This document shows, in pieces, positions 1 to 32,000 of a stretch of 32,000 bases of DNA. The notes beneath the pieces are model-generated. The model did not search any database. It had not been told where the DNA came from and was given only the letters and a program-made list of their open reading frames with translations. Location of the stretch: NCBI GenBank assembly GCA_963663995.1, contig OY760660.1, positions 240,001-272,000 on the forward strand, in the 5' to 3' direction. The position numbers and the translations under genes are program-made. This DNA is from Erysipelotrichaceae bacterium. GTDB lineage: Bacteria; Bacillota_I; Bacilli_A; Erysipelotrichales; Erysipelotrichaceae. The number at the start of each line of letters is the position of its first letter. Positions within the stretch are counted from its first letter, which is position 1.

Positions 1-300
1 GGATCACTTACCGCCATGCAAAAAGGAAGTTCAGACAGATATTTCCAAGGTGGTGAAAAAGATCTTAAAAAATTAGTACCAGAAGGCATTGAAGCAACTG
101 TTGCTTATAAAGGTCCAATGGCAGATGTAGTCTATCAAATGATGGGTGGCTTACGATCAGGGATGGGTTATTGTGGTTGTGCTGATATTGCTCATTTAAA
201 AACGGATGCTAAATTTGTGAAAATCACCAATGCTGGTTTAGCTGAATCACATCCACATGATGTTCAAAATATCCAGGAGGCTCCAAACTACCGTGGCTGA
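1..300 (+). CDS. guaB: IMP dehydrogenase, C-terminal fragment (5' end lies upstream of the window)
   Basis: Frame 1 is open from base 1; the ORF track starts at internal Met 16. The translation [35 protein letters not shown]...[20 protein letters not shown] matches the conserved IMPDH C-terminus, and guaA follows directly. Confidence 0.85.
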
Positions 301-1825
301 TACAATTTTAGTTTTAGACTTCGGTTCTCAGTATAACCAACTGATTGCACGAAGAATTCGTGAAATGGGAGTGTTCTCAGAATTGCTTCCTAACGATGTT
401 GATCTTAAAAAAGTAATTACACCTGATGTTAAAGGGATTGTTTTTTCTGGCGGTCCAAATTCTGTTTATGATGAAGGAGCACTTTCAGTTGATCCTGCTA
501 TTTACGATCTAGGTTTACCAATCTTAGGCATTTGTTATGGAATGCAATTGATGATGCATCAATTAGAGGGTGGGAAAGTTGAACCAGGAAAACTTAGAGA
601 ATATGGTCCAGCCGATATTCATTTATTAAATGAAACCCATTTAAGTCATACCATGCCTTTAACGCAAAAAGTATGGATGAGCCATGGCGATCATGTTGCC
701 TCTATTGCTGAAGGTTTTAAAATTGATGCGAAAAGCAATCATGATGTGATTGCGGTTATTTCAAATGAAGATAAAAAATTCTATGGTTTACAATTCCATC
801 CAGAAGTAAGAAATAGTGAATATGGAAATCAATGGTTATCAAACTTTGTCTTTGATGTATGTAAAGCCGAAGCTAACTGGAAACTTGAAGATTTCATTGA
901 TCAACAAGTTCAAGAAATTAGAAATACAGTTGGTACAGATCAAGTGCTTTGTGCCCTATCAGGTGGTGTTGATTCATCTGTTGTCGCAGCATTACTACAT
1001 AAAGCAATTGGCCCACAATTAACCTGTATGTTTGTTGATCATGGCTTATTACGTTTAAATGAGCGTCAAATGGTTCGTGATATGTTTGAAGGCCATTTCG
1101 GTCTAAACTTAGTGGTTGTTGATGCCGAAGAGCGTTTCTTAGGAAAACTTGCCGGTGTTGAAGATCCTGAGAAAAAACGTAAAATTATCGGGACAGAATT
1201 TATTCGTGTCTTTGAAGAAGAAAGTTCTAAGTTAACAACTGTTAAATGGTTAGCTCAAGGAACTTTATATACAGATGTTATCGAGTCTGGTACTAAAACA
1301 GCTCAAACGATTAAATCTCATCACAATGTCGGTGGTTTACCAAAAGATATTCAATTTAAATTGATTGAACCATTAAATAAACTCTTTAAAGATGAAGTAC
1401 GTGCTTTAGGATTACTTTTGGGACTAAGTGAAGCAATGGTTTATCGTCAGCCATTCCCAGGTCCAGGTCTTGCGATTCGTATTATCGGAGAAGTCACTAA
1501 AGATAAATGTGATTTAGTCCGTTATAGTGATGCGATTTTCCATGAAGAAATCGTTAATGCAGGACTTCAACGTGATATTTGGCAGTACTTTACCGTTTTA
1601 ACAAATATTAGATCTGTGGGTGTTATGGGTGATCAAAGAACCTATGATTATGCTTTAGGTCTAAGAGCTGTTTCCTCTATTGATGGAATGACAGCAGATT
1701 ATGCAAAGATACCTTATGAAGTTTTAGATAAAGTATCTAAACGTATAGTCAATGAAGTTAGAGGGATTAATCGTATTATCTACGATATTACTCCTAAACC
1801 ACCAGCCACCATTGAGTGGGAATAA
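293..1825 (+). CDS. guaA: GMP synthase (glutamine-hydrolysing)
   Basis: N-terminal class I glutamine amidotransferase ([14 protein letters not shown]), ATP pyrophosphatase P-loop SGGVDSSV, and the conserved C-terminal dimerisation domain ending PPATIEWE. The ORF-track start at 257 overlaps guaB. A GTG at 293, 12 nt after AGGAGG (275-280), gives the typical N-terminus [14 protein letters not shown]. Confidence 0.93.
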
Positions 1826-1842
1826 TAAACATCTTAAAGTTT

Positions 1843-1869
1843 AAATGGGGCGTTAGGTCCCATTTTTTT
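1843..1869 (+). terminator. Rho-independent terminator after guaA
   Basis: Stem AAATGGG (1843-1849) pairs with CCCATTT (1859-1865), followed by a T-run, 18 nt after the guaA stop. Confidence 0.6.
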
Positions 1870-1894
1870 ATGAACTTTGAGTATACTATTACTT

Positions 1895-2365
1895 ATGAAT
1901 TTTATAGATCAAAGATGGCTGGCTTATCTAGCTCACTTTCATGCAGATCGCGATTATTACGCCTGTCATGATTATTTAGAAGAATGGTGGTTCGAATTAG
2001 GGAATCCACAGAATCACTTACTAATGGCTTTTATTCAGCTGGCAGTCGCTCTCTATCATTATCGTGCAGATAATATCAATGGAGCACGTATACTATTGGA
2101 TAAAGCAACATTGATTTTTGAAATGAATAAGGATTTGATCACAGACTATGGTTTAGATGAAGAAGCTTTGTTTACAAAACTTAATGAATTGAAATCAAAT
2201 GTTAAACATCATCGTCCATTTGTAGATGTAAATCTAAAGTTTAGTGATCAGCTCTTAGAGAAACACTTACATGAATTTTGTTTGAATCAAGACTTAGACT
2301 TGTATGCATCCTCTGATATGAATAATCTTCATTTAATTCATAAGCATAAATTCAAACATCGTTAG
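1895..2365 (+). CDS. DUF309-family protein
   Basis: FHADRDYYACHDYLEEWWFE...LLMAFIQLAVALYHYRADNINGARILLDKA resembles the DUF309 helical motif (HexlEexW ... A..yh...gN..GA). The ORF-track start at 1877 is a TTG; the first ATG is at 1895. Confidence 0.55.
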   Translation: MNFIDQRWLAYLAHFHADRDYYACHDYLEEWWFELGNPQNHLLMAFIQLAVALYHYRADNINGARILLDKATLIFEMNKDLITDYGLDEEALFTKLNELKSNVKHHRPFVDVNLKFSDQLLEKHLHEFCLNQDLDLYASSDMNNLHLIHKHKFKHR

Positions 2366-2403
2366 ATGCTATACTAAAAATAATCAATTTGTGAGGTGTT
2401 TAG

Positions 2404-2799
2404 ATGTCCATTAAAAAACAAGAAGAACAAATAAAAGCCTATTTTAATGTTTGGTTAAATCGTGATATTAAGCAATTAAATCAAATCTTTTCGAAAGATG
2501 TTTACTATGCTGAATGCATGGGACCTGAATATCGGGGTTTATATCAAGTAGAAGAATGGATTAAGTTTATGTTTAATAAACAAATCGTTTTGAATTGGGA
2601 CATTCATGAAATGATTTCTTCATTTGACCAAAAGACAATGACAGTCATTTGGACTTTTCATGCGAAAGAAGATAAAGAATATAATTTTGATGGTGTTTCG
2701 ATTATTAAGTTTGATAATGAAGATCGTATTTTAAGCATTCATGAATATGAAGCAATACATGATAAAGAGACACCCAAATATATCAAGGAGAGCCTTTAA
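2404..2799 (+). CDS. SnoaL/NTF2-like small protein
   Basis: 131 aa with an N-terminus (IKAYFNVWLNRDIKQLNQIFSKDVYY) typical of SnoaL-like/NTF2-fold proteins. GAGGTG RBS 6 nt upstream. Confidence 0.4.
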   Translation: MSIKKQEEQIKAYFNVWLNRDIKQLNQIFSKDVYYAECMGPEYRGLYQVEEWIKFMFNKQIVLNWDIHEMISSFDQKTMTVIWTFHAKEDKEYNFDGVSIIKFDNEDRILSIHEYEAIHDKETPKYIKESL

Positions 2800-3266
2800 T
2801 GGAATTTAGATTTGCAGAGCGAGCAGATACAGTGCTTATTTTAACGTTAATTGAAAAGTTAGCTGATTATGAAAAAATGACTGAGGATGTAGTCGCTACA
2901 CCTGAATTATTAGAAGAATGGATCTTTGATAAATCAAAAGCTGAAGTTCTTTTTGTTTTAGATAATCATAAAGAAGTCGGAATGGCTTTATTCTTCCATA
3001 ATTTTTCTACTTTCTTAGGAAAAGGTGGGATCTATTTAGAAGATCTCTATGTTTTAGAAGAGAATAGGGGAAAAGGTTATGGTAAAGCTTTATTAAAGAA
3101 GTTAGCTGAAATAACTGTTGAAAGAGAATGTGGTCGCTTAGAATGGGCTTGTTTGAATTGGAATCAACCAAGCATTGATTTTTATTTATCTTTAGGGGCA
3201 CAACGTATGGATGAATGGAATGTATATCGTTTAAGTGGAGAACAGCTCTTAAAAGTCGCGAAATAG
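2799..3266 (+). CDS. GNAT family N-acetyltransferase
   Basis: Acetyl-CoA binding motif A (LYVLEENRGKGYGKALLKKLAEIAVE) and diamine-acetyltransferase-like architecture. The start overlaps the upstream stop (TAATG). Confidence 0.8.
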   Translation: MEFRFAERADTVLILTLIEKLADYEKMTEDVVATPELLEEWIFDKSKAEVLFVLDNHKEVGMALFFHNFSTFLGKGGIYLEDLYVLEENRGKGYGKALLKKLAEITVERECGRLEWACLNWNQPSIDFYLSLGAQRMDEWNVYRLSGEQLLKVAK

Positions 3267-3320
3267 CATGCACAGATAACATGACTTGTATTTTTTTAAC
3301 GACAAGTTTATCTTAAAAAT

Positions 3321-3689
3321 ATGGAAAAAACATTTGATACATATCTTGAGACACAAACACCTCAAGCGCAAGAAAAACTAGCTTTAATATTTGATTGGAT
3401 AGATGAGAACTATCCACAATTTGAAAAGGTGATAAAGTGGAATCAACCAATGTTTACAGATCATGAAACATTTATCATTGGTTTTTCTACTTCTAAGAAA
3501 CACATTTCTGTTTCTCCTGAACCCTTTGTTGTTCAACAATTTCAAAAAGAATTAGAAGAAGCCAATTATAATCCAACAAGCAATTTATTTAGAATTACTT
3601 GGGACCAAGACATCAACTTTGATTTATTAAAGAAAATGATTGATGTTCAGGTTGAAGATAAAAAAGACTTTACTGGCTTCTGGCGATAA
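3321..3689 (+). CDS. DUF1801 / YdhG-like protein
   Basis: 122 aa. KWNQPMFTDHETFIIGFSTSKKHISVSPEP resembles the YdhG-like DUF1801 core. Confidence 0.45.
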   Translation: MEKTFDTYLETQTPQAQEKLALIFDWIDENYPQFEKVIKWNQPMFTDHETFIIGFSTSKKHISVSPEPFVVQQFQKELEEANYNPTSNLFRITWDQDINFDLLKKMIDVQVEDKKDFTGFWR

Positions 3690-3691
3690 AA

Positions 3692-3716
3692 AATAGTGGA
3701 ATTTCCACTATTTTTT
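3692..3716. terminator. Bidirectional terminator between convergent genes
   Basis: AATAGTGGA (3692-3700) pairs with TCCACTATT (3704-3712), flanked by an A-run on the left and a T-run on the right. It overlaps the alr stop codon. Confidence 0.55.
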
Positions 3717-4829
3717 TATGATTATTTCAGGTGAAGGGTAGCGGGCATTTAAGATAGCTACAACTTCATTATTTTTTAAATAGACACGTGGTATTCGGTC
3801 GTTGAGTTGAACTAAGAACTCATAAGGAATTGTTCCAACATGTTCAGCTAGTTTGTGAATGTCCAAATGTGGTCCTAAGAGCTCTACTTCAGTACCAATA
3901 GGATAATCTTTATCTAATTTAATGACTGATAAGTCCATGCTGATACGTCCGACAAATTCACAATATTCACCTTCAACATAGCATTTAGCTCCTTGAAAGA
4001 AACGAGAGAAACCATCAGCATAACCAATACTTAATGTTCCAATCCATTCGTCATCTGTGGTTGTATAGGTAGCGTTATAGCCAATCTGTTGACCTTTCTC
4101 AACTTGTTTAACATCGTGTAACTGTGTCACTAAACGCATGACTGGTTTTAAATCTACATCGTAATCTGAATATCCATAGAGTGATAATCCGATTCTAACC
4201 GCATTACAGTGCGGTGTAGGGAAGTTTGCGACTGCTCCCGAGTTAGATGTATGAATCCATTTAAAGCTTCTATCTAAGCTTTCTAGTGTATCAACAAAGA
4301 GTTGGTACTGTTTAGGGGTTAATGGAGATTCTTTTTCATCACTCGAAATAAAGTGAGTAAATAGTCCTTCAACTTCAACATTCTTTTCATCACAGAGATT
4401 TAAAGCCATTTGAACATCTTTGGGAAATATCCCATAGCGGTTTAAACCTGTATTTACTTTTAAATGACATTTAAGACCTTTTGTTTTTGGTAAACCTTTG
4501 ATCCACTGAAAACTTAAAGCAGATAGGGTGAGCTTGTTTTGTACCACTACATCTAAATCTTCATAAGCGACATAGCCTAAGACTAAGATTTTAGAAGTAA
4601 TCCCTTTAAGTCTTAGATTTAAAGCTTCATCAAGGGTTGCGACTCCAAAAAAGTGGACACCTAAAGATTCAAGCTCTTTTGCATACATGACATCACCATG
4701 CCCATAGGCATTAGCTTTAATAATCGCAATCAATGTATTTTGATGGTAGTTATAGAGTGTTTTGATATTGTGTGCTAAAGCATCTAAATCGATGTAAGCA
4801 ACCGTTTGTCGATAATATGGTTTGATCAT
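3708..4829 (-). CDS. alr: Alanine racemase
   Basis: PLP-lysine motif AIIKANAYGHG near the N-terminus, length of 373 aa, and a C-terminal beta domain (GYADGFSR, RISMD). Confidence 0.9.
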   Translation of the reverse strand: MIKPYYRQTVAYIDLDALAHNIKTLYNYHQNTLIAIIKANAYGHGDVMYAKELESLGVHFFGVATLDEALNLRLKGITSKILVLGYVAYEDLDVVVQNKLTLSALSFQWIKGLPKTKGLKCHLKVNTGLNRYGIFPKDVQMALNLCDEKNVEVEGLFTHFISSDEKESPLTPKQYQLFVDTLESLDRSFKWIHTSNSGAVANFPTPHCNAVRIGLSLYGYSDYDVDLKPVMRLVTQLHDVKQVEKGQQIGYNATYTTTDDEWIGTLSIGYADGFSRFFQGAKCYVEGEYCEFVGRISMDLSVIKLDKDYPIGTEVELLGPHLDIHKLAEHVGTIPYEFLVQLNDRIPRVYLKNNEVVAILNARYPSPEIIIKK

Positions 4830-5239
4830 ACAATGGTCGCCTGTTCATAAGCAAAGTATGCACCACCAATCATAAAGAGAAGGTGAATCATACCAGATAT
4901 GCCACTAAAATAAGATATGAATAAAGATAGGATGACTTGTGGCCACAAAACAAATAGTAGACCTACATAAGTCATTGCATCAGCAATAAGAAATGAAGCA
5001 ATAGCACATAATGCTGCTAAGATATTAAATTTCTTTTGAACGCCTCGTCCATTTTTTTGAATAAGATCACCAATTAACCATCCAATTCCTAAATAGATAA
5101 CAGAGAATCGAATAGGAATGATTCTGTTAAGAAATCCATAGGCAATCCCTAGAACTAAAGCGCTTGGAATTCCTACTAATAAGGCACGATTGAAACGTTG
5201 ATTTTGGCTTAACGCCCTTGTGTTAAATACTTTTATCAT
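4826..5239 (-). CDS. Small integral membrane protein of unknown function
   Basis: 137 aa with about four hydrophobic helices. Its 3' end overlaps the alr start by 4 nt, suggesting coupling. Confidence 0.5.
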   Translation of the reverse strand: MIKVFNTRALSQNQRFNRALLVGIPSALVLGIAYGFLNRIIPIRFSVIYLGIGWLIGDLIQKNGRGVQKKFNILAALCAIASFLIADAMTYVGLLFVLWPQVILSLFISYFSGISGMIHLLFMIGGAYFAYEQATIV

Positions 5240-5312
5240 AATGGGATTATTATAGCATGCAGTCCATTACAAACCCAAGTTAAAATTATGCCTAAAAATG
5301 CGCTATTTTATG

Positions 5313-5341
5313 TTGACGCACTTTTATCGCTATGGTATATT
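5313..5341 (+). promoter_or_regulatory. Candidate sigma-A promoter of the tRNA operon
   Basis: TTGACG (5313-5318), a 17-nt spacer ending in TGG, then TATATT (5336-5341), about 25 nt upstream of tRNA-Val. Confidence 0.45.
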
Positions 5342-5364
5342 TATAAGGCACTTAAGCAATTAGT

Positions 5365-5440
5365 GGAGGCTTAGCTCAGCTGGGAGAGCATCTGCCTTAC
5401 AAGCAGAGGGTCGGGGGTTCGAGCCCCTCAGCCTCCACCA
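5365..5440 (+). tRNA. tRNA-Val (anticodon TAC)
   Basis: Cloverleaf read by hand: acceptor GGAGGCT/AGCCTCC, anticodon loop CTTACAA, T-loop TTCGAGC, encoded CCA. Confidence 0.9.
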
Positions 5441-5454
5441 TTTTTTTTGAAAAA

Positions 5455-5530
5455 GCCGGCTTAGCTCAATTGGTAGAGCAACTGATTTGTAATCAGTAGG
5501 TTGTGGGTTCAAGTCCTATAGCCGGCACCA
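5455..5530 (+). tRNA. tRNA-Thr (anticodon TGT)
   Basis: Acceptor GCCGGCT/AGCCGGC, anticodon stem ACTGA/TCAGT with loop TTTGTAA, encoded CCA. Confidence 0.9.
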
Positions 5531-5556
5531 TTAAGATTACCTTACAGCCCCCAACT

Positions 5557-5641
5557 GGGGGGGTAGCGAAGTGGCTAAACGCGGTTGACTGTAACTCAAT
5601 TCTCTCCGAGTTCGGCGGTTCGAATCCGCCCCCCCCCACCA
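5557..5641 (+). tRNA. tRNA-Tyr (anticodon GTA), long variable arm
   Basis: Acceptor GGGGGGG/CCCCCCC, anticodon loop CTGTAAC, long variable arm (type II), T-arm GGCGG-TTCGAAT-CCGCC, encoded CCA. Confidence 0.88.
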
Positions 5642-5655
5642 TTCTTTAAGGTAAT

Positions 5656-5731
5656 TGGGGTATAGCCAAGCGGTAAGGCACCAGACTTTGACTCTGGCAT
5701 TTCCCTGGTTCGAATCCAGGTACCCCAGCCA
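5656..5731 (+). tRNA. tRNA-Gln (anticodon TTG)
   Basis: Acceptor TGGGGTA/TACCCCA, anticodon stem CCAGA/TCTGG with loop CTTTGAC, T-arm CCTGG-TTCGAAT-CCAGG, encoded CCA. Confidence 0.88.
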
Positions 5732-5738
5732 TAAATGT

Positions 5739-5814
5739 GACCCGTTAGCTCAGTTGGTAGAGCAACTGACTTTTAATCAGTGGGTCGAAGGTTCGAATCC
5801 TTTACGGGTCACCA
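5739..5814 (+). tRNA. tRNA-Lys (anticodon TTT)
   Basis: Acceptor GACCCGT/ACGGGTC, anticodon stem ACTGA/TCAGT with loop CTTTTAA, encoded CCA. Confidence 0.9.
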
Positions 5815-5858
5815 TTTATTTTCTTAGATTACTCATTAATAAGCGTTTAATACGTGAT

Positions 5859-5932
5859 GCGGATGTAGTTCAATGGTAGAACTTCAGCCTTCCAAGCTGA
5901 CTACGTGGGTTCGATTCCCATCATCCGCTCCA
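5859..5932 (+). tRNA. tRNA-Gly (anticodon TCC); its 3' end is the att core of the downstream islands
   Basis: Acceptor GCGGATG/CATCCGC, anticodon stem CAGC/GCTG with loop CTTCCAA, T-arm GTGGG-TTCGATT-CCCAT, encoded CCA. The last 17 nt recur four times downstream. Confidence 0.9.
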
Positions 5933-5943
5933 ATAGTCAAATT

Positions 5944-5967
5944 AGCCCTTAAATAAAGGGTTTTTTT
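5944..5967 (+). terminator. Terminator hairpin after tRNA-Gly
   Basis: CCCTT (5946-5950) pairs with AAGGG (5956-5960), followed by T7. Confidence 0.55.
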
Positions 5968-5980
5968 ATGCTTAAAAAAA

Positions 5981-6000
5981 AGTGCAACGGAAAGTGCAAC
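5981..6000 (+). repeat. Paired AGTGCAAC direct repeats (candidate arm-type recombinase sites, left arm of island 1)
   Basis: AGTGCAAC at 5981-5988 and 5993-6000. The same pair recurs at 17253-17270 near the other island end. Confidence 0.5.
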
Positions 6001-6061
6001 GCTCATATTGAAAATTAAAAGAAGAATATTTCTAATATTCTTCTTTATTTTACAAGTAATA

Positions 6062-7366
6062 TTACTCAAATGATTTTTGCATTTTCTTTTCTTTTTCTTT
6101 AAACATATGTGCATAAATGTCTTCTACCATTCTTTGTGTATTTCCAAGACTATCTGCAACATCTTTTGAATTATAACCTTCATCTATTAGCGTCGATGCA
6201 CTACTATGTCGAAAATCGTGTAATCTCATATGCTCTAAACCAGCTTCTTTTAAGTATTTTTCTTCATATCTTCTTACAGTAGTAGGACTGAGTCTGACTT
6301 GTCCCTGTCTACGTTTAGCGGTTGTAAAACTGGAGAATAATGGTAATTTACTACTATAAATACCTTTTTCTTTATAATAATTTATTAAGTTCATTATATG
6401 ATGATGAGCAATATCACCCACGTATTTTTCGCGTGTACTATTTTCGGTTTTTGTTTCTGTTATTAAATTGTTAACATTATCCCAATTATTTTTAATATCT
6501 AATATGCGTTTTTCAGGATCGTAGTCTTCAACTAAAAGAACTAAGCATTCTCCAATTCTCATTGACAGCGTATATAAAATTGAATAGATTGCTAGATCTT
6601 GGAGTTTTTGCAATTGATTAATCTTACCATTTTTATTGGTATGACACTCAATTGTTTTCATTAAATGTTTGAATTGTTCTTTATCGATAATTTGGTATTT
6701 CAGTTTTTCTTTTGTTTTAAAACTACTTTTAGTTATAGTGAATTTTTCAAAATATTTAAATGGATTAACTTCAATATAATCTTGATTTTTTGCATATGTG
6801 AAAATTGATTTGAAAAGTGTTTGGATATTTATTAAAGTGCTCTTGGATAATCCATAAGTTACTTCTTTTTGTGAACCAGCATATTTCGTGTATGTTGCAC
6901 TCTGTAAATAATCACGCCATTCTTCGATATCCTCTTTTTTAATTTTATCTATTGATTTAGTGATATTTTTATAATCTTCTAGTTTTAATCCGTGTAGTTT
7001 GTTTTTGTCAATTCCTGGTAATAAAAAATTAGGAAGAATATGTTTTAGTGCTTTTGTTGATAAGTCATAATGACTTCTTTCTTTATGCTTTTTGAAATCA
7101 ACCTTTTTGTCTAGATATTCAATAAACACTGAAGCAATCGATTTTGAACACATTGATAGAACTTGCTCAGGATTTTGTAACTGTTCTTTTAAAAGTTCTA
7201 AGGCTGTTTCTGCTTCATCTTTACCCCATTTCATGCGCCCTTTTCTTACTTTATGAGTTTTTTTATTTTCATCTTTATAGACTAAATAATAACCCCACAT
7301 TGACGAACCGTTTCTTGTGATTTGCTTTGTTTCTTCCTTTACAACTTTAGTTAACATGTGCTTCAT
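6062..7366 (-). CDS. int: Tyrosine-type site-specific integrase
   Basis: C-terminal catalytic signature: SMRIGE (box I Arg), HDFRHSSAS (H-x-x-R), and DIYAHM (Tyr nucleophile region). N-terminal arm-binding-like region WGYYLVYKDENKKTHKVRKGRMKWGKDEAE. Sits next to a tRNA. Confidence 0.9.
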   Translation of the reverse strand: MKHMLTKVVKEETKQITRNGSSMWGYYLVYKDENKKTHKVRKGRMKWGKDEAETALELLKEQLQNPEQVLSMCSKSIASVFIEYLDKKVDFKKHKERSHYDLSTKALKHILPNFLLPGIDKNKLHGLKLEDYKNITKSIDKIKKEDIEEWRDYLQSATYTKYAGSQKEVTYGLSKSTLINIQTLFKSIFTYAKNQDYIEVNPFKYFEKFTITKSSFKTKEKLKYQIIDKEQFKHLMKTIECHTNKNGKINQLQKLQDLAIYSILYTLSMRIGECLVLLVEDYDPEKRILDIKNNWDNVNNLITETKTENSTREKYVGDIAHHHIMNLINYYKEKGIYSSKLPLFSSFTTAKRRQGQVRLSPTTVRRYEEKYLKEAGLEHMRLHDFRHSSASTLIDEGYNSKDVADSLGNTQRMVEDIYAHMFKEKEKKMQKSFE

Positions 7367-7553
7367 CTTTCTTTTCCAAATCTACATCTAGACCACCAGT
7401 TTTTTCTAAAAAATCTAAGTTGATTTTTAACTCTTTGATAGCTATATCAGTTGGAATTAAAGCTCTACTATAATTTTCAAAAACATCGTAATTAATTTTT
7501 GATTGTATTTCTTTAATAATTTTTCTTGCAGAAGGTAATACAAGTACCTTTGA
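7347..7553 (-). pseudogene. Start-less 3' gene fragment upstream of int
   Basis: 69 stop-free codons (…ARKIIKEIQSKINYDVFENYSRALIPTDIAIKELKINLDFLEKTGGLDVDLEKKDEAHVN*) with no ATG/GTG/TTG start. The stop overlaps the int start. A run this long is unlikely by chance in AT-rich DNA. Confidence 0.3.
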
Positions 7554-7785
7554 CTATGTTAATAATCAAATCGTTAAGAAAACGGATGCGCTAGGAAATG
7601 AAGAACGCATTCAATATGATCGAAATAACCAAGTTATCGAAACAAAGACAGTCGATCATGTTTTAGGAACCATCGCACAAAAAACATTCACGTATGATGG
7701 AGTCGGAAATAAACTATCCGAAACAGACCTCTATGGAAATCAAACTCACTATAGCTATGATGCCAATGGCAATCTTTTAAGAAGC

Positions 7786-10700
7786 ATGAGTGATGTTTTA
7801 GATGCGAATTTAGAAAAAGCGACTGCAACAACACAATATGAATACGATGCAGCCAATCGCTTGATTGCCGAGATTGATCCTTATGGTAAACAAACGCTGA
7901 CTGAATATGATGGAATGGGTCGAATTCTAACCATCACAACAAAAGCACCTAATACTGTAGATATTTTAGAAGTCGCTTATCAATATGATGAAAATGGGAA
8001 TGTCATTGAAAAAACAGAAAGTGGGGCTGTTAGCACTTATGTTTATAATGAACTCAATGAGTTGATTGAAGAAATAACACCTACCAGTCTTCATATCTTT
8101 TATACTTATGATCGCAATCATCGTTTGATTAGCACAGCGAAAACTTCATCAGAAGTTTATAATGCAGAAGCATCTGACTTAAGAGTAACGAGTCAAAAAT
8201 ACGATTATCTTGGCCGTCTTGTTGATAGTATGGATGAATTAGGACGTCATCAATTGATTCGTTATGATGCATATGGAAATGTTAATGCAAGCATTAGTTA
8301 TGATGGGCAGTTTGTCAGAAATACATATAGCGCTAACAACCAACTTGAAATCAGCATTGATGCGCGAGGTAATAAGACTGAATATCACTATAATGAACTC
8401 AATCAACTTGTTTCAATCATTGATGATGAAGGAAATATCAGTCGATTTGTTTATGATGCACTTGGTAATATCATTCAAAGTGAAAATGCTTTAGGAGAAA
8501 TCCAAAGTTTTGAAGTTGATATGTATGGCAATATCACACGTCAAGTTGATGCATTAGGGCATGTCATCACATCATCCTACGGACCTCAATCCCTACTTAA
8601 AGAGCAAATCACCTTTGATTCTGAACAAAATGAATTACTTAGAACCATTTATACCTATGATTTACTAAATCGTTTAATCAAAGAGAAAACAATTTATACC
8701 AATCCTCTGACCAATTCTCAAGAAATCACGGTTGTGCAAAATATGTATGACATTCTTGGAGATATGGTAAAGCACGTTGATGCGCGCAATTATGAAACAA
8801 GTTACGTGTATAACTTTGCCCATCAAGTCATGCAAATCGATTATCCTAATGGTCTTAAGGTTCAAAATACCTATGATCAAGATACAAAACTACTCATAGA
8901 AACAAAGAAAATTGATACGACCTTAGTCAATAGTGATCGCATCAATCAATTTGAATACAATGCTTTTGGTGAAATCATCCAAGAGACTTATGCAAACAAC
9001 AGTTTCAAGACAAATGACTATGGTCATGCAGGTGAACTCTTAAGTGAAAGCTTCTCTAACGATGATTTAGTTTCTTCATCTGATGATTACATTAAAACTT
9101 ACCAATATGATGAAAATGGACGTTTAGTAGGCATATCTGATAATGCAAACTACAATGAGTCAACAGATACTTATGCATCACAAACACTAGAGTTAAGAAC
9201 ATACAATAGCTTTGGCGATTTGGCCTCTGTTACCACACAAAGTGGTCTTGTCACAGAATATAGTTATGATCACTTTGGTCGAAAAATCGAAGAACGTGTG
9301 AAAGATGTTTTAGTTGAAACCAGTGTAAATGGAAGTCTTGTAAGTTCAACACAAGATTTAACGACATCCTATAGTTATGATAAACTCAGTCGAGTTACTC
9401 AAATGGTTTATCCAAATGGACTAACAGAATCATCTGTTTATGATGCAAGTGGTAATATCTTATCTAAATCAAGTTCAGATAATATAACAACAAAGACTGA
9501 ATCTTATGTCTATGATGCACTCAATCATCCAATAAAAGTCATCTACGCAAATTTGGATGAAACGAATTCCATTTATAATGCTTTAGGACAACTAGTCAAA
9601 ACCATTACAACGAGTGGTGAAAGCACCATTTATACCTATGATACTAATGGCAATTTGATCAAAAAGGAAATCTTTACCTCTAATGATCAATTAGCTCAAA
9701 AAACAGAATATGTCTATGATGGCATGAATCAACTCACTCAAACAAAAGAATTAAGAGTTGTTGATAGTATTGAATCTTATGCCCTAACAACCAATACCTA
9801 TAATGTATTTGGCGATTTAGAATCTGTCCAAGATCCAAAAGGATATCTTGTTGAATATGCCTATGATGAAATGGGAAATCAAATCAAAATTACCTATGCA
9901 TCAGAAAACGAAATCAATATGACTTATACAGCCAGTGGTTTATTAAGCGAAAAGACATATTCAACTAAGAATACAGATCCTTTCAACCTCTTTACCAGCC
10001 ATGAAGTTTATACTTACCTGATTGATGGAAAACTCGCTAGCTTCAGTGATAACCCTCCAACATCCAGCAGTGAAAGTCACAAGTCAGTTGTTTACAGCTA
10101 TGAAAATGGTGTTTTAAGTCAAGTTGAAACAAAACTCAGCTCTATGAGTGGAACCCTTGAAACCATAACGAATTGCGATCGTGTATCGTACAGCTATGAT
10201 GCTTTAGGAAGAGTCACGACAATGAGTGATTTAAATGGTCATACAAGCACTCATTATGATGCACAAGGCAATATCAGTGGAGTTGAGCGTATTAATGAAA
10301 CTGTACAATTGGATTTAAACTTCAATGAAGTCAGTCGTTCAACTACAAGTAGTAGCCTTGTTCAATATACTTATGATAAATGGGGCAATCAAACAAGCAT
10401 CATCTATCCAGATGCAAGCAGTGTTACTAAGACTTATGATGTGATGAATCGTTTAACATCTGTGAGTGATGGTGTGGATGTGACAAGCTATGTTTATGAC
10501 AACCAAAATCAAACAGTTACAGAAACCCATTTAGATGGTAGTCAAAAAGTCACAAGCTACCAATTAGGTAAAACAATCAGTGTAGTCTCAAGCCATTATG
10601 ATGCATTCTATGACACACAAATAGTAGATTTCTCACAAATCTTGACCTATGATACTCAACAAAACGTCATTCATGAAGAAAGACTTCAAAATGGTGAAAC

Positions 10701-12777
10701 AACGATTATTGATAATACATACAATGATCGTGGTGAATTGACTCAAAGTCATCAAACAGAAGGACTAAGAGAGACAATCTACTCTTATCAAAGTAATATC
10801 TTTGGCAATAAGAGTCATTTAACTGAATATTATTATGATGGTGATCTCGTCTTTAGTGAATCCACCAGCATGACCTATAACCATCTCAATCAACTTGAGA
10901 CTTCGATTACATCAGGTGTGACTACAAACTACAGTTATGATGATTATGGTAACCTCATTGAAGAGAATGATGGAACCCATAGTATTACCTATACCTATGA
11001 CTTAAATAACAAGTTGATAGGTGTAGTCGATGGTTCTAGTAGCTTAAGTTTCATTTATGATGGAGCAGGTAATCGATTAAGTAAGGTTGTTGATAGTATA
11101 CAAGTTGACTATGTCAATGACATCACTGAAGACAATACCAATGTCTTAAGTTATCAAGTAGACTCAGCTACTACAAACCTTGTCTATGGCAATGAATTAC
11201 TCAGTGAAAACAGTGTTTTCTATTTAAGCGATGCTTATGGGAATATTGTTCAACATGGAAGTGAATCCTATGCTTATGATCCTTATGGATCACTTACTCA
11301 AGGAAGTATTGATAGTATTAATGAAGTCGGGTACAAAGGTGAAGTACATGATACCAGTGATTTACAATACCTAAGAGCTAGAACCTATAGTACCAAACTT
11401 CATCAGTTCCTAAGTGAAGATACCTATACAGGTCAAGCAGGATCACCACTCTCACAAAACAGATACCTCTTTGCGATGAATAATCCATTTAAGTATTCTG
11501 ATCCTAGTGGGCATTACTTTGTGGAAGAGGATGTTGTCTTAACAGGAACACAAACAGCTCAAGCGATTCAAACGTCGTATGCAAAAGCAAATCCAACCTT
11601 TGATTACGCAGTAACTACACCAGTTACAACAACAACGACCACAAACGTTGTAAGTAATACAGTTTACAATCCAGTAAATTACACTAGCCCAGTCATAACA
11701 AGTTCCGGTTCTATTTATGCACAATCACAAGCAGGACCAACCTATTCTGGTTATAACAATTATCAATTACTACATTCTTATCCAACCAATGTATCAAATA
11801 CAAAGTCAGCTACAGCCCAAAGAGATAAGAATGTTGTAGAGAAACTTATTGAATTTGAAAACGATGCTAACCATGCATCAATCGCAAAAGGAACATTGAA
11901 TGTTATTGCAGGTGTTGTTGGTGTAGGTATTGGAATCATTGCGCTAGCAGGAATCGCAGCGGCTACATTGACAGCTGCGCCAGCCATTATTTTGGCTTCT
12001 GCTGCTGTTGGTTCAATTGCTTATGGAACATCGAATACCGTTGAAGGCATTAATCAAATCAAGCTTGGAACACAAGGTAAAGGAAGTGAAAGAGCCTTTA
12101 ATCCATTACGAGATACTGTGTTTAAAGACAACGAAGGTCTATATAACGCTATTGGAATAGTCAGCACATTACTTACTTCTGGGGGTTTATCTGCGATAAG
12201 TGAAGGAGGAAATCTTGCATCTGTAGCTTCTAGTGTTATGATGAATACAACTAAACAAGTAGCTACCGGTTCTGTTTCAATAGGTATAGGAAAAGTCGCT
12301 GAAGAGGTTACAGGAAGTAAGACAATTGGCTTTGCGACAGGCTTGATAACTGCAGCTATTGCATATCCTCAGATTAGCAAGGGCATGGATAAAGCAGTTA
12401 GTGCAATTAGTGTATTTAAAGAAAAAGTTGCTAATGCGAATATTATATTTGAAAGCAACACTACAACGAGTATAGGTTTTGATAGTTTCAATGATGCTAA
12501 AAAATTCTTAGGTTCACCAGGGGTGGGTAATCAATGGCATCATATCGTGGAACAATCACAAATACAAAAGTCAGGCTTCGCAACACAATTAATCCAAAAC
12601 ACAGATAATCTTATCCCTGTCGATAAAGCTACTCATGCAAACATAAGTGGATACTATTCTTCAAAGCAAGTGTTTACAGGAGGGAAAACAGTTAGAAACT
12701 GGTTGATTGGACAAAGTTACGAAAAGCAATTTGAGTTTGGAATACAAAAACTAATAGATTTCGGGGTATTTAAATAA
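7786..12777 (+). CDS. RHS/YD-repeat polymorphic toxin, apparently 5'-truncated, with a C-terminal WHH-type HNH/EndoVII nuclease domain
   Basis: Dozens of YD repeats (YxYDxxGN/R). RHS repeat-associated core ends with LQYLRARTYSTKLHQFLSEDTY...NRYLFAMNNPFKYSDPSGH (DPSGH at 11500-11514). Then an S/T-rich linker, a Gly/Ala-rich hydrophobic module, and the terminal GNQWHHIVEQ...THANISGYY (WHH at 12535-12543). The frame is open from 7492 and YD-repeat sequence already starts near 7531, upstream of the first Met at 7786. No signal peptide or N-terminal domain. Confidence 0.85.
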   Translation: MSDVLDANLEKATATTQYEYDAANRLIAEIDPYGKQTLTEYDGMGRILTITTKAPNTVDILEVAYQYDENGNVIEKTESGAVSTYVYNELNELIEEITPTSLHIFYTYDRNHRLISTAKTSSEVYNAEASDLRVTSQKYDYLGRLVDSMDELGRHQLIRYDAYGNVNASISYDGQFVRNTYSANNQLEISIDARGNKTEYHYNELNQLVSIIDDEGNISRFVYDALGNIIQSENALGEIQSFEVDMYGNITRQVDALGHVITSSYGPQSLLKEQITFDSEQNELLRTIYTYDLLNRLIKEKTIYTNPLTNSQEITVVQNMYDILGDMVKHVDARNYETSYVYNFAHQVMQIDYPNGLKVQNTYDQDTKLLIETKKIDTTLVNSDRINQFEYNAFGEIIQETYANNSFKTNDYGHAGELLSESFSNDDLVSSSDDYIKTYQYDENGRLVGISDNANYNESTDTYASQTLELRTYNSFGDLASVTTQSGLVTEYSYDHFGRKIEERVKDVLVETSVNGSLVSSTQDLTTSYSYDKLSRVTQMVYPNGLTESSVYDASGNILSKSSSDNITTKTESYVYDALNHPIKVIYANLDETNSIYNALGQLVKTITTSGESTIYTYDTNGNLIKKEIFTSNDQLAQKTEYVYDGMNQLTQTKELRVVDSIESYALTTNTYNVFGDLESVQDPKGYLVEYAYDEMGNQIKITYASENEINMTYTASGLLSEKTYSTKNTDPFNLFTSHEVYTYLIDGKLASFSDNPPTSSSESHKSVVYSYENGVLSQVETKLSSMSGTLETITNCDRVSYSYDALGRVTTMSDLNGHTSTHYDAQGNISGVERINETVQLDLNFNEVSRSTTSSSLVQYTYDKWGNQTSIIYPDASSVTKTYDVMNRLTSVSDGVDVTSYVYDNQNQTVTETHLDGSQKVTSYQLGKTISVVSSHYDAFYDTQIVDFSQILTYDTQQNVIHEERLQNGETTIIDNTYNDRGELTQSHQTEGLRETIYSYQSNIFGNKSHLTEYYYDGDLVFSESTSMTYNHLNQLETSITSGVTTNYSYDDYGNLIEENDGTHSITYTYDLNNKLIGVVDGSSSLSFIYDGAGNRLSKVVDSIQVDYVNDITEDNTNVLSYQVDSATTNLVYGNELLSENSVFYLSDAYGNIVQHGSESYAYDPYGSLTQGSIDSINEVGYKGEVHDTSDLQYLRARTYSTKLHQFLSEDTYTGQAGSPLSQNRYLFAMNNPFKYSDPSGHYFVEEDVVLTGTQTAQAIQTSYAKANPTFDYAVTTPVTTTTTTNVVSNTVYNPVNYTSPVITSSGSIYAQSQAGPTYSGYNNYQLLHSYPTNVSNTKSATAQRDKNVVEKLIEFENDANHASIAKGTLNVIAGVVGVGIGIIALAGIAAATLTAAPAIILASAAVGSIAYGTSNTVEGINQIKLGTQGKGSERAFNPLRDTVFKDNEGLYNAIGIVSTLLTSGGLSAISEGGNLASVASSVMMNTTKQVATGSVSIGIGKVAEEVTGSKTIGFATGLITAAIAYPQISKGMDKAVSAISVFKEKVANANIIFESNTTTSIGFDSFNDAKKFLGSPGVGNQWHHIVEQSQIQKSGFATQLIQNTDNLIPVDKATHANISGYYSSKQVFTGGKTVRNWLIGQSYEKQFEFGIQKLIDFGVFK
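10745..11585 (+). repeat. Copy 1 of a 0.84-kb direct repeat (3' part of the RHS core)
   Basis: Collinear with 13415-14255 (offset 2670). I counted 4 mismatches in the first ~520 bp, with mismatches much denser towards the 3' end. Confidence 0.9.
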
Positions 12778-13136
12778 TGAAAGATATCAAAAATATAATT
12801 GACGAATACCGAAATAATGCTGTCTTACACTGGAATGCATCACGTGATGGAAATTATAAAGCTGCTAACAAAAGTTATTCGAAGTTAACCAAAATATATA
12901 AACAATTGATTCAAAGTGAGAAACTAGGTGATAATATTTTATTAAATTTACTAAATGATCAGAATTTTGCTGTTCAATTATGGGCAGCCTCACATTGTCT
13001 TGCATTAGAAAAATCAAAAGAAGTTGCAGTTCAAAAGTTAGAATTTATTTCTAAAATGAATCCAAATGAAGCACCAAGTTTTGAAGCAAGAATGGTACTG
13101 AATGAATGGCGAGAAAAAGGTAGATTGACTTTTTAA
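12777..13136 (+). CDS. Cognate immunity protein candidate for the WHH nuclease tip (DUF2019/HEAT-like helical protein)
   Basis: The start overlaps the toxin stop (TAATG). 119 aa and all-helical. The pattern RDGNYKAANKSYSKL...LLNDQNFAVQLWAASHCL...EARMVLNEWREKG resembles DUF2019-type immunity proteins as I recall them. Confidence 0.6.
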   Translation: MKDIKNIIDEYRNNAVLHWNASRDGNYKAANKSYSKLTKIYKQLIQSEKLGDNILLNLLNDQNFAVQLWAASHCLALEKSKEVAVQKLEFISKMNPNEAPSFEARMVLNEWREKGRLTF

Positions 13137-13296
13137 GTGATGAACTTTTTAGTAATTGGTGCAAATATTGCCGTTAAAATTGCACATAAGATTTTTTCAA
13201 AATCAAAAGGAGTTTGACTTGGTTGTCTGGTTAAACCTTTGAAACACAATGTGCGTCTGGAATGAATGTTTTAAAGCAATTTGAGTTAACGAAGTG

Positions 13297-13416
13297 ATGA
13301 AACTAATAAGTAAAGCAGCTGCCATTGAACTGTATATTTCAAGTTGTAAAATTATGTATGAAGTAACTTTAACAGGTGATTATAAAGCAAATAATAGGGA
13401 AGGTAAAAAATATTAA
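13297..13416 (+). pseudogene. Truncated paralogue of the immunity gene (39 codons)
   Basis: MKLISKAAAIELYISSCKIMYEVTLTGDYKANNREGKKY*. TGDYKANNR aligns with DGNYKAANK of the 12777 immunity protein. The ORF stops exactly where the RHS repeat copy 2 begins. Confidence 0.4.
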
Positions 13417-14255
13417 AGTCATCAAACAGAAGGACTCAGAGAGACAATCTATTCTTATCAAAGCAATATCTTTGGCAATAAGAGTCATTTAACTGAATAT
13501 TATTATGATGGTGATCTCGTCTTTAGTGAATCCACCAGCATGACCTATAACCATCTCAATCAACTTGAGACTTCGATTACATCAGGTGTGACTACAAACT
13601 ACAGTTATGATGATTATGGAAACCTCATTGAAGAGAATGATGGAACCCATAGTATTACCTATACCTATGACTTAAATAACAAGTTGATAGGTGTAGTCGA
13701 TGGTTCTAGTAGCTTAAGTTTCATTTATGATGGAGCAGGTAATCGATTAAGTAAGGTTGTTGATAGTATACAAGTTGACTATGTCAATGACATCACTGAA
13801 GACAATACCAATGTCTTAAGTTATCAAGTAGACTCAGCTACTACAAACCTTGTCTATGGCAATGAATTACTCAGTGAAAACAGTGTTTTCTATTTAAGCG
13901 ATGCTTATGGGAATATTGTTCAACATGGAAGTGAATCCTATGCTTATGACCCTTATGGAGCACTCACTGAAGGAAGTATTGATAGTGTTAATGAAGTCGG
14001 GTACAAAGGTGAAGTACATGATACCAGTGATTTACAATACCTAAGAGCTAGAACCTATAGTACCAAACTTCATCAATTCCTAACTGAAGATACCTATACT
14101 GGTCAAGCAGGATCACCGCTCTCACAAAACAGATACATCTTTGCATTAAACAATCCATTTAAGTATTCTGATCCTACTGGGCATTACTTTGTGGAAGAGG
14201 ATGTTGTCTTAACAGGTTCACAAACAGCTCAAGCAATTCAAAATTCATATGAAAA
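13415..14255 (+). repeat. Copy 2 of the 0.84-kb direct repeat (5' part of the orphan RHS cassette)
   Basis: See 10745-11585. A TAA at 13414-13416 immediately precedes the homologous reading frame. Confidence 0.9.
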
Positions 14256-15642
14256 GGCAACAAGCTCTACAAGTACAAATTCAGGTGCACCTTTGTATGA
14301 TGATTTAGCTCCAACTATTAGACCACCTAAGATTGATAGTGCACCACCACTACTGCCTGGACCTATTTATCTAGCATCACAAGCACTTTTATATGACGAT
14401 TTAGAATATCAAGTTGTTAAATCAAGTCCTGTATTACCTAATAATCAGTCTTATATGTTGAATTACATTAGTCCTGAAACTTTTCAACAAGTTACAGAAT
14501 ATAAACGAAGTTCTATGAGTATTCAAACTGACCCGTATAATACGTATAATGGATATGTTGATTACAAAGGGAACATGACCCGTGAACAACAGAAAATCTA
14601 TGAACAAACATTGAATCCAGCAGCTGCTTTTGATCAATGGAAGAACGAAGATGTTAATCGAAAAGCGATTTTTGATGGGATTGAAACAGTTGTAGGTGGA
14701 GTCGTTACAGCAGCAGTAGGTGTTGGAACCATATTGGGTGCAGCCACTGCAGCACCCATCATCGCAACAATTGTTGGCATCGCTGGTGTTGGTAGTTTAT
14801 TATATGGATTATCAAATGCTTTTGAAGGAATACACAAGCTTAGCTTAGGTTTAAATGGACATGGTGGAGACAGGTCATTTAATCTAATAAGAGACACGTT
14901 GTTCTTAGGAAATAGTGATTTATATCTTTTAGTAGGAGCGACAACTACTTTATTCTCAGCAAGTGGGCTTGGCGCGATTGCGGGTGGTGCAACTAGTGGA
15001 ATGAAGTTTGCTACTAGTGTACTAACACAATTAACGAAGTTTTCAGCAACTGGTGCTTTGTCCATTGGAGTAGGTTCAGTTGTTGAAGCGGCAAGTAAGA
15101 GTGAAACACTAGGTAAATTCGCAGCAATTACAACCGCTATTAAAACCTATCCACACATAAGCAAGGGTATAGATAAAGCAATAAGTGTTGTGAGTGATGT
15201 TGCATCAAATATCTCAAGTTATGTGAATGCTAATAAGGTCAATTCAAAAAATGATTTATATACAGGAGTTAAAGAAGCATCAGAATTTCTCAAGTCACAA
15301 AATGTTCCACGTGATTATAGAAAGCAGATTCTCGAATCATTTGATGTACGAACCATAAAAATGGAAACTGCTGGTGACTCAACTTATGGTATTAGATTTT
15401 ATGGTGGAAATGCTCAAGCAAAAGGTAGATACTTATTTGAAACTTTTTCAAATACGACAAATAGAAATAACTTAGCATTACCTAATCAGTTTAATACTAT
15501 GACAGGATTACAACAATTTCAGGTTAAAAGCGGAACGCAAATGATTACAGGAAATACAGCACCGCAACTACAGTATGGTTCTCAATATTTAGGAGGAGCT
15601 AAGCAATGGTACATAAGCAATTTGGAGGCATTATTAAAATGA
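13540..15642 (+). CDS. Orphan RHS C-terminal cassette: RHS core end, hydrophobic pre-toxin module and an alternative toxin tip (TNT/NADase-like?)
   Basis: RHS-homologous frame is open from 13417, with the first Met at 13540 and no RBS. DPTGH at 14170-14184. The sequence diverges from the main gene after about 14255. C-terminal ~130 aa: YGIRFYGGNAQAKGRYLFE...RNNLALP...FQVKSGTQMITGNTAPQLQYGSQYLGGAKQWY. Confidence 0.8.
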   Translation: MTYNHLNQLETSITSGVTTNYSYDDYGNLIEENDGTHSITYTYDLNNKLIGVVDGSSSLSFIYDGAGNRLSKVVDSIQVDYVNDITEDNTNVLSYQVDSATTNLVYGNELLSENSVFYLSDAYGNIVQHGSESYAYDPYGALTEGSIDSVNEVGYKGEVHDTSDLQYLRARTYSTKLHQFLTEDTYTGQAGSPLSQNRYIFALNNPFKYSDPTGHYFVEEDVVLTGSQTAQAIQNSYEKATSSTSTNSGAPLYDDLAPTIRPPKIDSAPPLLPGPIYLASQALLYDDLEYQVVKSSPVLPNNQSYMLNYISPETFQQVTEYKRSSMSIQTDPYNTYNGYVDYKGNMTREQQKIYEQTLNPAAAFDQWKNEDVNRKAIFDGIETVVGGVVTAAVGVGTILGAATAAPIIATIVGIAGVGSLLYGLSNAFEGIHKLSLGLNGHGGDRSFNLIRDTLFLGNSDLYLLVGATTTLFSASGLGAIAGGATSGMKFATSVLTQLTKFSATGALSIGVGSVVEAASKSETLGKFAAITTAIKTYPHISKGIDKAISVVSDVASNISSYVNANKVNSKNDLYTGVKEASEFLKSQNVPRDYRKQILESFDVRTIKMETAGDSTYGIRFYGGNAQAKGRYLFETFSNTTNRNNLALPNQFNTMTGLQQFQVKSGTQMITGNTAPQLQYGSQYLGGAKQWYISNLEALLK

Positions 15643-15917
15643 TAAACGAGAAAGAATTTGGAGATAAGTATTTAGAATTAATTCAAATTGTTGAAAACGA
15701 ATTAGATTTAGTAAATAAAGGTTTGAATAAGAGATCAAGTCAACAACTAAAAACTATAATAATTGATTTGAAAAAAATGAATATTATCAAGGATTTAAAT
15801 CAATTTATGCCAAGTTATCCTAGATTTATTGTAGATTCTTGGGATTTTGACGATTTGCTAGGCATAGAATTACTAAAATTCTATGAACTCTATAAAAAAA
15901 TACAAATTAATAACTAG
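15639..15917 (+). CDS. Candidate immunity protein for the orphan toxin tip
   Basis: ATG overlaps the toxin stop (ATGA at 15639-15642), with GGAGG at 15624-15628. 92 aa, small and helical. The ORF-track start at 15606 lies inside the toxin gene. Confidence 0.6.
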   Translation: MINEKEFGDKYLELIQIVENELDLVNKGLNKRSSQQLKTIIIDLKKMNIIKDLNQFMPSYPRFIVDSWDFDDLLGIELLKFYELYKKIQINN

Positions 15918-16211
15918 ACAAGTAAGTAAAGACACTTATAAATAATTTATTCTAAGTGCACACTGAACAAAAAATATGGTAATACCGATTTGTTGTCGAT
16001 ATGTTTAGAACCTCAAAAATGTCAATTTGATGTATGTTTGAAATTCTTAGAAGGAGTATTATCAAATCAACAGAAAATTGAAATCACAAGTTGAACTGTG
16101 GTGGAAAACATGAATGGTTATTGTTACCATATACATAGATTTGTTGCCTTATATAGAACTAACAAAACTATATTACTCTTAGGTAACAATATGTCTATCA
16201 AACTTTTCGAA

Positions 16212-16341
16212 CCCCTAGTCCTCCCCTAGTTTTGATATGGGAAGCTGCGGGAAGATTTGGGACGAAATGGCATGAAATGGTAGAGTTTGGGAAGCTTTGA
16301 TGTGTGTGGTTCGATTCCTGTCAAGCGAACCTGCGATTCCT
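16212..16341 (+). repeat. Cluster of short direct repeats at ~10-11 bp spacing plus a T-loop-like remnant
   Basis: CCCCTAGT x2 (16212, 16223). GGGAAG x3 (16239, 16249, 16289). GAAATGG x2 (16264, 16274). CGATTCCT x2 (16312, 16334). GGTTCGATTCC at 16308-16318. Confidence 0.6.
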
Positions 16342-16439
16342 AATTTGAATATGACTAATAAGAAATCTCGTTTAAATTCATAAAACAATCTTTTCTACAT
16401 ACATTTTAATTTTAATATTAAAATATTAGCAATAAAGAA

Positions 16440-16461
16440 ATCGTAACAAAATCGTAACAAA
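16440..16461 (+). repeat. Tandem 11-bp repeat ATCGTAACAAA x2
   Basis: Perfect tandem copies at 16440-16450 and 16451-16461, followed by AAATAAAGAAAATAAAGAAA. Confidence 0.7.
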
Positions 16462-16722
16462 ATCTTATGAAAATAAAGAAAATAAAGAAAAAAAGCCCAA
16501 AAAAGAGGCTAAAAACGAATGATTTTGAAAGAAAAACAATAGAAATAAGGAAAATGGAGAATCCCTCTGAGGACGTGTTGAAAAGGAATTTGTATAGTTT
16601 TTTACATATTTGATTTTTTGATAAACAATATTTATTCTCGTACCTTATCAAGTTCATTATTTAAAAACCGAATTATTTGTCATTACAATAAAGTTATATG
16701 GTACAATTTCATAAAATAGAAG

Positions 16723-17223
16723 ATGAGAAATTGGTTAACAGATAAAATACCAGAAGAAGGATATGAATACAAAGGCTGTTCAGATATTCGAAATATTTTC
16801 GATGAGTGTATGTATGATTATTCAGAATTTAATGGCAAAATTTGTGATATATGTGAAACAAATATAGGGTTTATTTCACATCGTTTTTTTCATCCAATGC
16901 ATATATTAAGTGTACATTCATGTCATAGTTGTGCACAAAAGATTTTGGGTGATTCAAAAATACTTATAGAAAATGAAAAAGAGCAAAATAGAATATATGA
17001 TTTAAAAGTTAAATTTTTAAAACTTGATGGACAAGAAAAACCTAATGGAAATATTGTGATTAACTATGAGGGTAAGATAATAACCATTATGAAAAGCAAA
17101 TATAGTAATGGATATGGAGTAGTTTACAATAATAATTTTATTTGGAAATACTCTGGTAAAACTATTAAAAATATAGAAGTTGCAAAATTAGTTGCATTTA
17201 AGAAATTTATAATTTATGAGTAA
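16723..17223 (+). CDS. Cys/His-rich hypothetical protein (possible zinc-binding)
   Basis: 166 aa with CDICE (C-x2-C) and CHSC (C-x2-C) pairs. No family recognised. Last gene of island 1. Confidence 0.4.
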   Translation: MRNWLTDKIPEEGYEYKGCSDIRNIFDECMYDYSEFNGKICDICETNIGFISHRFFHPMHILSVHSCHSCAQKILGDSKILIENEKEQNRIYDLKVKFLKLDGQEKPNGNIVINYEGKIITIMKSKYSNGYGVVYNNNFIWKYSGKTIKNIEVAKLVAFKKFIIYE

Positions 17224-17252
17224 TTCTGAAAGATTATTTAGTGTTTTAAAAA

Positions 17253-17270
17253 AGTGCAACAAAGTGCAAC
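17253..17270 (+). repeat. Paired AGTGCAAC direct repeats (right arm of island 1)
   Basis: AGTGCAAC at 17253-17260 and 17263-17270, about 105 bp before the att copy. Matches the pair at 5981-6000. Confidence 0.5.
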
Positions 17271-17373
17271 ACCAAACCCTTTCTTTAGTTTCTTTTATTT
17301 GTTTTTATTTCATAAAGTGTCTTAAAAATTACCTTATTTTTAATAAAAAATGTTATTTGTGGTTGGTGTAGTA

Positions 17374-17390
17374 TCCCATCATCCGCTCCA
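17374..17390 (+). repeat. att core copy 2 (17/17 identical to the tRNA-Gly 3' end)
   Basis: TCCCATCATCCGCTCCA, followed by the hairpin AAGCCC-ATAAAA-GGGCTT plus a T-run (17401-17423). Confidence 0.9.
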
Positions 17391-17474
17391 TATGACATTT
17401 AAGCCCATAAAAGGGCTTTTTTTGTTGTAAAATCGAGTAAAACTATATAAAATTCTATAAAATTTAAATCTATA

Positions 17475-17502
17475 TGACCCAGTTGGGTCATATCTGGGTC
17501 AC
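17475..17502. repeat. CTGGGTCA motifs, left arm of islet 2
   Basis: TGACCCAG (inverted, 17475-17482), TTGGGTCA (17483-17490), CTGGGTCAC (17494-17502). Confidence 0.6.
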
Positions 17503-17686
17503 AGAGATAACTCAAAATCATATTTTATCTAACATTTTTATATTATATTAGTGAAATATGATTAAATATTAACTTGTCTTTACAATGTTGAGACTATTAA
17601 TTAACAATAGATTCATTAAGTAAAATTTTATAGGAATGATGCTATAATTTAATTGTTATTACAAATAGTTGTTTTGGGGGTATTCA

Positions 17687-18406
17687 ATGTTGAAATTAGA
17701 TAGAAAATACATGCTTATTTATGTGTTTGTACTATTTTACTCTATATTTCCTAAGTTTATATTTAATAATACAATCGAATTTACATATACTTTCATGATA
17801 TTTATTACGCTTTTAATAATAGGCACTTTTATTTTTATGTACATTGATCTTCTCAAAAATAAAGATGTACTGAAAAATATAAAAAATGTAAGCACAATTG
17901 ATAAAGTATATTCTTTAATTAAGATAATTGTTATAAACTTGTTTGTTTTTATAACAGCTTTCTTGTTGTATTTTATCTCAGGCAATGTAATCAGACTTAT
18001 TACTGAGCTTATGAAAAATAATAGTGTTAATATATCTGCAATCTTTGATTTTCATCCAAGATTTAATATATTTGTTATTGTGATCGCTGGTATTTTTGGT
18101 TCACTATATCCTGTTTTCGTTATTAGTTTATATCTGATTTTTATTATTCTATATTTGTCAAAAGAAAGTAAATATAATTGGTACAATTCTCATTTCATGC
18201 TTTTCGTTTTAGTTTCGATGACTTTGTATTTTATATACACAATTTGGGAATTTTTTATATCAATTAATTCAACTTTTAGTATATTTCGTTTAGATTATTT
18301 TCTTTACTCTTTAGTGATAACAGTTTTTCCATATTTACTTTTTGTTAAACGAAAGAAATTAATGAATCTTATTTTCAAATACACATGTAATATTAACTAT
18401 TTCTAA
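17687..18406 (+). CDS. Polytopic membrane protein, unknown function
   Basis: About 7 hydrophobic segments and no recognisable motif. The ORF-track start at 17669 is a TTG; the first ATG is at 17687. Confidence 0.5.
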   Translation: MLKLDRKYMLIYVFVLFYSIFPKFIFNNTIEFTYTFMIFITLLIIGTFIFMYIDLLKNKDVLKNIKNVSTIDKVYSLIKIIVINLFVFITAFLLYFISGNVIRLITELMKNNSVNISAIFDFHPRFNIFVIVIAGIFGSLYPVFVISLYLIFIILYLSKESKYNWYNSHFMLFVLVSMTLYFIYTIWEFFISINSTFSIFRLDYFLYSLVITVFPYLLFVKRKKLMNLIFKYTCNINYF

Positions 18407-18525
18407 AATTTAATATCATTATATTTTTCTTATCAAGTTCAAACTATATCACTAGCTGATGATGATTGTATTTATAATAATAGAAATTAGTTTTCATTAA
18501 AGAAAATTAAAAAGGGGGATTAATT

Positions 18526-18987
18526 ATGAAAATAGGTATTAAAAAAACAGTTTATACATGCGCTTTATTTTCAGTTGGATTATTTATACTCAATTTTTAT
18601 GTTTCTCTGTACATGTATATGGAAGAGGCTGCATACAAAATTGAAGTAAACAAAGTAGTGCAACTACATTACCTTGCGATGATCATATGTTTTATTTTTG
18701 GAATTCTTATTGAATCAAACCGTATCATTGCGTTTTTACAGAAAAAAATTCAATTTAAATTGACTGCAGTATTCATAATCGGTTTGATAATGTTTTCAAT
18801 CGGATTAATTTCAGCCACAACTTATATAAGTTGGTTTGGATTAGAGTTTTGGCAACCATTTCCTAGAGGAAGAATAGGTATTAACATGTTTGTTGGAATA
18901 TTAACTAAAACAATTAGTATTCAATCCATATTAAGTGTTGTTGGAGGTACTTTGGTTGTTAAAGGATTATTTCCAGACAACTATTAA
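18526..18987 (+). CDS. Polytopic membrane protein, unknown function
   Basis: 153 aa with about 4 TM segments. Strong RBS AAGGGGGA 7 nt upstream. Confidence 0.55.
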   Translation: MKIGIKKTVYTCALFSVGLFILNFYVSLYMYMEEAAYKIEVNKVVQLHYLAMIICFIFGILIESNRIIAFLQKKIQFKLTAVFIIGLIMFSIGLISATTYISWFGLEFWQPFPRGRIGINMFVGILTKTISIQSILSVVGGTLVVKGLFPDNY

Positions 18988-19085
18988 TGTAATAAGATAT
19001 TAAGTTTTTTAATACAATGGAAAAACATGAGTGGATATTGTTACCATATGTATAGATTATAATTATGTTTATCACAAATTATTTA

Positions 19086-19105
19086 CTGGGTCACAGCTGG
19101 GTCAC
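19086..19105 (+). repeat. CTGGGTCAC x2, right arm of islet 2
   Basis: Copies at 19086-19094 and 19097-19105 (11-bp period). This begins a ~145-bp block conserved with 22275-22416 and 24285-24427. Confidence 0.7.
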
Positions 19106-19211
19106 GAAATACCAAATATCTTAATAAATCTTATTAATTTATGTATAATCATGTTATAGAATATTCAGTTTTATTGCGTTATATTTGGTTTTACAAGTGG
19201 TAATTGGTAAG

Positions 19212-19228
19212 TCCAATCATCCGCTCCA
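19212..19228 (+). repeat. att core copy 3 (16/17)
   Basis: TCCAATCATCCGCTCCA, followed by the hairpin AAGCCT-ATAAAA-AGGCTT plus a T-run (19239-19261). Confidence 0.85.
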
Positions 19229-19409
19229 TAAGAGATTTAAGCCTATAAAAAGGCTTTTTTTGTTATAAAATTTAACAAAACTGCATAAAAATTCATGAAA
19301 CATATATCTTTATGAGCCAGATACACATCGTATATTTTTTATGTAACTACATGAACTATGATTATGATTATTTTTTTGAAACACTGTTCTTTAAAAGTAT
19401 CCGTTGGAG

Positions 19410-20648
19410 TTAATTGCTATACATCCAATTCAAAAGGGTTATTTTCTCTTTATAATAAATGATGGCTACTTTGTACTTGCTTCGATTTTCATAATATGTA
19501 ATCAGTCGATCTAGTACGAATTCATAGTTTTCAAAATTCCGTGTATCTTTAGTTATTGAATGAAGTTGAAGCAGTTTAGATTCAAGTTTAGTTTCATTGT
19601 TGCTATATTCACACTGTATAATCTCCATTTCGAGTTTGTACATTGGATCAGTAAAACTGAATATTTTATTTTGATAGAGTTGATTAGCTTCTTGTGTCTG
19701 ACTTAATTGATAAAGACATGAACACTTAATAAAGATTCCATTTTCTGATAATTCTTGTTCAAGTTCTATTTGTTTTAAATATTCTAATGAGTCTTTATAT
19801 TCTTTATTTAGAAATGAGAACCAAGCTAGATTGTAGAGGATGACAATCTCTGTTTCTGTATCTAGAGTTGTCGAAAGAATCCGTTTGTACATTTTTTGTG
19901 ATGTTCTAAAATGTCCTAACTTTGAATTTATAGAAGCACTATGGATTTGCATATGTGTTAGTCGTTTTAGATTGCGTGTTTTAAGAAAATAATCCTCTGC
20001 AATTTCACTCAAAGACAAAGCTTTATTTAGTTTTCCATAATACGTATAAATAAACGATGCATGGTAATGAATTAATCCAGCGCTACTTTCTCTAGTTTCA
20101 TATTGAAGGGCACGATCAATCGTATTAACCGCTTCTTGAATTTGATTGTTTTTAAGAAGTTCAATCGCTTTGTAATCATAGTATAGCTGTTTGAGTTCAA
20201 TCTCAAAAAGATGGACATTTTTAATCACATATTGATATGAATCAAGATCATAATGAAGACCTAATATATGCAGGATATAAAAGATTGTATGATATTGATT
20301 CATAACTTCTGAGTAGAAGATATACTGATTGGCTAATCTTACTTGATGAATCAATCTTTCAATTTCTATTTCATTATCGAAAATGATAGATTCTAATAGA
20401 TCATTCAAATCTTCATTGAGTTTATCTTCAATATAAAGCACTGATTCTAAGTTAATATTTAAATATCGTGCTAAAGTATGAATGTTTTCTTGATTGAGAT
20501 CTCGTAATCCAATTTCGTATTTAGAAAGACTTTGATAGCTGTAACTTGTTAGTTCTGATAACTCTCTAAGCGTAAGATTTTTCTGCTTACGAGCATCAGA
20601 AAGAAGTTTTAAGATATTGATGTTTTGAAAAGTTAGTTTGTCGCCCAT
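19410..20648 (-). CDS. RNPP/Rgg-like transcriptional regulator (N-terminal XRE-type HTH and C-terminal TPR-like helical repeats)
   Basis: HTH: KQKNLTLRELSELTSYSYQSLSKYEIGLRDLNQENIHTLARYLNI. This is followed by ~350 aa of helical-repeat sequence (e.g. AGLIHYHASFIYTYYGKLNKALSLSEIAEDYF, ILYNLAWFSFLNKEYKDSLEYL). The ORF-track start at 20714 is a TTG; the ATG at 20648 (MGDKLTF) is conserved in the paralogue. Confidence 0.7.
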   Translation of the reverse strand: MGDKLTFQNINILKLLSDARKQKNLTLRELSELTSYSYQSLSKYEIGLRDLNQENIHTLARYLNINLESVLYIEDKLNEDLNDLLESIIFDNEIEIERLIHQVRLANQYIFYSEVMNQYHTIFYILHILGLHYDLDSYQYVIKNVHLFEIELKQLYYDYKAIELLKNNQIQEAVNTIDRALQYETRESSAGLIHYHASFIYTYYGKLNKALSLSEIAEDYFLKTRNLKRLTHMQIHSASINSKLGHFRTSQKMYKRILSTTLDTETEIVILYNLAWFSFLNKEYKDSLEYLKQIELEQELSENGIFIKCSCLYQLSQTQEANQLYQNKIFSFTDPMYKLEMEIIQCEYSNNETKLESKLLQLHSITKDTRNFENYEFVLDRLITYYENRSKYKVAIIYYKEKITLLNWMYSN

Positions 20649-20753
20649 AATTAGTATAATTATACAATTCAAATTTGAAATTGTCCGAAATTTGTAGACA
20701 AGATCGTTTCTCAAATTAGATATAATTGATATATAAGAAAGGTGGGTGGCTGA

Positions 20754-20813
20754 ATGATTGAACTCTACTACTTAATAATCGATTTGTTTGATATGGTATT
20801 GCCTAAGTTTTAA
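20754..20813 (+). CDS. Unannotated 19-codon hydrophobic peptide ORF (candidate SHP-like signalling pro-peptide)
   Basis: AAAGGTGGGTGG RBS 4 nt upstream of the ATG. Encodes MIELYYLIIDLFDMVLPKF. Divergent from the regulator across a 105-bp intergenic region. The paralogue at 22856-22915 differs at 5 nt: 4 synonymous and 1 Leu-to-Ile. Confidence 0.55.
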   Translation: MIELYYLIIDLFDMVLPKF

Positions 20814-20865
20814 GACTAATAAGAATTTATTAAAATGTCATGATTATGACAATGAAAGGGAGTTT

Positions 20866-21948
20866 ATGAGAATTCTAAAAAGTTTATTTGTTATATTGTT
20901 TTTCATTAGTTTGACTAGTCCAGTGAATGCGAGCACTGATGAGATTACATTTCAAGATAATTTCAATTATAATGGGCACGATTATAAAATGGTAATAGAG
21001 TATTTGAATCCACAAAGAGAATTAAATGATTTTTTGTCGAATCATTCCGAATTTTATAATGATATTTATTTAGCTTTTGGTGGCATTAGTTTAACTGAAA
21101 GTAGTATTTCTTCATTTAAACTGAAAGAAAATGAATTATATACAAATAATTTGCAAAAATATTTGGAATTCTCCGATGATTTTGATGATTTCAATTCATT
21201 CTTAGATATTTACGAAAACACATTTATTAATAGCTCCATAAGAAGTTATGTGAATTTAAAATCAGTTGATGAAAATATTAACTATATTTTCGAAAATTTA
21301 CCATATGATGAAGCTGTATTGTTTAGAAGTAATAATTTAACTTTATTATCAAGTACAATAAGTAAAAGTACTAGAGCTATAAAGAATATATCAGCAGGTG
21401 TTTCCTATGCTCAACAATATGCTTTAGCTCCTAATACAATTGACAAATATAATTATTTTCTAGGCACGGATTGTACAAATTTCGGATCACAAATAATGGA
21501 AGCGATGGGTGTCTTACAAAACTATCCTGGAACTAATGATGCATATAAAGGTTGGTGGCATAAAATTACAAAAACTTATAATCCTTATACAAACTCTTAT
21601 GATTATACACACTATTATTCATCTTCCTTTATTAATACACAATCATTTGCATTGTATTTTGGTATTTACAATAAATACACATCATTTTTAACATTCAGTC
21701 AAAATGTAAAAGTGGGTGATTTTATTTTGATTGATGAAAGTAGAGATGATGCTTGGGATCATCTTGGATTTGTAACATCAATATCACCAAGTTCGAGTAC
21801 TTATATTGATGAGAATGGCGTAAGTAGAACGTATTATAATTTTAAAGTTGCTCAGCATTCAAGCAATTATCATGCATTTGTAAATTCTAGTACAAATAAT
21901 TGGGAACAAAAAAACAATACAAGAACATATGGTATTCTTAAGAGATAA
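20866..21948 (+). CDS. Secreted protein with a C-terminal putative amidase domain (Amidase_6 / NlpC-P60-like Cys-His)
   Basis: GGGAG RBS, then MRILKSLFVILFFISLTSPVNA|S signal peptide. The C-terminal half has YAQQYA...GTDCTNFGSQIMEAMGV (21469-21483 encodes DCTNF), VGDFILID...WDHLGFV and VAQHSSNY, matching the DCTNFvSQ...H pattern of the putative amidase domain family. The ORF-track start at 20788 is an upstream TTG in non-conserved sequence. Confidence 0.65.
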   Translation: MRILKSLFVILFFISLTSPVNASTDEITFQDNFNYNGHDYKMVIEYLNPQRELNDFLSNHSEFYNDIYLAFGGISLTESSISSFKLKENELYTNNLQKYLEFSDDFDDFNSFLDIYENTFINSSIRSYVNLKSVDENINYIFENLPYDEAVLFRSNNLTLLSSTISKSTRAIKNISAGVSYAQQYALAPNTIDKYNYFLGTDCTNFGSQIMEAMGVLQNYPGTNDAYKGWWHKITKTYNPYTNSYDYTHYYSSSFINTQSFALYFGIYNKYTSFLTFSQNVKVGDFILIDESRDDAWDHLGFVTSISPSSSTYIDENGVSRTYYNFKVAQHSSNYHAFVNSSTNNWEQKNNTRTYGILKR

Positions 21949-22195
21949 GTGGAAAATAATCGTTTGTACTATTTGGCTAATAGTATTTATATTTGATTAT
22001 GGTTCTGTGTTAAACGGAAAAAAACCTACTTTTATTGTTCCTGTTGAATTTCAGTTTAATCTTGATGAGGCCAAATATCTGTATATAGGATTGGGGTATG
22101 GGGTTGTCTATAAAGAATATCCTCCTGAAGTCATAATTGTTCAGGCTGACTTCTATATTTTATGTTTTAAGATACAGTCAATAAATTCTTACTGA
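21929..22195 (+). CDS. Small membrane-anchored protein (possible immunity/partner of the amidase-domain protein)
   Basis: 88 aa with one N-terminal TM (IIVCTIWLIVFIFDYG). Overlaps the upstream gene by 20 nt. Confidence 0.4.
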   Translation: MVFLRDKWKIIVCTIWLIVFIFDYGSVLNGKKPTFIVPVEFQFNLDEAKYLYIGLGYGVVYKEYPPEVIIVQADFYILCFKIQSINSY

Positions 22196-22274
22196 TGTTA
22201 TGTTTTGATATTTTGTTGTTATTGTTTTGCATATAATAAATGAAAGTTGTGAAATAGGACTCATTTTTTGTACG

Positions 22275-22294
22275 CTGGGTCACAACTGGGTCAC
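22275..22294 (+). repeat. CTGGGTCAC x2, right arm of islet 3
   Basis: Copies at 22275-22283 and 22286-22294. Confidence 0.7.
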
Positions 22295-22399
22295 GAAATA
22301 CTAAAAATCTTAGTAACCTTATAAATTCATGTATAATCTTGTTATAGAATATTCAGTTATATTGCGTTTTATCAGGTTTTACAAGAGAAACATGGTAAG

Positions 22400-22416
22400 T
22401 CCCATCATCCGCTCCA
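22400..22416 (+). repeat. att core copy 4 (17/17)
   Basis: TCCCATCATCCGCTCCA, followed by the hairpin AAGCCT-ATAAAA-AGGCTT plus a T-run (22427-22450). Confidence 0.9.
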
Positions 22417-22588
22417 TAAGAGATTTAAGCCTATAAAAAGGCTTTTTTTTGTCGTAAAATTGAACAAAACTACATAAAAATTCATAAAACTTATATCTTT
22501 ATGACCCAGATGGTTAATATATATTTTTATGTGACTACCTGAATTATGATTATGAATATTTTATTTGAAACGATGATCTTTAAAAATA

Positions 22589-22750
22589 TTATAGGGAGTT
22601 AATTGTTATACCAATTTCGTATTTAGAAAGACTTTGATAGCTGTAACTTGTCAGTTCTGATAACTCTCTAAGAGTAAGATTTTTCTGCTTACGAGTATCA
22701 GAAAGTAGTTTTAAGATATCAATTTTTTGAAAAGTTAGTTTGTCGCCCAT
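22589..22750 (-). pseudogene. Truncated RNPP-like regulator (HTH only, 53 codons)
   Basis: MGDKLTFQKIDILKLLSDTRKQKNLTLRELSELTSYSYQSLSKYEIG is near-identical to the N-terminus of the 19410-20648 product, then a new short tail. The ~1.08-kb TPR-coding part is missing, and the junction is at CCAATT (22611-22616). Confidence 0.7.
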
Positions 22751-22855
22751 AATTAACATTATTATACAACTCAATTTTGAAAATGTCCGAAATTTGTAGA
22801 CAAGATCGTATCACAAATTAGATATAATTTATAAATGGGAAAGGTGGGTGGCTAG

Positions 22856-22915
22856 ATGATTGAACTCTATTACATAATAATCGATCTGTTTGATATGGTT
22901 TTACCTAAGTTTTAA
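22856..22915 (+). CDS. Second copy of the 19-codon hydrophobic peptide ORF
   Basis: The same RBS (AAAGGTGGGTGG). Encodes MIELYYIIIDLFDMVLPKF. Confidence 0.5.
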   Translation: MIELYYIIIDLFDMVLPKF

Positions 22916-22967
22916 GACTAATAAGAATTTATTAAAATGTCATGATTATTACAATGAAAGGGAGTTT

Positions 22968-23624
22968 ATGAGAATTCTAAAAAGTATATTCGCATTATTG
23001 TTTTTCGTTAGTTTATTAAGTCCAGTCAGTGCGAGTACTAATGAGATATTTGTAGGTGAAACTACTGTCACAAATATAGAAATTGATGGGATTAATTATA
23101 CATATACACAATATTCCACAGAATCAAGTAATTTTATGTTAGTAGATGATGGTAATTCTATAGATATATTTGAATATAATTTACAAACAAATATATTATT
23201 AATGAATAATGAACTATTTGGGATTACTAGGTTTACTACATCATATAGTAGAGCAGCTTCTTGCACTATTCCTTTACTAACTGGATTAAGAGATGAACAA
23301 GGGAATTTAGCTGTTTATGAAGGTTGTGCAACTTCAAATATTCCAGTTGGAACTGCTACAACAGCAGCACTTGCTGCAAAATCAATTTTCACAGGTGTGC
23401 CTGTAATTGTTATTCAGAACAAACTATTATCATACCTTGCAAAAACAGTACTACCTCTATATTTAGACAAAGCAATGTCATCTGCAAGACAACAGTATAG
23501 ATCTAAATATACTATGCTAGATCCGTATTCTGGATTGTATAAATATAAGAGATTATATAATTCATATATATATGTAATAAATTATAAATTGTATGGTCCA
23601 AGTGCGTCAGGTTGGTTCTTTTAA
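22968..23624 (+). CDS. Secreted protein of unknown function (shares its signal peptide with the amidase-domain protein)
   Basis: MRILKSIFALLFFVSLLSPVSA|S is homologous to the 20866 leader. The mature part is unrelated and no family was recognised. Confidence 0.55.
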   Translation: MRILKSIFALLFFVSLLSPVSASTNEIFVGETTVTNIEIDGINYTYTQYSTESSNFMLVDDGNSIDIFEYNLQTNILLMNNELFGITRFTTSYSRAASCTIPLLTGLRDEQGNLAVYEGCATSNIPVGTATTAALAAKSIFTGVPVIVIQNKLLSYLAKTVLPLYLDKAMSSARQQYRSKYTMLDPYSGLYKYKRLYNSYIYVINYKLYGPSASGWFF

Positions 23625-23635
23625 TTCGCTAAATT

Positions 23636-23932
23636 ATGAAAAAAATTCAATGTCCACATTGCCAATTTAAATTAAATAAATCGACTATTCTTAGTTTGAT
23701 TTTGTTTGATGTCAATTGTCCAAATTGTAAAAGTCGCTTAGGATTTATTAAAGGAAAAAGAACACAACCAATAATAGTTTTGATTATATTAATAAGTTAC
23801 AGTGTAATAAAAACAGAGTTGATAATTTATATAGCATATTCTTTCCTAATATGGAACTTAGGTTCGTTATGGGATATTTACAAAAATGGATTATATGAGA
23901 TTGATTCACATAATAGTTGTGAAAATGATTGA
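23636..23932 (+). CDS. Zinc-ribbon membrane protein
   Basis: CPHC...CPNC pair at the N-terminus, followed by two TM segments. 98 aa. Confidence 0.45.
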   Translation: MKKIQCPHCQFKLNKSTILSLILFDVNCPNCKSRLGFIKGKRTQPIIVLIILISYSVIKTELIIYIAYSFLIWNLGSLWDIYKNGLYEIDSHNSCEND

Positions 23933-24284
23933 TTAATAATCTTTAAATTAATAAAAAACATAAAATATAATATGATAAAAAAGCAAAGATTAGTAACTTG
24001 TTAGAAGTTTATTGTAATGTAAAAGAACTAGTTACAAGTGAATGCTATTGATGATTTTATAAGCTAAGTGAACCATTCAATGAATCACTTGGTTTTAATT
24101 TAGAGTTGATTTATTATTATTTTCGTTTGAAATGTAATTTAAAATATTTTGTCTTGTTTTTGTAATTTTCCACCTAATTATAATTAATTAGGATATTTGA
24201 GTTAATGGTTTATGGTGGTGAAAAGATATATGTAAGTATTAATACTATGTAAATAGAAGAAAAATATAAATTATGCTTAATGTG

Positions 24285-24304
24285 CTGGGTCACAACTGGG
24301 TCAC
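24285..24304 (+). repeat. CTGGGTCAC x2, right arm of islet 4
   Basis: Copies at 24285-24293 and 24296-24304. Confidence 0.7.
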
Positions 24305-24410
24305 GAAATACTAAATATCTAAATAAATCTTATTAATTCATGTATAATCTTGTTATAGATTATTCAGTTATATTGCGTTTTATTTAGATTTACATGAGGT
24401 AAATGGTAAG

Positions 24411-24427
24411 TCCCATCATCCGCTCCA
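24411..24427 (+). repeat. att core copy 5 (17/17), distal boundary of the accessory region
   Basis: TCCCATCATCCGCTCCA, followed by the hairpin AGCTCC-TTATA-GGAGCT plus a T-run (24439-24461). Confidence 0.9.
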
Positions 24428-24501
24428 TATGATACTTCAGCTCCTTATAGGAGCTTTTTTTGTAAAGTTTTAAGTATTTTTTATGAAGATTATTTCATTT
24501 G

Positions 24502-24537
24502 TTGACATACCTAGAAAACTATGTATCATATACATAG
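24502..24537 (+). promoter_or_regulatory. padR promoter region with a 19-bp palindromic operator candidate
   Basis: TTGACA at 24502-24507. Perfect inverted repeat CTATGTAT-CAT-ATACATAG at 24519-24537, containing ATGT...ACAT half-sites, overlaps the expected -10 region just upstream of the GGAGG RBS. Confidence 0.4.
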
Positions 24538-24548
24538 GAGGTCTAGGT

Positions 24549-24896
24549 ATGAATAAAGATTATATTGGTGCTGGATCAAACTTACTTGTTTTAACGCTTA
24601 TCAGCCGTAAAGATATGTATGGTTATGAGATTATCAAGAACTTAGAAATAATGTCTAAGAACGTATTTAAATTCAAAGAGGGTACTTTGTATCCAATTTT
24701 ACATCGATTAGAAAAAGATGGGTTTATCAAATCTTATCAAAGTATAGCTGATAATGGTAAAACTCGTAAATACTATCAGATTACTTCAAATGGCTTAAAA
24801 CAACTATCACTTGAACAAAAGAATTGGTCACTATTTAAAACATCCATCCAAAATATATTAGAGAATTTCACATATGACTTCTCAGAACAAGTCTGA
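24549..24896 (+). CDS. PadR family transcriptional regulator
   Basis: LLVLTLISRKDMYGYEIIKNLEIMSKNVFKFKEGTLYPILHRLEKDGFI...NGKTRKYYQITSNG is the PadR winged-helix signature. GGAGG RBS at 24536-24540. The ORF-track start at 24483 is upstream of the promoter-like sequence. Confidence 0.85.
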   Translation: MNKDYIGAGSNLLVLTLISRKDMYGYEIIKNLEIMSKNVFKFKEGTLYPILHRLEKDGFIKSYQSIADNGKTRKYYQITSNGLKQLSLEQKNWSLFKTSIQNILENFTYDFSEQV

Positions 24897-25608
24897 ATAT
24901 ATCAAACGAGTATTAAAGGAAATCTATTTCACCTTTGATCGTAAAAAAATTAAAAAAGAACTTATGGATCATATGGAAGACTTGGAGCAAGATTTCCTAA
25001 GTTCAGAGCTTGATGTTGAGAAAAGAGAAAAACTAATCTGTGAGGAGATGGGTGATCCTACAGTTATAGGCAAAGTTCTTAATCAAATTCATAATCCATG
25101 GCTAGGTTATCTATGGCTTATTTCAAGGATTCTAATGCTTTGTTTAATATTTTATTCAGCCAGTTATTTTGGAACAACCTATGCTCAAAGAAGTTTGTAT
25201 TCAACAATTAATGACGATTCAAATTTGATAATGAGTGACGTTGTTCATACTGAAGTTCTTCAAGACTATAATGTTCATGAAGTTTTTATGCTTGATGACT
25301 ATAAAGTTATTTTCGAACGAATTTTTATAACGGATAAGCAACAATTAGTCTTTTTAATACAAGATATTCGACCACTAAATTTACTTAAACCTTACACTAT
25401 TAATCATGAGTTTTATGCTTATTCTTCTATAGAACTTGCTGATAACATCATCATTAAGCCAGACGCCACTTATTTGTTTGAATTATATCAAAGCTACTTT
25501 GTAGTTCGCTTTGATATTACTGGATTAAATACAGATGAATTTATTTTTATGTTTGAACAAGGAGTACATAAGTTTCAATTTAATTTTAATCAGGGGGATA
25601 TACAATGA
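24874..25608 (+). CDS. PadR-associated membrane protein (DUF1700/HAAS-like N-terminal domain)
   Basis: N-terminus YIKRVLKEIYFTFDRKKIKKELMDHMEDLEQDF...EEMGDPTVIGKVL, then a TM segment and an extracytoplasmic domain. This architecture is typical downstream of padR. Overlaps the padR 3' end. Confidence 0.55.
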   Translation: MTSQNKSEYIKRVLKEIYFTFDRKKIKKELMDHMEDLEQDFLSSELDVEKREKLICEEMGDPTVIGKVLNQIHNPWLGYLWLISRILMLCLIFYSASYFGTTYAQRSLYSTINDDSNLIMSDVVHTEVLQDYNVHEVFMLDDYKVIFERIFITDKQQLVFLIQDIRPLNLLKPYTINHEFYAYSSIELADNIIIKPDATYLFELYQSYFVVRFDITGLNTDEFIFMFEQGVHKFQFNFNQGDIQ

Positions 25609-26981
25609 AACGATTTTACAAATTAATTATTAATATTCTAGTAATCTTTACACTTATTACCCTGGTGCTTTATTCAAAGGGGTATCGATTAAGTGCTGAA
25701 TCTGCATCCAAAATATTCGTGGAAAAAAACTTCTTAAATTCATCAACACTTATTGATAAGGTAATGATCGATAATTATGGTATATTTTTGTATCAACAAG
25801 AAAATGTACGTGCTTGTAGTGTGGTAGAAAAGAAATTCTATTTATGGAAAGAAAATACATATAACGTAAACGAAGCTAATTTTGGTAACTTCACATATGA
25901 TATAGAACAATACCAAGGTGAAGATTTAGATTACATGGATGATCAATGTTTAAGTGCTTATGATATTTACTACAATACTGATTTAAAAGACAAAATGAAA
26001 ATCAAAAATATTGTGGAAGCATATGATAACCCCTTTATAAATAGTCCGATCGTATATCAATTAATAAATAGGGTCGAACTTGGAAAATATCAAAACGAAG
26101 ATGAATTTGACGAGAATCTGACTTTAAAAGAATATCAAACAAACATTTATAAGAAAAATATGGTTACTGTTGATGAAAACTTTGGATTATCTTATGGTAC
26201 TGCCTACCTTGATAATTCAATATATTTACAAGTTGTTTTAAAAGACGTCAATTTAATGATATCAATTTCTTACACTTTTGATTATGCGAACATGGATCAG
26301 GTATCCGTAAAAGAAGCATATACTTTTAAAGATCAGTTGACACAAAAACTGAGTGATTATTTCATATCACAAAATGATAAAGCATTTTTTGAATCACTTG
26401 AAGATAAAGAGATGTATGGAATATTTAATGAATTCAATCGTTCCGTGGGATTAGCAGTCACAAATATTCAATATAATATTTGGTTTCAAGAGGGTGATTA
26501 TGAAAATAGTTCAGAAATGATAGTTGTTGATACAAAAGAAAAATATGCTGAATATTCTGGTTTATTGCTGGTAGAATCAGATTTGGATTTTAATCAAATT
26601 ATGGAATCAAATTATTCTGACTTAATGGATTTATATGGTTTTGTGGATTTATTAATTGAGTCTTCTGATAAACAATTGATTCAGATTAGAAGAAATGATT
26701 TTGTAAAACTGATAGAAGACATTGAAGTCGATGAAAAGGCATATCTTACTGTCGGTATATTTGCCTATTATGCTTCTGATTTTGAAACATTGTTAAATAC
26801 ACCTGATTTATTAACTGAAATAAAAAGAGTCGCTAATGAGGTTTATGAGCCAGTTGATATGATTGAAGATGTTAGAGCAATGCAAGAAAAATTAAATTTT
26901 GCTTTAGCAGATCATTTTGGAATCAATAGAAACAGAATGAGAGTTATAATTACAACTTTTGTTCAAGACTTCCCTGGATGA
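25605..26981 (+). CDS. N-terminally membrane-anchored protein of unknown function
   Basis: 458 aa with a single N-terminal TM (LIINILVIFTLITLVLY). Start overlaps the upstream stop (ATGA). No family recognised. Confidence 0.5.
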   Translation: MKRFYKLIINILVIFTLITLVLYSKGYRLSAESASKIFVEKNFLNSSTLIDKVMIDNYGIFLYQQENVRACSVVEKKFYLWKENTYNVNEANFGNFTYDIEQYQGEDLDYMDDQCLSAYDIYYNTDLKDKMKIKNIVEAYDNPFINSPIVYQLINRVELGKYQNEDEFDENLTLKEYQTNIYKKNMVTVDENFGLSYGTAYLDNSIYLQVVLKDVNLMISISYTFDYANMDQVSVKEAYTFKDQLTQKLSDYFISQNDKAFFESLEDKEMYGIFNEFNRSVGLAVTNIQYNIWFQEGDYENSSEMIVVDTKEKYAEYSGLLLVESDLDFNQIMESNYSDLMDLYGFVDLLIESSDKQLIQIRRNDFVKLIEDIEVDEKAYLTVGIFAYYASDFETLLNTPDLLTEIKRVANEVYEPVDMIEDVRAMQEKLNFALADHFGINRNRMRVIITTFVQDFPG

Positions 26982-27415
26982 TTTAAAAATTGATCGAGTA
27001 TCATAATCTCTAGGAATGTATTTACAAGCACAACAAATCGCTGGTTCATAACTGGTGAACTAATAATTATTTCATTGTAAATGAACTAAATTCATTTATT
27101 ATCTAGTTATAAATACTCAGTTATTTAAGGTTTATTTACTTATACAAGATGTATAGGTAAGACCATTTTTTTTCATTACTCTGTAAGCTATTTTAGAAAT
27201 CTTATTGATTATATTAAAATTATATTGACCGTATATTTATTTTGGAAATGTTATAAATAGCTGTTTCACATTGGCTAATAAATACTAATTCATACTTTAT
27301 TAGAATAAAATGACTTTTTGTTTTTTATAAACATTAATTTAATGATAGAATTGAAATAGAGATTATTTGTAATTACAAATATTGTTTGAATTAAGATAAG
27401 TGGGGGACTTATAAA

Positions 27416-28180
27416 ATGTGGTCGAGATCAGAAGTTAAGAAGTATGCTAAGGACTTTTTAAAAGGAAATTATTGGAAAGCCTTTTTTGTTATTTTTATTG
27501 GGACTATTTTAGCAAATGGATATGATTTAGTATCAAGTACAAATGGAATATTTGATTTACAAATCAATATTCAATATATATTGGGACAACAAATTGATGC
27601 ACCAATTAGAACGGATGAATACTTCCAATTATTTGGGACTTTATTGAATCAATTTAAACCCTATGCATTTTTTGGTTTAGGAATTATTACCCTATCTTCA
27701 CTGGTGATTACGATTGTTGTAATTTTAGCTGGAAGTATTTTAAATGTTGGCATTAAAAAGTTCTTTATTGATGGTTTTGAAAAGGATATTAATATCAATA
27801 AATTATTCTTTGGATTCAATTTAAAAGATTACATACCTATCATAAAGGCACAACTTTTATCAACGCTTTATATTATTTTGTGGACATTATTTTTTATTAT
27901 TCCTGGATTAGTAAAAATCTATCAATATCGATTTGTACCGTATATTTTAGCTGAAGATACAAGTTTAGGTGCTAAAGAAGTATTAAAGAAAAGTAAAGAA
28001 ATAACGAATGGACAAAAAGCGAAAATGTTTATCTTAGATCTTTCATTTTTTCCATATTATGTTTTGAATCTTATCACTTTTGGTTTATCAAGTTATTTCG
28101 TTGAACCCTATATTCAGGCAAGCTTCGCTCATCTCTATAAAATACTGTCTAATGATCAAGATGGATTATTATCTGATTAA
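27416..28180 (+). CDS. DUF975 family membrane protein
   Basis: The N-terminus MWSRSEVKKYAKDFLKGNYWKAFFVIFIG and multi-TM layout match my recollection of DUF975. GTGGGGGA RBS upstream. Confidence 0.55.
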   Translation: MWSRSEVKKYAKDFLKGNYWKAFFVIFIGTILANGYDLVSSTNGIFDLQINIQYILGQQIDAPIRTDEYFQLFGTLLNQFKPYAFFGLGIITLSSLVITIVVILAGSILNVGIKKFFIDGFEKDININKLFFGFNLKDYIPIIKAQLLSTLYIILWTLFFIIPGLVKIYQYRFVPYILAEDTSLGAKEVLKKSKEITNGQKAKMFILDLSFFPYYVLNLITFGLSSYFVEPYIQASFAHLYKILSNDQDGLLSD

Positions 28181-28482
28181 AGGTATACAAGGAAAAAAAC
28201 TATGAAAATATTTAATGTTCTATAATTTTTAATGTTTATTTATCTAATCGTATTAGTTTTAGTTAATGCTATGTAATCAAAATTCTTTAATTTAATAAAA
28301 AAGATCTATTTCGCATAAATTTAAGAGGATTTTCGAGTACTTGTAAGTTTTTCGTTTTGATTCTATGATTAAATTTCTTTTAATTCAATGAATTTATGAA
28401 AACAATAGTAAAGTGTATTTTGAATTATGGTTTTAAAATCGGAAGTATCAGTTTTATCTATTCAATAAGAAAAGGAAAAGTT

Positions 28483-28887
28483 ATGGTATCAAGTGTTGAA
28501 AATTTAGATTTTATTAATGGATTTGATAGTATTTTTTCAACAGCTAGTATTTTTGTAGGTTTAGGTTTTATTATCGTATTTTCAATTATTATTTTTAGAA
28601 TCACTAAAGGACTAATAGTTTTCATTAACAATAACAATTCTCCTATATTGGAAGTAAGAGCTAAGATTATTGATAAACGAGGTGATGTTTCAATTTATCA
28701 TCATAATAATGGTTCTGGTCATATTAGTAACTCTAGCAGTACAACATACTATATCAGTTTTGAATTAAATACAAATGAAAGACTAGAGTTAAAAGTTCCC
28801 AAAGATAAATATGGTTTATTAATCTGTGGCGATTGTGGAACTTTAAAATATCAAGGAACTCGATTTTTGTCTTTTGACAGAGAATAA
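28483..28887 (+). CDS. DUF2500 family protein
   Basis: N-terminal TM, then VRAKIIDKRGDVS...TYYISFELNTNERLELKVPKDKYGLLICGDCGTLKYQGTRFLSFDR, the DUF2500 pattern. The ORF-track start at 28396 is less likely than Met 28483. Confidence 0.55.
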   Translation: MVSSVENLDFINGFDSIFSTASIFVGLGFIIVFSIIIFRITKGLIVFINNNNSPILEVRAKIIDKRGDVSIYHHNNGSGHISNSSSTTYYISFELNTNERLELKVPKDKYGLLICGDCGTLKYQGTRFLSFDRE

Positions 28888-28906
28888 TTATTTAGGACGA
28901 TTTATT

Positions 28907-29473
28907 ATGCGGAAATTGAACCCTATTTTATTAAGTATTTATGAATTTATCGTTTTATTTTTTTTACTAAATAGTTTTGATCGGTTTATGTCTAATATAA
29001 ATTCTTTTTATTTTAATCATGATGTTTTATTCTTTGATTTGGGTTTGTTAATTATTGGTTTTTTTATAGTTGTATCTTATTTAAAAAAATATAATCTAAT
29101 TCCGATAATTCTTATAATTTTGGTTTATAGTCAACTGTTATTTATTTACAACATAGCATTAGACAAAGTCATAAATTTTAAAGATATATTCCTGGTTGAT
29201 TGGGGTTATATCAATTTTATTATTCTATTAATATCTGTAGTCGTAAATATATTAATTTCAAGGTTGAAAACTAATAAATATAAGTTACTTAAAACAATAA
29301 ATGCTATTATTATCATTGTTTGTACTCTTTTATATACCGCTAATATGGGGTACTTTGCTGATGAATATAGAAACTTAAGAGCGAGTGGATTAAATATGAA
29401 TCTTACATGGAATATTTTGATTTTTTCTATTTTAAATGTTAATCAATTTTCTAAATATAGAGTTTTCAAATAA
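28907..29473 (+). CDS. Polytopic membrane protein, unknown function
   Basis: About 5 TM segments. ATG at 28907 (MRKLNPILLS); the ORF-track start at 28874 is a TTG overlapping the upstream gene. Confidence 0.45.
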   Translation: MRKLNPILLSIYEFIVLFFLLNSFDRFMSNINSFYFNHDVLFFDLGLLIIGFFIVVSYLKKYNLIPIILIILVYSQLLFIYNIALDKVINFKDIFLVDWGYINFIILLISVVVNILISRLKTNKYKLLKTINAIIIIVCTLLYTANMGYFADEYRNLRASGLNMNLTWNILIFSILNVNQFSKYRVFK

Positions 29474-29820
29474 TCATAAGTGAAAATCTTAGGTGATTTT
29501 GTTGATGAATATTGCAACTTAAAGAATTTGCTTTATATATTTTATTTAAATTATTTCTTAAAACTCAGATTTTTGATTTAAAAAGTAAGTATCAACAATG
29601 CTGAGTTTTGGCTAGATTATTTATGTTTTTATAGTATTGTGAAATATTGAAATATAAAAATTGCAAAATTATTAAGCCCATTTTTCATGAAATTTTTCTA
29701 GCAATAAATAATTAACATCAATAATTAAATAATATTTTAATATTAAAGTACTTATCTATTTACTTTAAATATTTCCTCTTATATATTTATAATTAGTAAT
29801 AACAAATTTCGGAGGGTGTT

Positions 29821-30064
29821 ATGTTAATAATTTGGGGAAGTAGAATTTTTCACAAGATTTTAGGGAGAACGCAAAACAGAATTACTTGTGGAAATTGTGG
29901 CAATGAAAATTGGTTTGAAGTGTTAAAAAAGAACTAAGTGGTTTACTGTGTTTTTTATCCCAATTTTTCCGTTTAGTTTTAAACATTTTGTTAGTTGTCC
30001 TATTTGTGATAGAGGTAAATACATTTCTGAGACTGAGGCACATCAACTAATTGAATTACCTTAA
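29821..30064 (+). pseudogene. Zinc-ribbon small membrane protein gene interrupted by a frameshift in an A6 tract
   Basis: Frame A gives MLIIWGSRIFHKILGRTQNRITCGNCGNENWFEVLKKN*, with the stop at 29935-29937. The +1 frame from 29930 continues RTKWFTVFFIPIFPFSFKHFVSCPICDRGKYISETEAHQLIELP*. Joined, they give a CxxC...TM...CxxC protein. The shift lies in AAAAAA at 29925-29930. Neither half is in the ORF track. Confidence 0.6.
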
Positions 30065-30164
30065 GAATTATGATCTACTTTGCTTTATATTCTTTTTATC
30101 AAAATTATGACAAATAAGTATTTGAATAAAATGAAGTGATACAAGTTGATAGCATATTCTATTC

Positions 30165-30205
30165 AAAAAAGGAGTAATCATTTATAGTTTGATTGCTCCT
30201 TTTTT
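30165..30205. terminator. Bidirectional terminator between convergent genes
   Basis: AAGGAGTAATCA (30169-30180) pairs with TGATTGCTCCTT (30190-30201) with one mismatch. An A-run lies upstream and a T-run downstream. Confidence 0.6.
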
Positions 30206-30224
30206 ATGGTCGTTTATAAAATAA

Positions 30225-32000
30225 CTATGATTCTTCTATAACGTCACTAGCATCACCAACGATAAATGGCAATGTAGTACTTAATTTCTTACCTGTTTCA
30301 GTCACTTGACTGACTTTGATGCTCATACCATCAGTAAGTTCTGCACCTGTTACGATTAGAGTATTTTCATCTAAAAATATGGTGTCTTTTAGTTTTCCAT
30401 CAAAGTAAACTTCACTCCACTTAGTAAAGTTCTCGCCTTTAACAAATATAGCTTCACCCATTGGTTCAGCATTTGTAATAGTAATCTCTTTTACGCCCAT
30501 TACCATATCCTTTTTCAAATAAGGATTTATTCCATTATAGACATCTTTATTACCGTAGAGCATATCGTATTGAAGAAGTTCAAGTTCTGTTTCATAGTCT
30601 TGACTATCAGCCATTTCTTGATGATATTTGTTTAATAATCCATTGGTGTAACCAAGACGACCCATCACAACAGATCCAAGTTGGTAAGCATTATAATCCT
30701 GTTGAATACGTTCTAAACCAATGTTGTCCCAGATAACATATTCTGTTTGAAAAGGTGATCCACTAAAGAGATCTTCTTCAGTTATATCAAGGGTAGGGAG
30801 ATGATCACCATAGAAAACAACTACCACTGGTTCGTTATAATTTTCTAAGCTCTCTATTAATTCACCCACAAAGGCATCTTCTTCGTGAATTTGATTTACA
30901 TAATAAAGGTATTTGTAATAAGTAGCCTCTTTTAAGGTAAATACATCTTCTGTTGTACTGCTTGTAATTTCAGGAGTTATAGGGGTAATAACAGATTCTA
31001 AATTATTCATTGGTGGAATAGATGAAGCTGCATAAATTTCTATTTGTGGATTCTCAATGACCGGATAGTCTGGATACTTTCCATGGGATTGTACTGTAAC
31101 TGTAAAGATAAAATCTTGTTCCTCTGTAGATTCAAGTGTACTCATGATTTCAGGGACAAGAATACTATCATCAGCCCAACCTAGTTCATTATATTCAACA
31201 TTATTCATATACTCTATCGATGTAAAACCATCGAAACCTAATTTAGGATAAACAGAATGACGAGAATAAAATGTTCCCATATTGTTATGGATTGCTTGGC
31301 TGTGATAGCCCAATTCTGAAAGATCATAGGCATAACTTTCAACCGTTGATTCAGATAGTATAGTTTTATATGGATATTCACCTGCGCCAAAATAATCTAG
31401 ATTCATACCTGTTATAATTTCAAACTCAGTATTGATAGTTCCTGCACCAATTGAAGGTACGGTAACATAGCCTGAAGAATAGTTTTCACGTAAGGCTGTC
31501 ATGTTAGGAATGGGATCTTCACTAAAGCTTAGTGCTTTTATACGTTTAGCATCAAAAAAAGATTCTAGTTGAACGAAGATAATGTTGGGGATATCATTAG
31601 GATTTTTATTGATATTTTCAGTTGTATCAACTTGAACATCATTCATTGAATTAATGACTGAATTGACACGGTCAGTTGAATAGCTATCAGGTTTATTAAT
31701 GCCTTTATCCACGACACTGGTCGCAAAACTATAGGCTAAACCATAATCAATATAAGCATCAGCAATATTACCGAAGTTAGTTGAAACATTTCCTGTAGCT
31801 TCAGCCCAGCTAAAACTGCTCAGCATAATGACAAAGGACAGCGTAGTGCTAACAAAAGCATGTATTGGATTCCATTTTGTACGAGGCATTTTTATACCTA
31901 TAATGACTATCAACAAAACAACAATCAATACTGCGACGAAAAACAGTGATAATTCGAAGAAATTTAAATAACGACCAATGACTGTGAATACGGATGTCAA
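30225..32000 (-). CDS. LTA synthase family (LtaS-like sulfatase-domain) protein, N-terminus outside the window
   Basis: TM segments followed by the sulfatase/alkaline-phosphatase-superfamily motifs IIFVQLESF and GAGTINTEFEIITG (catalytic Thr region), plus YGDHLP. The frame runs off the window end, so the ORF-track Met is an artefact of a TTG at the edge. Confidence 0.75.
   Translation of the reverse strand: MTSVFTVIGRYLNFFELSLFFVAVLIVVLLIVIIGIKMPRTKWNPIHAFVSTTLSFVIMLSSFSWAEATGNVSTNFGNIADAYIDYGLAYSFATSVVDKGINKPDSYSTDRVNSVINSMNDVQVDTTENINKNPNDIPNIIFVQLESFFDAKRIKALSFSEDPIPNMTALRENYSSGYVTVPSIGAGTINTEFEIITGMNLDYFGAGEYPYKTILSESTVESYAYDLSELGYHSQAIHNNMGTFYSRHSVYPKLGFDGFTSIEYMNNVEYNELGWADDSILVPEIMSTLESTEEQDFIFTVTVQSHGKYPDYPVIENPQIEIYAASSIPPMNNLESVITPITPEITSSTTEDVFTLKEATYYKYLYYVNQIHEEDAFVGELIESLENYNEPVVVVFYGDHLPTLDITEEDLFSGSPFQTEYVIWDNIGLERIQQDYNAYQLGSVVMGRLGYTNGLLNKYHQEMADSQDYETELELLQYDMLYGNKDVYNGINPYLKKDMVMGVKEITITNAEPMGEAIFVKGENFTKWSEVYFDGKLKDTIFLDENTLIVTGAELTDGMSIKVSQVTETGKKLSTTLPFIVGDASDVIEES

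Follow-up and report, generated by a model that had tools for sequence, protein, structure and literature searches.

The ICESt1/ICESt3-CIME arrays of streptococci, as summarised in PMC5704250, consist of integrase-less elements bounded by attL and attR in tandem with an integrase-bearing element (Pavlovic, 2004; Bellanger, 2011). According to the same summary, the target is the 3' end of a gene, the internal junctions are chimeric att sites and an incoming element enters the att site of the resident one. In Dehalococcoides, tandem islands at ssrA are delimited by direct repeats of about 20 bp of the 3' end of this small-RNA gene; about half of them lack an integration module and have been proposed to be CIMEs, and the module, where present, adjoins attL (PMC3146451). 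The tycheposons of Prochlorococcus target tRNA genes, and their tandem elements are parted only by a partial tRNA copy; newcomers displace older elements inward, and degenerate remnants stay behind (bioRxiv 10.1101/2020.12.28.424599).

The window analyzed here is a 32,000-nt stretch of an Erysipelotrichaceae bacterium genome (contig OY760660.1, positions 240,001–272,000). Adjoining tRNA-Gly(TCC), it contains a block of four segments of about 11.5, 1.8, 3.2 and 2.0 kb, as originally predicted (Table 1). With a probability of roughly 0.8, this block is a tandem array that grew by accretion, with elements of two families integrating site-specifically one after another at the 3' end of the tRNA gene; as such it is a clear case of an already known process, the tandem accretion of integrative islands. 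Like the ICESt-CIME arrays, it combines integrase-less units in tandem beside an integrase-bearing element, a 3' end as the target and chimeric internal junctions. Unlike them, it comprises three CIME-like units in a row (1.8–3.2 kb each), has no conjugation or mobilization genes in the whole array, and occupies tRNA-Gly in an uncultured Erysipelotrichaceae-like lineage. With the Dehalococcoides islands it shares tandem insertion at one small-RNA gene, 3'-end repeats and an integration module next to attL, whereas those islands rely on a serine recombinase (DsiB, CcrB-like) and tmRNA instead of tyrosine integrases, arm-type sites and a tRNA. The tRNA target and the partial tRNA copies between tandem elements recall the tycheposons; these, however, have characteristic replication and integration modules and marine cyanobacterial hosts, whereas most units in the window are very small and lack an integrase, and what they carry is toxin, immunity and regulator genes.

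Table 1. Features of the tRNA-Gly(TCC) array, in positions of the window.
Feature	Position	Strand	Evidence or details
tRNA-Gly(TCC)	5859–5932	+	ARAGORN; Rfam tRNA 74 bits
Core copy 1, final 17 nt of tRNA-Gly(TCC), attL of segment 1	5916–5932	+	Pattern search
Terminator hairpin from segment 1 left end	5944–5962	+	
Family-1 arm-type direct repeats AGTGCAAC x2, segment 1 left arm	5981–6000	+	
Segment 1 tyrosine integrase, 434 aa	6062–7366	-	Pfam Phage_integrase 6.6e-16, SAM-like domain
Rhs/YD-repeat toxin, 5'-truncated	7786–12777	+	RHS_repeat 1.4e-85; Rhs_assc_core
Putative immunity protein	12777–13136	+	Weak DUF2019 match
Orphan Rhs C-terminal toxin cassette	13540–15917	+	Toxin 13540–15642
103-aa partner of orphan Rhs C-terminal toxin	15606–15917	+	
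Family-1 arm-type direct repeats AGTGCAAC x2, segment 1 right arm	17253–17270	+	
Core copy 2, hybrid junction (segment 1 right arm, core, segment 2 left arm)	17374–17390	+	
Segment 2 left arm	17401–17502	+	Terminator 17401–17418; arm sites 17474–17481 inverted, 17484–17491 and 17495–17502 direct
Segment 2 cargo: 245-aa and 153-aa proteins, membrane-like by sequence	17669–18987	+	No family match
Family-2 right arm and core copy 3	19086–19228	+	CTGGGTCAC x2 19086–19105; TGTATAAT 19141–19150; core 19212–19228
Terminator, segment 3 left arm	19239–19256	+	Arm sites decayed
Segment 3 cargo	19410–22195	Mixed	
HTH_3 and TPR-like regulator, segment 3	19410–20714	-	
Secreted Amidase_6 protein, segment 3	20788–21948	+	
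Family-2 right arm and core copy 4	22275–22416	+	Repeats 22275–22294; TGTATAAT 22329–22338; core 22400–22416
Segment 4 left arm	22427–22508	+	Terminator 22427–22444; one remaining inverted arm site 22501–22508
Segment 4 cargo: truncated HTH regulator (minus), secreted 244-aa protein, 98-aa zinc-ribbon-like membrane protein	22589–23932	Mixed	
Family-2 right arm and core copy 5, attR of array	24285–24427	+	Repeats 24285–24304; TGTATAAT 24340–24349; core 24411–24427
Terminator beyond core copy 5	24439–24455	+	

The tRNA gene is intact and closes a Val-Thr-Tyr-Gln-Lys-Gly tRNA cluster. Its final 17-mer, TCCCATCATCCGCTCCA, does recur four more times in direct orientation, as had been claimed, and none of this is expected by chance: shuffled sequences gave 0.00 matches at up to two mismatches against the five cores observed. 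A search of the window at three mismatches returned no additional copy. Copies 1 and 2 are identical, and copy 3 differs at one base (C to A). The repeat extends beyond 17 nt, copies 3–5 being alike for about 125–215 nt upstream and copies 2–4 for about 110 nt downstream. The flank past copy 5 has no similarity to the family-2 left arms; it does not outscore shuffles in local alignment, and a decayed left arm at this place was rejected on these grounds. The hairpin reported to follow each copy was found at all five cores, beginning 11–12 nt further on. It had been taken to mimic the tRNA end; a better reading is that each element supplies the tRNA operon with a replacement terminator.

Segment 1 alone among the four encodes a recombinase, again in line with the prediction. 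The gene of this tyrosine integrase lies 130 nt from core copy 1, and its product is intact, with the R, HxxR and Y motifs recognized by eye in the translation. It is an orphan, matching only itself and homologues at no more than 30% identity. The repeat AGTGCAAC has six matches against 0.59 expected, and paired copies are confined to the left and right ends of segment 1. The Rhs toxin frame is open from about position 7530 and has no start codon in this extension. The putative immunity protein has a homologue inside a family-2 cassette of another locus (L100). A 300-nt stretch at 13415–13714, beginning 125 nt upstream of the orphan Rhs cassette, is 99% identical to 10745–11044. With an adjacent tyrosine recombinase, flanking repeats of the tRNA 3' end and arm repeats at both ends, segment 1 is, as far as sequence can tell, an integrase-bearing, tRNA-targeting genomic island with decaying Rhs toxin/immunity cargo.

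Segments 2–4 belong to a second family, with arm repeats that read CTGGGTCA(C); within the window, pairs of CTGGGTCA occur only at the ends of these segments. From their position and by analogy, AGTGCAAC and CTGGGTCAC are candidate arm sites that would be bound by the respective integrases. A family-2 right arm contains two direct sites, and an intact left arm one inverted and two direct sites. The composite junction of about 330 nt runs from two arm sites through a TGTATAAT box, a decayed tRNA half, the 17-bp core and the terminator to three arm sites. Segment 2 retains both full arms, and its left arm matches those found directly 3' of tRNA-Gly in three other loci (L100, L130 and L134). In segments 3 and 4 the right arm and core persist, with left-arm sites gone or down to one. 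These two segments are paralogous (91% identity over 300 nt), and the secreted 244-aa protein of segment 4 resembles the secreted protein of segment 3 at the N-terminus only. The cargo of segment 3, which also includes an 88-aa protein, has a counterpart in a family-2 cassette of locus L093, where the HTH and Amidase_6 pair recurs at 37% identity.

Family-2 junctions were sought with an 18-base arm pattern in a genome collection that does not include the source genome; most matches were chance ones in high-GC genomes, and seven loci were real. At nine junctions in these seven loci, and in 16 further loci from metagenomes, the arm precedes the same 17-mer by about 125 nt. More than 35 junctions in related Erysipelotrichaceae-like genomes and metagenomes bound unrelated integrase-less cargo, and several adjoin tRNA-Gly. 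BLASTP of the window proteins found no match in the genome loci and few distant cargo matches (30–37%) in the metagenome loci; DNA similarity is essentially limited to the tRNA cluster and the junctions. In L098, L100, L130 and L134 the same tRNA cluster or tRNA-Gly is followed by family-2 cassettes, L134 having four cores within 6.7 kb and no integrase. Family-2 units range from less than 1 kb to 4.3 kb, and left arms are often decayed, as in segments 3 and 4 of the window and in the b and c types elsewhere. Several loci encode a recurrent 270-aa protein immediately 5' of right arms; it was considered as a recombinase and rejected, containing only a weak SHOCT domain. Scans of viral contigs gave zero matches to the family-2 right arm and only chance matches to the left-arm palindrome, so there is no sign of family 2 being phage.

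Support for the 17-mers as att cores, and for accretion at the tRNA 3' end, comes from two strains of one related species. Their contigs (L130 and L131), with an identical Alr protein, agree at every one of the 12,228 nt that lead to the core and diverge after it, at the end of the 17-mer plus two common bases. Past the core, L131 carries a terminator, two copies of CTGGGTCAC and a 384-aa integrase with an Arm-DNA-bind_4 domain. This island, present on two contigs (L131 and L132), is the sole family-2-bounded segment sampled with an integrase; its left arm is arranged unlike the cassette left arms, and its right arm is absent from the data because the contig ends. Accretion is also supported by a cassette that comes first in the array of one contig and further along in that of another (L098 and L106). 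A further integrase-bearing island (L105) combines the same core with other arm repeats (two copies of CCGGGTAAA), so that the window and related genomes present four distinct arm-repeat sets on a single 17-bp core. Across the remaining sampled family-2 segments, the absence of integrases exceeds what simple independent decay would lead one to expect.

The family-2 junctions around integrase-less cargo elsewhere, the divergence of L130 and L131, and the two CTGGGTCAC copies next to an integrase lead to segments 2–4 being read as CIME-like, integrase-less islands of the second family, a structural likeness. Domain searches detected no recombinase or transfer domains in these segments. A related species has, at the same core, an island that encodes an integrase and carries their arm 9-mer. 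The likeness does not appear to extend to cis-mobilization by an adjacent related element: segment 1 has other arm repeats, and its integrase shares only 22% identity with that of family 2, in an alignment spanning the full length. Cis-mobilization by segment 1 is unlikely because it belongs to the other arm-site family.

If accretion built the array, the 17-mer would be the identity block common to attB and the attP of the elements, and each integration would restore the tRNA end and add a core copy on the far side. Internal cores would therefore sit in composite, attP-like junctions, made of the right arm of the left element, the core, and the left arm of the right element with its replacement terminator; two unrelated families would use one core. 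The family-2 units probably came first, giving a state like that of L100, L130 and L134, where tRNA-Gly directly precedes a family-2 left arm. Segment 1 would have been inserted last, into the tRNA-proximal core, displacing the family-2 units outward. It could excise by recombination of copies 1 and 2 with its own integrase. Since the arm repeats of this integrase differ from those of segments 2–4, it is probably not their recombinase; they would require a family-2 integrase in trans, and none is encoded in the window. Segments 3 and 4, with most left-arm sites lost, are probably fixed. Segments 2–4 may be decayed copies or satellites of the L131-type island, although neither transitional forms nor common cargo were found between them.

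It is also conceivable, though doubtful, that the family-2 junction is a recombination site where integrase-less toxin, immunity and regulator cassettes of 1–4 kb are captured and rearranged beside tRNA-Gly, through a lambda-type integrase that acts in trans and is seldom resident. The units would then be true cassettes instead of decayed islands, each with a full lambda-type att site, and a family-2 integrase encoded elsewhere would capture, shuffle and excise them, by an integron-like logic with unrelated chemistry. The small size of the units, the changing array position of one cassette and the lack of an integrase in all sampled family-2 segments bar one island in a tRNA-proximal position fit this idea. 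So does the strong right-arm conservation (mean identity 89% among other genomes, 83–88% inside the window and 62% between the groups), reminiscent of array-specific attC homogeneity. This conservation may, however, reflect recent ancestry alone, because the hosts of most other loci seem to be close relatives (shared proteins 92–99% identical), and frequent left-arm decay is expected of relics, not of active substrates.

Local amplification, by unequal homologous recombination or duplication between the ~330-nt junction repeats and subsequent cargo replacement, is rather improbable for the array. The paralogy of segments 3 and 4, which also have regulator remnants and the secreted-protein N-terminus in common, means that at least one unit may stem from local duplication and not from a separate integration, and the three right arms of the window are closer to each other than to any foreign copy. 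However, segment 2 carries cargo unrelated to what segments 3 and 4 carry, segment 1 comes from a different family with its own arms, and related genomes have other cassette sets at the same junctions, with divergence starting at the core.

The original prediction had preferred an integron-style cassette stack. On such a platform the segment 1 integrase would recombine all five copies and stack promoterless cassettes. The array resembles an integron in its small units, single repeat orientation and tyrosine recombinase gene at the proximal end, yet this reading is very unlikely and already largely refuted. The integrase is not IntI, scoring 34 bits against the integron-integrase model TIGR02249 (cutoff 265) and 21 bits against PRK15417 (cutoff 435), and the arms of its segment differ from those of segments 2–4. 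The junctions form no attC-like hairpins (fold z-scores of -1.7 and -0.5), and only their terminator stem is stable. Instead of promoterless cassettes driven from Pc, segments 2–4 have two or three genes each, mixed gene orientations among them, promoters and divergent regulators of their own, and a terminator at each junction; the sites are of the lambda type, with core and arm repeats. Least credible of all is a repeat with no link to integration, either a gene for a small RNA or a dispersed regulatory element with promoter, tRNA-like 3' end and terminator. An extended -10 box, TGTATAAT, is invariant across the aligned right arms and aimed at the core and terminator, with a predicted transcript of about 110 nt. 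But the right arm has no Rfam match and no common fold apart from the terminator, on which grounds it was rejected as a small RNA. The junctions enclose variable cargo, their arm repeats are those also present next to an integrase gene, and in contigs with a tRNA-Gly gene the junction arrays start there (in L004 and L070 a junction follows a folate operon in a block without a tRNA).

As for the flanks, there is reason to doubt the claim that core genes restart straight after copy 5: a search of 5.8 billion proteins gave the 458-aa padR-operon protein just one homologue (51%), and a GC content of 22–29% continues to about 30 kb. With this one distant homologue, the right flank offered no route to related arrays. 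On the left, Alr has relatives at 80–88%; their contigs all end at the tRNA cluster, which is why the array is seen in no other genome of the species or genus. Exact-protein look-ups with Alr, the 244-aa padR-operon protein and the integrase returned no contig. The species is a database singleton.

Overall, the locus is a readable example of one tRNA 3' end serving as a hotspot for several unrelated integrase families. Competition genes pile up there in compact units bounded by att sites, with Rhs toxins, orphan immunity genes, secreted amidases and quorum-type regulators among the cargo. In annotation work, the logic of the arm repeats allows island boundaries and cognate integrases to be assigned from sequence alone in a poorly sampled lineage of gut or environmental Bacillota. 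If the integrase-less units do move in trans, which the evidence so far does not require, they would form a non-integron cassette system, a functional analogue of chromosomal integrons, evolutionarily unrelated to them and widespread in an uncultured Erysipelotrichaceae-like clade.

The tRNA-Gly(TCC) gene closes a Val-Thr-Tyr-Gln-Lys-Gly tRNA cluster, and its 3' end is the first of five plus-strand copies of the 17-mer TCCCATCATCCGCTCCA, the core that delimits the four tandem islands (segments 1-4). Dinucleotide shuffles gave a chance expectation of 0.00 matches, and no extra copy is present in the window even at three mismatches. A pattern scan of the window returned the copy coordinates, orientation and segment sizes of the original prediction, and the hairpin that it had placed after each 17-mer was found at 5 of 5 copies, where a terminator-like hairpin starts 11-12 nt downstream. 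Most simply, these hairpins are terminators that each element brings for the interrupted tRNA operon. The substitution in copy 3 (19212-19228) makes a 5-bp stem (ATTGG/CCAAT) with the adjacent upstream sequence; the matching stem in copies 4 and 5 is just 4 bp (ATGG/CCAT), and the stem of copy 3 may be due to chance.

Coordinates of features in the tRNA-Gly array and its surroundings
Feature	Position	Strand	Remark
tRNA-Gly(TCC)	5859-5932	+	3' end is core copy 1
Core copies 1-5 (start)	5916, 17374, 19212, 22400, 24411	+	one C->A in copy 3
Segment 1	5933-17373		integrase and Rhs/YD toxin locus
AGTGCAAC tandem pair, family 1	5981/5993		directly after copy 1
AGTGCAAC tandem pair, family 1	17253/17263		~110 nt before copy 2
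300-nt Rhs repeat	10745-11044 / 13415-13714		99% identity
Displaced-toxin array	7530-15917		in segment 1
Segment 3/4 paralogous regions	19371-20808 / 22560-22910		91% identity across 300 nt
TGTATAAT extended -10 box	19141-19150, 22329-22338, 24340-24349		family-2 right arms
Right flank	24483-30200		GC 22-29% to ~30 kb

The repeats extend far beyond 17 nt on both sides, with similarity common to copies 3, 4 and 5 over about 125-215 nt upstream and to copies 2, 3 and 4 over about 110 nt downstream, so that the internal copies sit in junctions of ~330 nt, each comprising the right end of the left-hand segment, the core and the left end of the right-hand segment. Two distinct short repeats tag the segment ends: AGTGCAAC those of segment 1 (family 1) and CTGGGTCA(C) those of segments 2-4 (family 2). 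The window contains six matches to the former, with 0.59 expected, and nine exact matches to the latter, with 0.36 expected. A tandem pair of CTGGGTCA(C) is located ~115-126 nt upstream of copies 3, 4 and 5; one inverted and two direct repeats lie ~85-112 nt downstream of copy 2, one inverted repeat is left downstream of copy 4, and none was found downstream of copy 3. In lambda-like attP sites, the arm-type integrase sites are paired short repeats with helical-turn spacing, found in the arms on either side of a shared core. By this likeness, the AGTGCAAC and CTGGGTCA(C) pairs are candidate arm-type integrase-binding sites.

Tandem accretion fits the array. With attP written as P-O-P' and attB as B-O-B', where O is the core, an element integrating into a resident att site would generate an internal junction of the form P(left element)-O-P'(right element), and copies 2-4 show exactly the form expected of accretion. 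Copy 1 reads as tRNA-O-P'(family 1), copy 2 P(family 1)-O-P'(family 2), copies 3 and 4 P(2)-O-P'(2), and copy 5 P(2)-O-flank. The left arm of segment 2 is the best preserved in the window and matches the arm found directly 3' of tRNA-Gly in three comparison loci (L100, L130 and L134), which points to an earlier state tRNA-Gly-O-P'(segment 2), segment 1 being probably the latest arrival at the tRNA-proximal core. In tycheposons, newcomers displace older elements outward in the same order (bioRxiv 10.1101/2020.12.28.424599). The structural definition of a CIME is the absence of integration and transfer genes with att sites kept (PMC5704250), and segments 2-4 appear to fit it, segments 3 and 4 without most of their left-arm sites. 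Cis-mobilisation by segment 1 is unlikely, because the left-arm sites of segments 3 and 4 are mostly lost and its integrase belongs to the other arm family.

Segment 1 encodes an intact tyrosine integrase of 434 aa on the minus strand, an orphan with no relatives above 30% identity; the species of the window is a singleton in the protein collection searched. The main Rhs gene of this segment lacks its 5' part: from ~7530 on, the frame is open and has no initiation codon. On its 3' side is a gene for a putative immunity protein, which matches DUF2019 weakly, and then comes an orphan Rhs C-terminal cassette, accompanied by a small partner of its own and linked via a 300-nt repeat; this region is a classic displaced-toxin array. 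Segment 2 codes for two membrane-like proteins with no family match. The products of segment 3 are a divergent HTH_3 + TPR-like regulator, an Amidase_6 protein that is secreted, and a protein of 88 aa. Segment 4 is the paralogue of segment 3, with ~1.1 kb of the HTH-TPR regulator gone. The secreted proteins of the two segments have only ~45 N-terminal residues in common and differ beyond them, with Amidase_6 in the segment 3 protein, like a polymorphic secreted effector. The segment 3/4 pair is probably due in part to local duplication, which leaves segments 1 and 2 and the comparative data unexplained.

Contigs encoding an identical Alr (P0024, 57% identical to that of the window) occur in two forms. 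Identity between L130 and L131 is 100% for 12,228 nt, as far as the last base of the tRNA-Gly 17-mer, and the two split two bases on. These strains diverge from the 17-mer end as site-specific integration predicts, and this agrees with the accretion at a tRNA 3' end that had been proposed from the sequence. Beyond the core, L130 and L133 carry a family-2 left arm and integrase-less cassettes. L131 and L132 carry a terminator, two CTGGGTCAC repeats at +65 to +83 and the gene for a 384-aa integrase (Arm-DNA-bind_4 + Phage_integrase), followed by defence-like cargo (DUF6414, AAA_2, HTH-S24, NgoFVII-like nuclease and WYL); both contigs stop within this integrase-bearing family-2 island, before its right end. 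The L131 integrase, 22% identical to that of the window over the full length, is a plausible candidate for the cognate integrase of the CTGGGTCAC arms. Yet other repeat pairs follow the same core, CCGGGTAAA adjoining an integrase gene in L105 and TGGGGAAAAA in L097, L098 and L106, so at least four arm-site families share it. Some family-2 right arms, in L099, L105 and L108, carry a variant core (TCCCTTCATCCGCACCA or TCCCATCATCCGCACCA). In L105, an integrase island of another family, bearing CCGGGTAAA repeats, comes after this core; the incoming element may have brought in the variant.

Of the hits in a genome-collection scan for the CTGGGTCAC pair, the majority arose by chance in high-GC genomes and seven loci proved genuine (Erysipelotrichaceae UBA8511, with three sites, uncultured Erysipelotrichaceae, Bacillota SKS3.bin96 and a 2.0-Mb metagenomic chromosome), and a metagenome scan for the family-2 arm added 16 further loci. 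All have the CTGGGTCAC pair ~125 nt 5' of the 17-mer, which in some cases is altered at one or two bases, and then a terminator. Mean right-arm identity is 89% among these loci and 62% between them and the window, whose three copies are 83-88% identical. BLASTP of the window ORFs gave zero matches at the genome-scan loci and a few distant cargo matches (30-37%) at the metagenome loci; L093 carries an HTH + Amidase_6 pair, 37% identical to the segment 3 protein, and L100 a homologue of the putative immunity protein (32%). DNA similarity to the window is essentially limited to the tRNA cluster and the junctions, except for 313 nt of the right flank (29756-30068) shared with L100. Recurring cargo of the relatives includes Tdi1/SUKH and DUF4304 proteins, Tdi1 being a T6SS immunity domain, as well as agr-like quorum-sensing modules and ABC transporters.

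Where the contig includes tRNA-Gly, arrays start at this gene. L098 shares the alr/tRNA-cluster synteny of the window (Alr 51% identical), and in it a cassette of 1.46 kb separates tRNA-Gly from a family-2 right arm with core. In L100, the order after tRNA-Gly is family-2 left arm, integrase-less cassette of 4.3 kb, right arm, core and a second left arm. L134, which encodes no integrase, has four cores in 6.7 kb, and the cassettes between them measure 1.7, 1.0 and 3.9 kb. A 131/144-aa membrane-protein cassette takes the first array position in L098 and is preceded by another right arm and core in L106. Some junctions do not adjoin a tRNA gene: in L004 and L070, the right arm and core come after a folate-biosynthesis operon plus ybiA-like gene, and the 8 kb and 3.1 kb covered there contain no tRNA. 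On UBA8511 contig DPJD01000001.1 (508.8-539.8 kb; L085/L034/L004), the distances between family-2 junctions are 11 and 20 kb. The folate-operon junctions of UBA8511 and L070 reflect either capture of housekeeping-like genes or rearrangement of the array.

The most interesting rival to accretion followed by decay is that family-2 units are genuine cassettes moved in trans, not relics. The sampled family-2-bounded segments, except the L131/L132 island, contain no integrase, and right arms are far more conserved than left arms. Against this, the hosts of most comparison loci are close relatives of one another (shared proteins 92-99% identical), and deletion of an integrase gene placed beside the left arm, as in L131 and L105, would preferentially erode left arms. 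Mobilisation in trans is rather unlikely.

A small-RNA gene in the right arm is a side issue. The TGTATAAT box is invariant across the aligned family-2 right arms, including L004-L108, and is oriented toward the core and terminator; in the copy-3 arm, TTAATA lies 17 nt upstream of it (19121-19149). As a predicted promoter it would give a ~110-nt transcript with tRNA 3'-end sequence at its end, but no Rfam match or conserved fold was found, and the box may just as well serve the att arm as a site of bending or protein binding. The stretch between box and core (19150-19228 and equivalents; L004 3680-3763) looks like the 3' half of tRNA-Gly in decayed form; one instance is TACGTAGGG, where the tRNA has TACGTGGG. 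It also includes a direct repeat, GTTTTA..GTTTTAC, with 10-nt spacing, which could be an excision-factor binding site. The integron-style cassette stack of the original prediction fails on all three defining features, with no IntI integrase, attC folding or integron cassette organisation.

The left flank is core, with guaA and alr; relatives of the window Alr are 88, 84, 83 and 80% identical. The contigs of the closest relatives all stop at the tRNA cluster, indicating that short-read assemblies often lose the tRNA-Gly hotspot. The tRNA cluster is also where most metagenomic contigs with Alr orthologues (L119-L129, L135-L143) end, within ~150-700 nt of the neighbouring small gene. The right flank encodes the padR operon, DUF975, DUF2500 and other proteins, and an LtaS-like gene is located at about 30.2 kb. 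Core-like genes had been expected to resume here after copy 5, but this flank is probably accessory, because of its low GC content and because the 458-aa protein of the padR operon has a single homologue (51%) among 5.8 billion proteins. A family-2 left arm is not recognisable just after copy 5.

Deep arrays of islands at small-RNA 3' ends are already documented. At ssrA of Dehalococcoides, 15 of 31 islands lack an integration module and were proposed to be CIMEs (PMC3146451); streptococcal ICE/CIME accretion has been reviewed, and tandem elements with distantly related integrases on a common target are also described (PMC5704250); tycheposons are a third documented parallel (bioRxiv 10.1101/2020.12.28.424599). 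The tRNA-Gly array is therefore of a known kind, real and well resolved. It comes from a lineage that has been poorly sampled, its integrase is an orphan, and its att-site family is newly delineated.

Follow-up and report, generated by a model that had tools for sequence, protein, structure and literature searches.

Gene content of the locus

The window, that is, the whole 32-kb stretch of DNA analyzed here (source genome 1.95 Mb), contains a cluster of polymorphic-toxin genes next to a tRNA-Gly gene (Table 1). In order, the cluster would comprise an integrase gene, a 5′-truncated rhs gene ending in a tip (CT1), an immunity gene (imm1), a 39-codon stump of an imm1-type gene, an orphan cassette ending in a second tip (CT2) and a second immunity gene (imm2).

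Table 1. Positions of the features of the rhs locus and of the island that carries it
Feature	Position	Strand	Basis
tRNA-Gly(tcc), last of a six-tRNA cluster	5859-5932	+	ARAGORN, Rfam
Putative left attachment-site core, 3′ 17 nt of tRNA-Gly, TCCCATCATCCGCTCCA	5916-5932	+	Exact repeat at 17374
Tandem pair of AAGTGCAAC, candidate integrase arm-type sites	5980-6000	+	Motif count
Tyrosine integrase, 434 aa, apparently intact	6062-7366	-	Pfam Phage_integrase 6.6e-16, SAM-like domain
rhs/wapA-type gene, apparently 5′-truncated	7531-12777	+	RHS_repeat 1.4e-85, TIGR03696 core domain
Repeat copy A: last 253 RHS core codons, DPSGH (11500-11514), 24 codons	10745-11585	+	Ungapped alignment
Near-identical block (1 mismatch/485 nt), putative gene-conversion tract	10795-11279, partner 13465-13949	+	Mismatch map
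CT1 tip	11515-12774	+	CT1/CT2 alignment, hydropathy
imm1, predicted cognate immunity gene of CT1, 119 aa	12777-13136	+	Synteny in other loci
Stump of a second imm1-family immunity gene, ~39 codons	13294-13416	+	tblastn, alignment
Repeat copy B: core 3′ end of the orphan cassette, DPTGH at 14170-14184	13415-14255	+	Alignment, TIGR03696 7.3e-16
Orphan rhs-CT2 reading frame, 741 codons, startless 5′ end	13417-15642	+	Translation
imm2, predicted cognate immunity gene of CT2	15606-15917	+	Synteny, sequence context
Putative right attachment-site core of island I1, exact copy of the 17-mer	17374-17390	+	Repeat search

The integrase matches the PHROG 1 integrase (9e-40), and its translation shows the catalytic R, HxxR and Y residues. 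It lies beside the tRNA gene, the 3′ end of which recurs as a flanking direct repeat at 17374, as in tRNA-integrating islands, with further copies of TCCCATCATCCGCTCCA at 19212 (one mismatch), 22400 and 24411. Exact copies of AAGTGCAAC occur in the 32 kb only at 5980, 5992, 17252 and 17262, that is, one pair per island end, and the right-end pair (17252-17270) precedes the attachment-site core; both pairs are candidate arm-type sites for the integrase. Because the integrase, the tRNA-Gly gene, the 17-nt direct repeats and the arm-like motifs at both ends occur together, the whole rhs locus is read as cargo on an island of 11.5 kb (5933-17390), which heads a tandem series of four.

Bacteroidales rAID-1 elements (recombinase-associated acquired interbacterial defence), for which we used the defining features in 10.1101/471110, likewise have a tyrosine recombinase beside immunity genes without a deliverable toxin on horizontally acquired DNA, but their XerD-like recombinase is 5′ and co-directional, and they have integron-like repeats between the genes and a large array of orphan immunity genes. 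In the window the integrase points away from the cargo, the repeat search gave no recurring intergenic motif, and a classical tRNA-flanked island carries only two immunity genes and the stump; assignment to rAID-1 was rejected on these grounds.

A direct repeat of the RHS core end

The original prediction placed two collinear repeats at 10745-11585 and 13415-14255. An ungapped comparison at an offset of 2670 bore this out, with 841 nt aligned, 26 mismatches and no indels (96.9% identity). Homology sets in at 10745/13415 and ends after 11585/14255, and the flanks are ~25–35% identical in the ungapped comparison, which is the random level. A repeat search of the window returned the same pair. 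Chance is ruled out as the source of an 841-nt, 97% identical repeat.

The repeats were also correctly predicted to encode the end of the RHS core through a DPxGH motif and ~25 further residues. The 253 core codons lead into the tip-boundary motif PxxxxDPxG(L/H) (NNPFKYSDPSGH at 11500-11514 in copy A and ...DPTGH in copy B), and the homology extends 71 nt (24 aa) beyond DPSGH. TIGR03696 is matched over its full length in both copies (E 2.1e-15 and 7.3e-16). A 0.84-kb repeat of this kind is what one usually finds where a spare ("orphan") Rhs tip has been placed behind another tip.

The spacing of 2670 equals 3 × 890 codons; therefore a crossover between the copies would yield an in-frame fusion. 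The longest mismatch-free stretch of the repeat spans 329 nt (10951-11279). Recombination between the rhs main gene and its orphan was shown in Salmonella Typhimurium LT2 (STM0291/STM0292) with a shared core of 522 bp at 95% identity (PMC3967940), compared with 841 nt at 96.9% in the window. Judged by this proven case and by the 329 perfect nt, the repeat is similar and long enough for RecA-type recombination.

Divergence along the repeat is U-shaped

The original prediction had counted four differences in the first ~520 bp and a dense last ~300 bp, and had suggested a precise pairwise alignment as a check. In copy A, mismatches fall at 10767, 10782, 10794 and 10950, and the other 22 all lie within 11280-11582. 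The count was thus confirmed (4/535 in the 5′ part vs. 22/306 in the 3′ part; Fisher p=4e-7), and the alignment revealed non-uniform divergence with a steep change at 11280, beyond which synonymous and non-synonymous mismatches rise alike. A maximum chi-square test on mismatch positions gave a permutation p<0.0002, and a perfect run of 329 nt would have P~4e-5 if divergence were uniform. Synonymous sites alone are also unevenly diverged (p=0.004). As the original prediction had proposed, unevenness of this kind marks earlier recombination, whether from one copy to the other or into either of them.

A monotonic identity gradient, as originally proposed, was not found: a near-identical center (one mismatch in 10795-11279) lies between edges that are ~6–7% diverged. 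Divergence is 6% at the 5′ edge, 0.2% in the middle and 7.2% at the 3′ edge. Three of the four early mismatches, all synonymous, fall within the first 50 nt of the repeat, and mismatch density differs between the 5′ edge and the middle (p=0.003) and is alike at the two edges (p=1.0). The U-shape of this one sequence pair fits an internal gene-conversion tract; an incoming cassette of mosaic origin could yield a similar pattern. Comparable core repeats occur in other Firmicute loci, some of them likewise diverged at the edges.

An assembly artefact, or a simple tandem duplication whose copies diverged in clock-like fashion without recombining, has nothing in its favor save the repeat itself, and would have to accommodate 26 differences, unrelated sequence on both sides of the copies, strongly non-uniform divergence and a left junction that cuts an unrelated gene. 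The mismatch distribution and the anatomy of the junction refute this explanation, the probability of which we take to be negligible.

The near-identical block might also date from the acquisition of the cassette, if the incoming tip had come with no more of a foreign core than its final ~300 nt, with a crossover at ~11280, and the 5′ part were duplicated resident sequence. The sharp climb of both classes of mismatch at 11280 argues for such an event, and in this rhs family tips swap together with the core end. It leaves unexplained, however, the three synonymous mismatches of the first 50 nt, which are as dense as those of the 3′ edge, and it requires an extra duplication event to account for two copies of the 5′ part. 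We consider this origin doubtful, and favor gene conversion between core copies that were both in place.

Two tips with distinct toxin domains and immunity genes

The 5′ junction of the orphan severs a second imm1-family gene at codon ~39, and in tblastn the stump matches the N-terminal end of the imm1-family gene in loci L028 and L033 at 64% identity. As predicted, the second copy has no start codon and a TAA (13414-13416) sits directly before its homologous frame. This TAA is the stop of the stump, and the aligned codon in copy A is CAA. It is followed by 41 start-free codons (first in-frame ATG at 13540), and only 253 core codons precede the motif.

These features were compared with those that define orphan cassettes (Poole 2011; Koskiniemi 2014). 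The second copy follows an rhs gene and the immunity gene that goes with it, has neither initiation codon nor delivery part, and shares a near-identical core with the upstream gene in matching orientation and frame; a full-length deliverable upstream partner is missing from the window, the partner being 5′-truncated. By its sequence, the second copy is an orphan rhs-CT cassette, with a core 3′ end, a different tip, its own immunity gene and no start. The original prediction had recognized this arrangement, known from Rhs loci such as that of Salmonella.

CT1 opens with 24 conserved residues, continues through a Thr/Ser-rich linker into a hydrophobic domain of ~190 aa that is rich in Gly and Ala, and ends in a toxin domain of ~105 aa (~12460-12774) with the invariant residues W-H-H-I-V-E. 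The toxin domain (tox1) has 86 homologues, none of them with a Pfam family, and forms the C-terminus of large polymorphic toxins in several phyla. CT1 matched nothing in the PDB and nothing in Pfam, including the HNH/EndoVII-type WHH nuclease family PF14414, even at E<=10. When the CT1 toxin was aligned with a WHH-containing protein by hhalign, the WHH motifs aligned, but with a probability of 0.9%.

The C-terminal ~130 aa of CT2 are predicted to be a TNT/ADP-ribosyltransferase (ART)-like, NAD-using toxin domain: its last 123 aa align with the TNT-domain region of protein P0136 (33% identity), and in its family (tox2, 338 representatives) a TNT Pfam match was found in 2 of 40 members. CT2 itself gave no direct match in Pfam, including TNT (PF14021), and a weak PDB match (6xtd, E 0.25). 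The claim that the copies lead into different toxin and immunity pairs holds for the toxin domains and the immunity genes, but the tip alignment shows the ~190-aa hydrophobic domain to be common to CT1 and CT2.

Homologues of imm1, which itself has a weak match to DUF2019 under the cutoff, lie directly downstream of tox1 homologues in loci L014 (70% identity), L022, L033, L028, L018 and L027, so that the pairing is kept in six unrelated loci. Homologues of imm2 lie immediately downstream of tox2 homologues in L084 (77% identity) and L085 (43% identity). This synteny, recurring in unrelated genomes, predicts that the toxin-immunity pairs of both tips are cognate. The imm1 start overlaps the rhs stop (TAATG), and imm2 starts at ATG 15606 or at ATG 15639 (ATGA overlap with the orphan stop), with GGAGG before both.

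Such translational coupling, together with toxin frames that are long and intact although the delivery part is lost, would suit cassettes retained as intracellular toxin-antitoxin (addiction) modules that stabilize the island. There is precedent in Salmonella, where Rhs toxins are internally expressed, and rhs main and orphan have internal promoters and show toxin-antitoxin behavior (PMC7043789). At this locus, however, no internal start with a ribosome-binding site lies near the 5′ ends, and promoter scans gave background levels only. We judge such a role to be quite improbable.

The upstream gene lacks its front half

The upstream gene has YD repeats, a core domain with the tip motif and a variable toxin followed by a predicted cognate immunity gene, as Rhs/WapA proteins do, but lacks their N-terminal export/anchoring region (signal peptide, LysM/DNRLRE, DUF6531) and a proper start. 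Its YD-repeat array (12 stretches of Pfam RHS_repeat; TIGR01643 2.1e-55) is open from ~7531, 165 bp from the divergent integrase, and runs for 85 codons upstream of the first ATG, GTG or TTG. The earliest possible start, ATG 7786, has no Shine-Dalgarno motif before it and would give an ORF of 1663 aa (stop at 12775-12777). A Pfam domain search of the gene gave RHS_repeat only; the gene has no signal peptide and no LysM or DUF6531 region.

The gene aligns from residue ~1180–1324 onward of 3051-aa homologues, in which DUF6531 lies at ~765–840; homologues show DUF6531 at ~700–1430 plus a signal peptide. The N-terminal ~770 aa of rhs homologues matched nothing in the window, which holds no full-length rhs. 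Since the YD frame is startless, the alignment begins this far inside the homologues and no N-terminal match exists in the window, the upstream "main" gene is itself judged to be 5′-truncated, with its front half lost. The locus proteins are all singletons in the public collection, and the closest homologue is 38% identical, no homologue above this value being returned by a search apparently confined to proteins of 0.6–1.75 times the query length. Neither of the long frames (1748 and 741 codons) contains a stop or a frameshift despite the AT-rich genome, which suggests either very recent truncation or ongoing selection on the toxin-coding parts.

The truncation bears on active main-plus-orphan switching, by which CT2 would replace CT1 on a deliverable Rhs protein and alter the strain's weapon. 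The repeat is direct, in frame and perfectly identical over 329 nt, the orphan is startless, both tips and both immunity genes are intact, and switching was proven in Salmonella with a shorter and less similar repeat. The partner, however, has no start over 85 YD codons and lacks a Shine-Dalgarno motif, a signal peptide and the DUF6531/LysM region; truncated WapA copies of Streptococcus suis are not delivered and did not mediate competition (PMC12704120); and a simple deletion would take imm1 away too. Switching at this locus is therefore unlikely. Of the predicted 2670-bp deletion that would fuse the main RHS body to the orphan, the in-frame geometry stands, but the body is 5′-truncated and has no export part.

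Comparison with known arrays

In the Salmonella LT2 locus, too, a startless orphan with its own immunity gene and a shared core follows an rhs gene and that gene's immunity gene, and recombination within the core joins the upstream gene to the orphan tip. There, a full-length upstream gene is delivered by the T6SS and recombinants have been seen, whereas the gene in the window is 5′-truncated and lies on a tRNA island in a low-GC Gram-positive-type genome. In S. suis, "truncated duplications" lie downstream of a Gram-positive Rhs/WapA, each with its own tip and immunity gene and without a signal peptide or a complete Rhs domain (PMC12704120). There, a full-length 3158-aa WapA (DNRLRE, LysM, DUF6531, two Rhs domains) precedes the orphans, but none does in the window.

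In a Eubacteriaceae MAG (locus L028, CAZOOZ010000013.1), two orphan cassettes lie behind a tox1-type tip and an imm1-type gene; both repeat the 3′ end of the core at 97–98% identity, with mismatches gathered at the repeat edges. The main gene there is complete (2959 aa, with signal peptide and DUF6531), unlike that of the window, and the repeats are shorter (341–437 nt). CdiA-CT/CdiI orphan arrays (Poole 2011, PMC3150448) are likewise tandem promoter-less tip/immunity cassettes that begin at a conserved motif region, and each orphan immunity gene retains a start and a Shine-Dalgarno motif. They belong to another delivery family (two-partner secretion, VENN motif) of Gram-negative hosts.

Proposed history of the locus

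We read the locus, with a probability of roughly 0.65, as a relic rhs/wapA-type polymorphic-toxin array carried as cargo by the 11.5-kb tRNA-Gly integrative island. The 841-nt repeat would be the core homology that every orphan cassette keeps, and the boundary at 13414/13415 an illegitimate junction that set one tip/immunity block in front of another. Later gene conversion between the core copies may have wiped divergence over ~485 nt in mid-repeat, so that the edges stayed ~6–7% diverged. A crossover between the copies would remove CT1, imm1 and the stump (2670 bp) and join the upstream frame in phase to CT2. The start, signal peptide and DUF6531/N-terminal region of the upstream gene are gone, so that export is unlikely both for its present product and for the fusion, as its domain content and the S. 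suis experiments suggest.

The mechanism of main/orphan recombination is already established (Salmonella, Koskiniemi 2014; S. suis WapA, 2025). The locus is an ordinary instance of this known arrangement and is probably disabled; its two immunity genes would be the parts most likely still of use to the cell.

A near-identical direct repeat with two diverged edges

When the window was compared with itself without gaps, an 841-nt segment of the upstream rhs frame (copy A) matched one of the orphan rhs frame (copy B) that lies exactly 2670 nt further on. The copies differ by 26 mismatches and no indels (96.9% identity), and identity beyond their limits was ∼25–35%, the background for the window's composition. 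A separate repeat search of the window recovered the same pair. Both junctions are sharp: identity begins at AAAGTCATCAAACAG on the left, and stops 71 nt past the DPSGH/DPTGH codons (DPSGH at 11500–11514) on the right. The offset corresponds to 890 codons, and therefore the two copies share one frame. A TAA (13414–13416) lies immediately 5′ of the orphan's homologous frame, at a position where the upstream copy has CAA. The original prediction of collinear copies, the second preceded by TAA, was thus accurate.

Four of the mismatches lie at 10767, 10782, 10794 and 10950, and the other 22 fall within 11280–11582 (4/535 vs. 22/306; Fisher p = 4e-7, maximum chi-square permutation p < 0.0002). This unevenness persists at synonymous codons alone (4/178 vs. 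11/102, p = 0.004), and therefore is not explained by protein-level constraint. Three of the four early mismatches fall inside the first 50 nt of the repeat; this 5′ edge (6% diverged) is indistinguishable from the 3′ part (7.2%, p = 1.0), and is significantly more diverged than the middle, which has 1 mismatch in 485 nt (p = 0.003). A perfect run of 329 nt would have a probability of ∼4e-5 if divergence were uniform. The dense mismatches of the last part agree with the gradient of identity that had been predicted, but the profile is that of a near-identical block between two diverged edges. Such a profile is conversion-like, as it is what a gene-conversion tract inside the repeat would leave. 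Alternatively, a single step with a crossover near 11280 may have produced the pattern, but this would leave the diverged 5′ edge unaccounted for.

Two of the Firmicute Rhs loci used for comparison, L028 (12794–16253) and L027 (7867–15702), have repeat copies in which an identical middle is likewise flanked by diverged edges, and conversion between tandem cassettes may be common. In the L014 and L083 repeats divergence is uniform instead.

Features of the rhs locus (window positions)
Feature	Position	Remark
Upstream rhs frame	7531-12777
Repeat copy A	10745-11585	in the upstream rhs frame
Repeat copy B	13415-14255	in the orphan rhs frame
Shared ∼190-aa tip domain	11860-12414 and 14640-15219	between RHS core and toxin domain
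CT1 toxin domain, ∼105 aa	12460-12774	pattern LGSPGxGNQWHHIVEQ...N...H..IS.YYSS...VR.WL..QSF..Q..FG
imm1 (predicted immunity gene)	12777-13136	behind CT1
Orphan rhs frame	13417-15642
imm2 (predicted immunity gene)	15606-15917	behind CT2

The upstream rhs gene is truncated

The upstream 1663-aa ORF begins at the first ATG (7786), and the same frame is open for 85 codons further 5′, to ∼7531. This 85-codon stretch is clearly YD-repeat-like and contains no ATG, GTG or TTG; no Shine-Dalgarno motif was found before 7786 or the next in-frame starts, and a promoter/terminator scan gave background levels. A divergent tyrosine integrase gene has its start codon 165 bp from the point where the frame opens. 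More than 100 homologues have ∼3000 aa, and their alignment with the fragment starts at about residue 1180–1324, with their DUF6531, LysM and signal peptide all lying upstream of those residues. The first ∼770 residues of the homologues had no match anywhere in the 32-kb window. The original prediction had taken this gene as a functional main RHS body; with no start over 85 YD codons and no Shine-Dalgarno motif, it is a gene that lacks its 5′ part.

The closest homologue was P0002 (38% identity), in a search that appears to yield only proteins of ∼0.6–1.75 times the query length. The orphan query missed the main ORF, and the reverse, and the negatives of the homologue search are limited by this length range. 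P0002 was considered as a second "short" Rhs and rejected, as the protein is simply cut by the contig end. The proteins of the window occur in the public collection as singletons only, and exact matches to them on public contigs gave nothing usable.

Tips and predicted immunity genes

Both copies encode a full RHS repeat-associated core domain (TIGR03696, 2.1e-15 and 7.3e-16) that ends in NNPFKYSDP(S/T)GH, followed by 24 more conserved residues and then divergence. The linkers of CT1 and CT2, the C-terminal tips of the upstream and the orphan frame, differ and are Ser/Thr/Pro-rich; a common ∼190-aa domain follows (33% identity over the alignment). The tips had been predicted to be different, and this holds for the last 105–130 aa, which are different toxin domains, but not for the ∼190-aa domain common to both. 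The latter includes a Gly/Ala-rich, strongly hydrophobic stretch of ∼45 aa, matches no Pfam family, and is also present in the homologous proteins P0130 (before a colicin-D-type tip) and P0142. It may be a membrane-entry module.

The CT1 toxin domain carries an invariant W-H-H-I-V-E motif, and large polymorphic toxins of several phyla end in it. It is widespread, with members in Firmicutes, Negativicutes, Bacteroidales, myxobacteria, Actinobacteria and Elusimicrobia. Among the comparison loci it is found in L014, L022, L025, L027, L037, L039, L040, L041, L045, L052, L055 and L078, and it is accompanied by a DUF2019-like immunity protein. None of its 86 homologues had a Pfam family. Its suggested link to WHH/HNH nucleases is only motif-deep, and an hhalign comparison of the toxin profile with a WHH-domain protein gave no significant match. 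The CT2 toxin family has 338 representatives and may be weakly linked to TNT/ART NAD-using toxins. PDB sequence searches with both toxin domains and their profiles gave no match, or E = 0.25 at best.

Homologues of imm1 lie immediately 3′ of homologues of the CT1 toxin domain in six unrelated loci, and those of imm2 immediately 3′ of CT2 toxin homologues in two. Both genes overlap or abut the stop codon of the preceding toxin frame. By conserved synteny, the small genes behind each tip are the predicted cognate immunity genes.

The cassette junction lies in a predicted immunity gene

A 40-codon ORF (13294–13416) terminates in the TAA that precedes the orphan and is in frame with the orphan rhs, from which it is parted solely by this stop codon, created at the junction. 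The ORF shows 64% identity to an imm1-family homologue in L028/L033; BLASTP of the 40-aa product against imm1 gave nothing, the kinship being visible only through that homologue. On sequence grounds, the ORF is an N-terminal stump, left from a second predicted immunity gene of the imm1 family, and thus the orphan's left end is an illegitimate junction that cuts into such a gene. This anatomy agrees with the displacement model, whereby an incoming tip/immunity block is inserted ahead of the older ones.

The rhs locus is cargo of a tRNA-Gly island

Exact copies of the 3′ 17 nt of tRNA-Gly (5916–5932) lie at 17374, 22400 and 24411, and a copy with a single mismatch lies at 19212, with a terminator-like hairpin 3′ of each copy; therefore the rhs locus is cargo of an 11.5-kb island (5933–17390). 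This is the first of four tandem islands at tRNA-Gly (5916–24427) and the only one with an integrase. The sequence AAGTGCAAC has only four exact copies in the window, one pair per end of the first island, and these pairs may be integrase arm sites. No integrase relatives were found in viral contigs, and among 80 Rhs loci a weakly similar integrase was present in L001 only. The last three att copies have right flanks, and islands 2–4 have left flanks, that resemble one another, so islands 2–4 seem to be decayed relatives from a single element family.

Six tRNA genes (Val-tac, Thr-tgt, Tyr-gta, Gln-ttg, Lys-ttt and Gly-tcc; 5365–5932) lie directly 5′ of the array and account for a local GC peak. 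The last gene of the rhs-bearing island is a Cys-rich 166-aa ORF (16723–17223; CDICETN...HSCHSCAQK) with no match in Pfam, NCBIfam or PHROGs. Two ORFs of neighbouring islands, 20788–21948 (386 aa, Amidase_6/CHAP-like) and 22890–23624 (244 aa), share upstream DNA (20509–20946 vs. 22611–23048, 91% identity); their first 53 aa are 81% identical and signal-peptide-like, and they are unrelated beyond. The two appear to combine the same promoter and leader with different secreted cargo.

Discussion

Wherever in the repeat a crossover occurred, it would remove 2670 bp (CT1, imm1 and the stump), and its product would be an in-frame fusion of 1728 codons from the ATG at 7786. The deletion and fusion to the orphan tip had been predicted, and the geometry is indeed in frame, but the fusion would still be without a start signal and export region. 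Recombination between main and orphan rhs has been demonstrated in Salmonella with a 522-bp, 95% identical repeat (PMC3967940), and truncated WapA copies of comparable kind in S. suis did not mediate competition (PMC12704120). Within the scope of the window, and considering the fusion without start or export region and the S. suis result, the present-day value of the locus most likely resides in its two predicted immunity genes. That the tips act as intracellular toxin-antitoxin systems, a role for which PMC7043789 is cited, is a minor possibility beside the immunity reading. We regard as improbable a wider scheme, in which the island would carry delivery-less rhs tip/immunity cassettes from one Gram-positive host to another, and so be an immunity island and a mobile "tip library". 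The cassettes would then be activated only via homologous recombination with a resident full-length rhs/wapA, or would benefit the recipient solely as acquired immunity or as an addiction module, with the truncation beside the integrase being design, not decay.

In related Firmicute loci (L014, L083, L028 and L027), tandem rhs cassettes with a repeated core end are common. Such cassettes are known from Gram-negative Rhs and CdiA systems (PMC3150448, PMC3967940), and a recent description concerns Gram-positive WapA (PMC12704120). L028, from a Eubacteriaceae MAG, resembles the window in its CT1 toxin/imm1 module and in the two orphan cassettes behind it that repeat the core end; unlike the upstream rhs of the window, its 2959-aa gene is intact, with signal peptide and DUF6531. 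Another long orphan-like rhs fragment from a related organism stands alone in L081 (10001–13104; 887 aa, colicin-D-type tip, 146-aa gene downstream), adjoining a lysine-biosynthesis operon; no full-length rhs lies close to it. Membership of our locus in rAID-1, for which it does not qualify, was rejected.

The understanding of Rhs tip exchange is unchanged, since the mechanism is already proven experimentally; what is worth annotating is the island setting, the truncation of the upstream gene and the conversion-like block of identity, and these add no new principle. The locus is a clean, quantifiable example of a main/orphan repeat in a poorly sampled low-GC lineage. For annotation, it teaches that (i) a long "main" rhs ORF can be an orphan itself; (ii) the divergence profile of a shared core can expose gene conversion between cassettes; and (iii) gene stumps let cassette junctions be dated and ordered.

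Follow-up and report, generated by a model that had tools for sequence, protein, structure and literature searches.

An array of elements at the 3′ end of a tRNA-Gly gene

In the window (the whole stretch of 32,000 nucleotides that was analysed), a Val-Thr-Tyr-Gln-Lys-Gly tRNA cluster ends with tRNA-Gly(TCC) as its last gene. The 17-nt 3′ end of this gene is repeated at 17374, 19212, 22400 and 24411 (repeat family D5), and these core copies separate one integrase-bearing island (island 1) and three short islets (islets 2, 3 and 4). We refer to the arm type of islets 2-4 as x-type, with the right arm designated Px and the left arm P′x. The array is laid out as follows.

5859-5932, + strand: tRNA-Gly(TCC) (ARAGORN, Rfam, repeat family D5)
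5916-5932: shared recombination core within the tRNA (its last 17 nt, TCCCATCATCCGCTCCA); attB and left junction of the array
5933-17373: island 1 (context), a complete element with an integrase, its own arm repeats and RHS-toxin cargo
5981-6000 and 17253-17270: arm repeats of island 1, AAGTGCAAC twice, in both arms
6062-7366, − strand: tyrosine integrase of island 1 (Pfam PF00589, PHROG integrase)
17374-17390, + strand: core copy J1, a hybrid with the island-1 arm on its left and the x-type left (P′) arm on its right
17391-17502, + strand: left (P′) arm of islet 2; terminator hairpin 17401-17418; A-tracts at 17429, 17439, 17449 and 17459 (10-bp phase); three sites, TGACCCAG (17475-17482, inverted, minus strand), TTGGGTCA (17483-17490) and CTGGGTCAC (17494-17502)
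17669-18987, + strand: islet 2 cargo, two predicted multi-pass membrane proteins (17669/17687-18406 and 18526-18987, both +)
19086-19211, + strand: right (P) arm of islet 2; starts with CTGGGTCAC-AG-CTGGGTCAC (19086-19105); TGTATAAT box 19142-19149
19212-19228, + strand: core copy J2, TCCAATCATCCGCTCCA, with one mismatch (TCCAATC...)
19229-19320, + strand: left (P′) arm of islet 3; terminator 19239-19256; phased A-tracts at 19267, 19277 and 19287; one site, mutated, TGAGCCAG (19313-19320)
19410-22195, both strands: islet 3 cargo, an HTH_3 and TPR-like regulator (19410-20651, −, Pfam), a secreted Amidase_6 protein (20866-21948, +, Pfam) and an 88-aa membrane protein (21929-22195, +)
22275-22399, + strand: right (P) arm of islet 3; starts with CTGGGTCAC-AA-CTGGGTCAC (22275-22294); TGTATAAT box 22330-22337
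22400-22416, + strand: core copy J3, intact
22417-22509, + strand: left (P′) arm of islet 4; terminator 22427-22444; A-tracts at 22456, 22466, 22476 and 22486; one site, intact and inverted (22502-22509)
22589-23932, both strands: islet 4 cargo, a regulator stub of 53-61 aa (22589-22750, −), a secreted protein that differs from that of islet 3 and has the same promoter and signal peptide (22968-23624), and a zinc-ribbon membrane protein (23636-23932)
24285-24410, + strand: right (P) arm of islet 4; starts with CTGGGTCAC-AA-CTGGGTCAC (24285-24304); TGTATAAT box 24341-24348
24411-24427, + strand: core copy J4, right end of the array

Beyond J4 there is no P′ arm; a different terminator (24439-24455) comes next, and then chromosomal genes (PadR at 24483). 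With its core mismatch and mutated left-arm site, J2 shows decay in at least part of the window's array. Island 1 carries an RHS toxin and associated genes (RHS repeats), and its arm repeat motif occurs 6 times against 0.59 expected. The islets use the tRNA-Gly core with arm sites unlike these, as the preliminary description of this locus had proposed, and a second arm specificity is therefore needed.

That description also held that cargo differs between the arms, which is accurate for islet 2 and only partly so for islets 3 and 4. The two membrane proteins of islet 2 match no family in Pfam or PHROGs, and the arms are the sole part that islet 2 shares with the other two. Islets 3 and 4 are ~91% identical across the left arm, the 5′ end of the HTH-TPR regulator, the divergent promoter and the signal peptide (family D3), and ~1.08 kb of the regulator gene is deleted in islet 4 relative to islet 3. 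Homologues of the islet 3 cargo are found at four other loci (L217-L220). Among plausibly coding ORFs of at least 60 aa in 17391-24427, no match to a recombinase family was found in Pfam or PHROGs, in agreement with the original reading of the islets as recombinase-less. The only phage-family match of any cargo gene (PHROGs) is a generic HTH regulator, which leaves the label ‘satellite-like’ without support.

Arm anatomy and its attP-like layout

Each of the three right-arm copies leads into a core, begins with CTGGGTCAC-N2-CTGGGTCAC and spans ~126 nt, or 142-143 bp with the core, close to the ~145 bp initially estimated. The three left-arm copies follow cores at 17391, 19229 and 22417 (repeat family D4), again as first described, and carry a terminator, A-tracts phased at 10 bp and (C/T)TGGGTCA sites that are either inverted or direct. 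The motif had been reported from both arms, inverted in the left one, at 17475-17482 and 22502-22509 and in degenerate form at 19313-19320; these coordinates are correct, but the copy number is not uniform, with three sites in islet 2 and one each in islets 3 and 4. The exact 9-mer CTGGGTCAC occurs 7 times in the window, always in arms, where 0.07 would be expected; none of 100 shuffles reaches 7. The 8-mer of the motif has 9 exact occurrences in the window, likewise all within arms. Phased A-tracts lie at +38, +48, +58 and +68 in nearly all P′x arms, diverged variants included; neither the chromosomal flank nor the P′ arms of island 1 and of the z-type have them. Downstream of the core, the hairpin varies in sequence among variants, and a stem-loop with a T-run is present in every one.

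Read across each core, the right arm, core and left arm have, to judge from the sequence, the layout of a complete lambda-type attP. Such a unit comprises two CTGGGTCAC arm-type sites in direct orientation (-126 to -107), a spacer of 106 nt that is conserved, and the 17-nt core that equals the tRNA 3′ end. The P′ side adds a terminator, which closes the tRNA operon wherever P′x adjoins the tRNA, four A-tracts in 10-bp phase that may bend the DNA intrinsically, and TGGGTCA sites at +84 to +112, of which one is inverted and up to two are direct. The lambda attP is the substrate of lambda Int, a heterobivalent tyrosine integrase. Common to both is an attB-identical core placed between repeated arm-type sites at fixed distances in both arms, with bending between core and arm (predicted here) and a total of ~260 bp. 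Unlike the lambda-type site, the islet site apparently owes its bend to phased A-tracts, which are intrinsic, and not to recognisable host-factor sites, contains a transcription terminator, and belongs to elements without an integrase. Elements that use the same core and do encode an integrase (island 1, and L183 and L194 from IMG/VR) have their own tandem 9-11-bp repeats between terminator and integrase gene, which supports the assignment of such repeats as arm-type sites. At one further locus, L126, a repeat of this kind follows the core, and no integrase match was found.

A different function could be imagined for the TGTATAAT box, which is invariant or nearly so in 16 of 16 aligned copies and ends ~62 nt before the core. 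The box could drive a ~105-nt transcript running through the tRNA-Gly 3′ end as far as the terminator, making the unit a small-RNA gene or regulatory module with the CTGGGTCAC repeats as an activator site upstream of the TGTATAAT-box promoter. Indeed, the Px repeats lie ~38 nt upstream of a -10 hexamer (TATAAT), and the core is always followed by a terminator. We consider this very unlikely, as RNAalifold found no conserved structure from box to terminator and Rfam gave no match, and as the segment that holds the box in one clade also appears in inverted form within the left arm (TTATGCAAT-N-TTGT), like a protein-binding site. It would additionally leave the hybrid junctions described below, and the sites beyond the terminator, unexplained.

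The same arms around unrelated cargo

A search of relatives, which the preliminary description had called for, yielded further cassettes with these arms; no tyrosine recombinase flanked by CTGGGTCAC was found in the loci examined. The arm-core-arm unit is present in at least 4 other genomes (Erysipelotrichaceae, unclassified Bacillota MAGs and one untitled assembly) and in ~12 metagenome contigs, with OW818653.1 and DPJD01000001.1 among the carriers. In these the arms adjoin cores at the same spacing and surround unrelated cargo of 1.8 to ~20 kb, different in every case, and at least 10 distinct cargo sets bear x-type arms. This contradicts a local segmental duplication without mobile-element meaning as the sole source of the triplication, despite the three tandem junctions and the partial paralogy of islets 3 and 4 (families D1, D3 and D4). 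Islet 2 shares nothing but arms with its neighbours, and islets 3 and 4 are equally close to each other and to L219 and L220, which come from other samples; we regard that origin as highly improbable.

Conservation within the units is selective. The first repeat starts 126 nt before the core in each of the 19 P arms that are complete, and P′ sites begin at +83 to +86 after the core across loci. Between genomes, homology starts exactly at the first CTGGGTCAC and stops at the last TGGGTCA. When the window clade is compared with the other clade, identity is 98% in the arm sites, 98% in the core and 61% over the remainder of the P arm; units within one clade are 87-90% identical over ~260 bp. The regulator-cassette family (islets 3 and 4, L219 and L220) has kept only one site in its P′ arms, and mutated cores or sites also occur in L202 and L219. 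L220 is a mosaic, islet-3-like on its left and islet-4-like on its right; its contig has identical 30-nt ends and may represent a circle or an assembly-graph repeat node. For the window's own islets, no circular junction and no precise empty site were seen.

The within-clade identity is sufficient for homologous recombination, and together with the L220 mosaic and the 91% identical backbone of islets 3 and 4 it suggests another possible source of the array. The 260-bp units could be portable homology only, through which RecA-dependent recombination would duplicate, delete and exchange cassettes, either inside the array or following transformation, with site-specific recombination needed for the integrase-bearing neighbours alone. 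This proposal seems to us improbable, as it explains neither invariant sites and core beside a drifting spacer nor the exact stop of homology at the outermost sites. Nor does it account for the hybrid junctions, where the switch of arm type always falls inside the 17-nt core. In the window, such hybrids join the island-1 arm to P′x (J1) and Px to the chromosome (J4). Elsewhere the tRNA is joined to P′x (L107, L205), a third arm type with two copies of AAGTGGGGAAAA to P′x (L111), and Px to a fourth type with two copies of ACCGGGTAAA, followed by an integrase N-terminus matching PF14657 Arm-DNA-bind_4 (L201/L202).

The half-units also contradict a MITE-like transposable element moved by a transposase, with CTGGGTCAC ... 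GTGACCCAG as terminal inverted repeats. The ends of the complete unit are indeed inverted repeats, the L004 unit folds better as single-stranded DNA than shuffled sequence (z = -3.2), and one clade has weak inverted similarity of the inner arms (z = 3.6-4.9). In the window clade, however, this similarity is missing (z < 1) and the fold reaches only z = -1.6. No target-site duplication is visible at complete units, and the half-units (P′ alone at the tRNA, P alone at the chromosomal end, others beside foreign arms) are always split at the core. We find a MITE-like origin extremely improbable.

Individual cassettes also bear signs of independent gain and loss. A 4.1-kb aldo-keto-reductase (AKR) element, consisting of P′x, three AKR genes, DUF4440, MerR and Px, was seen in three array contexts: next to tRNA-Gly (L107, L205), behind an element of the third arm type (L111) and behind an x-type arm (L004). 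Similarly, a cassette with an MccF-like (LD-carboxypeptidase-like) and a MerR-like gene has differing neighbours in L022 and L103.

Known systems and the proposed mode of movement

Analogous to integron gene cassettes in attC arrays, the islets are small and recombinase-less, with 1-3 genes of diverse cargo, one orientation, one recombination site per cassette and a fixed platform. They differ in that no integron integrase or attI lies beside the islet array, that their sites are double-stranded and attP-like with arm repeats rather than folded attC hairpins (no conserved fold was found), and that the cassettes have their own promoters and regulators. IMEX elements, which exploit XerCD at dif, are likewise integrative without a recombinase of their own and build up in tandem at one chromosomal site. 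The islets, however, target a tRNA 3′ end, and their site includes arm-type repeats, a feature with no role in Xer recombination.

Tycheposons and tandem tRNA islands in Prochlorococcus (bioRxiv 10.1101/2020.12.28.424599) resemble the array in that serial integration at one tRNA shifts older elements inward, leaving only partial tRNA copies between neighbours, along with degenerate remnants and adaptive or defensive cargo. That system involves another recombinase family and other hosts, and tycheposons by definition carry an integrase and a replication module of their own, neither of which the islets have (bioRxiv 10.1101/2020.12.28.424599). CIMEs and tandem accretion were described for the ICESt1/ICESt3 family of Streptococcus thermophilus (Pavlovic et al. 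2004; Bellanger et al. 2011; summarised in PMC5704250). According to that summary, CIMEs are att-flanked, have no integration or transfer genes and lie in tandem with an integrase-bearing element at a conserved gene's 3′ end, as the islets do. Set against these CIMEs, the islets have an arm-type specificity that differs from that of the neighbouring island, so cis mobilisation by island 1 is not expected, and they have no known autonomous relative. Their family is also distinguished by very small size (1.8-4 kb mostly) and by the same arms around many cargo sets in several genomes with G+C of 26-37%.

The arms are very likely att arms, and the array was in all likelihood built by site-specific accretion. 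Islets 2, 3 and 4 are best explained, with somewhat better than even confidence, as CIME-like integrase-less integrative elements that were stacked by such accretion and moved in trans. The non-autonomous CIME-like character first suggested for them gains support from the arms around other cargo elsewhere, the hybrid junctions, and gain and loss. Arms and core would be bound by a heterobivalent tyrosine integrase with specificity for CTGGGTCAC, which would insert a cassette in circular form into any of the array's cores and later excise it. New elements would enter through the tRNA-proximal core, which would explain the intact, integrase-bearing island 1 beside the tRNA and the older islets further off.

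The cognate integrase is the point at which fossil CIMEs come into question. Each islet could have lost its own integrase by deletion, the standard proposed origin of CIMEs (PMC5704250); the arms would persist through recency, with no dedicated trans-acting integrase and nothing to move them. No integrase lies next to CTGGGTCAC arms in the window or within several kb around the arms in ~25 loci (8-kb tiles of the carriers), and no x-type arm occurs in IMG/VR, INPHARED phages or PLSDB plasmids. Decayed cores or sites at J2, L202 and L219 and the position of the islets distal to the young island 1, as expected of older insertions, point the same way. We nevertheless think this unlikely, if worth serious attention, as the at least 10 distinct cargo sets within complete x-type arms contain neither an integrase nor an integrase fragment. 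The conservation of sites (98%) over spacers (61%) between clades argues for continuing selection on the sites, and the same cassettes recur in differing array contexts.

We infer that the A-tracts bend the DNA, that an integrase binds the sites, and that the elements move in trans rather than being fossils. The case for a living trans-acting integrase that maintains the family is evenly balanced. Since other bacteria have these arms around unrelated genes, the x-type elements are, on sequence comparison, a family of putative non-autonomous integrative elements.

Layout of the array and of its junction units

The 18.5 kb at 5933-24427 are four tandem insertions, because copies of the 3′ end of tRNA-Gly(TCC) split the interval from this gene to a PadR gene, with housekeeping genes on the left and the PadR gene on the right. 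The first insertion, island 1, has its own integrase, and the three that follow are termed islets.

Features of the array (window coordinates)
Left flank: housekeeping genes guaA, a GNAT gene and alanine racemase
5859-5932: tRNA-Gly(TCC), last gene of the tRNA cluster Val, Thr, Tyr, Gln, Lys, Gly
5933-17390: island 1
6062-7366: tyrosine integrase of island 1 (Pfam, PHROGs)
About 48 nt past the core on the left side and 121 nt ahead of the core on the right side of island 1: tandem repeat AAGTGCAAC x2
17374, 19212 (one mismatch), 22400 and 24411: repeats of the core, the last 17 nt of tRNA-Gly, TCCCATCATCCGCTCCA (junctions J1 to J4)
17391-19228: islet 2
19229-22416: islet 3
22417-24427: islet 4
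24483: PadR gene, first gene of the right flank

A terminator hairpin follows every core copy, and each islet is flanked by two core copies, the P′ arm being its left arm and the P arm its right. As the preliminary description had it, both arms are conserved in three copies each, and they were recovered as repeat families and by alignment (right arm at 19086-19211, 22275-22399 and 24285-24410; left arm starting at 17391, 19229 and 22417). The motif CTGGGTCAC occurs exactly seven times in the 32 kb, against 0.07 expected from shuffles, and all seven copies lie in the arms, which we call x-type. Its described presence in both arms also holds, with inverted 8-mer copies in the left arm at 17475-17482 and 22502-22509 and a degenerate copy at 19313-19320. 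At a junction, the right arm, core and left arm make up a unit of about 260 bp.

Parts of the x-type unit (positions relative to the core)
-126 to -107: two direct CTGGGTCAC sites
Spacer of 106 nt
Core of 17 nt
Terminator, after the core
+38, +48, +58 and +68: four A-tracts, exactly 10 bp apart
+84 to +112: TGACCCAG (inverted), then up to two direct TGGGTCA sites

This layout is that of a lambda-type attP site: the core equals the chromosomal target, and repeated arm-type sites distinct from the core lie in both arms at fixed distances. The spacing of arm sites to the core is constant across genomes, and the core matches the tRNA-Gly 3′ end at 17/17 nt in three window copies and in all 13 aligned external copies, the exceptions being J2 (one mismatch) and, outside the window, the decayed junctions of loci L202 and L219. 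Under the Campbell model, P-core-P′ units lie wherever two related elements abut in a tandem array, and the ends of the array are half-units, P′-only beside the tRNA and P-only on the distal side. The window junctions fit this scheme: at J1 the arm of island 1 itself meets an x-type P′ arm, both J2 and J3 have the complete x-type unit (J2 with a mutated arm site besides its core mismatch), and at J4 an x-type P arm runs into chromosomal sequence, without a P′ arm. Island 1 carries AAGTGCAAC x2 and the islets carry CTGGGTCAC; the two therefore have the core in common but differ in arm specificity, in line with the earlier claim that the arm sites are unlike those of island 1. A MAFFT alignment hinted that the right arm is a degenerate copy of the tRNA-Lys end, spacer and tRNA-Gly; local alignment against shuffles was inconsistent (z = 1.0, 1.9 and 3.8), and this origin was rejected.

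Within the right arm, an TGTATAAT box (19142-19149, 22330-22337 and 24341-24348) falls in the same column in all 16 copies from the window and elsewhere (alignment A2) and is invariant or nearly so, its G being changed in 1/16. It has the shape of an extended -10 promoter directed at the core and ends about 62 nt ahead of it; together with the terminator after the core, it would delimit a putative transcript of about 105 nt containing the tRNA-Gly 3′ end. The x-type unit could on this basis be a structured small RNA running from box to terminator, but it has no conserved fold (no consensus fold was found for the unit) and no Rfam family, and we hold this reading to be very improbable. The box may instead be a protein-binding site, because in one clade the segment that contains it recurs inverted in the P′ arm (TTATGCAAT-N-TTGT), a recurrence that also speaks against the small RNA.

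Two observations concern island 1 itself. At 7786-15642 it encodes a 1663-aa RHS-repeat protein, then a 119-aa ORF and a 700-aa second RHS C-terminal piece whose start (13415-13714) is a copy of 10745-11044 at 99% identity, as is typical of a displaced (orphan) RHS toxin tip that has a small gene of its own downstream. A 37-nt sequence, AAAACATGA.TGG.TATTGTTACCATAT..ATAGATT, occurs at 16105-16141 in island 1 and, at 89% identity, at 19022-19058 just upstream of the islet 2 right arm; it is absent from the related loci when searched at up to 9 substitutions.

Related loci and their cargo

Scanning one genome per species for CTGGGTCAC-N2-CTGGGTCAC gave 92 matches, most of which are chance occurrences in high-GC genomes. 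Eight instances, from seven loci in four low-GC genomes, have the repeat start exactly 126 nt ahead of the same core, equivalent to 130 nt to the ATCATCC... 13-mer used in the search.

Carriers of an x-type P arm at the core
Erysipelotrichaceae UBA8511: three sites
Uncultured Erysipelotrichaceae MAG
Bacillota SKS3.bin96: three sites
OW818653.1: two sites

Six further loci came from scanning metagenomes for core-N80-90-TGACCCAG; the additional cassettes for which the preliminary description proposed to search do exist in both genomes and metagenomes, and protein-homologue look-ups added L201-L205, L219 and L220. Among 16 aligned P arms, homology starts at the first CTGGGTCAC. The window copies form one clade and the remaining copies another; between the clades, arm sites and core are 98% identical as against 61% for the spacer, the pattern that selection on protein-binding sites would be expected to leave.

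Cargo between x-type units is unrelated from place to place. At least 10 cargo sets were found with x-type arms, comprising secreted amidases with small membrane proteins, an MccF-like (LD-carboxypeptidase-like) gene, HicAB, aldo-keto reductases, an NADAR gene and membrane proteins.

Examples of cargo with x-type arms
MccF-like (LD-carboxypeptidase) gene and MerR-like gene: 2.1 kb, L022 and L103, named by sequence inspection only
Three-gene cassette with an NADAR-like gene: 2.3 kb, L054, named by sequence inspection only
HTH regulator and Amidase_6 protein: 2.9 kb, L102
Three aldo-keto reductases, DUF4440 protein and MerR: 4.1 kb
Longer stretches of 11 and 20 kb: UBA8511, also with IS elements and folate genes

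Fragments of IS3, IS30, IS256, IS1595 and ISL3 transposases lie near x-type arms in UBA8511, L017 and L022.

In the window, cargo had been described as differing between islets. This stands for islet 2 against the others; islets 3 and 4 are partly paralogous, with the left arm, the 5′ end of the regulator, the divergent promoter and the signal peptide in common at about 91% identity. About 1.08 kb of the regulator gene is gone from islet 4, and the deletion point (22600-22615) appears to join two short ATCCAATT direct repeats of islet 3 (19420-19432 and 20500-20512), which suggests slippage or a microhomology event. Two further loci belong to the lineage of the window. L219 matches the left 1.8 kb of islet 3 at 90% identity and has other secreted proteins, and L220 joins an islet-3-like left part, regulator intact, to an islet-4-like right end; islet 4 is for this reason derived by deletion from an L220-like cassette. 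The family that includes islets 3 and 4 is a population-level one. Local duplication alone, the outcome that would have undone the preliminary description, is excluded by these two loci and by the other external copies with unrelated cargo.

A module recurs in these cassettes. It has an HTH-TPR regulator and a divergent promoter, then a signal peptide that is conserved (MRILKS.F.LLFFISL.SPVSA; window 20866-20935 and 22968-23037, and L217, L218, L219 and L220), a secreted domain that varies, with six kinds seen, and small membrane proteins, one or two in number. It forms an x-type cassette in some loci and an ordinary chromosomal locus without arms in L217 and L218, and looks like a polymorphic effector-plus-immunity arrangement.

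The element with aldo-keto reductases bears on independent gain and loss, whose absence would have counted against the preliminary description and which its three array contexts bear out: directly behind tRNA-Lys/tRNA-Gly (L107, L205), behind an element whose P arm has AAGTGGGGAAAA x2 (L111), and, in UBA8511, behind an x-type P arm, with two further x-type arms in the stretch of at least 31 kb upstream. In one species group, the 4-kb block (MerR, three aldo-keto reductases, DUF4440) has x-type arms at tRNA-Gly. The cargo has a chromosomal counterpart, because sister species hold the same block, gene order kept, as a plain chromosomal locus without arms or cores, with the query aldo-keto reductase at 93-95% protein identity (L004 4048-7657, L107, L111 and L201-L206 compared with L208-L216 and L231). 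These comparisons suggest that an x-type element captured the chromosomal block. Look-ups of aldo-keto-reductase homologues for further arrays returned plain chromosomal loci without arms. In L201, the left arm of the element is possibly also replaced by IS21, on reading of the sequence.

L220 is a 3226-nt Logan contig with one complete regulator cassette, and its positions 1-30 and 3197-3226 are identical (core plus 13 nt). It could be a circular cassette, or merely a repeat node of the k=31 assembly graph.

Integrase searches and comparison with known systems

The one lambda-type feature we did not find is a cognate arm-binding integrase recognising CTGGGTCAC, which was sought in the window, about 25 related loci, IMG/VR, phage records and plasmids. 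Pfam and PHROGs place none of the plausible coding ORFs of the islets in a recombinase, relaxase or coupling-protein family, consistent with the preliminary description, and the x-type elements of about 25 loci contain no remnant of an integrase or conjugation gene, so no autonomous ICE or IME ancestor is documented for them. The tyrosine recombinase that it had proposed to find in relatives, flanked by CTGGGTCAC repeats, did not turn up in these loci, where 8-kb tiles or contigs of up to 20 kb were read around the arms. No cognate integrase came from tblastn of the island 1 integrase and the N-terminus of a second integrase (that of the z-type element discussed below) against all loci, from IMG/VR scans for either arm pattern (P or P′) and for the core by itself, from blastn of the unit against phages and plasmids, or from nhmmer profiles of both arms over all 231 loci. 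The island 1 integrase is itself isolated: a collection of 5.8 billion proteins gave only itself and one match at 29% identity, and a pattern search of IMG/VR gave no relative.

One integrase-like gene beside an x-type P arm, in L201 and L202, was considered as the cognate enzyme and rejected. Arm and gene are separated by a core with mutations and by another tandem repeat, ACCGGGTAAA x2, so the gene belongs to the next element, which has a fourth arm type (z-type). Its N-terminus is a PF14657 arm-binding domain, and the gene is cut by an IS21 insertion; the IS21-family insertions (IstA and IstB genes) lie at about 5250-5330 in L201 and at 1-1760 in L202.

The integrase-bearing elements at this core (island 1, L183 and L194) have their own tandem repeats between terminator and integrase gene, and L126 has a similar repeat, though nothing there matches an integrase; by analogy only, these cases favour an arm-type role for such repeats. 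Tandem 9-12-bp repeats, each element having its own, were seen at the same 17-nt core in L111 (AAGTGGGGAAAA, about 2550-2580), in L202 (ACCGGGTAAA, 2560-2590, minus strand) and just past the cores of L126, L183 and L194 (TAGGTGTAAT x2, TTTAGGCACA x2 and AAAGTTGAT x2). The target core is common to many elements with distinct arm specificities.

The closest known kind of element is the cis-mobilizable element (CIME), which keeps attL and attR, lacks integration and transfer genes and forms tandem accretions with ICEs or IMEs (PMC5704250). Tycheposons likewise stack at tRNA genes, with partial tRNA copies between elements (bioRxiv 10.1101/2020.12.28.424599). The islets have attL/attR-type flanks with the target-gene core and lack integrase, excisionase and transfer genes; judged by structure, x-type elements would qualify as CIMEs, as the preliminary description had suggested. 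Unlike CIMEs, they differ in arm specificity from the neighbour that bears an integrase, they have no known autonomous relative, they are mostly small, and their arms are found with many cargo sets in several genomes that vary in G+C content. The different arm repeats also argue against an integrase of island 1 compatible with co-mobilisation of the islets.

Other known systems fitted less well. An integron cassette array was rejected, the head being tRNA-Gly and the sole integrase that of island 1 with its own arms, with no integron integrase or attI. An attC-like single-stranded hairpin was rejected likewise, there being no conserved structure (z = -1.6 for the fold of the window unit, which is not conserved between clades). 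The ends of the full unit are inverted repeats, as in a MITE, but halves of it, divided at the core, are found at the tRNA, at the chromosomal end and beside foreign arms, which excludes transposition of the whole unit; no flanking duplication is visible, and the arms of the window clade show no inverted similarity. The proposed likeness to phage satellites (PICI-like) was not borne out, a generic HTH regulator being the only PHROG match.

Standing of the x-type family

Tandem, partly decayed tRNA islands are common, and it is usually unclear whether their integrase-less pieces are debris or a working element class. Fossils, the remains of once-autonomous elements without a living integrase, are the rival that remains to CIME-like elements stacked at the core: no integrase was found and junctions have decayed, but many cassettes are complete and remnant-free and the arm sites show selective conservation, and we consider fossils rather unlikely. 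Homologous recombination between units probably contributed to the mosaics, but leaves the invariant sites and the breakpoints within the core unexplained.

A cassette system maintained in trans is a minority possibility. The x-type units would then be recombination sites of an integron-like system built on tyrosine-integrase attP chemistry, in which 2-4-kb cassettes are captured, stacked and reshuffled at tRNA-Gly by a dedicated integrase whose gene lies elsewhere; we regard this as unlikely. The integrase could be a resident chromosomal gene or a rare helper. Cassettes would carry their own promoters, some being copies of chromosomal blocks such as the aldo-keto-reductase cluster, and the host range would be a group of Erysipelotrichaceae-related (low-G+C Bacillota) genomes. 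The family would be kept as non-autonomous elements, like MITEs among transposons, and not as accidental deletion products.

The x-type arms are a recognisable family, conserved across genomes and with their own specificity. Their arm signature of 20 nt, whose distance to the 17-nt core is fixed at 126 nt, is a handle on the missing integrase, and the family allows movement of mini-elements in trans to be tested. If they are not moved in trans, the locus would be an ordinary graveyard of islands; if they are, tRNA-Gly in Erysipelotrichaceae-related bacteria would be a cassette platform for competition and defence genes.

Follow-up and report, generated by a model that had tools for sequence, protein, structure and literature searches.

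The locus considered here raises the question of whether an open reading frame (ORF) of 19 codons, divergent from the gene for an HTH- and TPR-containing regulator, is a gene at all and, if so, whether its product is the signal that this regulator senses. A sequence-only reading of the window (the whole stretch of 32,000 nucleotides analysed) had placed an ATG at 20754, 19 codons and a stop behind a strong ribosome-binding site, 105 nt from the divergent regulator. All of these features were recovered (Table 1). The regulator starts with the ATG at complement 20646-20648, leaving 105 nt between the start codons of the two genes; a listed TTG start at 20714 represents an artefactual extension.

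Table 1. Features of the two cassettes and of the divergent regulator (positions in the window)
Feature	Position	Strand	Remarks
Receptor/regulator, 412 aa, N-terminal HTH_3 and ~17 TPR-like helices	19410-20648	-	
Putative regulator promoter, CGGACA-17-TATAAT	20659-20687	-	Consensus scan and alignment A3
Conserved intergenic box, core AAATTTGTAGACAAGA	20681-20703	.	Candidate regulator binding site
TATAAT, -10 of peptide/cargo promoter	20721-20726	+	TATAAT or TACAAT in 8/8 aligned loci
Shine-Dalgarno region AAAGGTGGGTGG	20738-20749	+	Stops 4 nt short of ATG; all homologous loci have an SD site
Small ORF, 19 sense codons MIELYYLIIDLFDMVLPKF	20754-20813	+	ATG at 20754, TAA end at 20813
Spacer with cargo SD GAAAGGGAG and small palindrome TGTCATGATTATGACA (20836-20851)	20814-20865	+	
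Cargo gene 1, secreted, 360 aa	20866-21948	+	Amidase_6 (PF12671, E 3.7e-13; weak CHAP match)
88-aa small hydrophobic protein, 3' of cargo 1	21929-22195	+	61% identical to 87-aa ORF in locus L003
Terminator hairpin closing operon	22427-22444	+	
Remnant of a regulator copy, ~46 first codons (part of HTH)	22589-22750	-	Partial HTH_3 match only
Second copy of conserved box, orphan cassette	22783-22805	.	
Second small ORF MIELYYIIIDLFDMVLPKF	22856-22915	+	12 C-terminal residues identical to copy 1
Cargo gene 2, secreted, 218 aa, no known domain	22968-23624	+	Mature part unrelated to cargo 1, signal peptide the same
98-aa zinc-ribbon (CxxC...CxxC) protein	23636-23932	+	Two predicted membrane helices

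The small ORF and its conservation

The product of the small ORF is largely hydrophobic, anionic (three acidic residues and one Lys) and devoid of a Sec-type signal; it has Pro-Lys near its C-terminus, and its conserved part reads D-x-V-L-P-K-F. Lys and Arg are absent from the N-terminus in all eight of the close peptide sequences, as the sequence-only reading had cautioned. A 19-mer with a net negative charge and no basic N-terminus thus departs from a Sec signal as well as from the canonical SHP/PptAB pattern. The peptide is a candidate pheromone propeptide. Transporter and processing genes (Opp, PptAB and Eep) lie outside the 32-kb window.

The comparison covers about 12 independent loci (numbered with L); at E<1e-10, the regulator family has about 180 clusters. 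Where the regulators are 57-89% identical, all six loci with sufficient upstream contig carry the ORF at the same place and with an SD site, 97-111 nt from the regulator. It consists of 19 codons and a stop in five of the six, the L005 copy being interrupted by a contig end, and the peptides are MIVFYCCVIDLFDTVLPKF, MDNLYQFIIDMFDLVLPKF, MIELYHLIIELFDMVLPKF, MTELYYLINNLFDMVLPKF, MNELYYFIINLLDMVLPKF and MNGFYGFMVELLELVLP... (the last incomplete). Loss of the frame in homologues had been named beforehand among the conditions that would refute the proposed pair; each close locus that is complete retains frame, stop, length and SD site. A dN/dS comparison across homologous loci had been proposed as a check; pN/pS was 0.29 in the frame of the small ORF, versus 0.74 and 2.20 in the other two frames, and variability at third positions (20) exceeded that at the other two (10 and 7). 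Within the intergenic region, conservation is highest in the second half of the ORF (mean identity 0.87), and it is concentrated in the C-terminal heptad and not along an amphipathic or transmembrane helix. The two copies in this genome differ at five of 60 nt, and the alignment agrees with the earlier count of four synonymous changes and one Leu-to-Ile (L7I); in a random-substitution simulation, at least four synonymous changes out of five were obtained with P = 0.003.

At regulator identities of 30-40%, a divergent small ORF ending in [DE]-x-V-x-P-K-[FI]-stop is still found, with the exceptions of L006 and L016, and the motif is written in different codons (GAT ATG GTA TTG CCT AAG TTT versus GAA TCA GTT ATA CCA AAG ATT versus GAC TGG GTT CAT CCT AAA ATC). 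The peptide of L010 (regulator 38% identical) is MELNAIIEIILVALESVIPKI; that of L017 (40%) ends in ...ILESVLPKI, with an ATG out of frame with the conserved C-terminus. In L011, L013 and L015 (30-33%), the sequence MKKLMVVTLLCLLSFGFVS[VI]GSPVVSP[LM]DWV[HY]PKI comprises a Sec-type signal peptide and, behind it, the same motif. Adjacent small ORFs occur at L001-L005, L008, L010, L011, L013, L015 and L017, besides the two in the window; the ORF stays with the receptor in most of the dozen or so readable loci, including loci with a different cargo or none. L006 and L016 (regulators ~40% identical) and L007 gave no convincing homologue of the ORF. L006 contains another ORF, SHP-like, MIMNKISCIISLILIMNINLLGD, without a counterpart in L016. 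By exact look-up, the 35-aa version of the peptide occurs as a 'hypothetical protein' on 51 contigs and the 21-aa version has no match, and viral contigs scanned with a DNA pattern and with the regulator profile gave none either. Judged by this comparison of loci, the 19-codon ORF is a real, conserved gene.

The regulator and its known relatives

The regulator had been taken for an Rgg-type protein in the sequence-only reading. This assignment is ruled out by its size of 412 aa, by the lack of a match to any Rgg family model in Pfam (E up to 0.01) or NCBIfam (E up to 0.1), and by its predicted fold. Residues 18-68 match Pfam HTH_3 (E 4.6e-10), and residues 73-407 give a weak profile match to the TPR domain of NprR (4gpk/5dbk; E ~1e-4) at 14-16% identity, which makes the protein a distant relative of NprR and not an orthologue. 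The AF2 model (pLDDT 90.5) has about 17 repeat helices. A Foldseek search with this model returned NprR and Rap structures as its top 30 matches (TM 0.55-0.71), and Rgg2 (4yv9) appeared at rank 41 with TM 0.22-0.31. By the model, then, the regulator is NprR/Rap-like, on the nine-TPR side of the RRNPPA family, and not Rgg-like. The RRNPPA subfamilies carry an N-terminal HTH, with the exception of Rap. Of the features expected of an RRNPPA system, the following are found together here: a TPR-like receptor of 250-500 aa, an N-terminal HTH, an adjacent ORF of 10-100 aa and groove Asn residues. The latter, N273 (alignment A2) and N303, are invariant and align, through a weak alignment (E ~1e-4), with Asn275 and Asn306 of NprR, which form hydrogen bonds with the NprX backbone (PMC3763537). 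A 434-aa ORF at 6062-7366, considered as a second regulator, is a tyrosine integrase.

The closest known system is NprR/NprX of the Bacillus cereus group, whose receptor (423 aa) likewise combines an HTH with a long TPR superhelix and is the best match in both sequence profile and structure, with the two Asn equivalents conserved; in both peptides, moreover, a single acidic residue and a single Lys are conserved. [quoted passage not shown] Furthermore, nprX is co-oriented with and downstream of nprR and encodes a Sec propeptide of ~43 aa, whereas the peptide gene here is divergent, upstream, 19 codons long and without a signal peptide, and the host is Erysipelotrichaceae-like and not a member of Bacillales.

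The layout resembles that of Rgg/SHP and ComR/ComS (XIP) in streptococci. There, as here, a short hydrophobic propeptide with conserved acidic residues and no Sec signal, its active part expected at the C-terminus, is encoded divergently and directly upstream of the regulated genes in a positive-feedback arrangement. However, the Rgg receptors have ~285 aa and a fold of low similarity to the present one, and the basic N-terminus typical of SHPs is missing here. The SHP/Rgg layout proposed earlier therefore stands as regards the divergent arrangement, but not as regards the receptor, which belongs to the nine-TPR NprR/Rap clan. In PrgX/PrgQ of pCF10, an ORF of ~22 aa is divergent from the receptor gene and the active heptapeptide is its C-terminus. 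Receptor and peptide ORF are thus arranged as here, with the target operon continuing past the peptide ORF; however, PrgX acts as a repressor of the five-TPR-like type, and the PrgQ peptide inhibits by competing with a pheromone of chromosomal origin, to which no counterpart is known here. RopB/LCP (SIP) is similar in that a peptide without secretion-signal residues is encoded divergently from an RRNPPA receptor, beside secreted-effector or antimicrobial targets (PMC10518010). The LCPs differ from the present peptide in being ultrasmall ORFs of 8-9 aa that are themselves the mature signal, read by five-TPR receptors of the RopB/Rgg clan (PMC10518010); here, only the C-terminal half of the 19 codons is strongly conserved, trimming is probably needed, and the receptor has nine TPRs.

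Intergenic region, cargo genes and the second cassette

The -10 of the putative regulator promoter lies within a conserved block, ATTATACA (+ strand), found in most of the aligned loci. The conserved box has an identity of 0.84 across seven loci, which makes it the second most conserved segment, and its GAGACAA core is invariant in alignment A3. In the window it occurs only at the two cassettes, and no other regulon members were recognized by this criterion. The box stops 17 nt short of the -10 of the peptide promoter and so takes up the -35 position; it is a candidate binding site of the regulator. A strong palindromic operator was considered and rejected, only a weak TTGTC-N11-GACAA with a non-conserved left arm being recognized, and no inverted repeat common to both box copies was found; the candidate site is therefore called simply a conserved box. 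No NprR-box consensus was found in PMC3325205. The peptide/cargo promoter lacks a good -35 at 16-19 nt from its TATAAT, which suggests that it depends on an activator.

The small ORF and the cargo gene are not separated by a terminator and are therefore probably co-transcribed. The spacer between them is identical at 51 of 52 nt in the two in-genome copies, and its mean identity across orthologous loci is only 0.67; the likeness of the in-genome copies thus reflects a recent duplication and not a functional spacer element. The earlier caveat that the 52 nt downstream are even better conserved than the ORF itself accordingly holds within this genome, but across loci conservation is higher in the second half of the ORF. 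RNA structure in the leader was not significant (MFE z-score +0.87) and there were no covarying pairs, and on these grounds an RNA leader or attenuator was rejected. Together with the lack of conservation of the spacer between species, this also disfavours the leader-peptide or purely regulatory role that the sequence-only reading had held in reserve.

In all-against-all BLASTP, the cargos of different cassettes have only a signal peptide of ~25 aa in common. The 88-aa protein that follows cargo 1 is possibly an immunity or accessory protein. The terminator closing this operon belongs to a repeated unit (a tRNA-Gly 3' end plus the terminator), and the cassettes are part of a tRNA-Gly island on which RHS toxins are also encoded. 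In the second cassette, homology of the regulator remnant to the intact regulator stops at 22611, the remnant having been shortened by internal deletion. Cargo 2 has five homologues among 5.8 billion proteins, none of them named, and its structure model (pLDDT 36.7) is unusable. L001 and the distant L011/L013/L015 clade have, 3' of the peptide gene, a protein with the architecture of the 98-aa protein, a zinc ribbon with membrane helices.

A probable peptide signal and its alternatives

We consider it likely, with reasonable though not full confidence, that the ORF is a translated gene whose product is the propeptide of a signal sensed by the divergent 412-aa HTH and TPR receptor of the RRNPPA type. 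The central idea of the sequence-only reading, a cognate peptide encoded upstream of its likely targets, is strongly supported by the preserved frame, length and SD site, the frame-specific selection and a C-terminal motif that persists down to 30% receptor identity, in one clade behind a Sec-type signal peptide. In such a system, basal transcription from a start ~7 nt past the TATAAT (20721-20726) would cover the peptide ORF, the secreted cargo and the small membrane protein. The peptide would leave the cell without a Sec signal, be trimmed to a C-terminal fragment with D-x-V-L-P-K-F, be re-imported and bind in the TPR groove of the receptor, where Asn273 and Asn303 would touch its backbone. 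The loaded receptor would then bind the box at the -35 position and activate the operon, a loop of positive feedback by which the cargo would be released in a density-dependent manner, and the same binding may repress the receptor's own overlapping promoter. The cassette at 22783-23932, which has lost its receptor, would answer in trans to the intact receptor, since its box and the C-terminus of its peptide are identical to those of the first. We infer that the ORF is translated and that its product is exported, processed, re-imported and bound, and likewise in which direction (activation or repression) the operon is regulated.

Among the alternatives, it is unlikely that the peptide does bind the receptor but serves as an inhibitor or anti-pheromone, or acts only inside the cell that produces it. 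In pCF10, the inhibitor iCF10 is encoded by prgQ, divergent from prgX, and the activating signal originates elsewhere. The present order of receptor, divergent small ORF and target operon is that of prgX/prgQ, the 19-mer has no recognisable export signal, and the conspicuously conserved signal peptide of the cargo is of the kind from which the enterococcal sex pheromones derive. However, the Sec-type signal that precedes the motif in the distant clade argues for an extracellular step. That the product is no ligand but a small hydrophobic effector co-regulated with the cargo (a membrane-active toxin, leaderless bacteriocin, PSM-like peptide or type I toxin) appears improbable. Its 19 largely hydrophobic residues come near the size of the Ibs-type toxins, and the island is rich in competition genes (the RHS toxins and the secreted amidase), but the peptide is anionic with Pro-Lys near its C-terminus, conservation is centred on the C-terminal heptad and not on an amphipathic or transmembrane helix, and the ORF travels with the receptor in most of the loci despite differing or absent cargo; no antisense RNA or terminator signature was seen.

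A further alternative is a cis-acting leader peptide, the translation of which would control the secreted protein encoded behind it through attenuation or translational coupling. In its favour, the ORF precedes the cargo gene by 52 nt within one transcript, and the spacer is nearly identical in the two in-genome copies. We regard it as very improbable, given that neither RNA structure nor a covarying pair, terminator or anti-terminator was detected, that the spacer diverges between loci, that the cargo gene has its own SD site, that the next gene in L010 is ~170 nt away, and that the amino acids are kept at 30% receptor identity, including in the version with a signal peptide. It is scarcely credible that there is no gene and that the frame is open by chance within conserved promoter, operator or 5'UTR DNA. 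It is true that the ORF is very short, that the genome is AT-rich, and that conservation between the in-genome copies extends to the non-coding DNA around the ORF; but substitutions fall at third positions and pN/pS is low only in the small-ORF frame, start, stop, length and SD site are retained by all close loci that are complete, and distant loci retain the motif through different codons.

A receptor-propeptide pair of the RRNPPA type is therefore retained as the best explanation; RRNPPA signalling as such is known, and what would be new is this pair in Erysipelotrichaceae-like bacteria. To our knowledge, the known propeptides of the nine-TPR NprR/Rap clan are exported by Sec, and we know of loss of the Sec signal only from the five-TPR Rgg/ComR/PrgX/RopB clade. 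A joint reading that goes further is tentative, and we lean slightly against it: this lineage may have lost the Sec signal independently, a 35-aa peptide ending in ...SPLDWVHPKI giving way to one of 19-21 aa with the motif kept, and box, promoter, peptide gene, SD and signal peptide may together form a portable, quorum-controlled secretion cassette. Unrelated effectors may then be swapped by recombination at the signal-peptide boundary, and receptorless cassettes such as 22783-23932 may be wired in trans to a single receptor.

A literature search for the motif VLPKF gave no bacterial signalling paper. An RRNPPA-type system in Erysipelotrichaceae-like bacteria is unmentioned in the main texts of PMC9765709, PMC10075063, PMC12700828 and PMC10518010 and in the supplements of PMC10075063, as far as these sources were available. 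The pair, if real, would thus extend RRNPPA peptide quorum sensing to Erysipelotrichaceae-like, gut- and animal-associated bacteria. It would also tie a pheromone switch to exchangeable secreted proteins (a putative cell-wall amidase and others), each with small membrane proteins behind it, a combination that, on a tRNA-Gly island with RHS toxins, suggests density-controlled interbacterial competition as a possible role of the locus. Since related receptors are accompanied by one peptide motif with or without a Sec signal, the export of signal-less pheromones becomes testable by comparison. As to annotation, the 19-codon gene, the best conserved element of the locus, was missed by gene callers.

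The small ORF and its conservation across homologous loci

Based on the window sequence, the 19-codon ORF and its Shine-Dalgarno (SD) region lie where the sequence-only reading had placed them, and the divergent spacing of 105 nt that it gave between the ATGs of the regulator and the small ORF is correct once the true regulator start is used: the TTG listed as its start, at 20714, is an artefact, and the ATG at 20648 (minus strand) yields a protein of 412 aa. Comparison with the second copy (22856-22915) confirmed the five nucleotide differences described, four synonymous and one Leu-to-Ile (L7I); at least four synonymous changes among five would arise by random substitution with P = 0.003 (simulation).

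Few proteins belong to the regulator family, with 13 members in a database of 5.8 billion proteins, and the homologous loci compared here (L numbers) were taken from contigs encoding regulator relatives and from scans of genomes and metagenomes. At 57-89% regulator identity, every relative with a contig reaching far enough, six in all, carries an ORF with an SD on the divergent strand, 97-111 nt from the regulator ATG, and it has 19 codons wherever complete, so the frame, whose preservation the earlier reading had proposed to check, is kept. The dN/dS-type test also proposed there, run on the seven complete sequences, gave a purifying pattern confined to the small-ORF frame (pN/pS 0.29, vs 0.74 and 2.20 for the alternative frames); variability was 20, 10 and 7 at third, first and second codon positions, respectively. 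Constraint is strongest in the last ten codons (ratio 0.20). Conservation across loci peaks in the second half of the ORF (0.87, the highest of the entire intergenic region), with the 23-nt box (20681-20703; 0.84) next, whereas the spacer before the cargo gene, which had seemed better conserved than the ORF, reaches 0.67.

The motif [DE]-x-V-x-P-K-[FI]-stop is kept through different codons in distant loci, as the ORF ends of L010, L017 and the L011/L013/L015 clade indicate, and in this clade it is joined to a classical signal peptide, basic at the N-terminus and hydrophobic in the core. Such a pattern would be expected of a secreted signalling peptide with its C-terminus as the ligand, and would not be expected of a leader peptide, a toxin or non-coding DNA. 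On these comparisons, the small ORF is very probably translated and under selection; it probably encodes the precursor of the receptor's ligand, and the full quorum-sensing model of export, re-import and activation appears reasonably likely.

No recognisable homologue of the small ORF was found in L006 and L016 (regulators about 40% identical, beside MerR-like genes), where the peptide gene has either decayed or been replaced. Both retain an SD-like GGGGGAG (L006, 5790-5860) without a family-motif ORF; in its place L006 has MIMNKISCIISLILIMNINLLGD, an SHP-like ORF with a terminator after it, and L016 does not keep this ORF. The 34-aa ORF of L007, which ends in DFVLWI, is doubtful. On the divergent strand of L017, some 110-175 nt from the regulator ATG (1655) in the upstream direction, the frame of the ATG that follows the SD does not match that of the conserved end, which points to translation from a TTG, a frameshift or a misassembly, and the L002 cargo gene has ATA at about 5010-5012, where the others have ATG; both contigs are automatic assemblies.

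Features of the window and of homologous loci (L numbers; percentages are regulator identities)
Feature	Position	Strand	Sequence or content	Basis
Small ORF	ATG 20754, TAA end 20813	+	MIELYYLIIDLFDMVLPKF, 19 sense codons	sequence
SD region, 5' of small ORF	20738-20749	+	AAAGGTGGGTGG	sequence
-10 of peptide/cargo promoter, conserved	20721-20726	+	TATAAT	sequence, alignment
Predicted regulator promoter	20687-20659	-	CGGACA-17-TATAAT	inferred
tRNA-Gly end + hairpin copies	5916-5966, 17374-17424, 19212-19262, 22400-22450, 24411-24461
Islet 3	about 19262-22450		intact regulator, small ORF, secreted 360-aa Amidase_6 protein, 88-aa ORF
Islet 4	about 22450-24461		deleted regulator, second small ORF, secreted 218-aa protein, 98-aa zinc-ribbon membrane protein
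Zinc-ribbon membrane protein	window 23636-23932; L001 4507-4743, 4876-5127; L011 3321-3584
Zinc-ribbon membrane protein, L013, L015	about 405-670 nt upstream of regulator	divergent
L001 peptide			MIVFYCCVIDLFDTVLPKF
L002 peptide			MDNLYQFIIDMFDLVLPKF
L003 peptide			MIELYHLIIELFDMVLPKF
L004 peptide			MTELYYLINNLFDMVLPKF
L008 peptide			MNELYYFIINLLDMVLPKF
L005 peptide			MNGFYGFMVELLELVLP..., cut by contig end
L010 (38%) small ORF		divergent	MELNAIIEIILVALESVIPKI, preceded by AAGAGGAG
L017 (40%) ORF end			...ILESVLPKI
L011, L013, L015 (30-33%)			MKKLMVVTLLCLLSFGFVS[VI]GSPVVSP[LM]DWV[HY]PKI

The candidate receptor and known systems

The regulator contains HTH_3 and weak helical-repeat matches (Pfam), and a profile of 11 family members matches the TPR domain of NprR (4gpk, 5dbk) over residues 73-407 (E about 1e-4). 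Its AlphaFold model is confident (pLDDT 90.5), and the top 30 Foldseek matches in the PDB are NprR and Rap proteins (TM 0.55-0.71), with PlcR and Rgg2 far lower in the ranking (Rgg2 TM 0.22-0.31). The Rgg-type assignment of the receptor in the sequence-only reading is thus rejected; its pheromone-receptor pair stands, since frame and motif are conserved together with the receptor, but the receptor subfamily changes to one with an NprR/Rap-like fold. The family-invariant N273 and N303 align with Asn275 and Asn306 of NprR (HMM alignment, E about 1e-4), both of which contact the NprX backbone, Asn275 being conserved across the whole RNPP family (PMC3763537). NprR Arg126 has no aligned counterpart in the family. 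A sensitive search of 1.84 billion representatives gave 11 clusters at E<1e-30 and 180 at E<1e-10, nearly all of about 410 aa, and the family is a small branch within a wider set of uncharacterised HTH-TPR proteins; the closest genome match is an Erysipelotrichaceae MAG.

NprR/NprX is the closest known system by receptor, and Rgg/SHP, ComR/XIP, PrgX/PrgQ and RopB/LCP are the closest by layout and peptide type. The pair departs from Rgg/SHP because its receptor is not an Rgg, from NprR/NprX because of the orientation and size of the peptide, which has no signal peptide, and the unaligned KRD motif, and from LCP because the small ORF has 19 codons vs 8-9 and the receptor falls outside the RopB clan. 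All testable features of the RRNPPA superfamily were found. Computational finds of new RRNPPA pairs are now common, and this one is distinguished by its pairing of a short peptide lacking a signal sequence with an NprR-like receptor, by relatives that form a Sec-type and signal-less series, and by its cassette for exchangeable cargo. The surveys consulted on this superfamily, with their supplements covered in part, gave no mention of Erysipelotrichaceae, and earlier cataloguing is possible. Sec export is held to be ancestral, non-Sec propeptides having arisen with the five-TPR PrgX-TraA-ComR-Rgg clade (PMC12700828); a signal-less peptide paired with a nine-TPR receptor, in a family where Sec-type peptides of relatives carry the same motif, would mark a second, independent transition.

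Proposed promoter anatomy and exchangeable cargo

No acceptable -35 was found 16-19 nt upstream of the conserved -10 of the peptide/cargo operon, which is separated by exactly 17 nt from the end of the upstream box core, AAATTTGTAGACAAGA. This is the usual binding position of class II activators in the superfamily, and the box is a candidate binding site for the regulator. The predicted regulator promoter overlaps the left part of the box, which makes autoregulation plausible. Between small ORF and cargo gene, neither a terminator nor significant RNA structure was found. This spacer contains a palindrome, TGTCATGATTATGACA (20836-20851), partly kept in L001, L003 and L004, which has TGTC/GACA ends in common with an upstream TTGTC-N11-GACAA and may be a second site of protein binding.

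The cargo proteins of the cassettes (360, 218, 218, 255, 187 and 167 aa) have in common only the first ~25 residues, a signal peptide (MRILKSLFxLLFFISLxSPVxA), and are otherwise unrelated, except that the two 218-aa proteins of islet 4 and L001 are 59% identical over their full length. Near-identical signal peptides of about 25 aa are encoded at 20866-20940, at 22968-23042 and in the L001, L003 and L004 cargo genes, and homology stops at the predicted signal-peptidase site. The conserved module therefore extends from the 5' end of the regulator to this site, and the mature domains behind it appear exchangeable, as if swapped by recombination behind a fixed 5' module. Cargo 1 (360 aa) is a putative secreted cell-wall amidase (Amidase_6); cargo 2 (218 aa) has no annotation and five homologues only, without a usable structure model. 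Small membrane proteins come after the cargo genes, and in islet 4 and L001 these include a zinc-ribbon protein with CxxC...CxxC and two predicted membrane helices (weak TIGR04104 match). In the L011/L013/L015 clade, at ~30% regulator identity, it directly follows the peptide gene, and it may belong to the core of the system, not to its cargo. The putative amidase and the neighbouring RHS toxins suggest that the cargos are density-controlled competition factors with immunity-like partners.

The tRNA-Gly islets

In the window, guaA is followed by a tRNA cluster ending in tRNA-Gly (5859-5932), whose 3' 17 nt (TCCCATCATCCGCTCCA) and terminator hairpin are present five times. Downstream of a tyrosine integrase (6062-7366) and RHS toxin genes, these repeats delimit four islets in tandem, and each copy is flanked by further sequence common to the islets, ~60 nt after it and ~160 nt before it (repeat families D1, D4 and D5). 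The array has the appearance of repeated integration into a single att site, or of an amplified cassette. In islets 3 and 4, the terminator derived from the tRNA repeat closes each operon.

The islet 4 regulator (22589-22750, minus strand) has an internal deletion, with codons ~47 to the end missing relative to 19410-20648. A short CCAATT repeat, found at both ends of the intact gene, marks the junction, and the remnant, a 53-aa ORF with only the first part of the HTH, could still be expressed. Islet 2 (17669-18987) has the same ends as islets 3 and 4 without a peptide cassette, and encodes two multi-pass membrane proteins (245 and 153 aa), for which no Pfam match was found. An RHS-repeat protein of 1663 aa (7786-12777) is followed by a 700-aa RHS fragment (13540-15642); the two have 300 nt in common at 99% identity (10745-11044 vs 13415-13714), with small ORFs after each, an arrangement typical of an RHS toxin accompanied by an orphan C-terminal toxin/immunity cassette.

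Follow-up and report, generated by a model that had tools for sequence, protein, structure and literature searches.

Islets 3 and 4 of the window (the whole stretch of 32,000 nucleotides that was analysed) share one conserved regulatory head, behind which they encode unrelated secreted proteins, each followed by a small membrane protein of its own. Judged from their sequences, the two islets look like a new, modular, density-controlled locus of weapon and antidote. We lean, with modest confidence, towards the reading that the cassettes are a private RRNPP quorum-sensing circuit, which drives an exchangeable antibacterial cargo and a membrane immunity partner on integrase-less islets. The features are collected in Table 1.

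Table 1. Positions of the features of islets 3 and 4 in the window.
Feature	Position	Strand	Remarks
Att core copy, left border of islet 3	19212..19228	+	tRNA-Gly 3' end, one mismatch
Regulator, 412 aa, XRE-type HTH and NprR-like TPR domain (RRNPP receptor)	19410..20648	-	start is the conserved MGDKL ATG
25-bp conserved block, islet 3, probable operator	20682..20706		exact in both islets
Putative leaderless pro-pheromone ORF, islet 3, 19 codons, MIELYYLIIDLFDMVLPKF	20754..20813	+	RBS AAAGGTGGGTGG
Cargo A, Sec signal peptide (20866-20931, VNA/S) and 338-aa mature protein	20866..21948	+	C-terminal Amidase_6
88-aa partner of cargo A	21929..22195	+	overlaps the cargo stop by 20 nt
Right arm of islet 3	22235..22444	+	CTGGGTCACAACTGGGTCAC direct repeats; att core 22400-22416; terminator 22427-22444
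Regulator gene remnant, islet 4	22589..22750	-	53-aa HTH ORF from MGDKL ATG; only the first ~46 codons homologous
25-bp block, second exact copy, islet 4	22784..22808		TAGACA 22797-22802, TATAAT 22823-22828
Second putative pro-pheromone ORF, islet 4, MIELYYIIIDLFDMVLPKF	22856..22915	+	one substitution, L7I, relative to islet 3
Cargo B, 218-aa precursor, 22-aa signal peptide (VSA/S)	22968..23624	+	orphan family
98-aa partner of cargo B	23636..23932	+	cytoplasmic CxxC-N20-CxxC zinc ribbon and ~30 hydrophobic residues (44-75)
Right arm of islet 4	24246..24455	+	last att core 24411-24427 and terminator

Results

The islets are flanked by copies of an att core, the 17-nt 3' end of tRNA-Gly(TCC) with its terminator, at 17374, 19212, 22400 and 24411, which bears out the earlier proposal that the cassettes target tRNA. 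The left arm of islet 3, ~90 nt after the core at 19212-19228, is common to islets 2 and 4, and the chromosome backbone (a PadR operon) resumes after the right arm of islet 4. The islets contain neither integrase nor transfer genes and, together with an island that does carry an integrase, form a tandem stack at a single tRNA gene. Their neighbour at the same tRNA is a classical Rhs toxin-immunity island (7786-15917 of the window).

Pairwise alignment of the two islets gives near-identity (~91%) from 20512/22611 up to ~20945/23047 and none beyond, and a repeat search returned 20509-20808 against 22611-22910, also at 91% identity. The homology, which the initial annotation had let run to about 20950/23050, indeed ends there, at the signal-peptidase site. 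The head thus delimited comprises the 5' end of the regulator gene, the exact 25-bp block, the peptide ORF, an RBS and a 22-aa signal peptide. The cargo ORFs begin at the ATG codons at 20866 (islet 3) and 22968 (islet 4), in each case behind AAAGGGAG, and their signal peptides are MRILKSLFVILFFISLTSPVNA and MRILKSIFALLFFVSLLSPVSA, respectively, each followed by S.

That variable cargo and partner modules stand behind a conserved head is confirmed, well beyond the window, by our survey of homologous loci. On related contigs, cargos of five mutually unrelated families (A-E) lie behind the same head; the heads of six loci are 68-93% identical, and the first 300 nt of the cargo are ~50% identical, which is the random level. 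Cargos A-G are unrelated to one another by BLASTP; this includes cargos A and B, in agreement with the initial annotation. Amidase_6 is found in one cargo type, the only one with a recognisable domain, and cargos B-E show no recognisable fold; both AF2 models were unusable (pLDDT 36.7 and 31.7). The head of islet 4 is closer to that of islet 3 than to the head of locus L001, which bears the same cargo, and the heads are internally mosaic. Purifying selection acts on all genes (dN/dS 0.11-0.34). We propose that cargo-partner modules are exchanged between two homology flanks, namely the conserved head, which extends from the HTH-coding 5' end as far as the signal-peptidase site, and the right arm of the islet, likewise conserved.

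In cargo A, where a putative amidase with a DCTNF...H signature had been noticed, a domain search identified residues 175-335 as Amidase_6 (Pfam, E 3.7e-13); CHAP matched weakly. The protein carries the Cys in GTDCTNF and the His in WDHLGF; Amidase_6 is a papain-like, CHAP-related family of peptidoglycan amidases, grouped with the T6SS effector Tae3 (PMC10318531). A copy in L018 is 96% identical (dN/dS 0.11). The 88-aa ORF behind cargo A has one N-terminal TM segment, as had been expected of a TM protein, and is predicted to be an anchor with an extracytoplasmic domain of ~60 aa. Its family (dN/dS 0.17-0.29) follows the Amidase_6 cargo in the window, L018 and L017, and occurs as an orphan without cargo A in L004. 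Between the window and L018 the partners are only 72% identical, with a dS three-fold higher than that of cargo A, which is not what strict co-evolution predicts for cargos that are 96% identical.

Cargo B has no match in Pfam, NCBIfam or PHROG. The 218 aa that were first taken as its mature length are those of the precursor, and the mature protein has ~196 aa. The family is small, with 5 homologues in a search of 5.8e9 proteins and 8 cluster representatives in one of 1.84e9; it evolves with a dN/dS of 0.25-0.32 and shares a conserved C-terminus, RQQYRSKYT…GPxxSxWxF. The hydropathy profile shows a hydrophobic segment inside the protein, around residues 130-150; since a basic segment follows it, cargo B could be a type I anchored surface protein and not a released toxin. 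Its partner is the zinc-ribbon TM protein that had been described, with both CxxC pairs and the hydrophobic stretch in place. We read this stretch as two TM helices, and over its full length the protein weakly matches TIGR04104. In the window, L001 (two copies), L010, L015, L017 and L019, homologues come after cargo B. The L019 pair, a very distant homologue, stands behind a quorum-sensing locus of Agr type, which means that density control is met again, here through a non-homologous system. In cargo-less distant modules, a zinc-ribbon TM protein comes directly after the pheromone gene; these proteins may therefore belong to the signalling module.

Partners co-vary with the cargo, each cargo type keeping its own small membrane protein. 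The partner is intact beside a Cys-less, truncated Amidase_6 in L017 and beside a headless cargo B in L010, and partners are kept without any cargo in L009, L012 and L014. In this they would resemble orphan immunity genes. A less antagonistic function is possible, though we think it unlikely: the cargos could be quorum-sensing-controlled exoproteins directed at self or host, such as an autolysin for cell separation, agents of eDNA or biofilm release, or surface and colonisation factors, with the small membrane proteins as anchors, chaperones or signalling accessories. Exoproteases and virulence factors are commonly under RRNPP control (NprR, PlcR; PMC10075063), and YhbB and YjcM, Amidase_6 proteins of B. 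subtilis, count as uncharacterised candidates for cell-wall hydrolases and not as known toxins (PMC10653849), the B. subtilis members being under sporulation or motility sigma factors. The possible membrane anchoring of cargo B and the zinc-ribbon proteins of cargo-less modules point the same way. Such roles, however, fit poorly with five or more unrelated cargos swapped behind one head, with cargo-specific partners that outlast their cargo and with cassettes on mobile islets adjoining an Rhs toxin island; strain-level presence and absence together with module swapping is rare for housekeeping functions. We thus prefer to regard the cargos as most likely antibacterial exoproteins and the small membrane proteins downstream as most likely their cognate immunity factors. 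Cargo A would then be a peptidoglycan amidase of bacteriolysin or fratricin-like type, and cargo B may be membrane-active.

Turning to control, the 25-mer TGTCCGAAATTTGTAGACAAGATCG occurs exactly twice, once in each head, and no occurrence is expected by chance; its islet 3 copy had been placed 5 nt off, at 20677-20701. In islet 3 the block covers both the regulator promoter's -35 (CGGACA, minus strand, 20687-20682) and the -35-like TAGACA (20695-20700) of the peptide/cargo promoter, which is separated from its TATAAT (20721-20726) by an unusual 20-nt spacer. TGTAGACAA and the -10 are invariant across 8 aligned heads, and the TAGACA-N20-TATAAT layout recurs in relatives that are 30-33% identical. 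We take the block to be the probable operator. Scanning from the peptide ORF to the cargo detected no terminator-like site; the first on that strand is at the islet end.

The regulator of islet 3 is an NprR-like RRNPP receptor of a previously undescribed subfamily. Its HTH matches Pfam HTH_3 (E 4.6e-10), and a profile of 11 homologues matches the TPR domain of NprR (4gpk/5dbk) over positions 73-407 (E ~1e-4). Only 13 homologues, none of them named, were found among 5.8e9 proteins, and the dN/dS is 0.13.

The adjoining peptide (…LFDMVLPKF) looks like the leaderless pro-pheromone of this receptor. Both peptide ORFs are preceded by AAAGGTGGGTGG, and in 7 close loci the ORF retains equal length and the VLPKF end. 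A C-terminal PK[F/I/L] is kept even beside receptors that are only 30-40% identical, among others in a 35-aa form with a Sec leader. Across 30-100% receptor identity, the C-terminus of the peptide is conserved while its N-terminal half and even the mode of export vary, a conservation that, together with the receptor, supports the peptide regulation proposed in the initial annotation. In L017 an ABC exporter gene follows the peptide gene; within the window, neither a pheromone exporter nor an Opp system is visible. It seems improbable to us that the small ORF is instead an upstream leader or attenuator peptide and the regulator an ordinary XRE repressor that belongs to a mobile-element module, like those of phage and ICE immunity regions. 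The HTH does match PHROG phage-repressor families, the gene sits on an att-flanked element and a basic N-terminus, which is typical of SHPs, is missing from the peptide, but the full-length match to the peptide-binding TPR domain of NprR, the pattern of peptide conservation and the exporter of L017 speak against this reading, and no relatives were found in viral contigs.

The homology of the two islets had been noted to include the 5' end of the regulator gene; in islet 4 this regulator turned out to be a truncated HTH remnant without the TPR domain. Because this stub stands beside an identical operator and a near-identical pheromone gene, the islet 3 receptor probably controls islet 4 in trans. 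L017 independently shows the same layout, with a complete receptor and, in a second head, a truncated one. That islet 4 is a dead cassette, a decaying partial duplicate whose shared head only reflects recent duplication, is highly improbable: the shortened regulator and the headless cargo B remnant in L010 would suit it, but promoter/operator, RBSs, peptide ORF, cargo B and partner are all intact, other genomes conserve cargo B and its partner under purifying selection, cargo B does not derive from cargo A, and L017 repeats the arrangement.

Discussion

In the circuit that we propose, the 19-aa pro-peptide would leave the cell and be processed to a C-terminal fragment that ends in VLPKF; once taken up again, this fragment would bind to the NprR-like receptor. 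The receptor would then act on the 25-bp block, which lies between the divergent promoters, and turn on one transcript, which runs from the pheromone gene through the Sec-secreted cargo to the small membrane partner. Positive feedback and density-dependent release of the cargo would result, with islet 4 probably fired in trans. The islets are integrase-less, att-flanked elements stacked at tRNA-Gly.

As elements, they resemble CIMEs (cis-mobilizable elements), whose tandem accretion at tRNA genes has been reviewed (PMC5704250), in their att flanks, missing integrase and transfer genes, and stacking beside an integrase island at a tRNA gene. They differ by their tiny size (1.8-3.2 kb), by arm repeats (GGGTCAC) unlike those of the neighbouring integrase island (GTGCAAC) and by one copy, in L018, at a non-tRNA site.

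The polymorphic toxin-immunity logic first suggested for these loci holds in part. As in Rhs, CDI and LXG systems, the 5' part is constant, the 3' effector is variable and a small partner comes immediately downstream, and, as with orphan CT-immunity modules, extra modules retain some of the constant region for recombination. The Rhs island of the window is a textbook example. A strict polymorphic toxin is not what we find: the constant protein part is only the 22-aa signal peptide, the head being mostly non-coding DNA plus a separate peptide gene, the cassettes have no delivery apparatus or repeat scaffold, and the extra cassette retains its own promoter.

In the loci of class III (large Sec-dependent) bacteriocins or bacteriolysins and in Blp-type loci, a secreted antibacterial protein is encoded beside an immunity gene, and control is often by peptide quorum sensing. 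Blp/pneumocin loci join a conserved leader to mature peptides that vary greatly, and they commonly contain orphan immunity genes. In our cassettes a Sec signal peptide takes the place of the double-glycine leader as the conserved element, the cargos, proteins of 145-338 aa, come from unrelated families, and the regulator is of RRNPP type, not a two-component system.

With the RRNPP systems NprR-NprX, Rgg-SHP and ComR-ComS, the locus shares a cytoplasmic HTH and TPR receptor adjoining a small pro-peptide gene, NprR being the best structural-family match. The pro-peptide is, like SHP group I and ComS, leaderless, short, hydrophobic and divergently transcribed (criteria in PMC10075063), whereas NprX is Sec-exported and encoded downstream of nprR; an NprR-like receptor is thus combined here with an SHP/ComS-like peptide, and pheromone, cargo and partner are predicted to form one operon.

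The logic of a quorum-sensing peptide that commands a secreted killer and its immunity is already known from bacteriocins and fratricins. In the competence-induced fratricins (CbpD-ComM; ScrM with a Fem-like immunity protein), a secreted murein hydrolase of CHAP/papain type and a membrane-associated immunity function are switched on together by a pheromone-peptide circuit (PMC9910801; bioRxiv 10.1101/2024.09.27.615381), a likeness that extends to the secreted papain-type hydrolase and putative membrane immunity described here. In our locus the hydrolase has an Amidase_6 domain, with no choline-binding or SH3 module detected in cargo A, hydrolase and putative immunity genes lie adjacent, directly behind the pheromone gene, and the whole module is exchangeable and carried on a mobile islet.

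Architecture of the att-flanked islets

The low-GC chromosome shows a GC content of ~27–37% across the window, and its tRNA cluster ends with tRNA-Gly(TCC). We found the final 17 nt of this gene (TCCCATCATCCGCTCCA), together with the terminator, again at 17374, 19212, 22400, and 24411. These five core copies, including the tRNA itself, delimit four elements, named island 1 and islets 2–4. No integrase is present in islets 2–4, which have in common a left arm of ~90 nt and a right arm of ~170 nt with CTGGGTCACAnCTGGGTCAC. The arm motif GGGTCAC was counted 9 times with 0.8 expected, while both ends of island 1 carry GTGCAAC repeats, unlike the islet arms. The loci were initially described as packaged on tRNA-targeting cassettes, and the tRNA-Gly core copies and common arms that flank the islets bear this out. 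Rfam yields only the six tRNAs of the window, and no known RNA corresponds to the conserved right arm. The coordinates are collected in the table.

Features of the window and their positions
Feature	Position	Remark
tRNA cluster, last gene tRNA-Gly(TCC)	5859–5932	
Island 1	5933–17390	directly at tRNA-Gly
Tyrosine integrase	6062–7366	island 1
Rhs protein, 1663 aa	7786–12777	island 1; followed by a 119-aa gene
Orphan Rhs C-terminal module, 700 aa	13540–15642	island 1; also a 103-aa gene
Cys/His-rich ORF, 166 aa	16723–17223	right end of island 1; no family match
Islet 2	17391–19228	
Multi-TM protein, 245 aa	17669–18406	islet 2; no family match
Multi-TM protein, 153 aa	18526–18987	islet 2; no family match
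Islet 3	19229–22416	
Islet 4	22417–24427	
19-codon peptide ORFs	20754–20813 and 22856–22915	each with a strong RBS
Cargo A	20866–21948	
Cargo B	22968–23624	
PadR-family regulator	24483–24896	

The Rhs locus of island 1 is of the classical type, and its orphan module is tied to the main Rhs gene by a 300-nt repeat of 99% identity (10745–11044 and 13415–13714). Islet 2 has the same arms as the other islets, lacks the head, and codes only for the two multi-TM proteins, which may be orphan immunity-type genes. A 37-nt sequence at 16105–16141 is present again at 19022–19058, just ahead of the right arm of islet 2, and may be the relic of another islet border. Immediately past the last att copy, the chromosome backbone resumes (24483–26981) with the PadR-family regulator, behind which two ORFs of 244 and 458 aa overlap; neither has a family match.

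A constant head with exchangeable cargo

Islets 3 and 4 had been proposed to share a regulatory and signal-peptide head fused to different secreted proteins. We can confirm this common head, which is ~91% identical from 20512/22611 to ~20945/23047 and is followed by sequence that can no longer be aligned. It spans the first ~46 regulator codons, the divergent promoter region, the peptide ORF, a second RBS, and a Sec-type signal peptide of 22 residues that ends VNA↓S or VSA↓S; the head reads TGTAGACAAGA…CCTAAGTTTTAAGA…AGTCCAGTNARTGC. The conserved 25-bp block is exact in both islets; the islet 4 copy lies at 22784–22808 as annotated, while the islet 3 copy had been placed 5 nt off and lies at 20682–20706, not 20677–20701. 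The 5′ end of the regulator is likewise homologous in both islets, but the islet 4 "regulator" is only a 53-aa HTH stub. For the downstream genes, the amidase domain assigned to the islet 3 protein was recovered (cargo A; Pfam Amidase_6, E 3.7e-13, plus a weak CHAP match), and the islet 4 protein (cargo B) is unrelated to it, having neither a family match nor similarity to cargo A. The 88-aa and 98-aa partner ORFs are as first described; the 218 aa given as mature length of cargo B is the length of its precursor.

Related contigs (L001–L019) were located via regulator and cargo proteins, and those bearing the head carry five cargos, A–E, showing that the cargo varies behind the constant part in homologous cassettes too.

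Cargo families behind the head and the genes that follow them
Cargo	Followed by	Found in
A	88-aa family	window; L018 (96% aa identity); fragment in L016
B	zinc-ribbon TM protein(s)	window; L001 (two copies); L015
C, ~255 aa	58-aa TM protein	L002
D, 187 aa	73-aa TM protein, then 87-aa homologue of the islet 3 partner	L004
E, 167 aa	86-aa TM protein	L005; fragment P0014

The heads are 68–93% identical in pairwise comparison, and the first 300 nt past the signal peptide fall to the random level of ~50%, except for 75% where the cargo is the same. BLASTP among cargos A–G gave no mutual similarity. A likeness of the heads by chance can be dismissed in view of the exact 25-mer pair, the promoter layout, and the head versus cargo identities. 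The islet 4 head is 89% identical to the islet 3 head and only 76% to the head of L001, although L001 has the same cargo, and the heads are internally mosaic. From this mismatch and mosaicism we conclude that head and cargo have separate histories. In the islets, head and right arm, both conserved, stand on either side of the variable segment and would provide a region of homology at each end for its exchange. When the common signal peptide was made into a profile and run against 5.8e9 proteins, the search was uninformative, with 3 candidates collected and 1 match, the cargo E fragment P0014.

The two-head layout was seen again in a distant relative, L017 (1240–7542), in which one receptor is truncated. 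Behind one head we found a B-like cargo and a zinc-ribbon multi-TM protein of 250 aa, behind the other an ABC exporter, an Amidase_6 remnant, and its partner. Further along the contig, a membrane protein of 186 aa accompanies a secreted Peptidase_C39_2 protein; by eye, this membrane protein appears to have the short motif …FGFYY… in common with the two ORFs behind the pheromone gene of L008.

Receptor, candidate pheromone and proposed transcript

The 412-aa regulator of islet 3 combines an XRE-type HTH (HTH_3, E 4.6e-10) with a region, positions 73–407, that an 11-homologue profile aligned to the TPR domain of NprR (PDB 4gpk, 5dbk; E ~1e-4). RRNPP receptors measure 250–500 aa, bind their peptide through a TPR domain and in most cases also have an HTH (PMC10075063); by its size, its NprR-type TPR match and its XRE HTH the islet 3 protein belongs among them. 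The family is rare, with 13 proteins, none of them named, among 5.8 billion.

The same definition describes the pro-peptide as an adjacent small gene of 10–100 aa with an RBS. This is what we see in the 19-aa ORF, which is divergent, starts 105 nt off the receptor start behind a strong RBS, and is kept in all related loci. Its length and C-terminus are constant across every close relative (islet 3, MIELYYLIIDLFDMVLPKF; L001, MIVFYCCVIDLFDTVLPKF; L002, MDNLYQFIIDMFDLVLPKF; L004, MIELYHLIIELFDMVLPKF; L005, MTELYYLINNLFDMVLPKF). The PK(F/I/L) ending persists in the divergent small ORF even beside receptors that are only 30–40% identical: …SVIPKI in L008, two copies in L017 ending …YKYPKL (MEILITWLFETSAYKYPKL and …TFVYKYPKL), and a 35-aa peptide with a Sec-type leader ending …DWVHPKI or …DWVYPKI in L009, L012, and L014. 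In RRNPP systems the pro-peptide leaves the cell through Sec, or through PptAB in the case of SHP and PrgQ, and is matured, after which it binds the receptor and alters what this does. The peptides of the close subfamily have no Sec leader, while distant members do, and in L017 the peptide gene is followed by an ABC exporter gene. The ORF probably encodes the cognate pro-pheromone, the main argument being that its C-terminus is co-conserved with the receptor family. The exact DNA pattern of the peptide 3′ end gave no match in JGI metagenomes. In L009, L012, and L014, upstream of regulators 30–33% identical to ours, the one gene behind the Sec-leader pro-peptide codes for a zinc-ribbon 2-TM protein of 84 aa, and a secreted cargo is absent.

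Between the divergent promoters, the 25-bp block contains the −35 of the regulator (CGGACA-N17-TATAAT, minus strand) as well as a −35-like TAGACA, separated by an over-long 20-nt spacer from the TATAAT of the peptide and cargo. TGTAGACAA and the −10 are invariant in 8 aligned heads, and the TAGACA-N20-TATAAT layout was found again in the 30–33% identical relatives. A scan from the peptide ORF to the cargo gave no terminator-like site; on the same strand, none comes before the tRNA-derived terminator that closes the islet. We infer that pheromone, cargo, and partner would be read in this order from one autoinduced transcript, and that the islet 3 receptor would also serve islet 4.

Mobility of the cassettes

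A 3226-bp contig (L005) has the tRNA-Gly core at both ends with the GGGTCAC arm inside, and L015 agrees in the region behind cargo B and likewise has the arm. A segment of 3.28 kb in L018 (2542–5823) is 91% identical to window 19087–22370 and occupies a different, non-tRNA chromosomal site, between homologues of window 25605–26981 (458-aa gene) and 27416–28180 (DUF975 gene). The B cassette of L001 and L007 lies between unrelated genes and has neither core nor arm. These varied chromosomal sites show that the cassettes move. The L018 cassette has an arm and a tRNA fragment inside the left end, and the arm on the right is truncated.

At a tRNA gene, the islets are bracketed by directly repeated att copies and lack integrase and transfer genes, as CIMEs do. 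They hence qualify as cis-mobilisable elements (PMC5704250), att-flanked and integrase-less, which would have accumulated by tandem accretion. Excision or mobilisation of a CIME depends on an integrase acting in trans. An origin from a phage or satellite is unsupported: searches of IMG/VR with the arm pattern and the regulator profile gave no match in viral contigs.

Function of cargo and partner

HMM searches of both secreted proteins bore out only one family. In cargo A, residues 175–335 match Amidase_6 with 50.3 bits (gathering cut-off 23.2), with the Cys in GTDCTNF and the His in WDHLGF; cargo B is without a family match. Amidase_6 belongs to the NlpC/P60-CHAP group of papain-like amidases and has been grouped with the T6SS effector Tae3 (PMC10318531), which favours a toxin role for cargo A; that the Amidase_6 proteins of B. 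subtilis are uncharacterised does not. Pfam at E ≤ 1 gave nothing credible for cargos B–E or the small partners, PHROGs no match for the cargos, and PDB sequence searches none for cargos A, C, D, and E. The AF2 models of cargo B (5 sequences, pLDDT 36.7) and mature cargo A (single sequence, 31.7) are both unusable. In cargo B, a basic segment comes after an internal hydrophobic stretch, so that the protein could be membrane-anchored, which would count against a released toxin. The alternating Ser/Thr-rich stretches of cargos C, D, and E raise the suspicion, which we do not advance as a claim, of aerolysin-like β-pore formers.

That cargo and partner are an antibacterial toxin and its immunity protein is, judged from the sequences, about an even proposition with at best a slight lean in favour. 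The partner families follow the cargo families, which speaks for such pairs: the 88-aa family accompanies Amidase_6 not only in the window and L018 but also in the distant L017, and zinc-ribbon TM proteins accompany cargo B in the window, L001, L010, L015, L017, and L019. Partners also outlast cargo loss, pointing the same way. In L017, the Amidase_6 gene is down to 141 aa without the Cys region beside an intact 100-aa partner; in L010, cargo B has lost head and signal peptide and the zinc-ribbon gene is intact; in L004, the 87-aa partner is present and cargo A absent. For the 88-aa partner, the predicted topology is an N-in anchor and a domain of ~60 aa outside, where the secreted amidase would act. 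The cassette genes abut or overlap, and a dN/dS of 0.11–0.34 for all genes indicates purifying selection.

A bacteriocin– or fratricin–immunity locus pairs a ribosomally made, secreted antibacterial protein with a linked gene for cognate immunity, and cargo A has a secretion signal and the Amidase_6 domain. Cargo-specific partner families and orphan partners fit cognate immunity, but zinc-ribbon TM proteins also occur without cargo, directly after the pheromone gene, which counts against it. So does the comparison of window 20866–22195 with L018 4322–5648, in which cargo A is 96% identical (aa; dS 0.17) and the 88-aa partner only 72% (dS 0.53). It seems that the partner gene of cargo A has either been swapped or evolves far more quickly than cargo A itself.

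The most distant cargo B homologue (P0023; L019, 3–2714) lies with a zinc-ribbon multi-TM protein behind AgrB (Pfam PF04647). The neighbouring histidine-kinase fragment has no Pfam match and is AgrC-like only from its position beside AgrB, and a small ORF is AgrD-like in our own reading, not by any tool. As the pair stands directly behind Agr-type genes, density control recurs here with an unrelated quorum-sensing system, which again speaks for toxin plus immunity.

Conclusions and comparison with known systems

In summary, the initial observation holds and its interpretation is borne out in part; we are confident that the locus is a modular, quorum-sensing-driven secreted-protein cassette. 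A wider reading, which we consider possible rather than probable, is that of an undescribed antagonism platform of Erysipelotrichaceae-like Bacillota: a private quorum-sensing head of NprR-like receptor and leaderless peptide, joined to a fixed Sec signal peptide, would act as a recombination scaffold and capture unrelated exoprotein–immunity pairs, the integrase-less mini-islets would pile up at tRNA-Gly, and cargos B–E with the zinc-ribbon and 88-aa partners would be new antibacterial toxin and immunity families. If the cargos are antibacterial, a poorly studied lineage, so far seen only as MAGs and metagenome contigs, would contribute several new secreted toxin and immunity families and a new RRNPP receptor–pheromone pair whose operator is defined. 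The role of constant part in a polymorphic effector system would then clearly fall to regulatory non-coding DNA plus a signal peptide, not to a protein scaffold. As a natural chassis of compact size, the locus would moreover serve to secrete any protein of choice under peptide induction, and it would illustrate how very small islets without an integrase can assemble a hotspot of antagonism at a tRNA gene beside an Rhs island.

What is unusual is the combination of an NprR-like receptor with a leaderless peptide, the probable placing of pheromone, cargo, and partner in one operon, the apparent use of regulatory DNA plus signal peptide as a constant recombination scaffold for unrelated large exoproteins, and the packaging on 2–3-kb integrase-less islets. 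Among RRNPP peptides, SHP and ComS are likewise short and leaderless. The logic of polymorphic toxin–immunity loci, suggested in the initial annotation, is found in the variable effector, the co-varying small gene, and the extra or orphan modules, but not in the structure. Polymorphic toxins sensu Zhang/Aravind are large multidomain proteins with a conserved N-terminal trafficking or scaffold region and a toxin domain that varies at the C-terminus, whereas here only the 22-aa signal peptide is common and similarity ends at the cleavage site. The nearest functional analogues are pheromone-controlled fratricins with immunity, CbpD-ComM (PMC9910801) and ScrM (bioRxiv 10.1101/2024.09.27.615381), and quorum-sensing bacteriocin loci.
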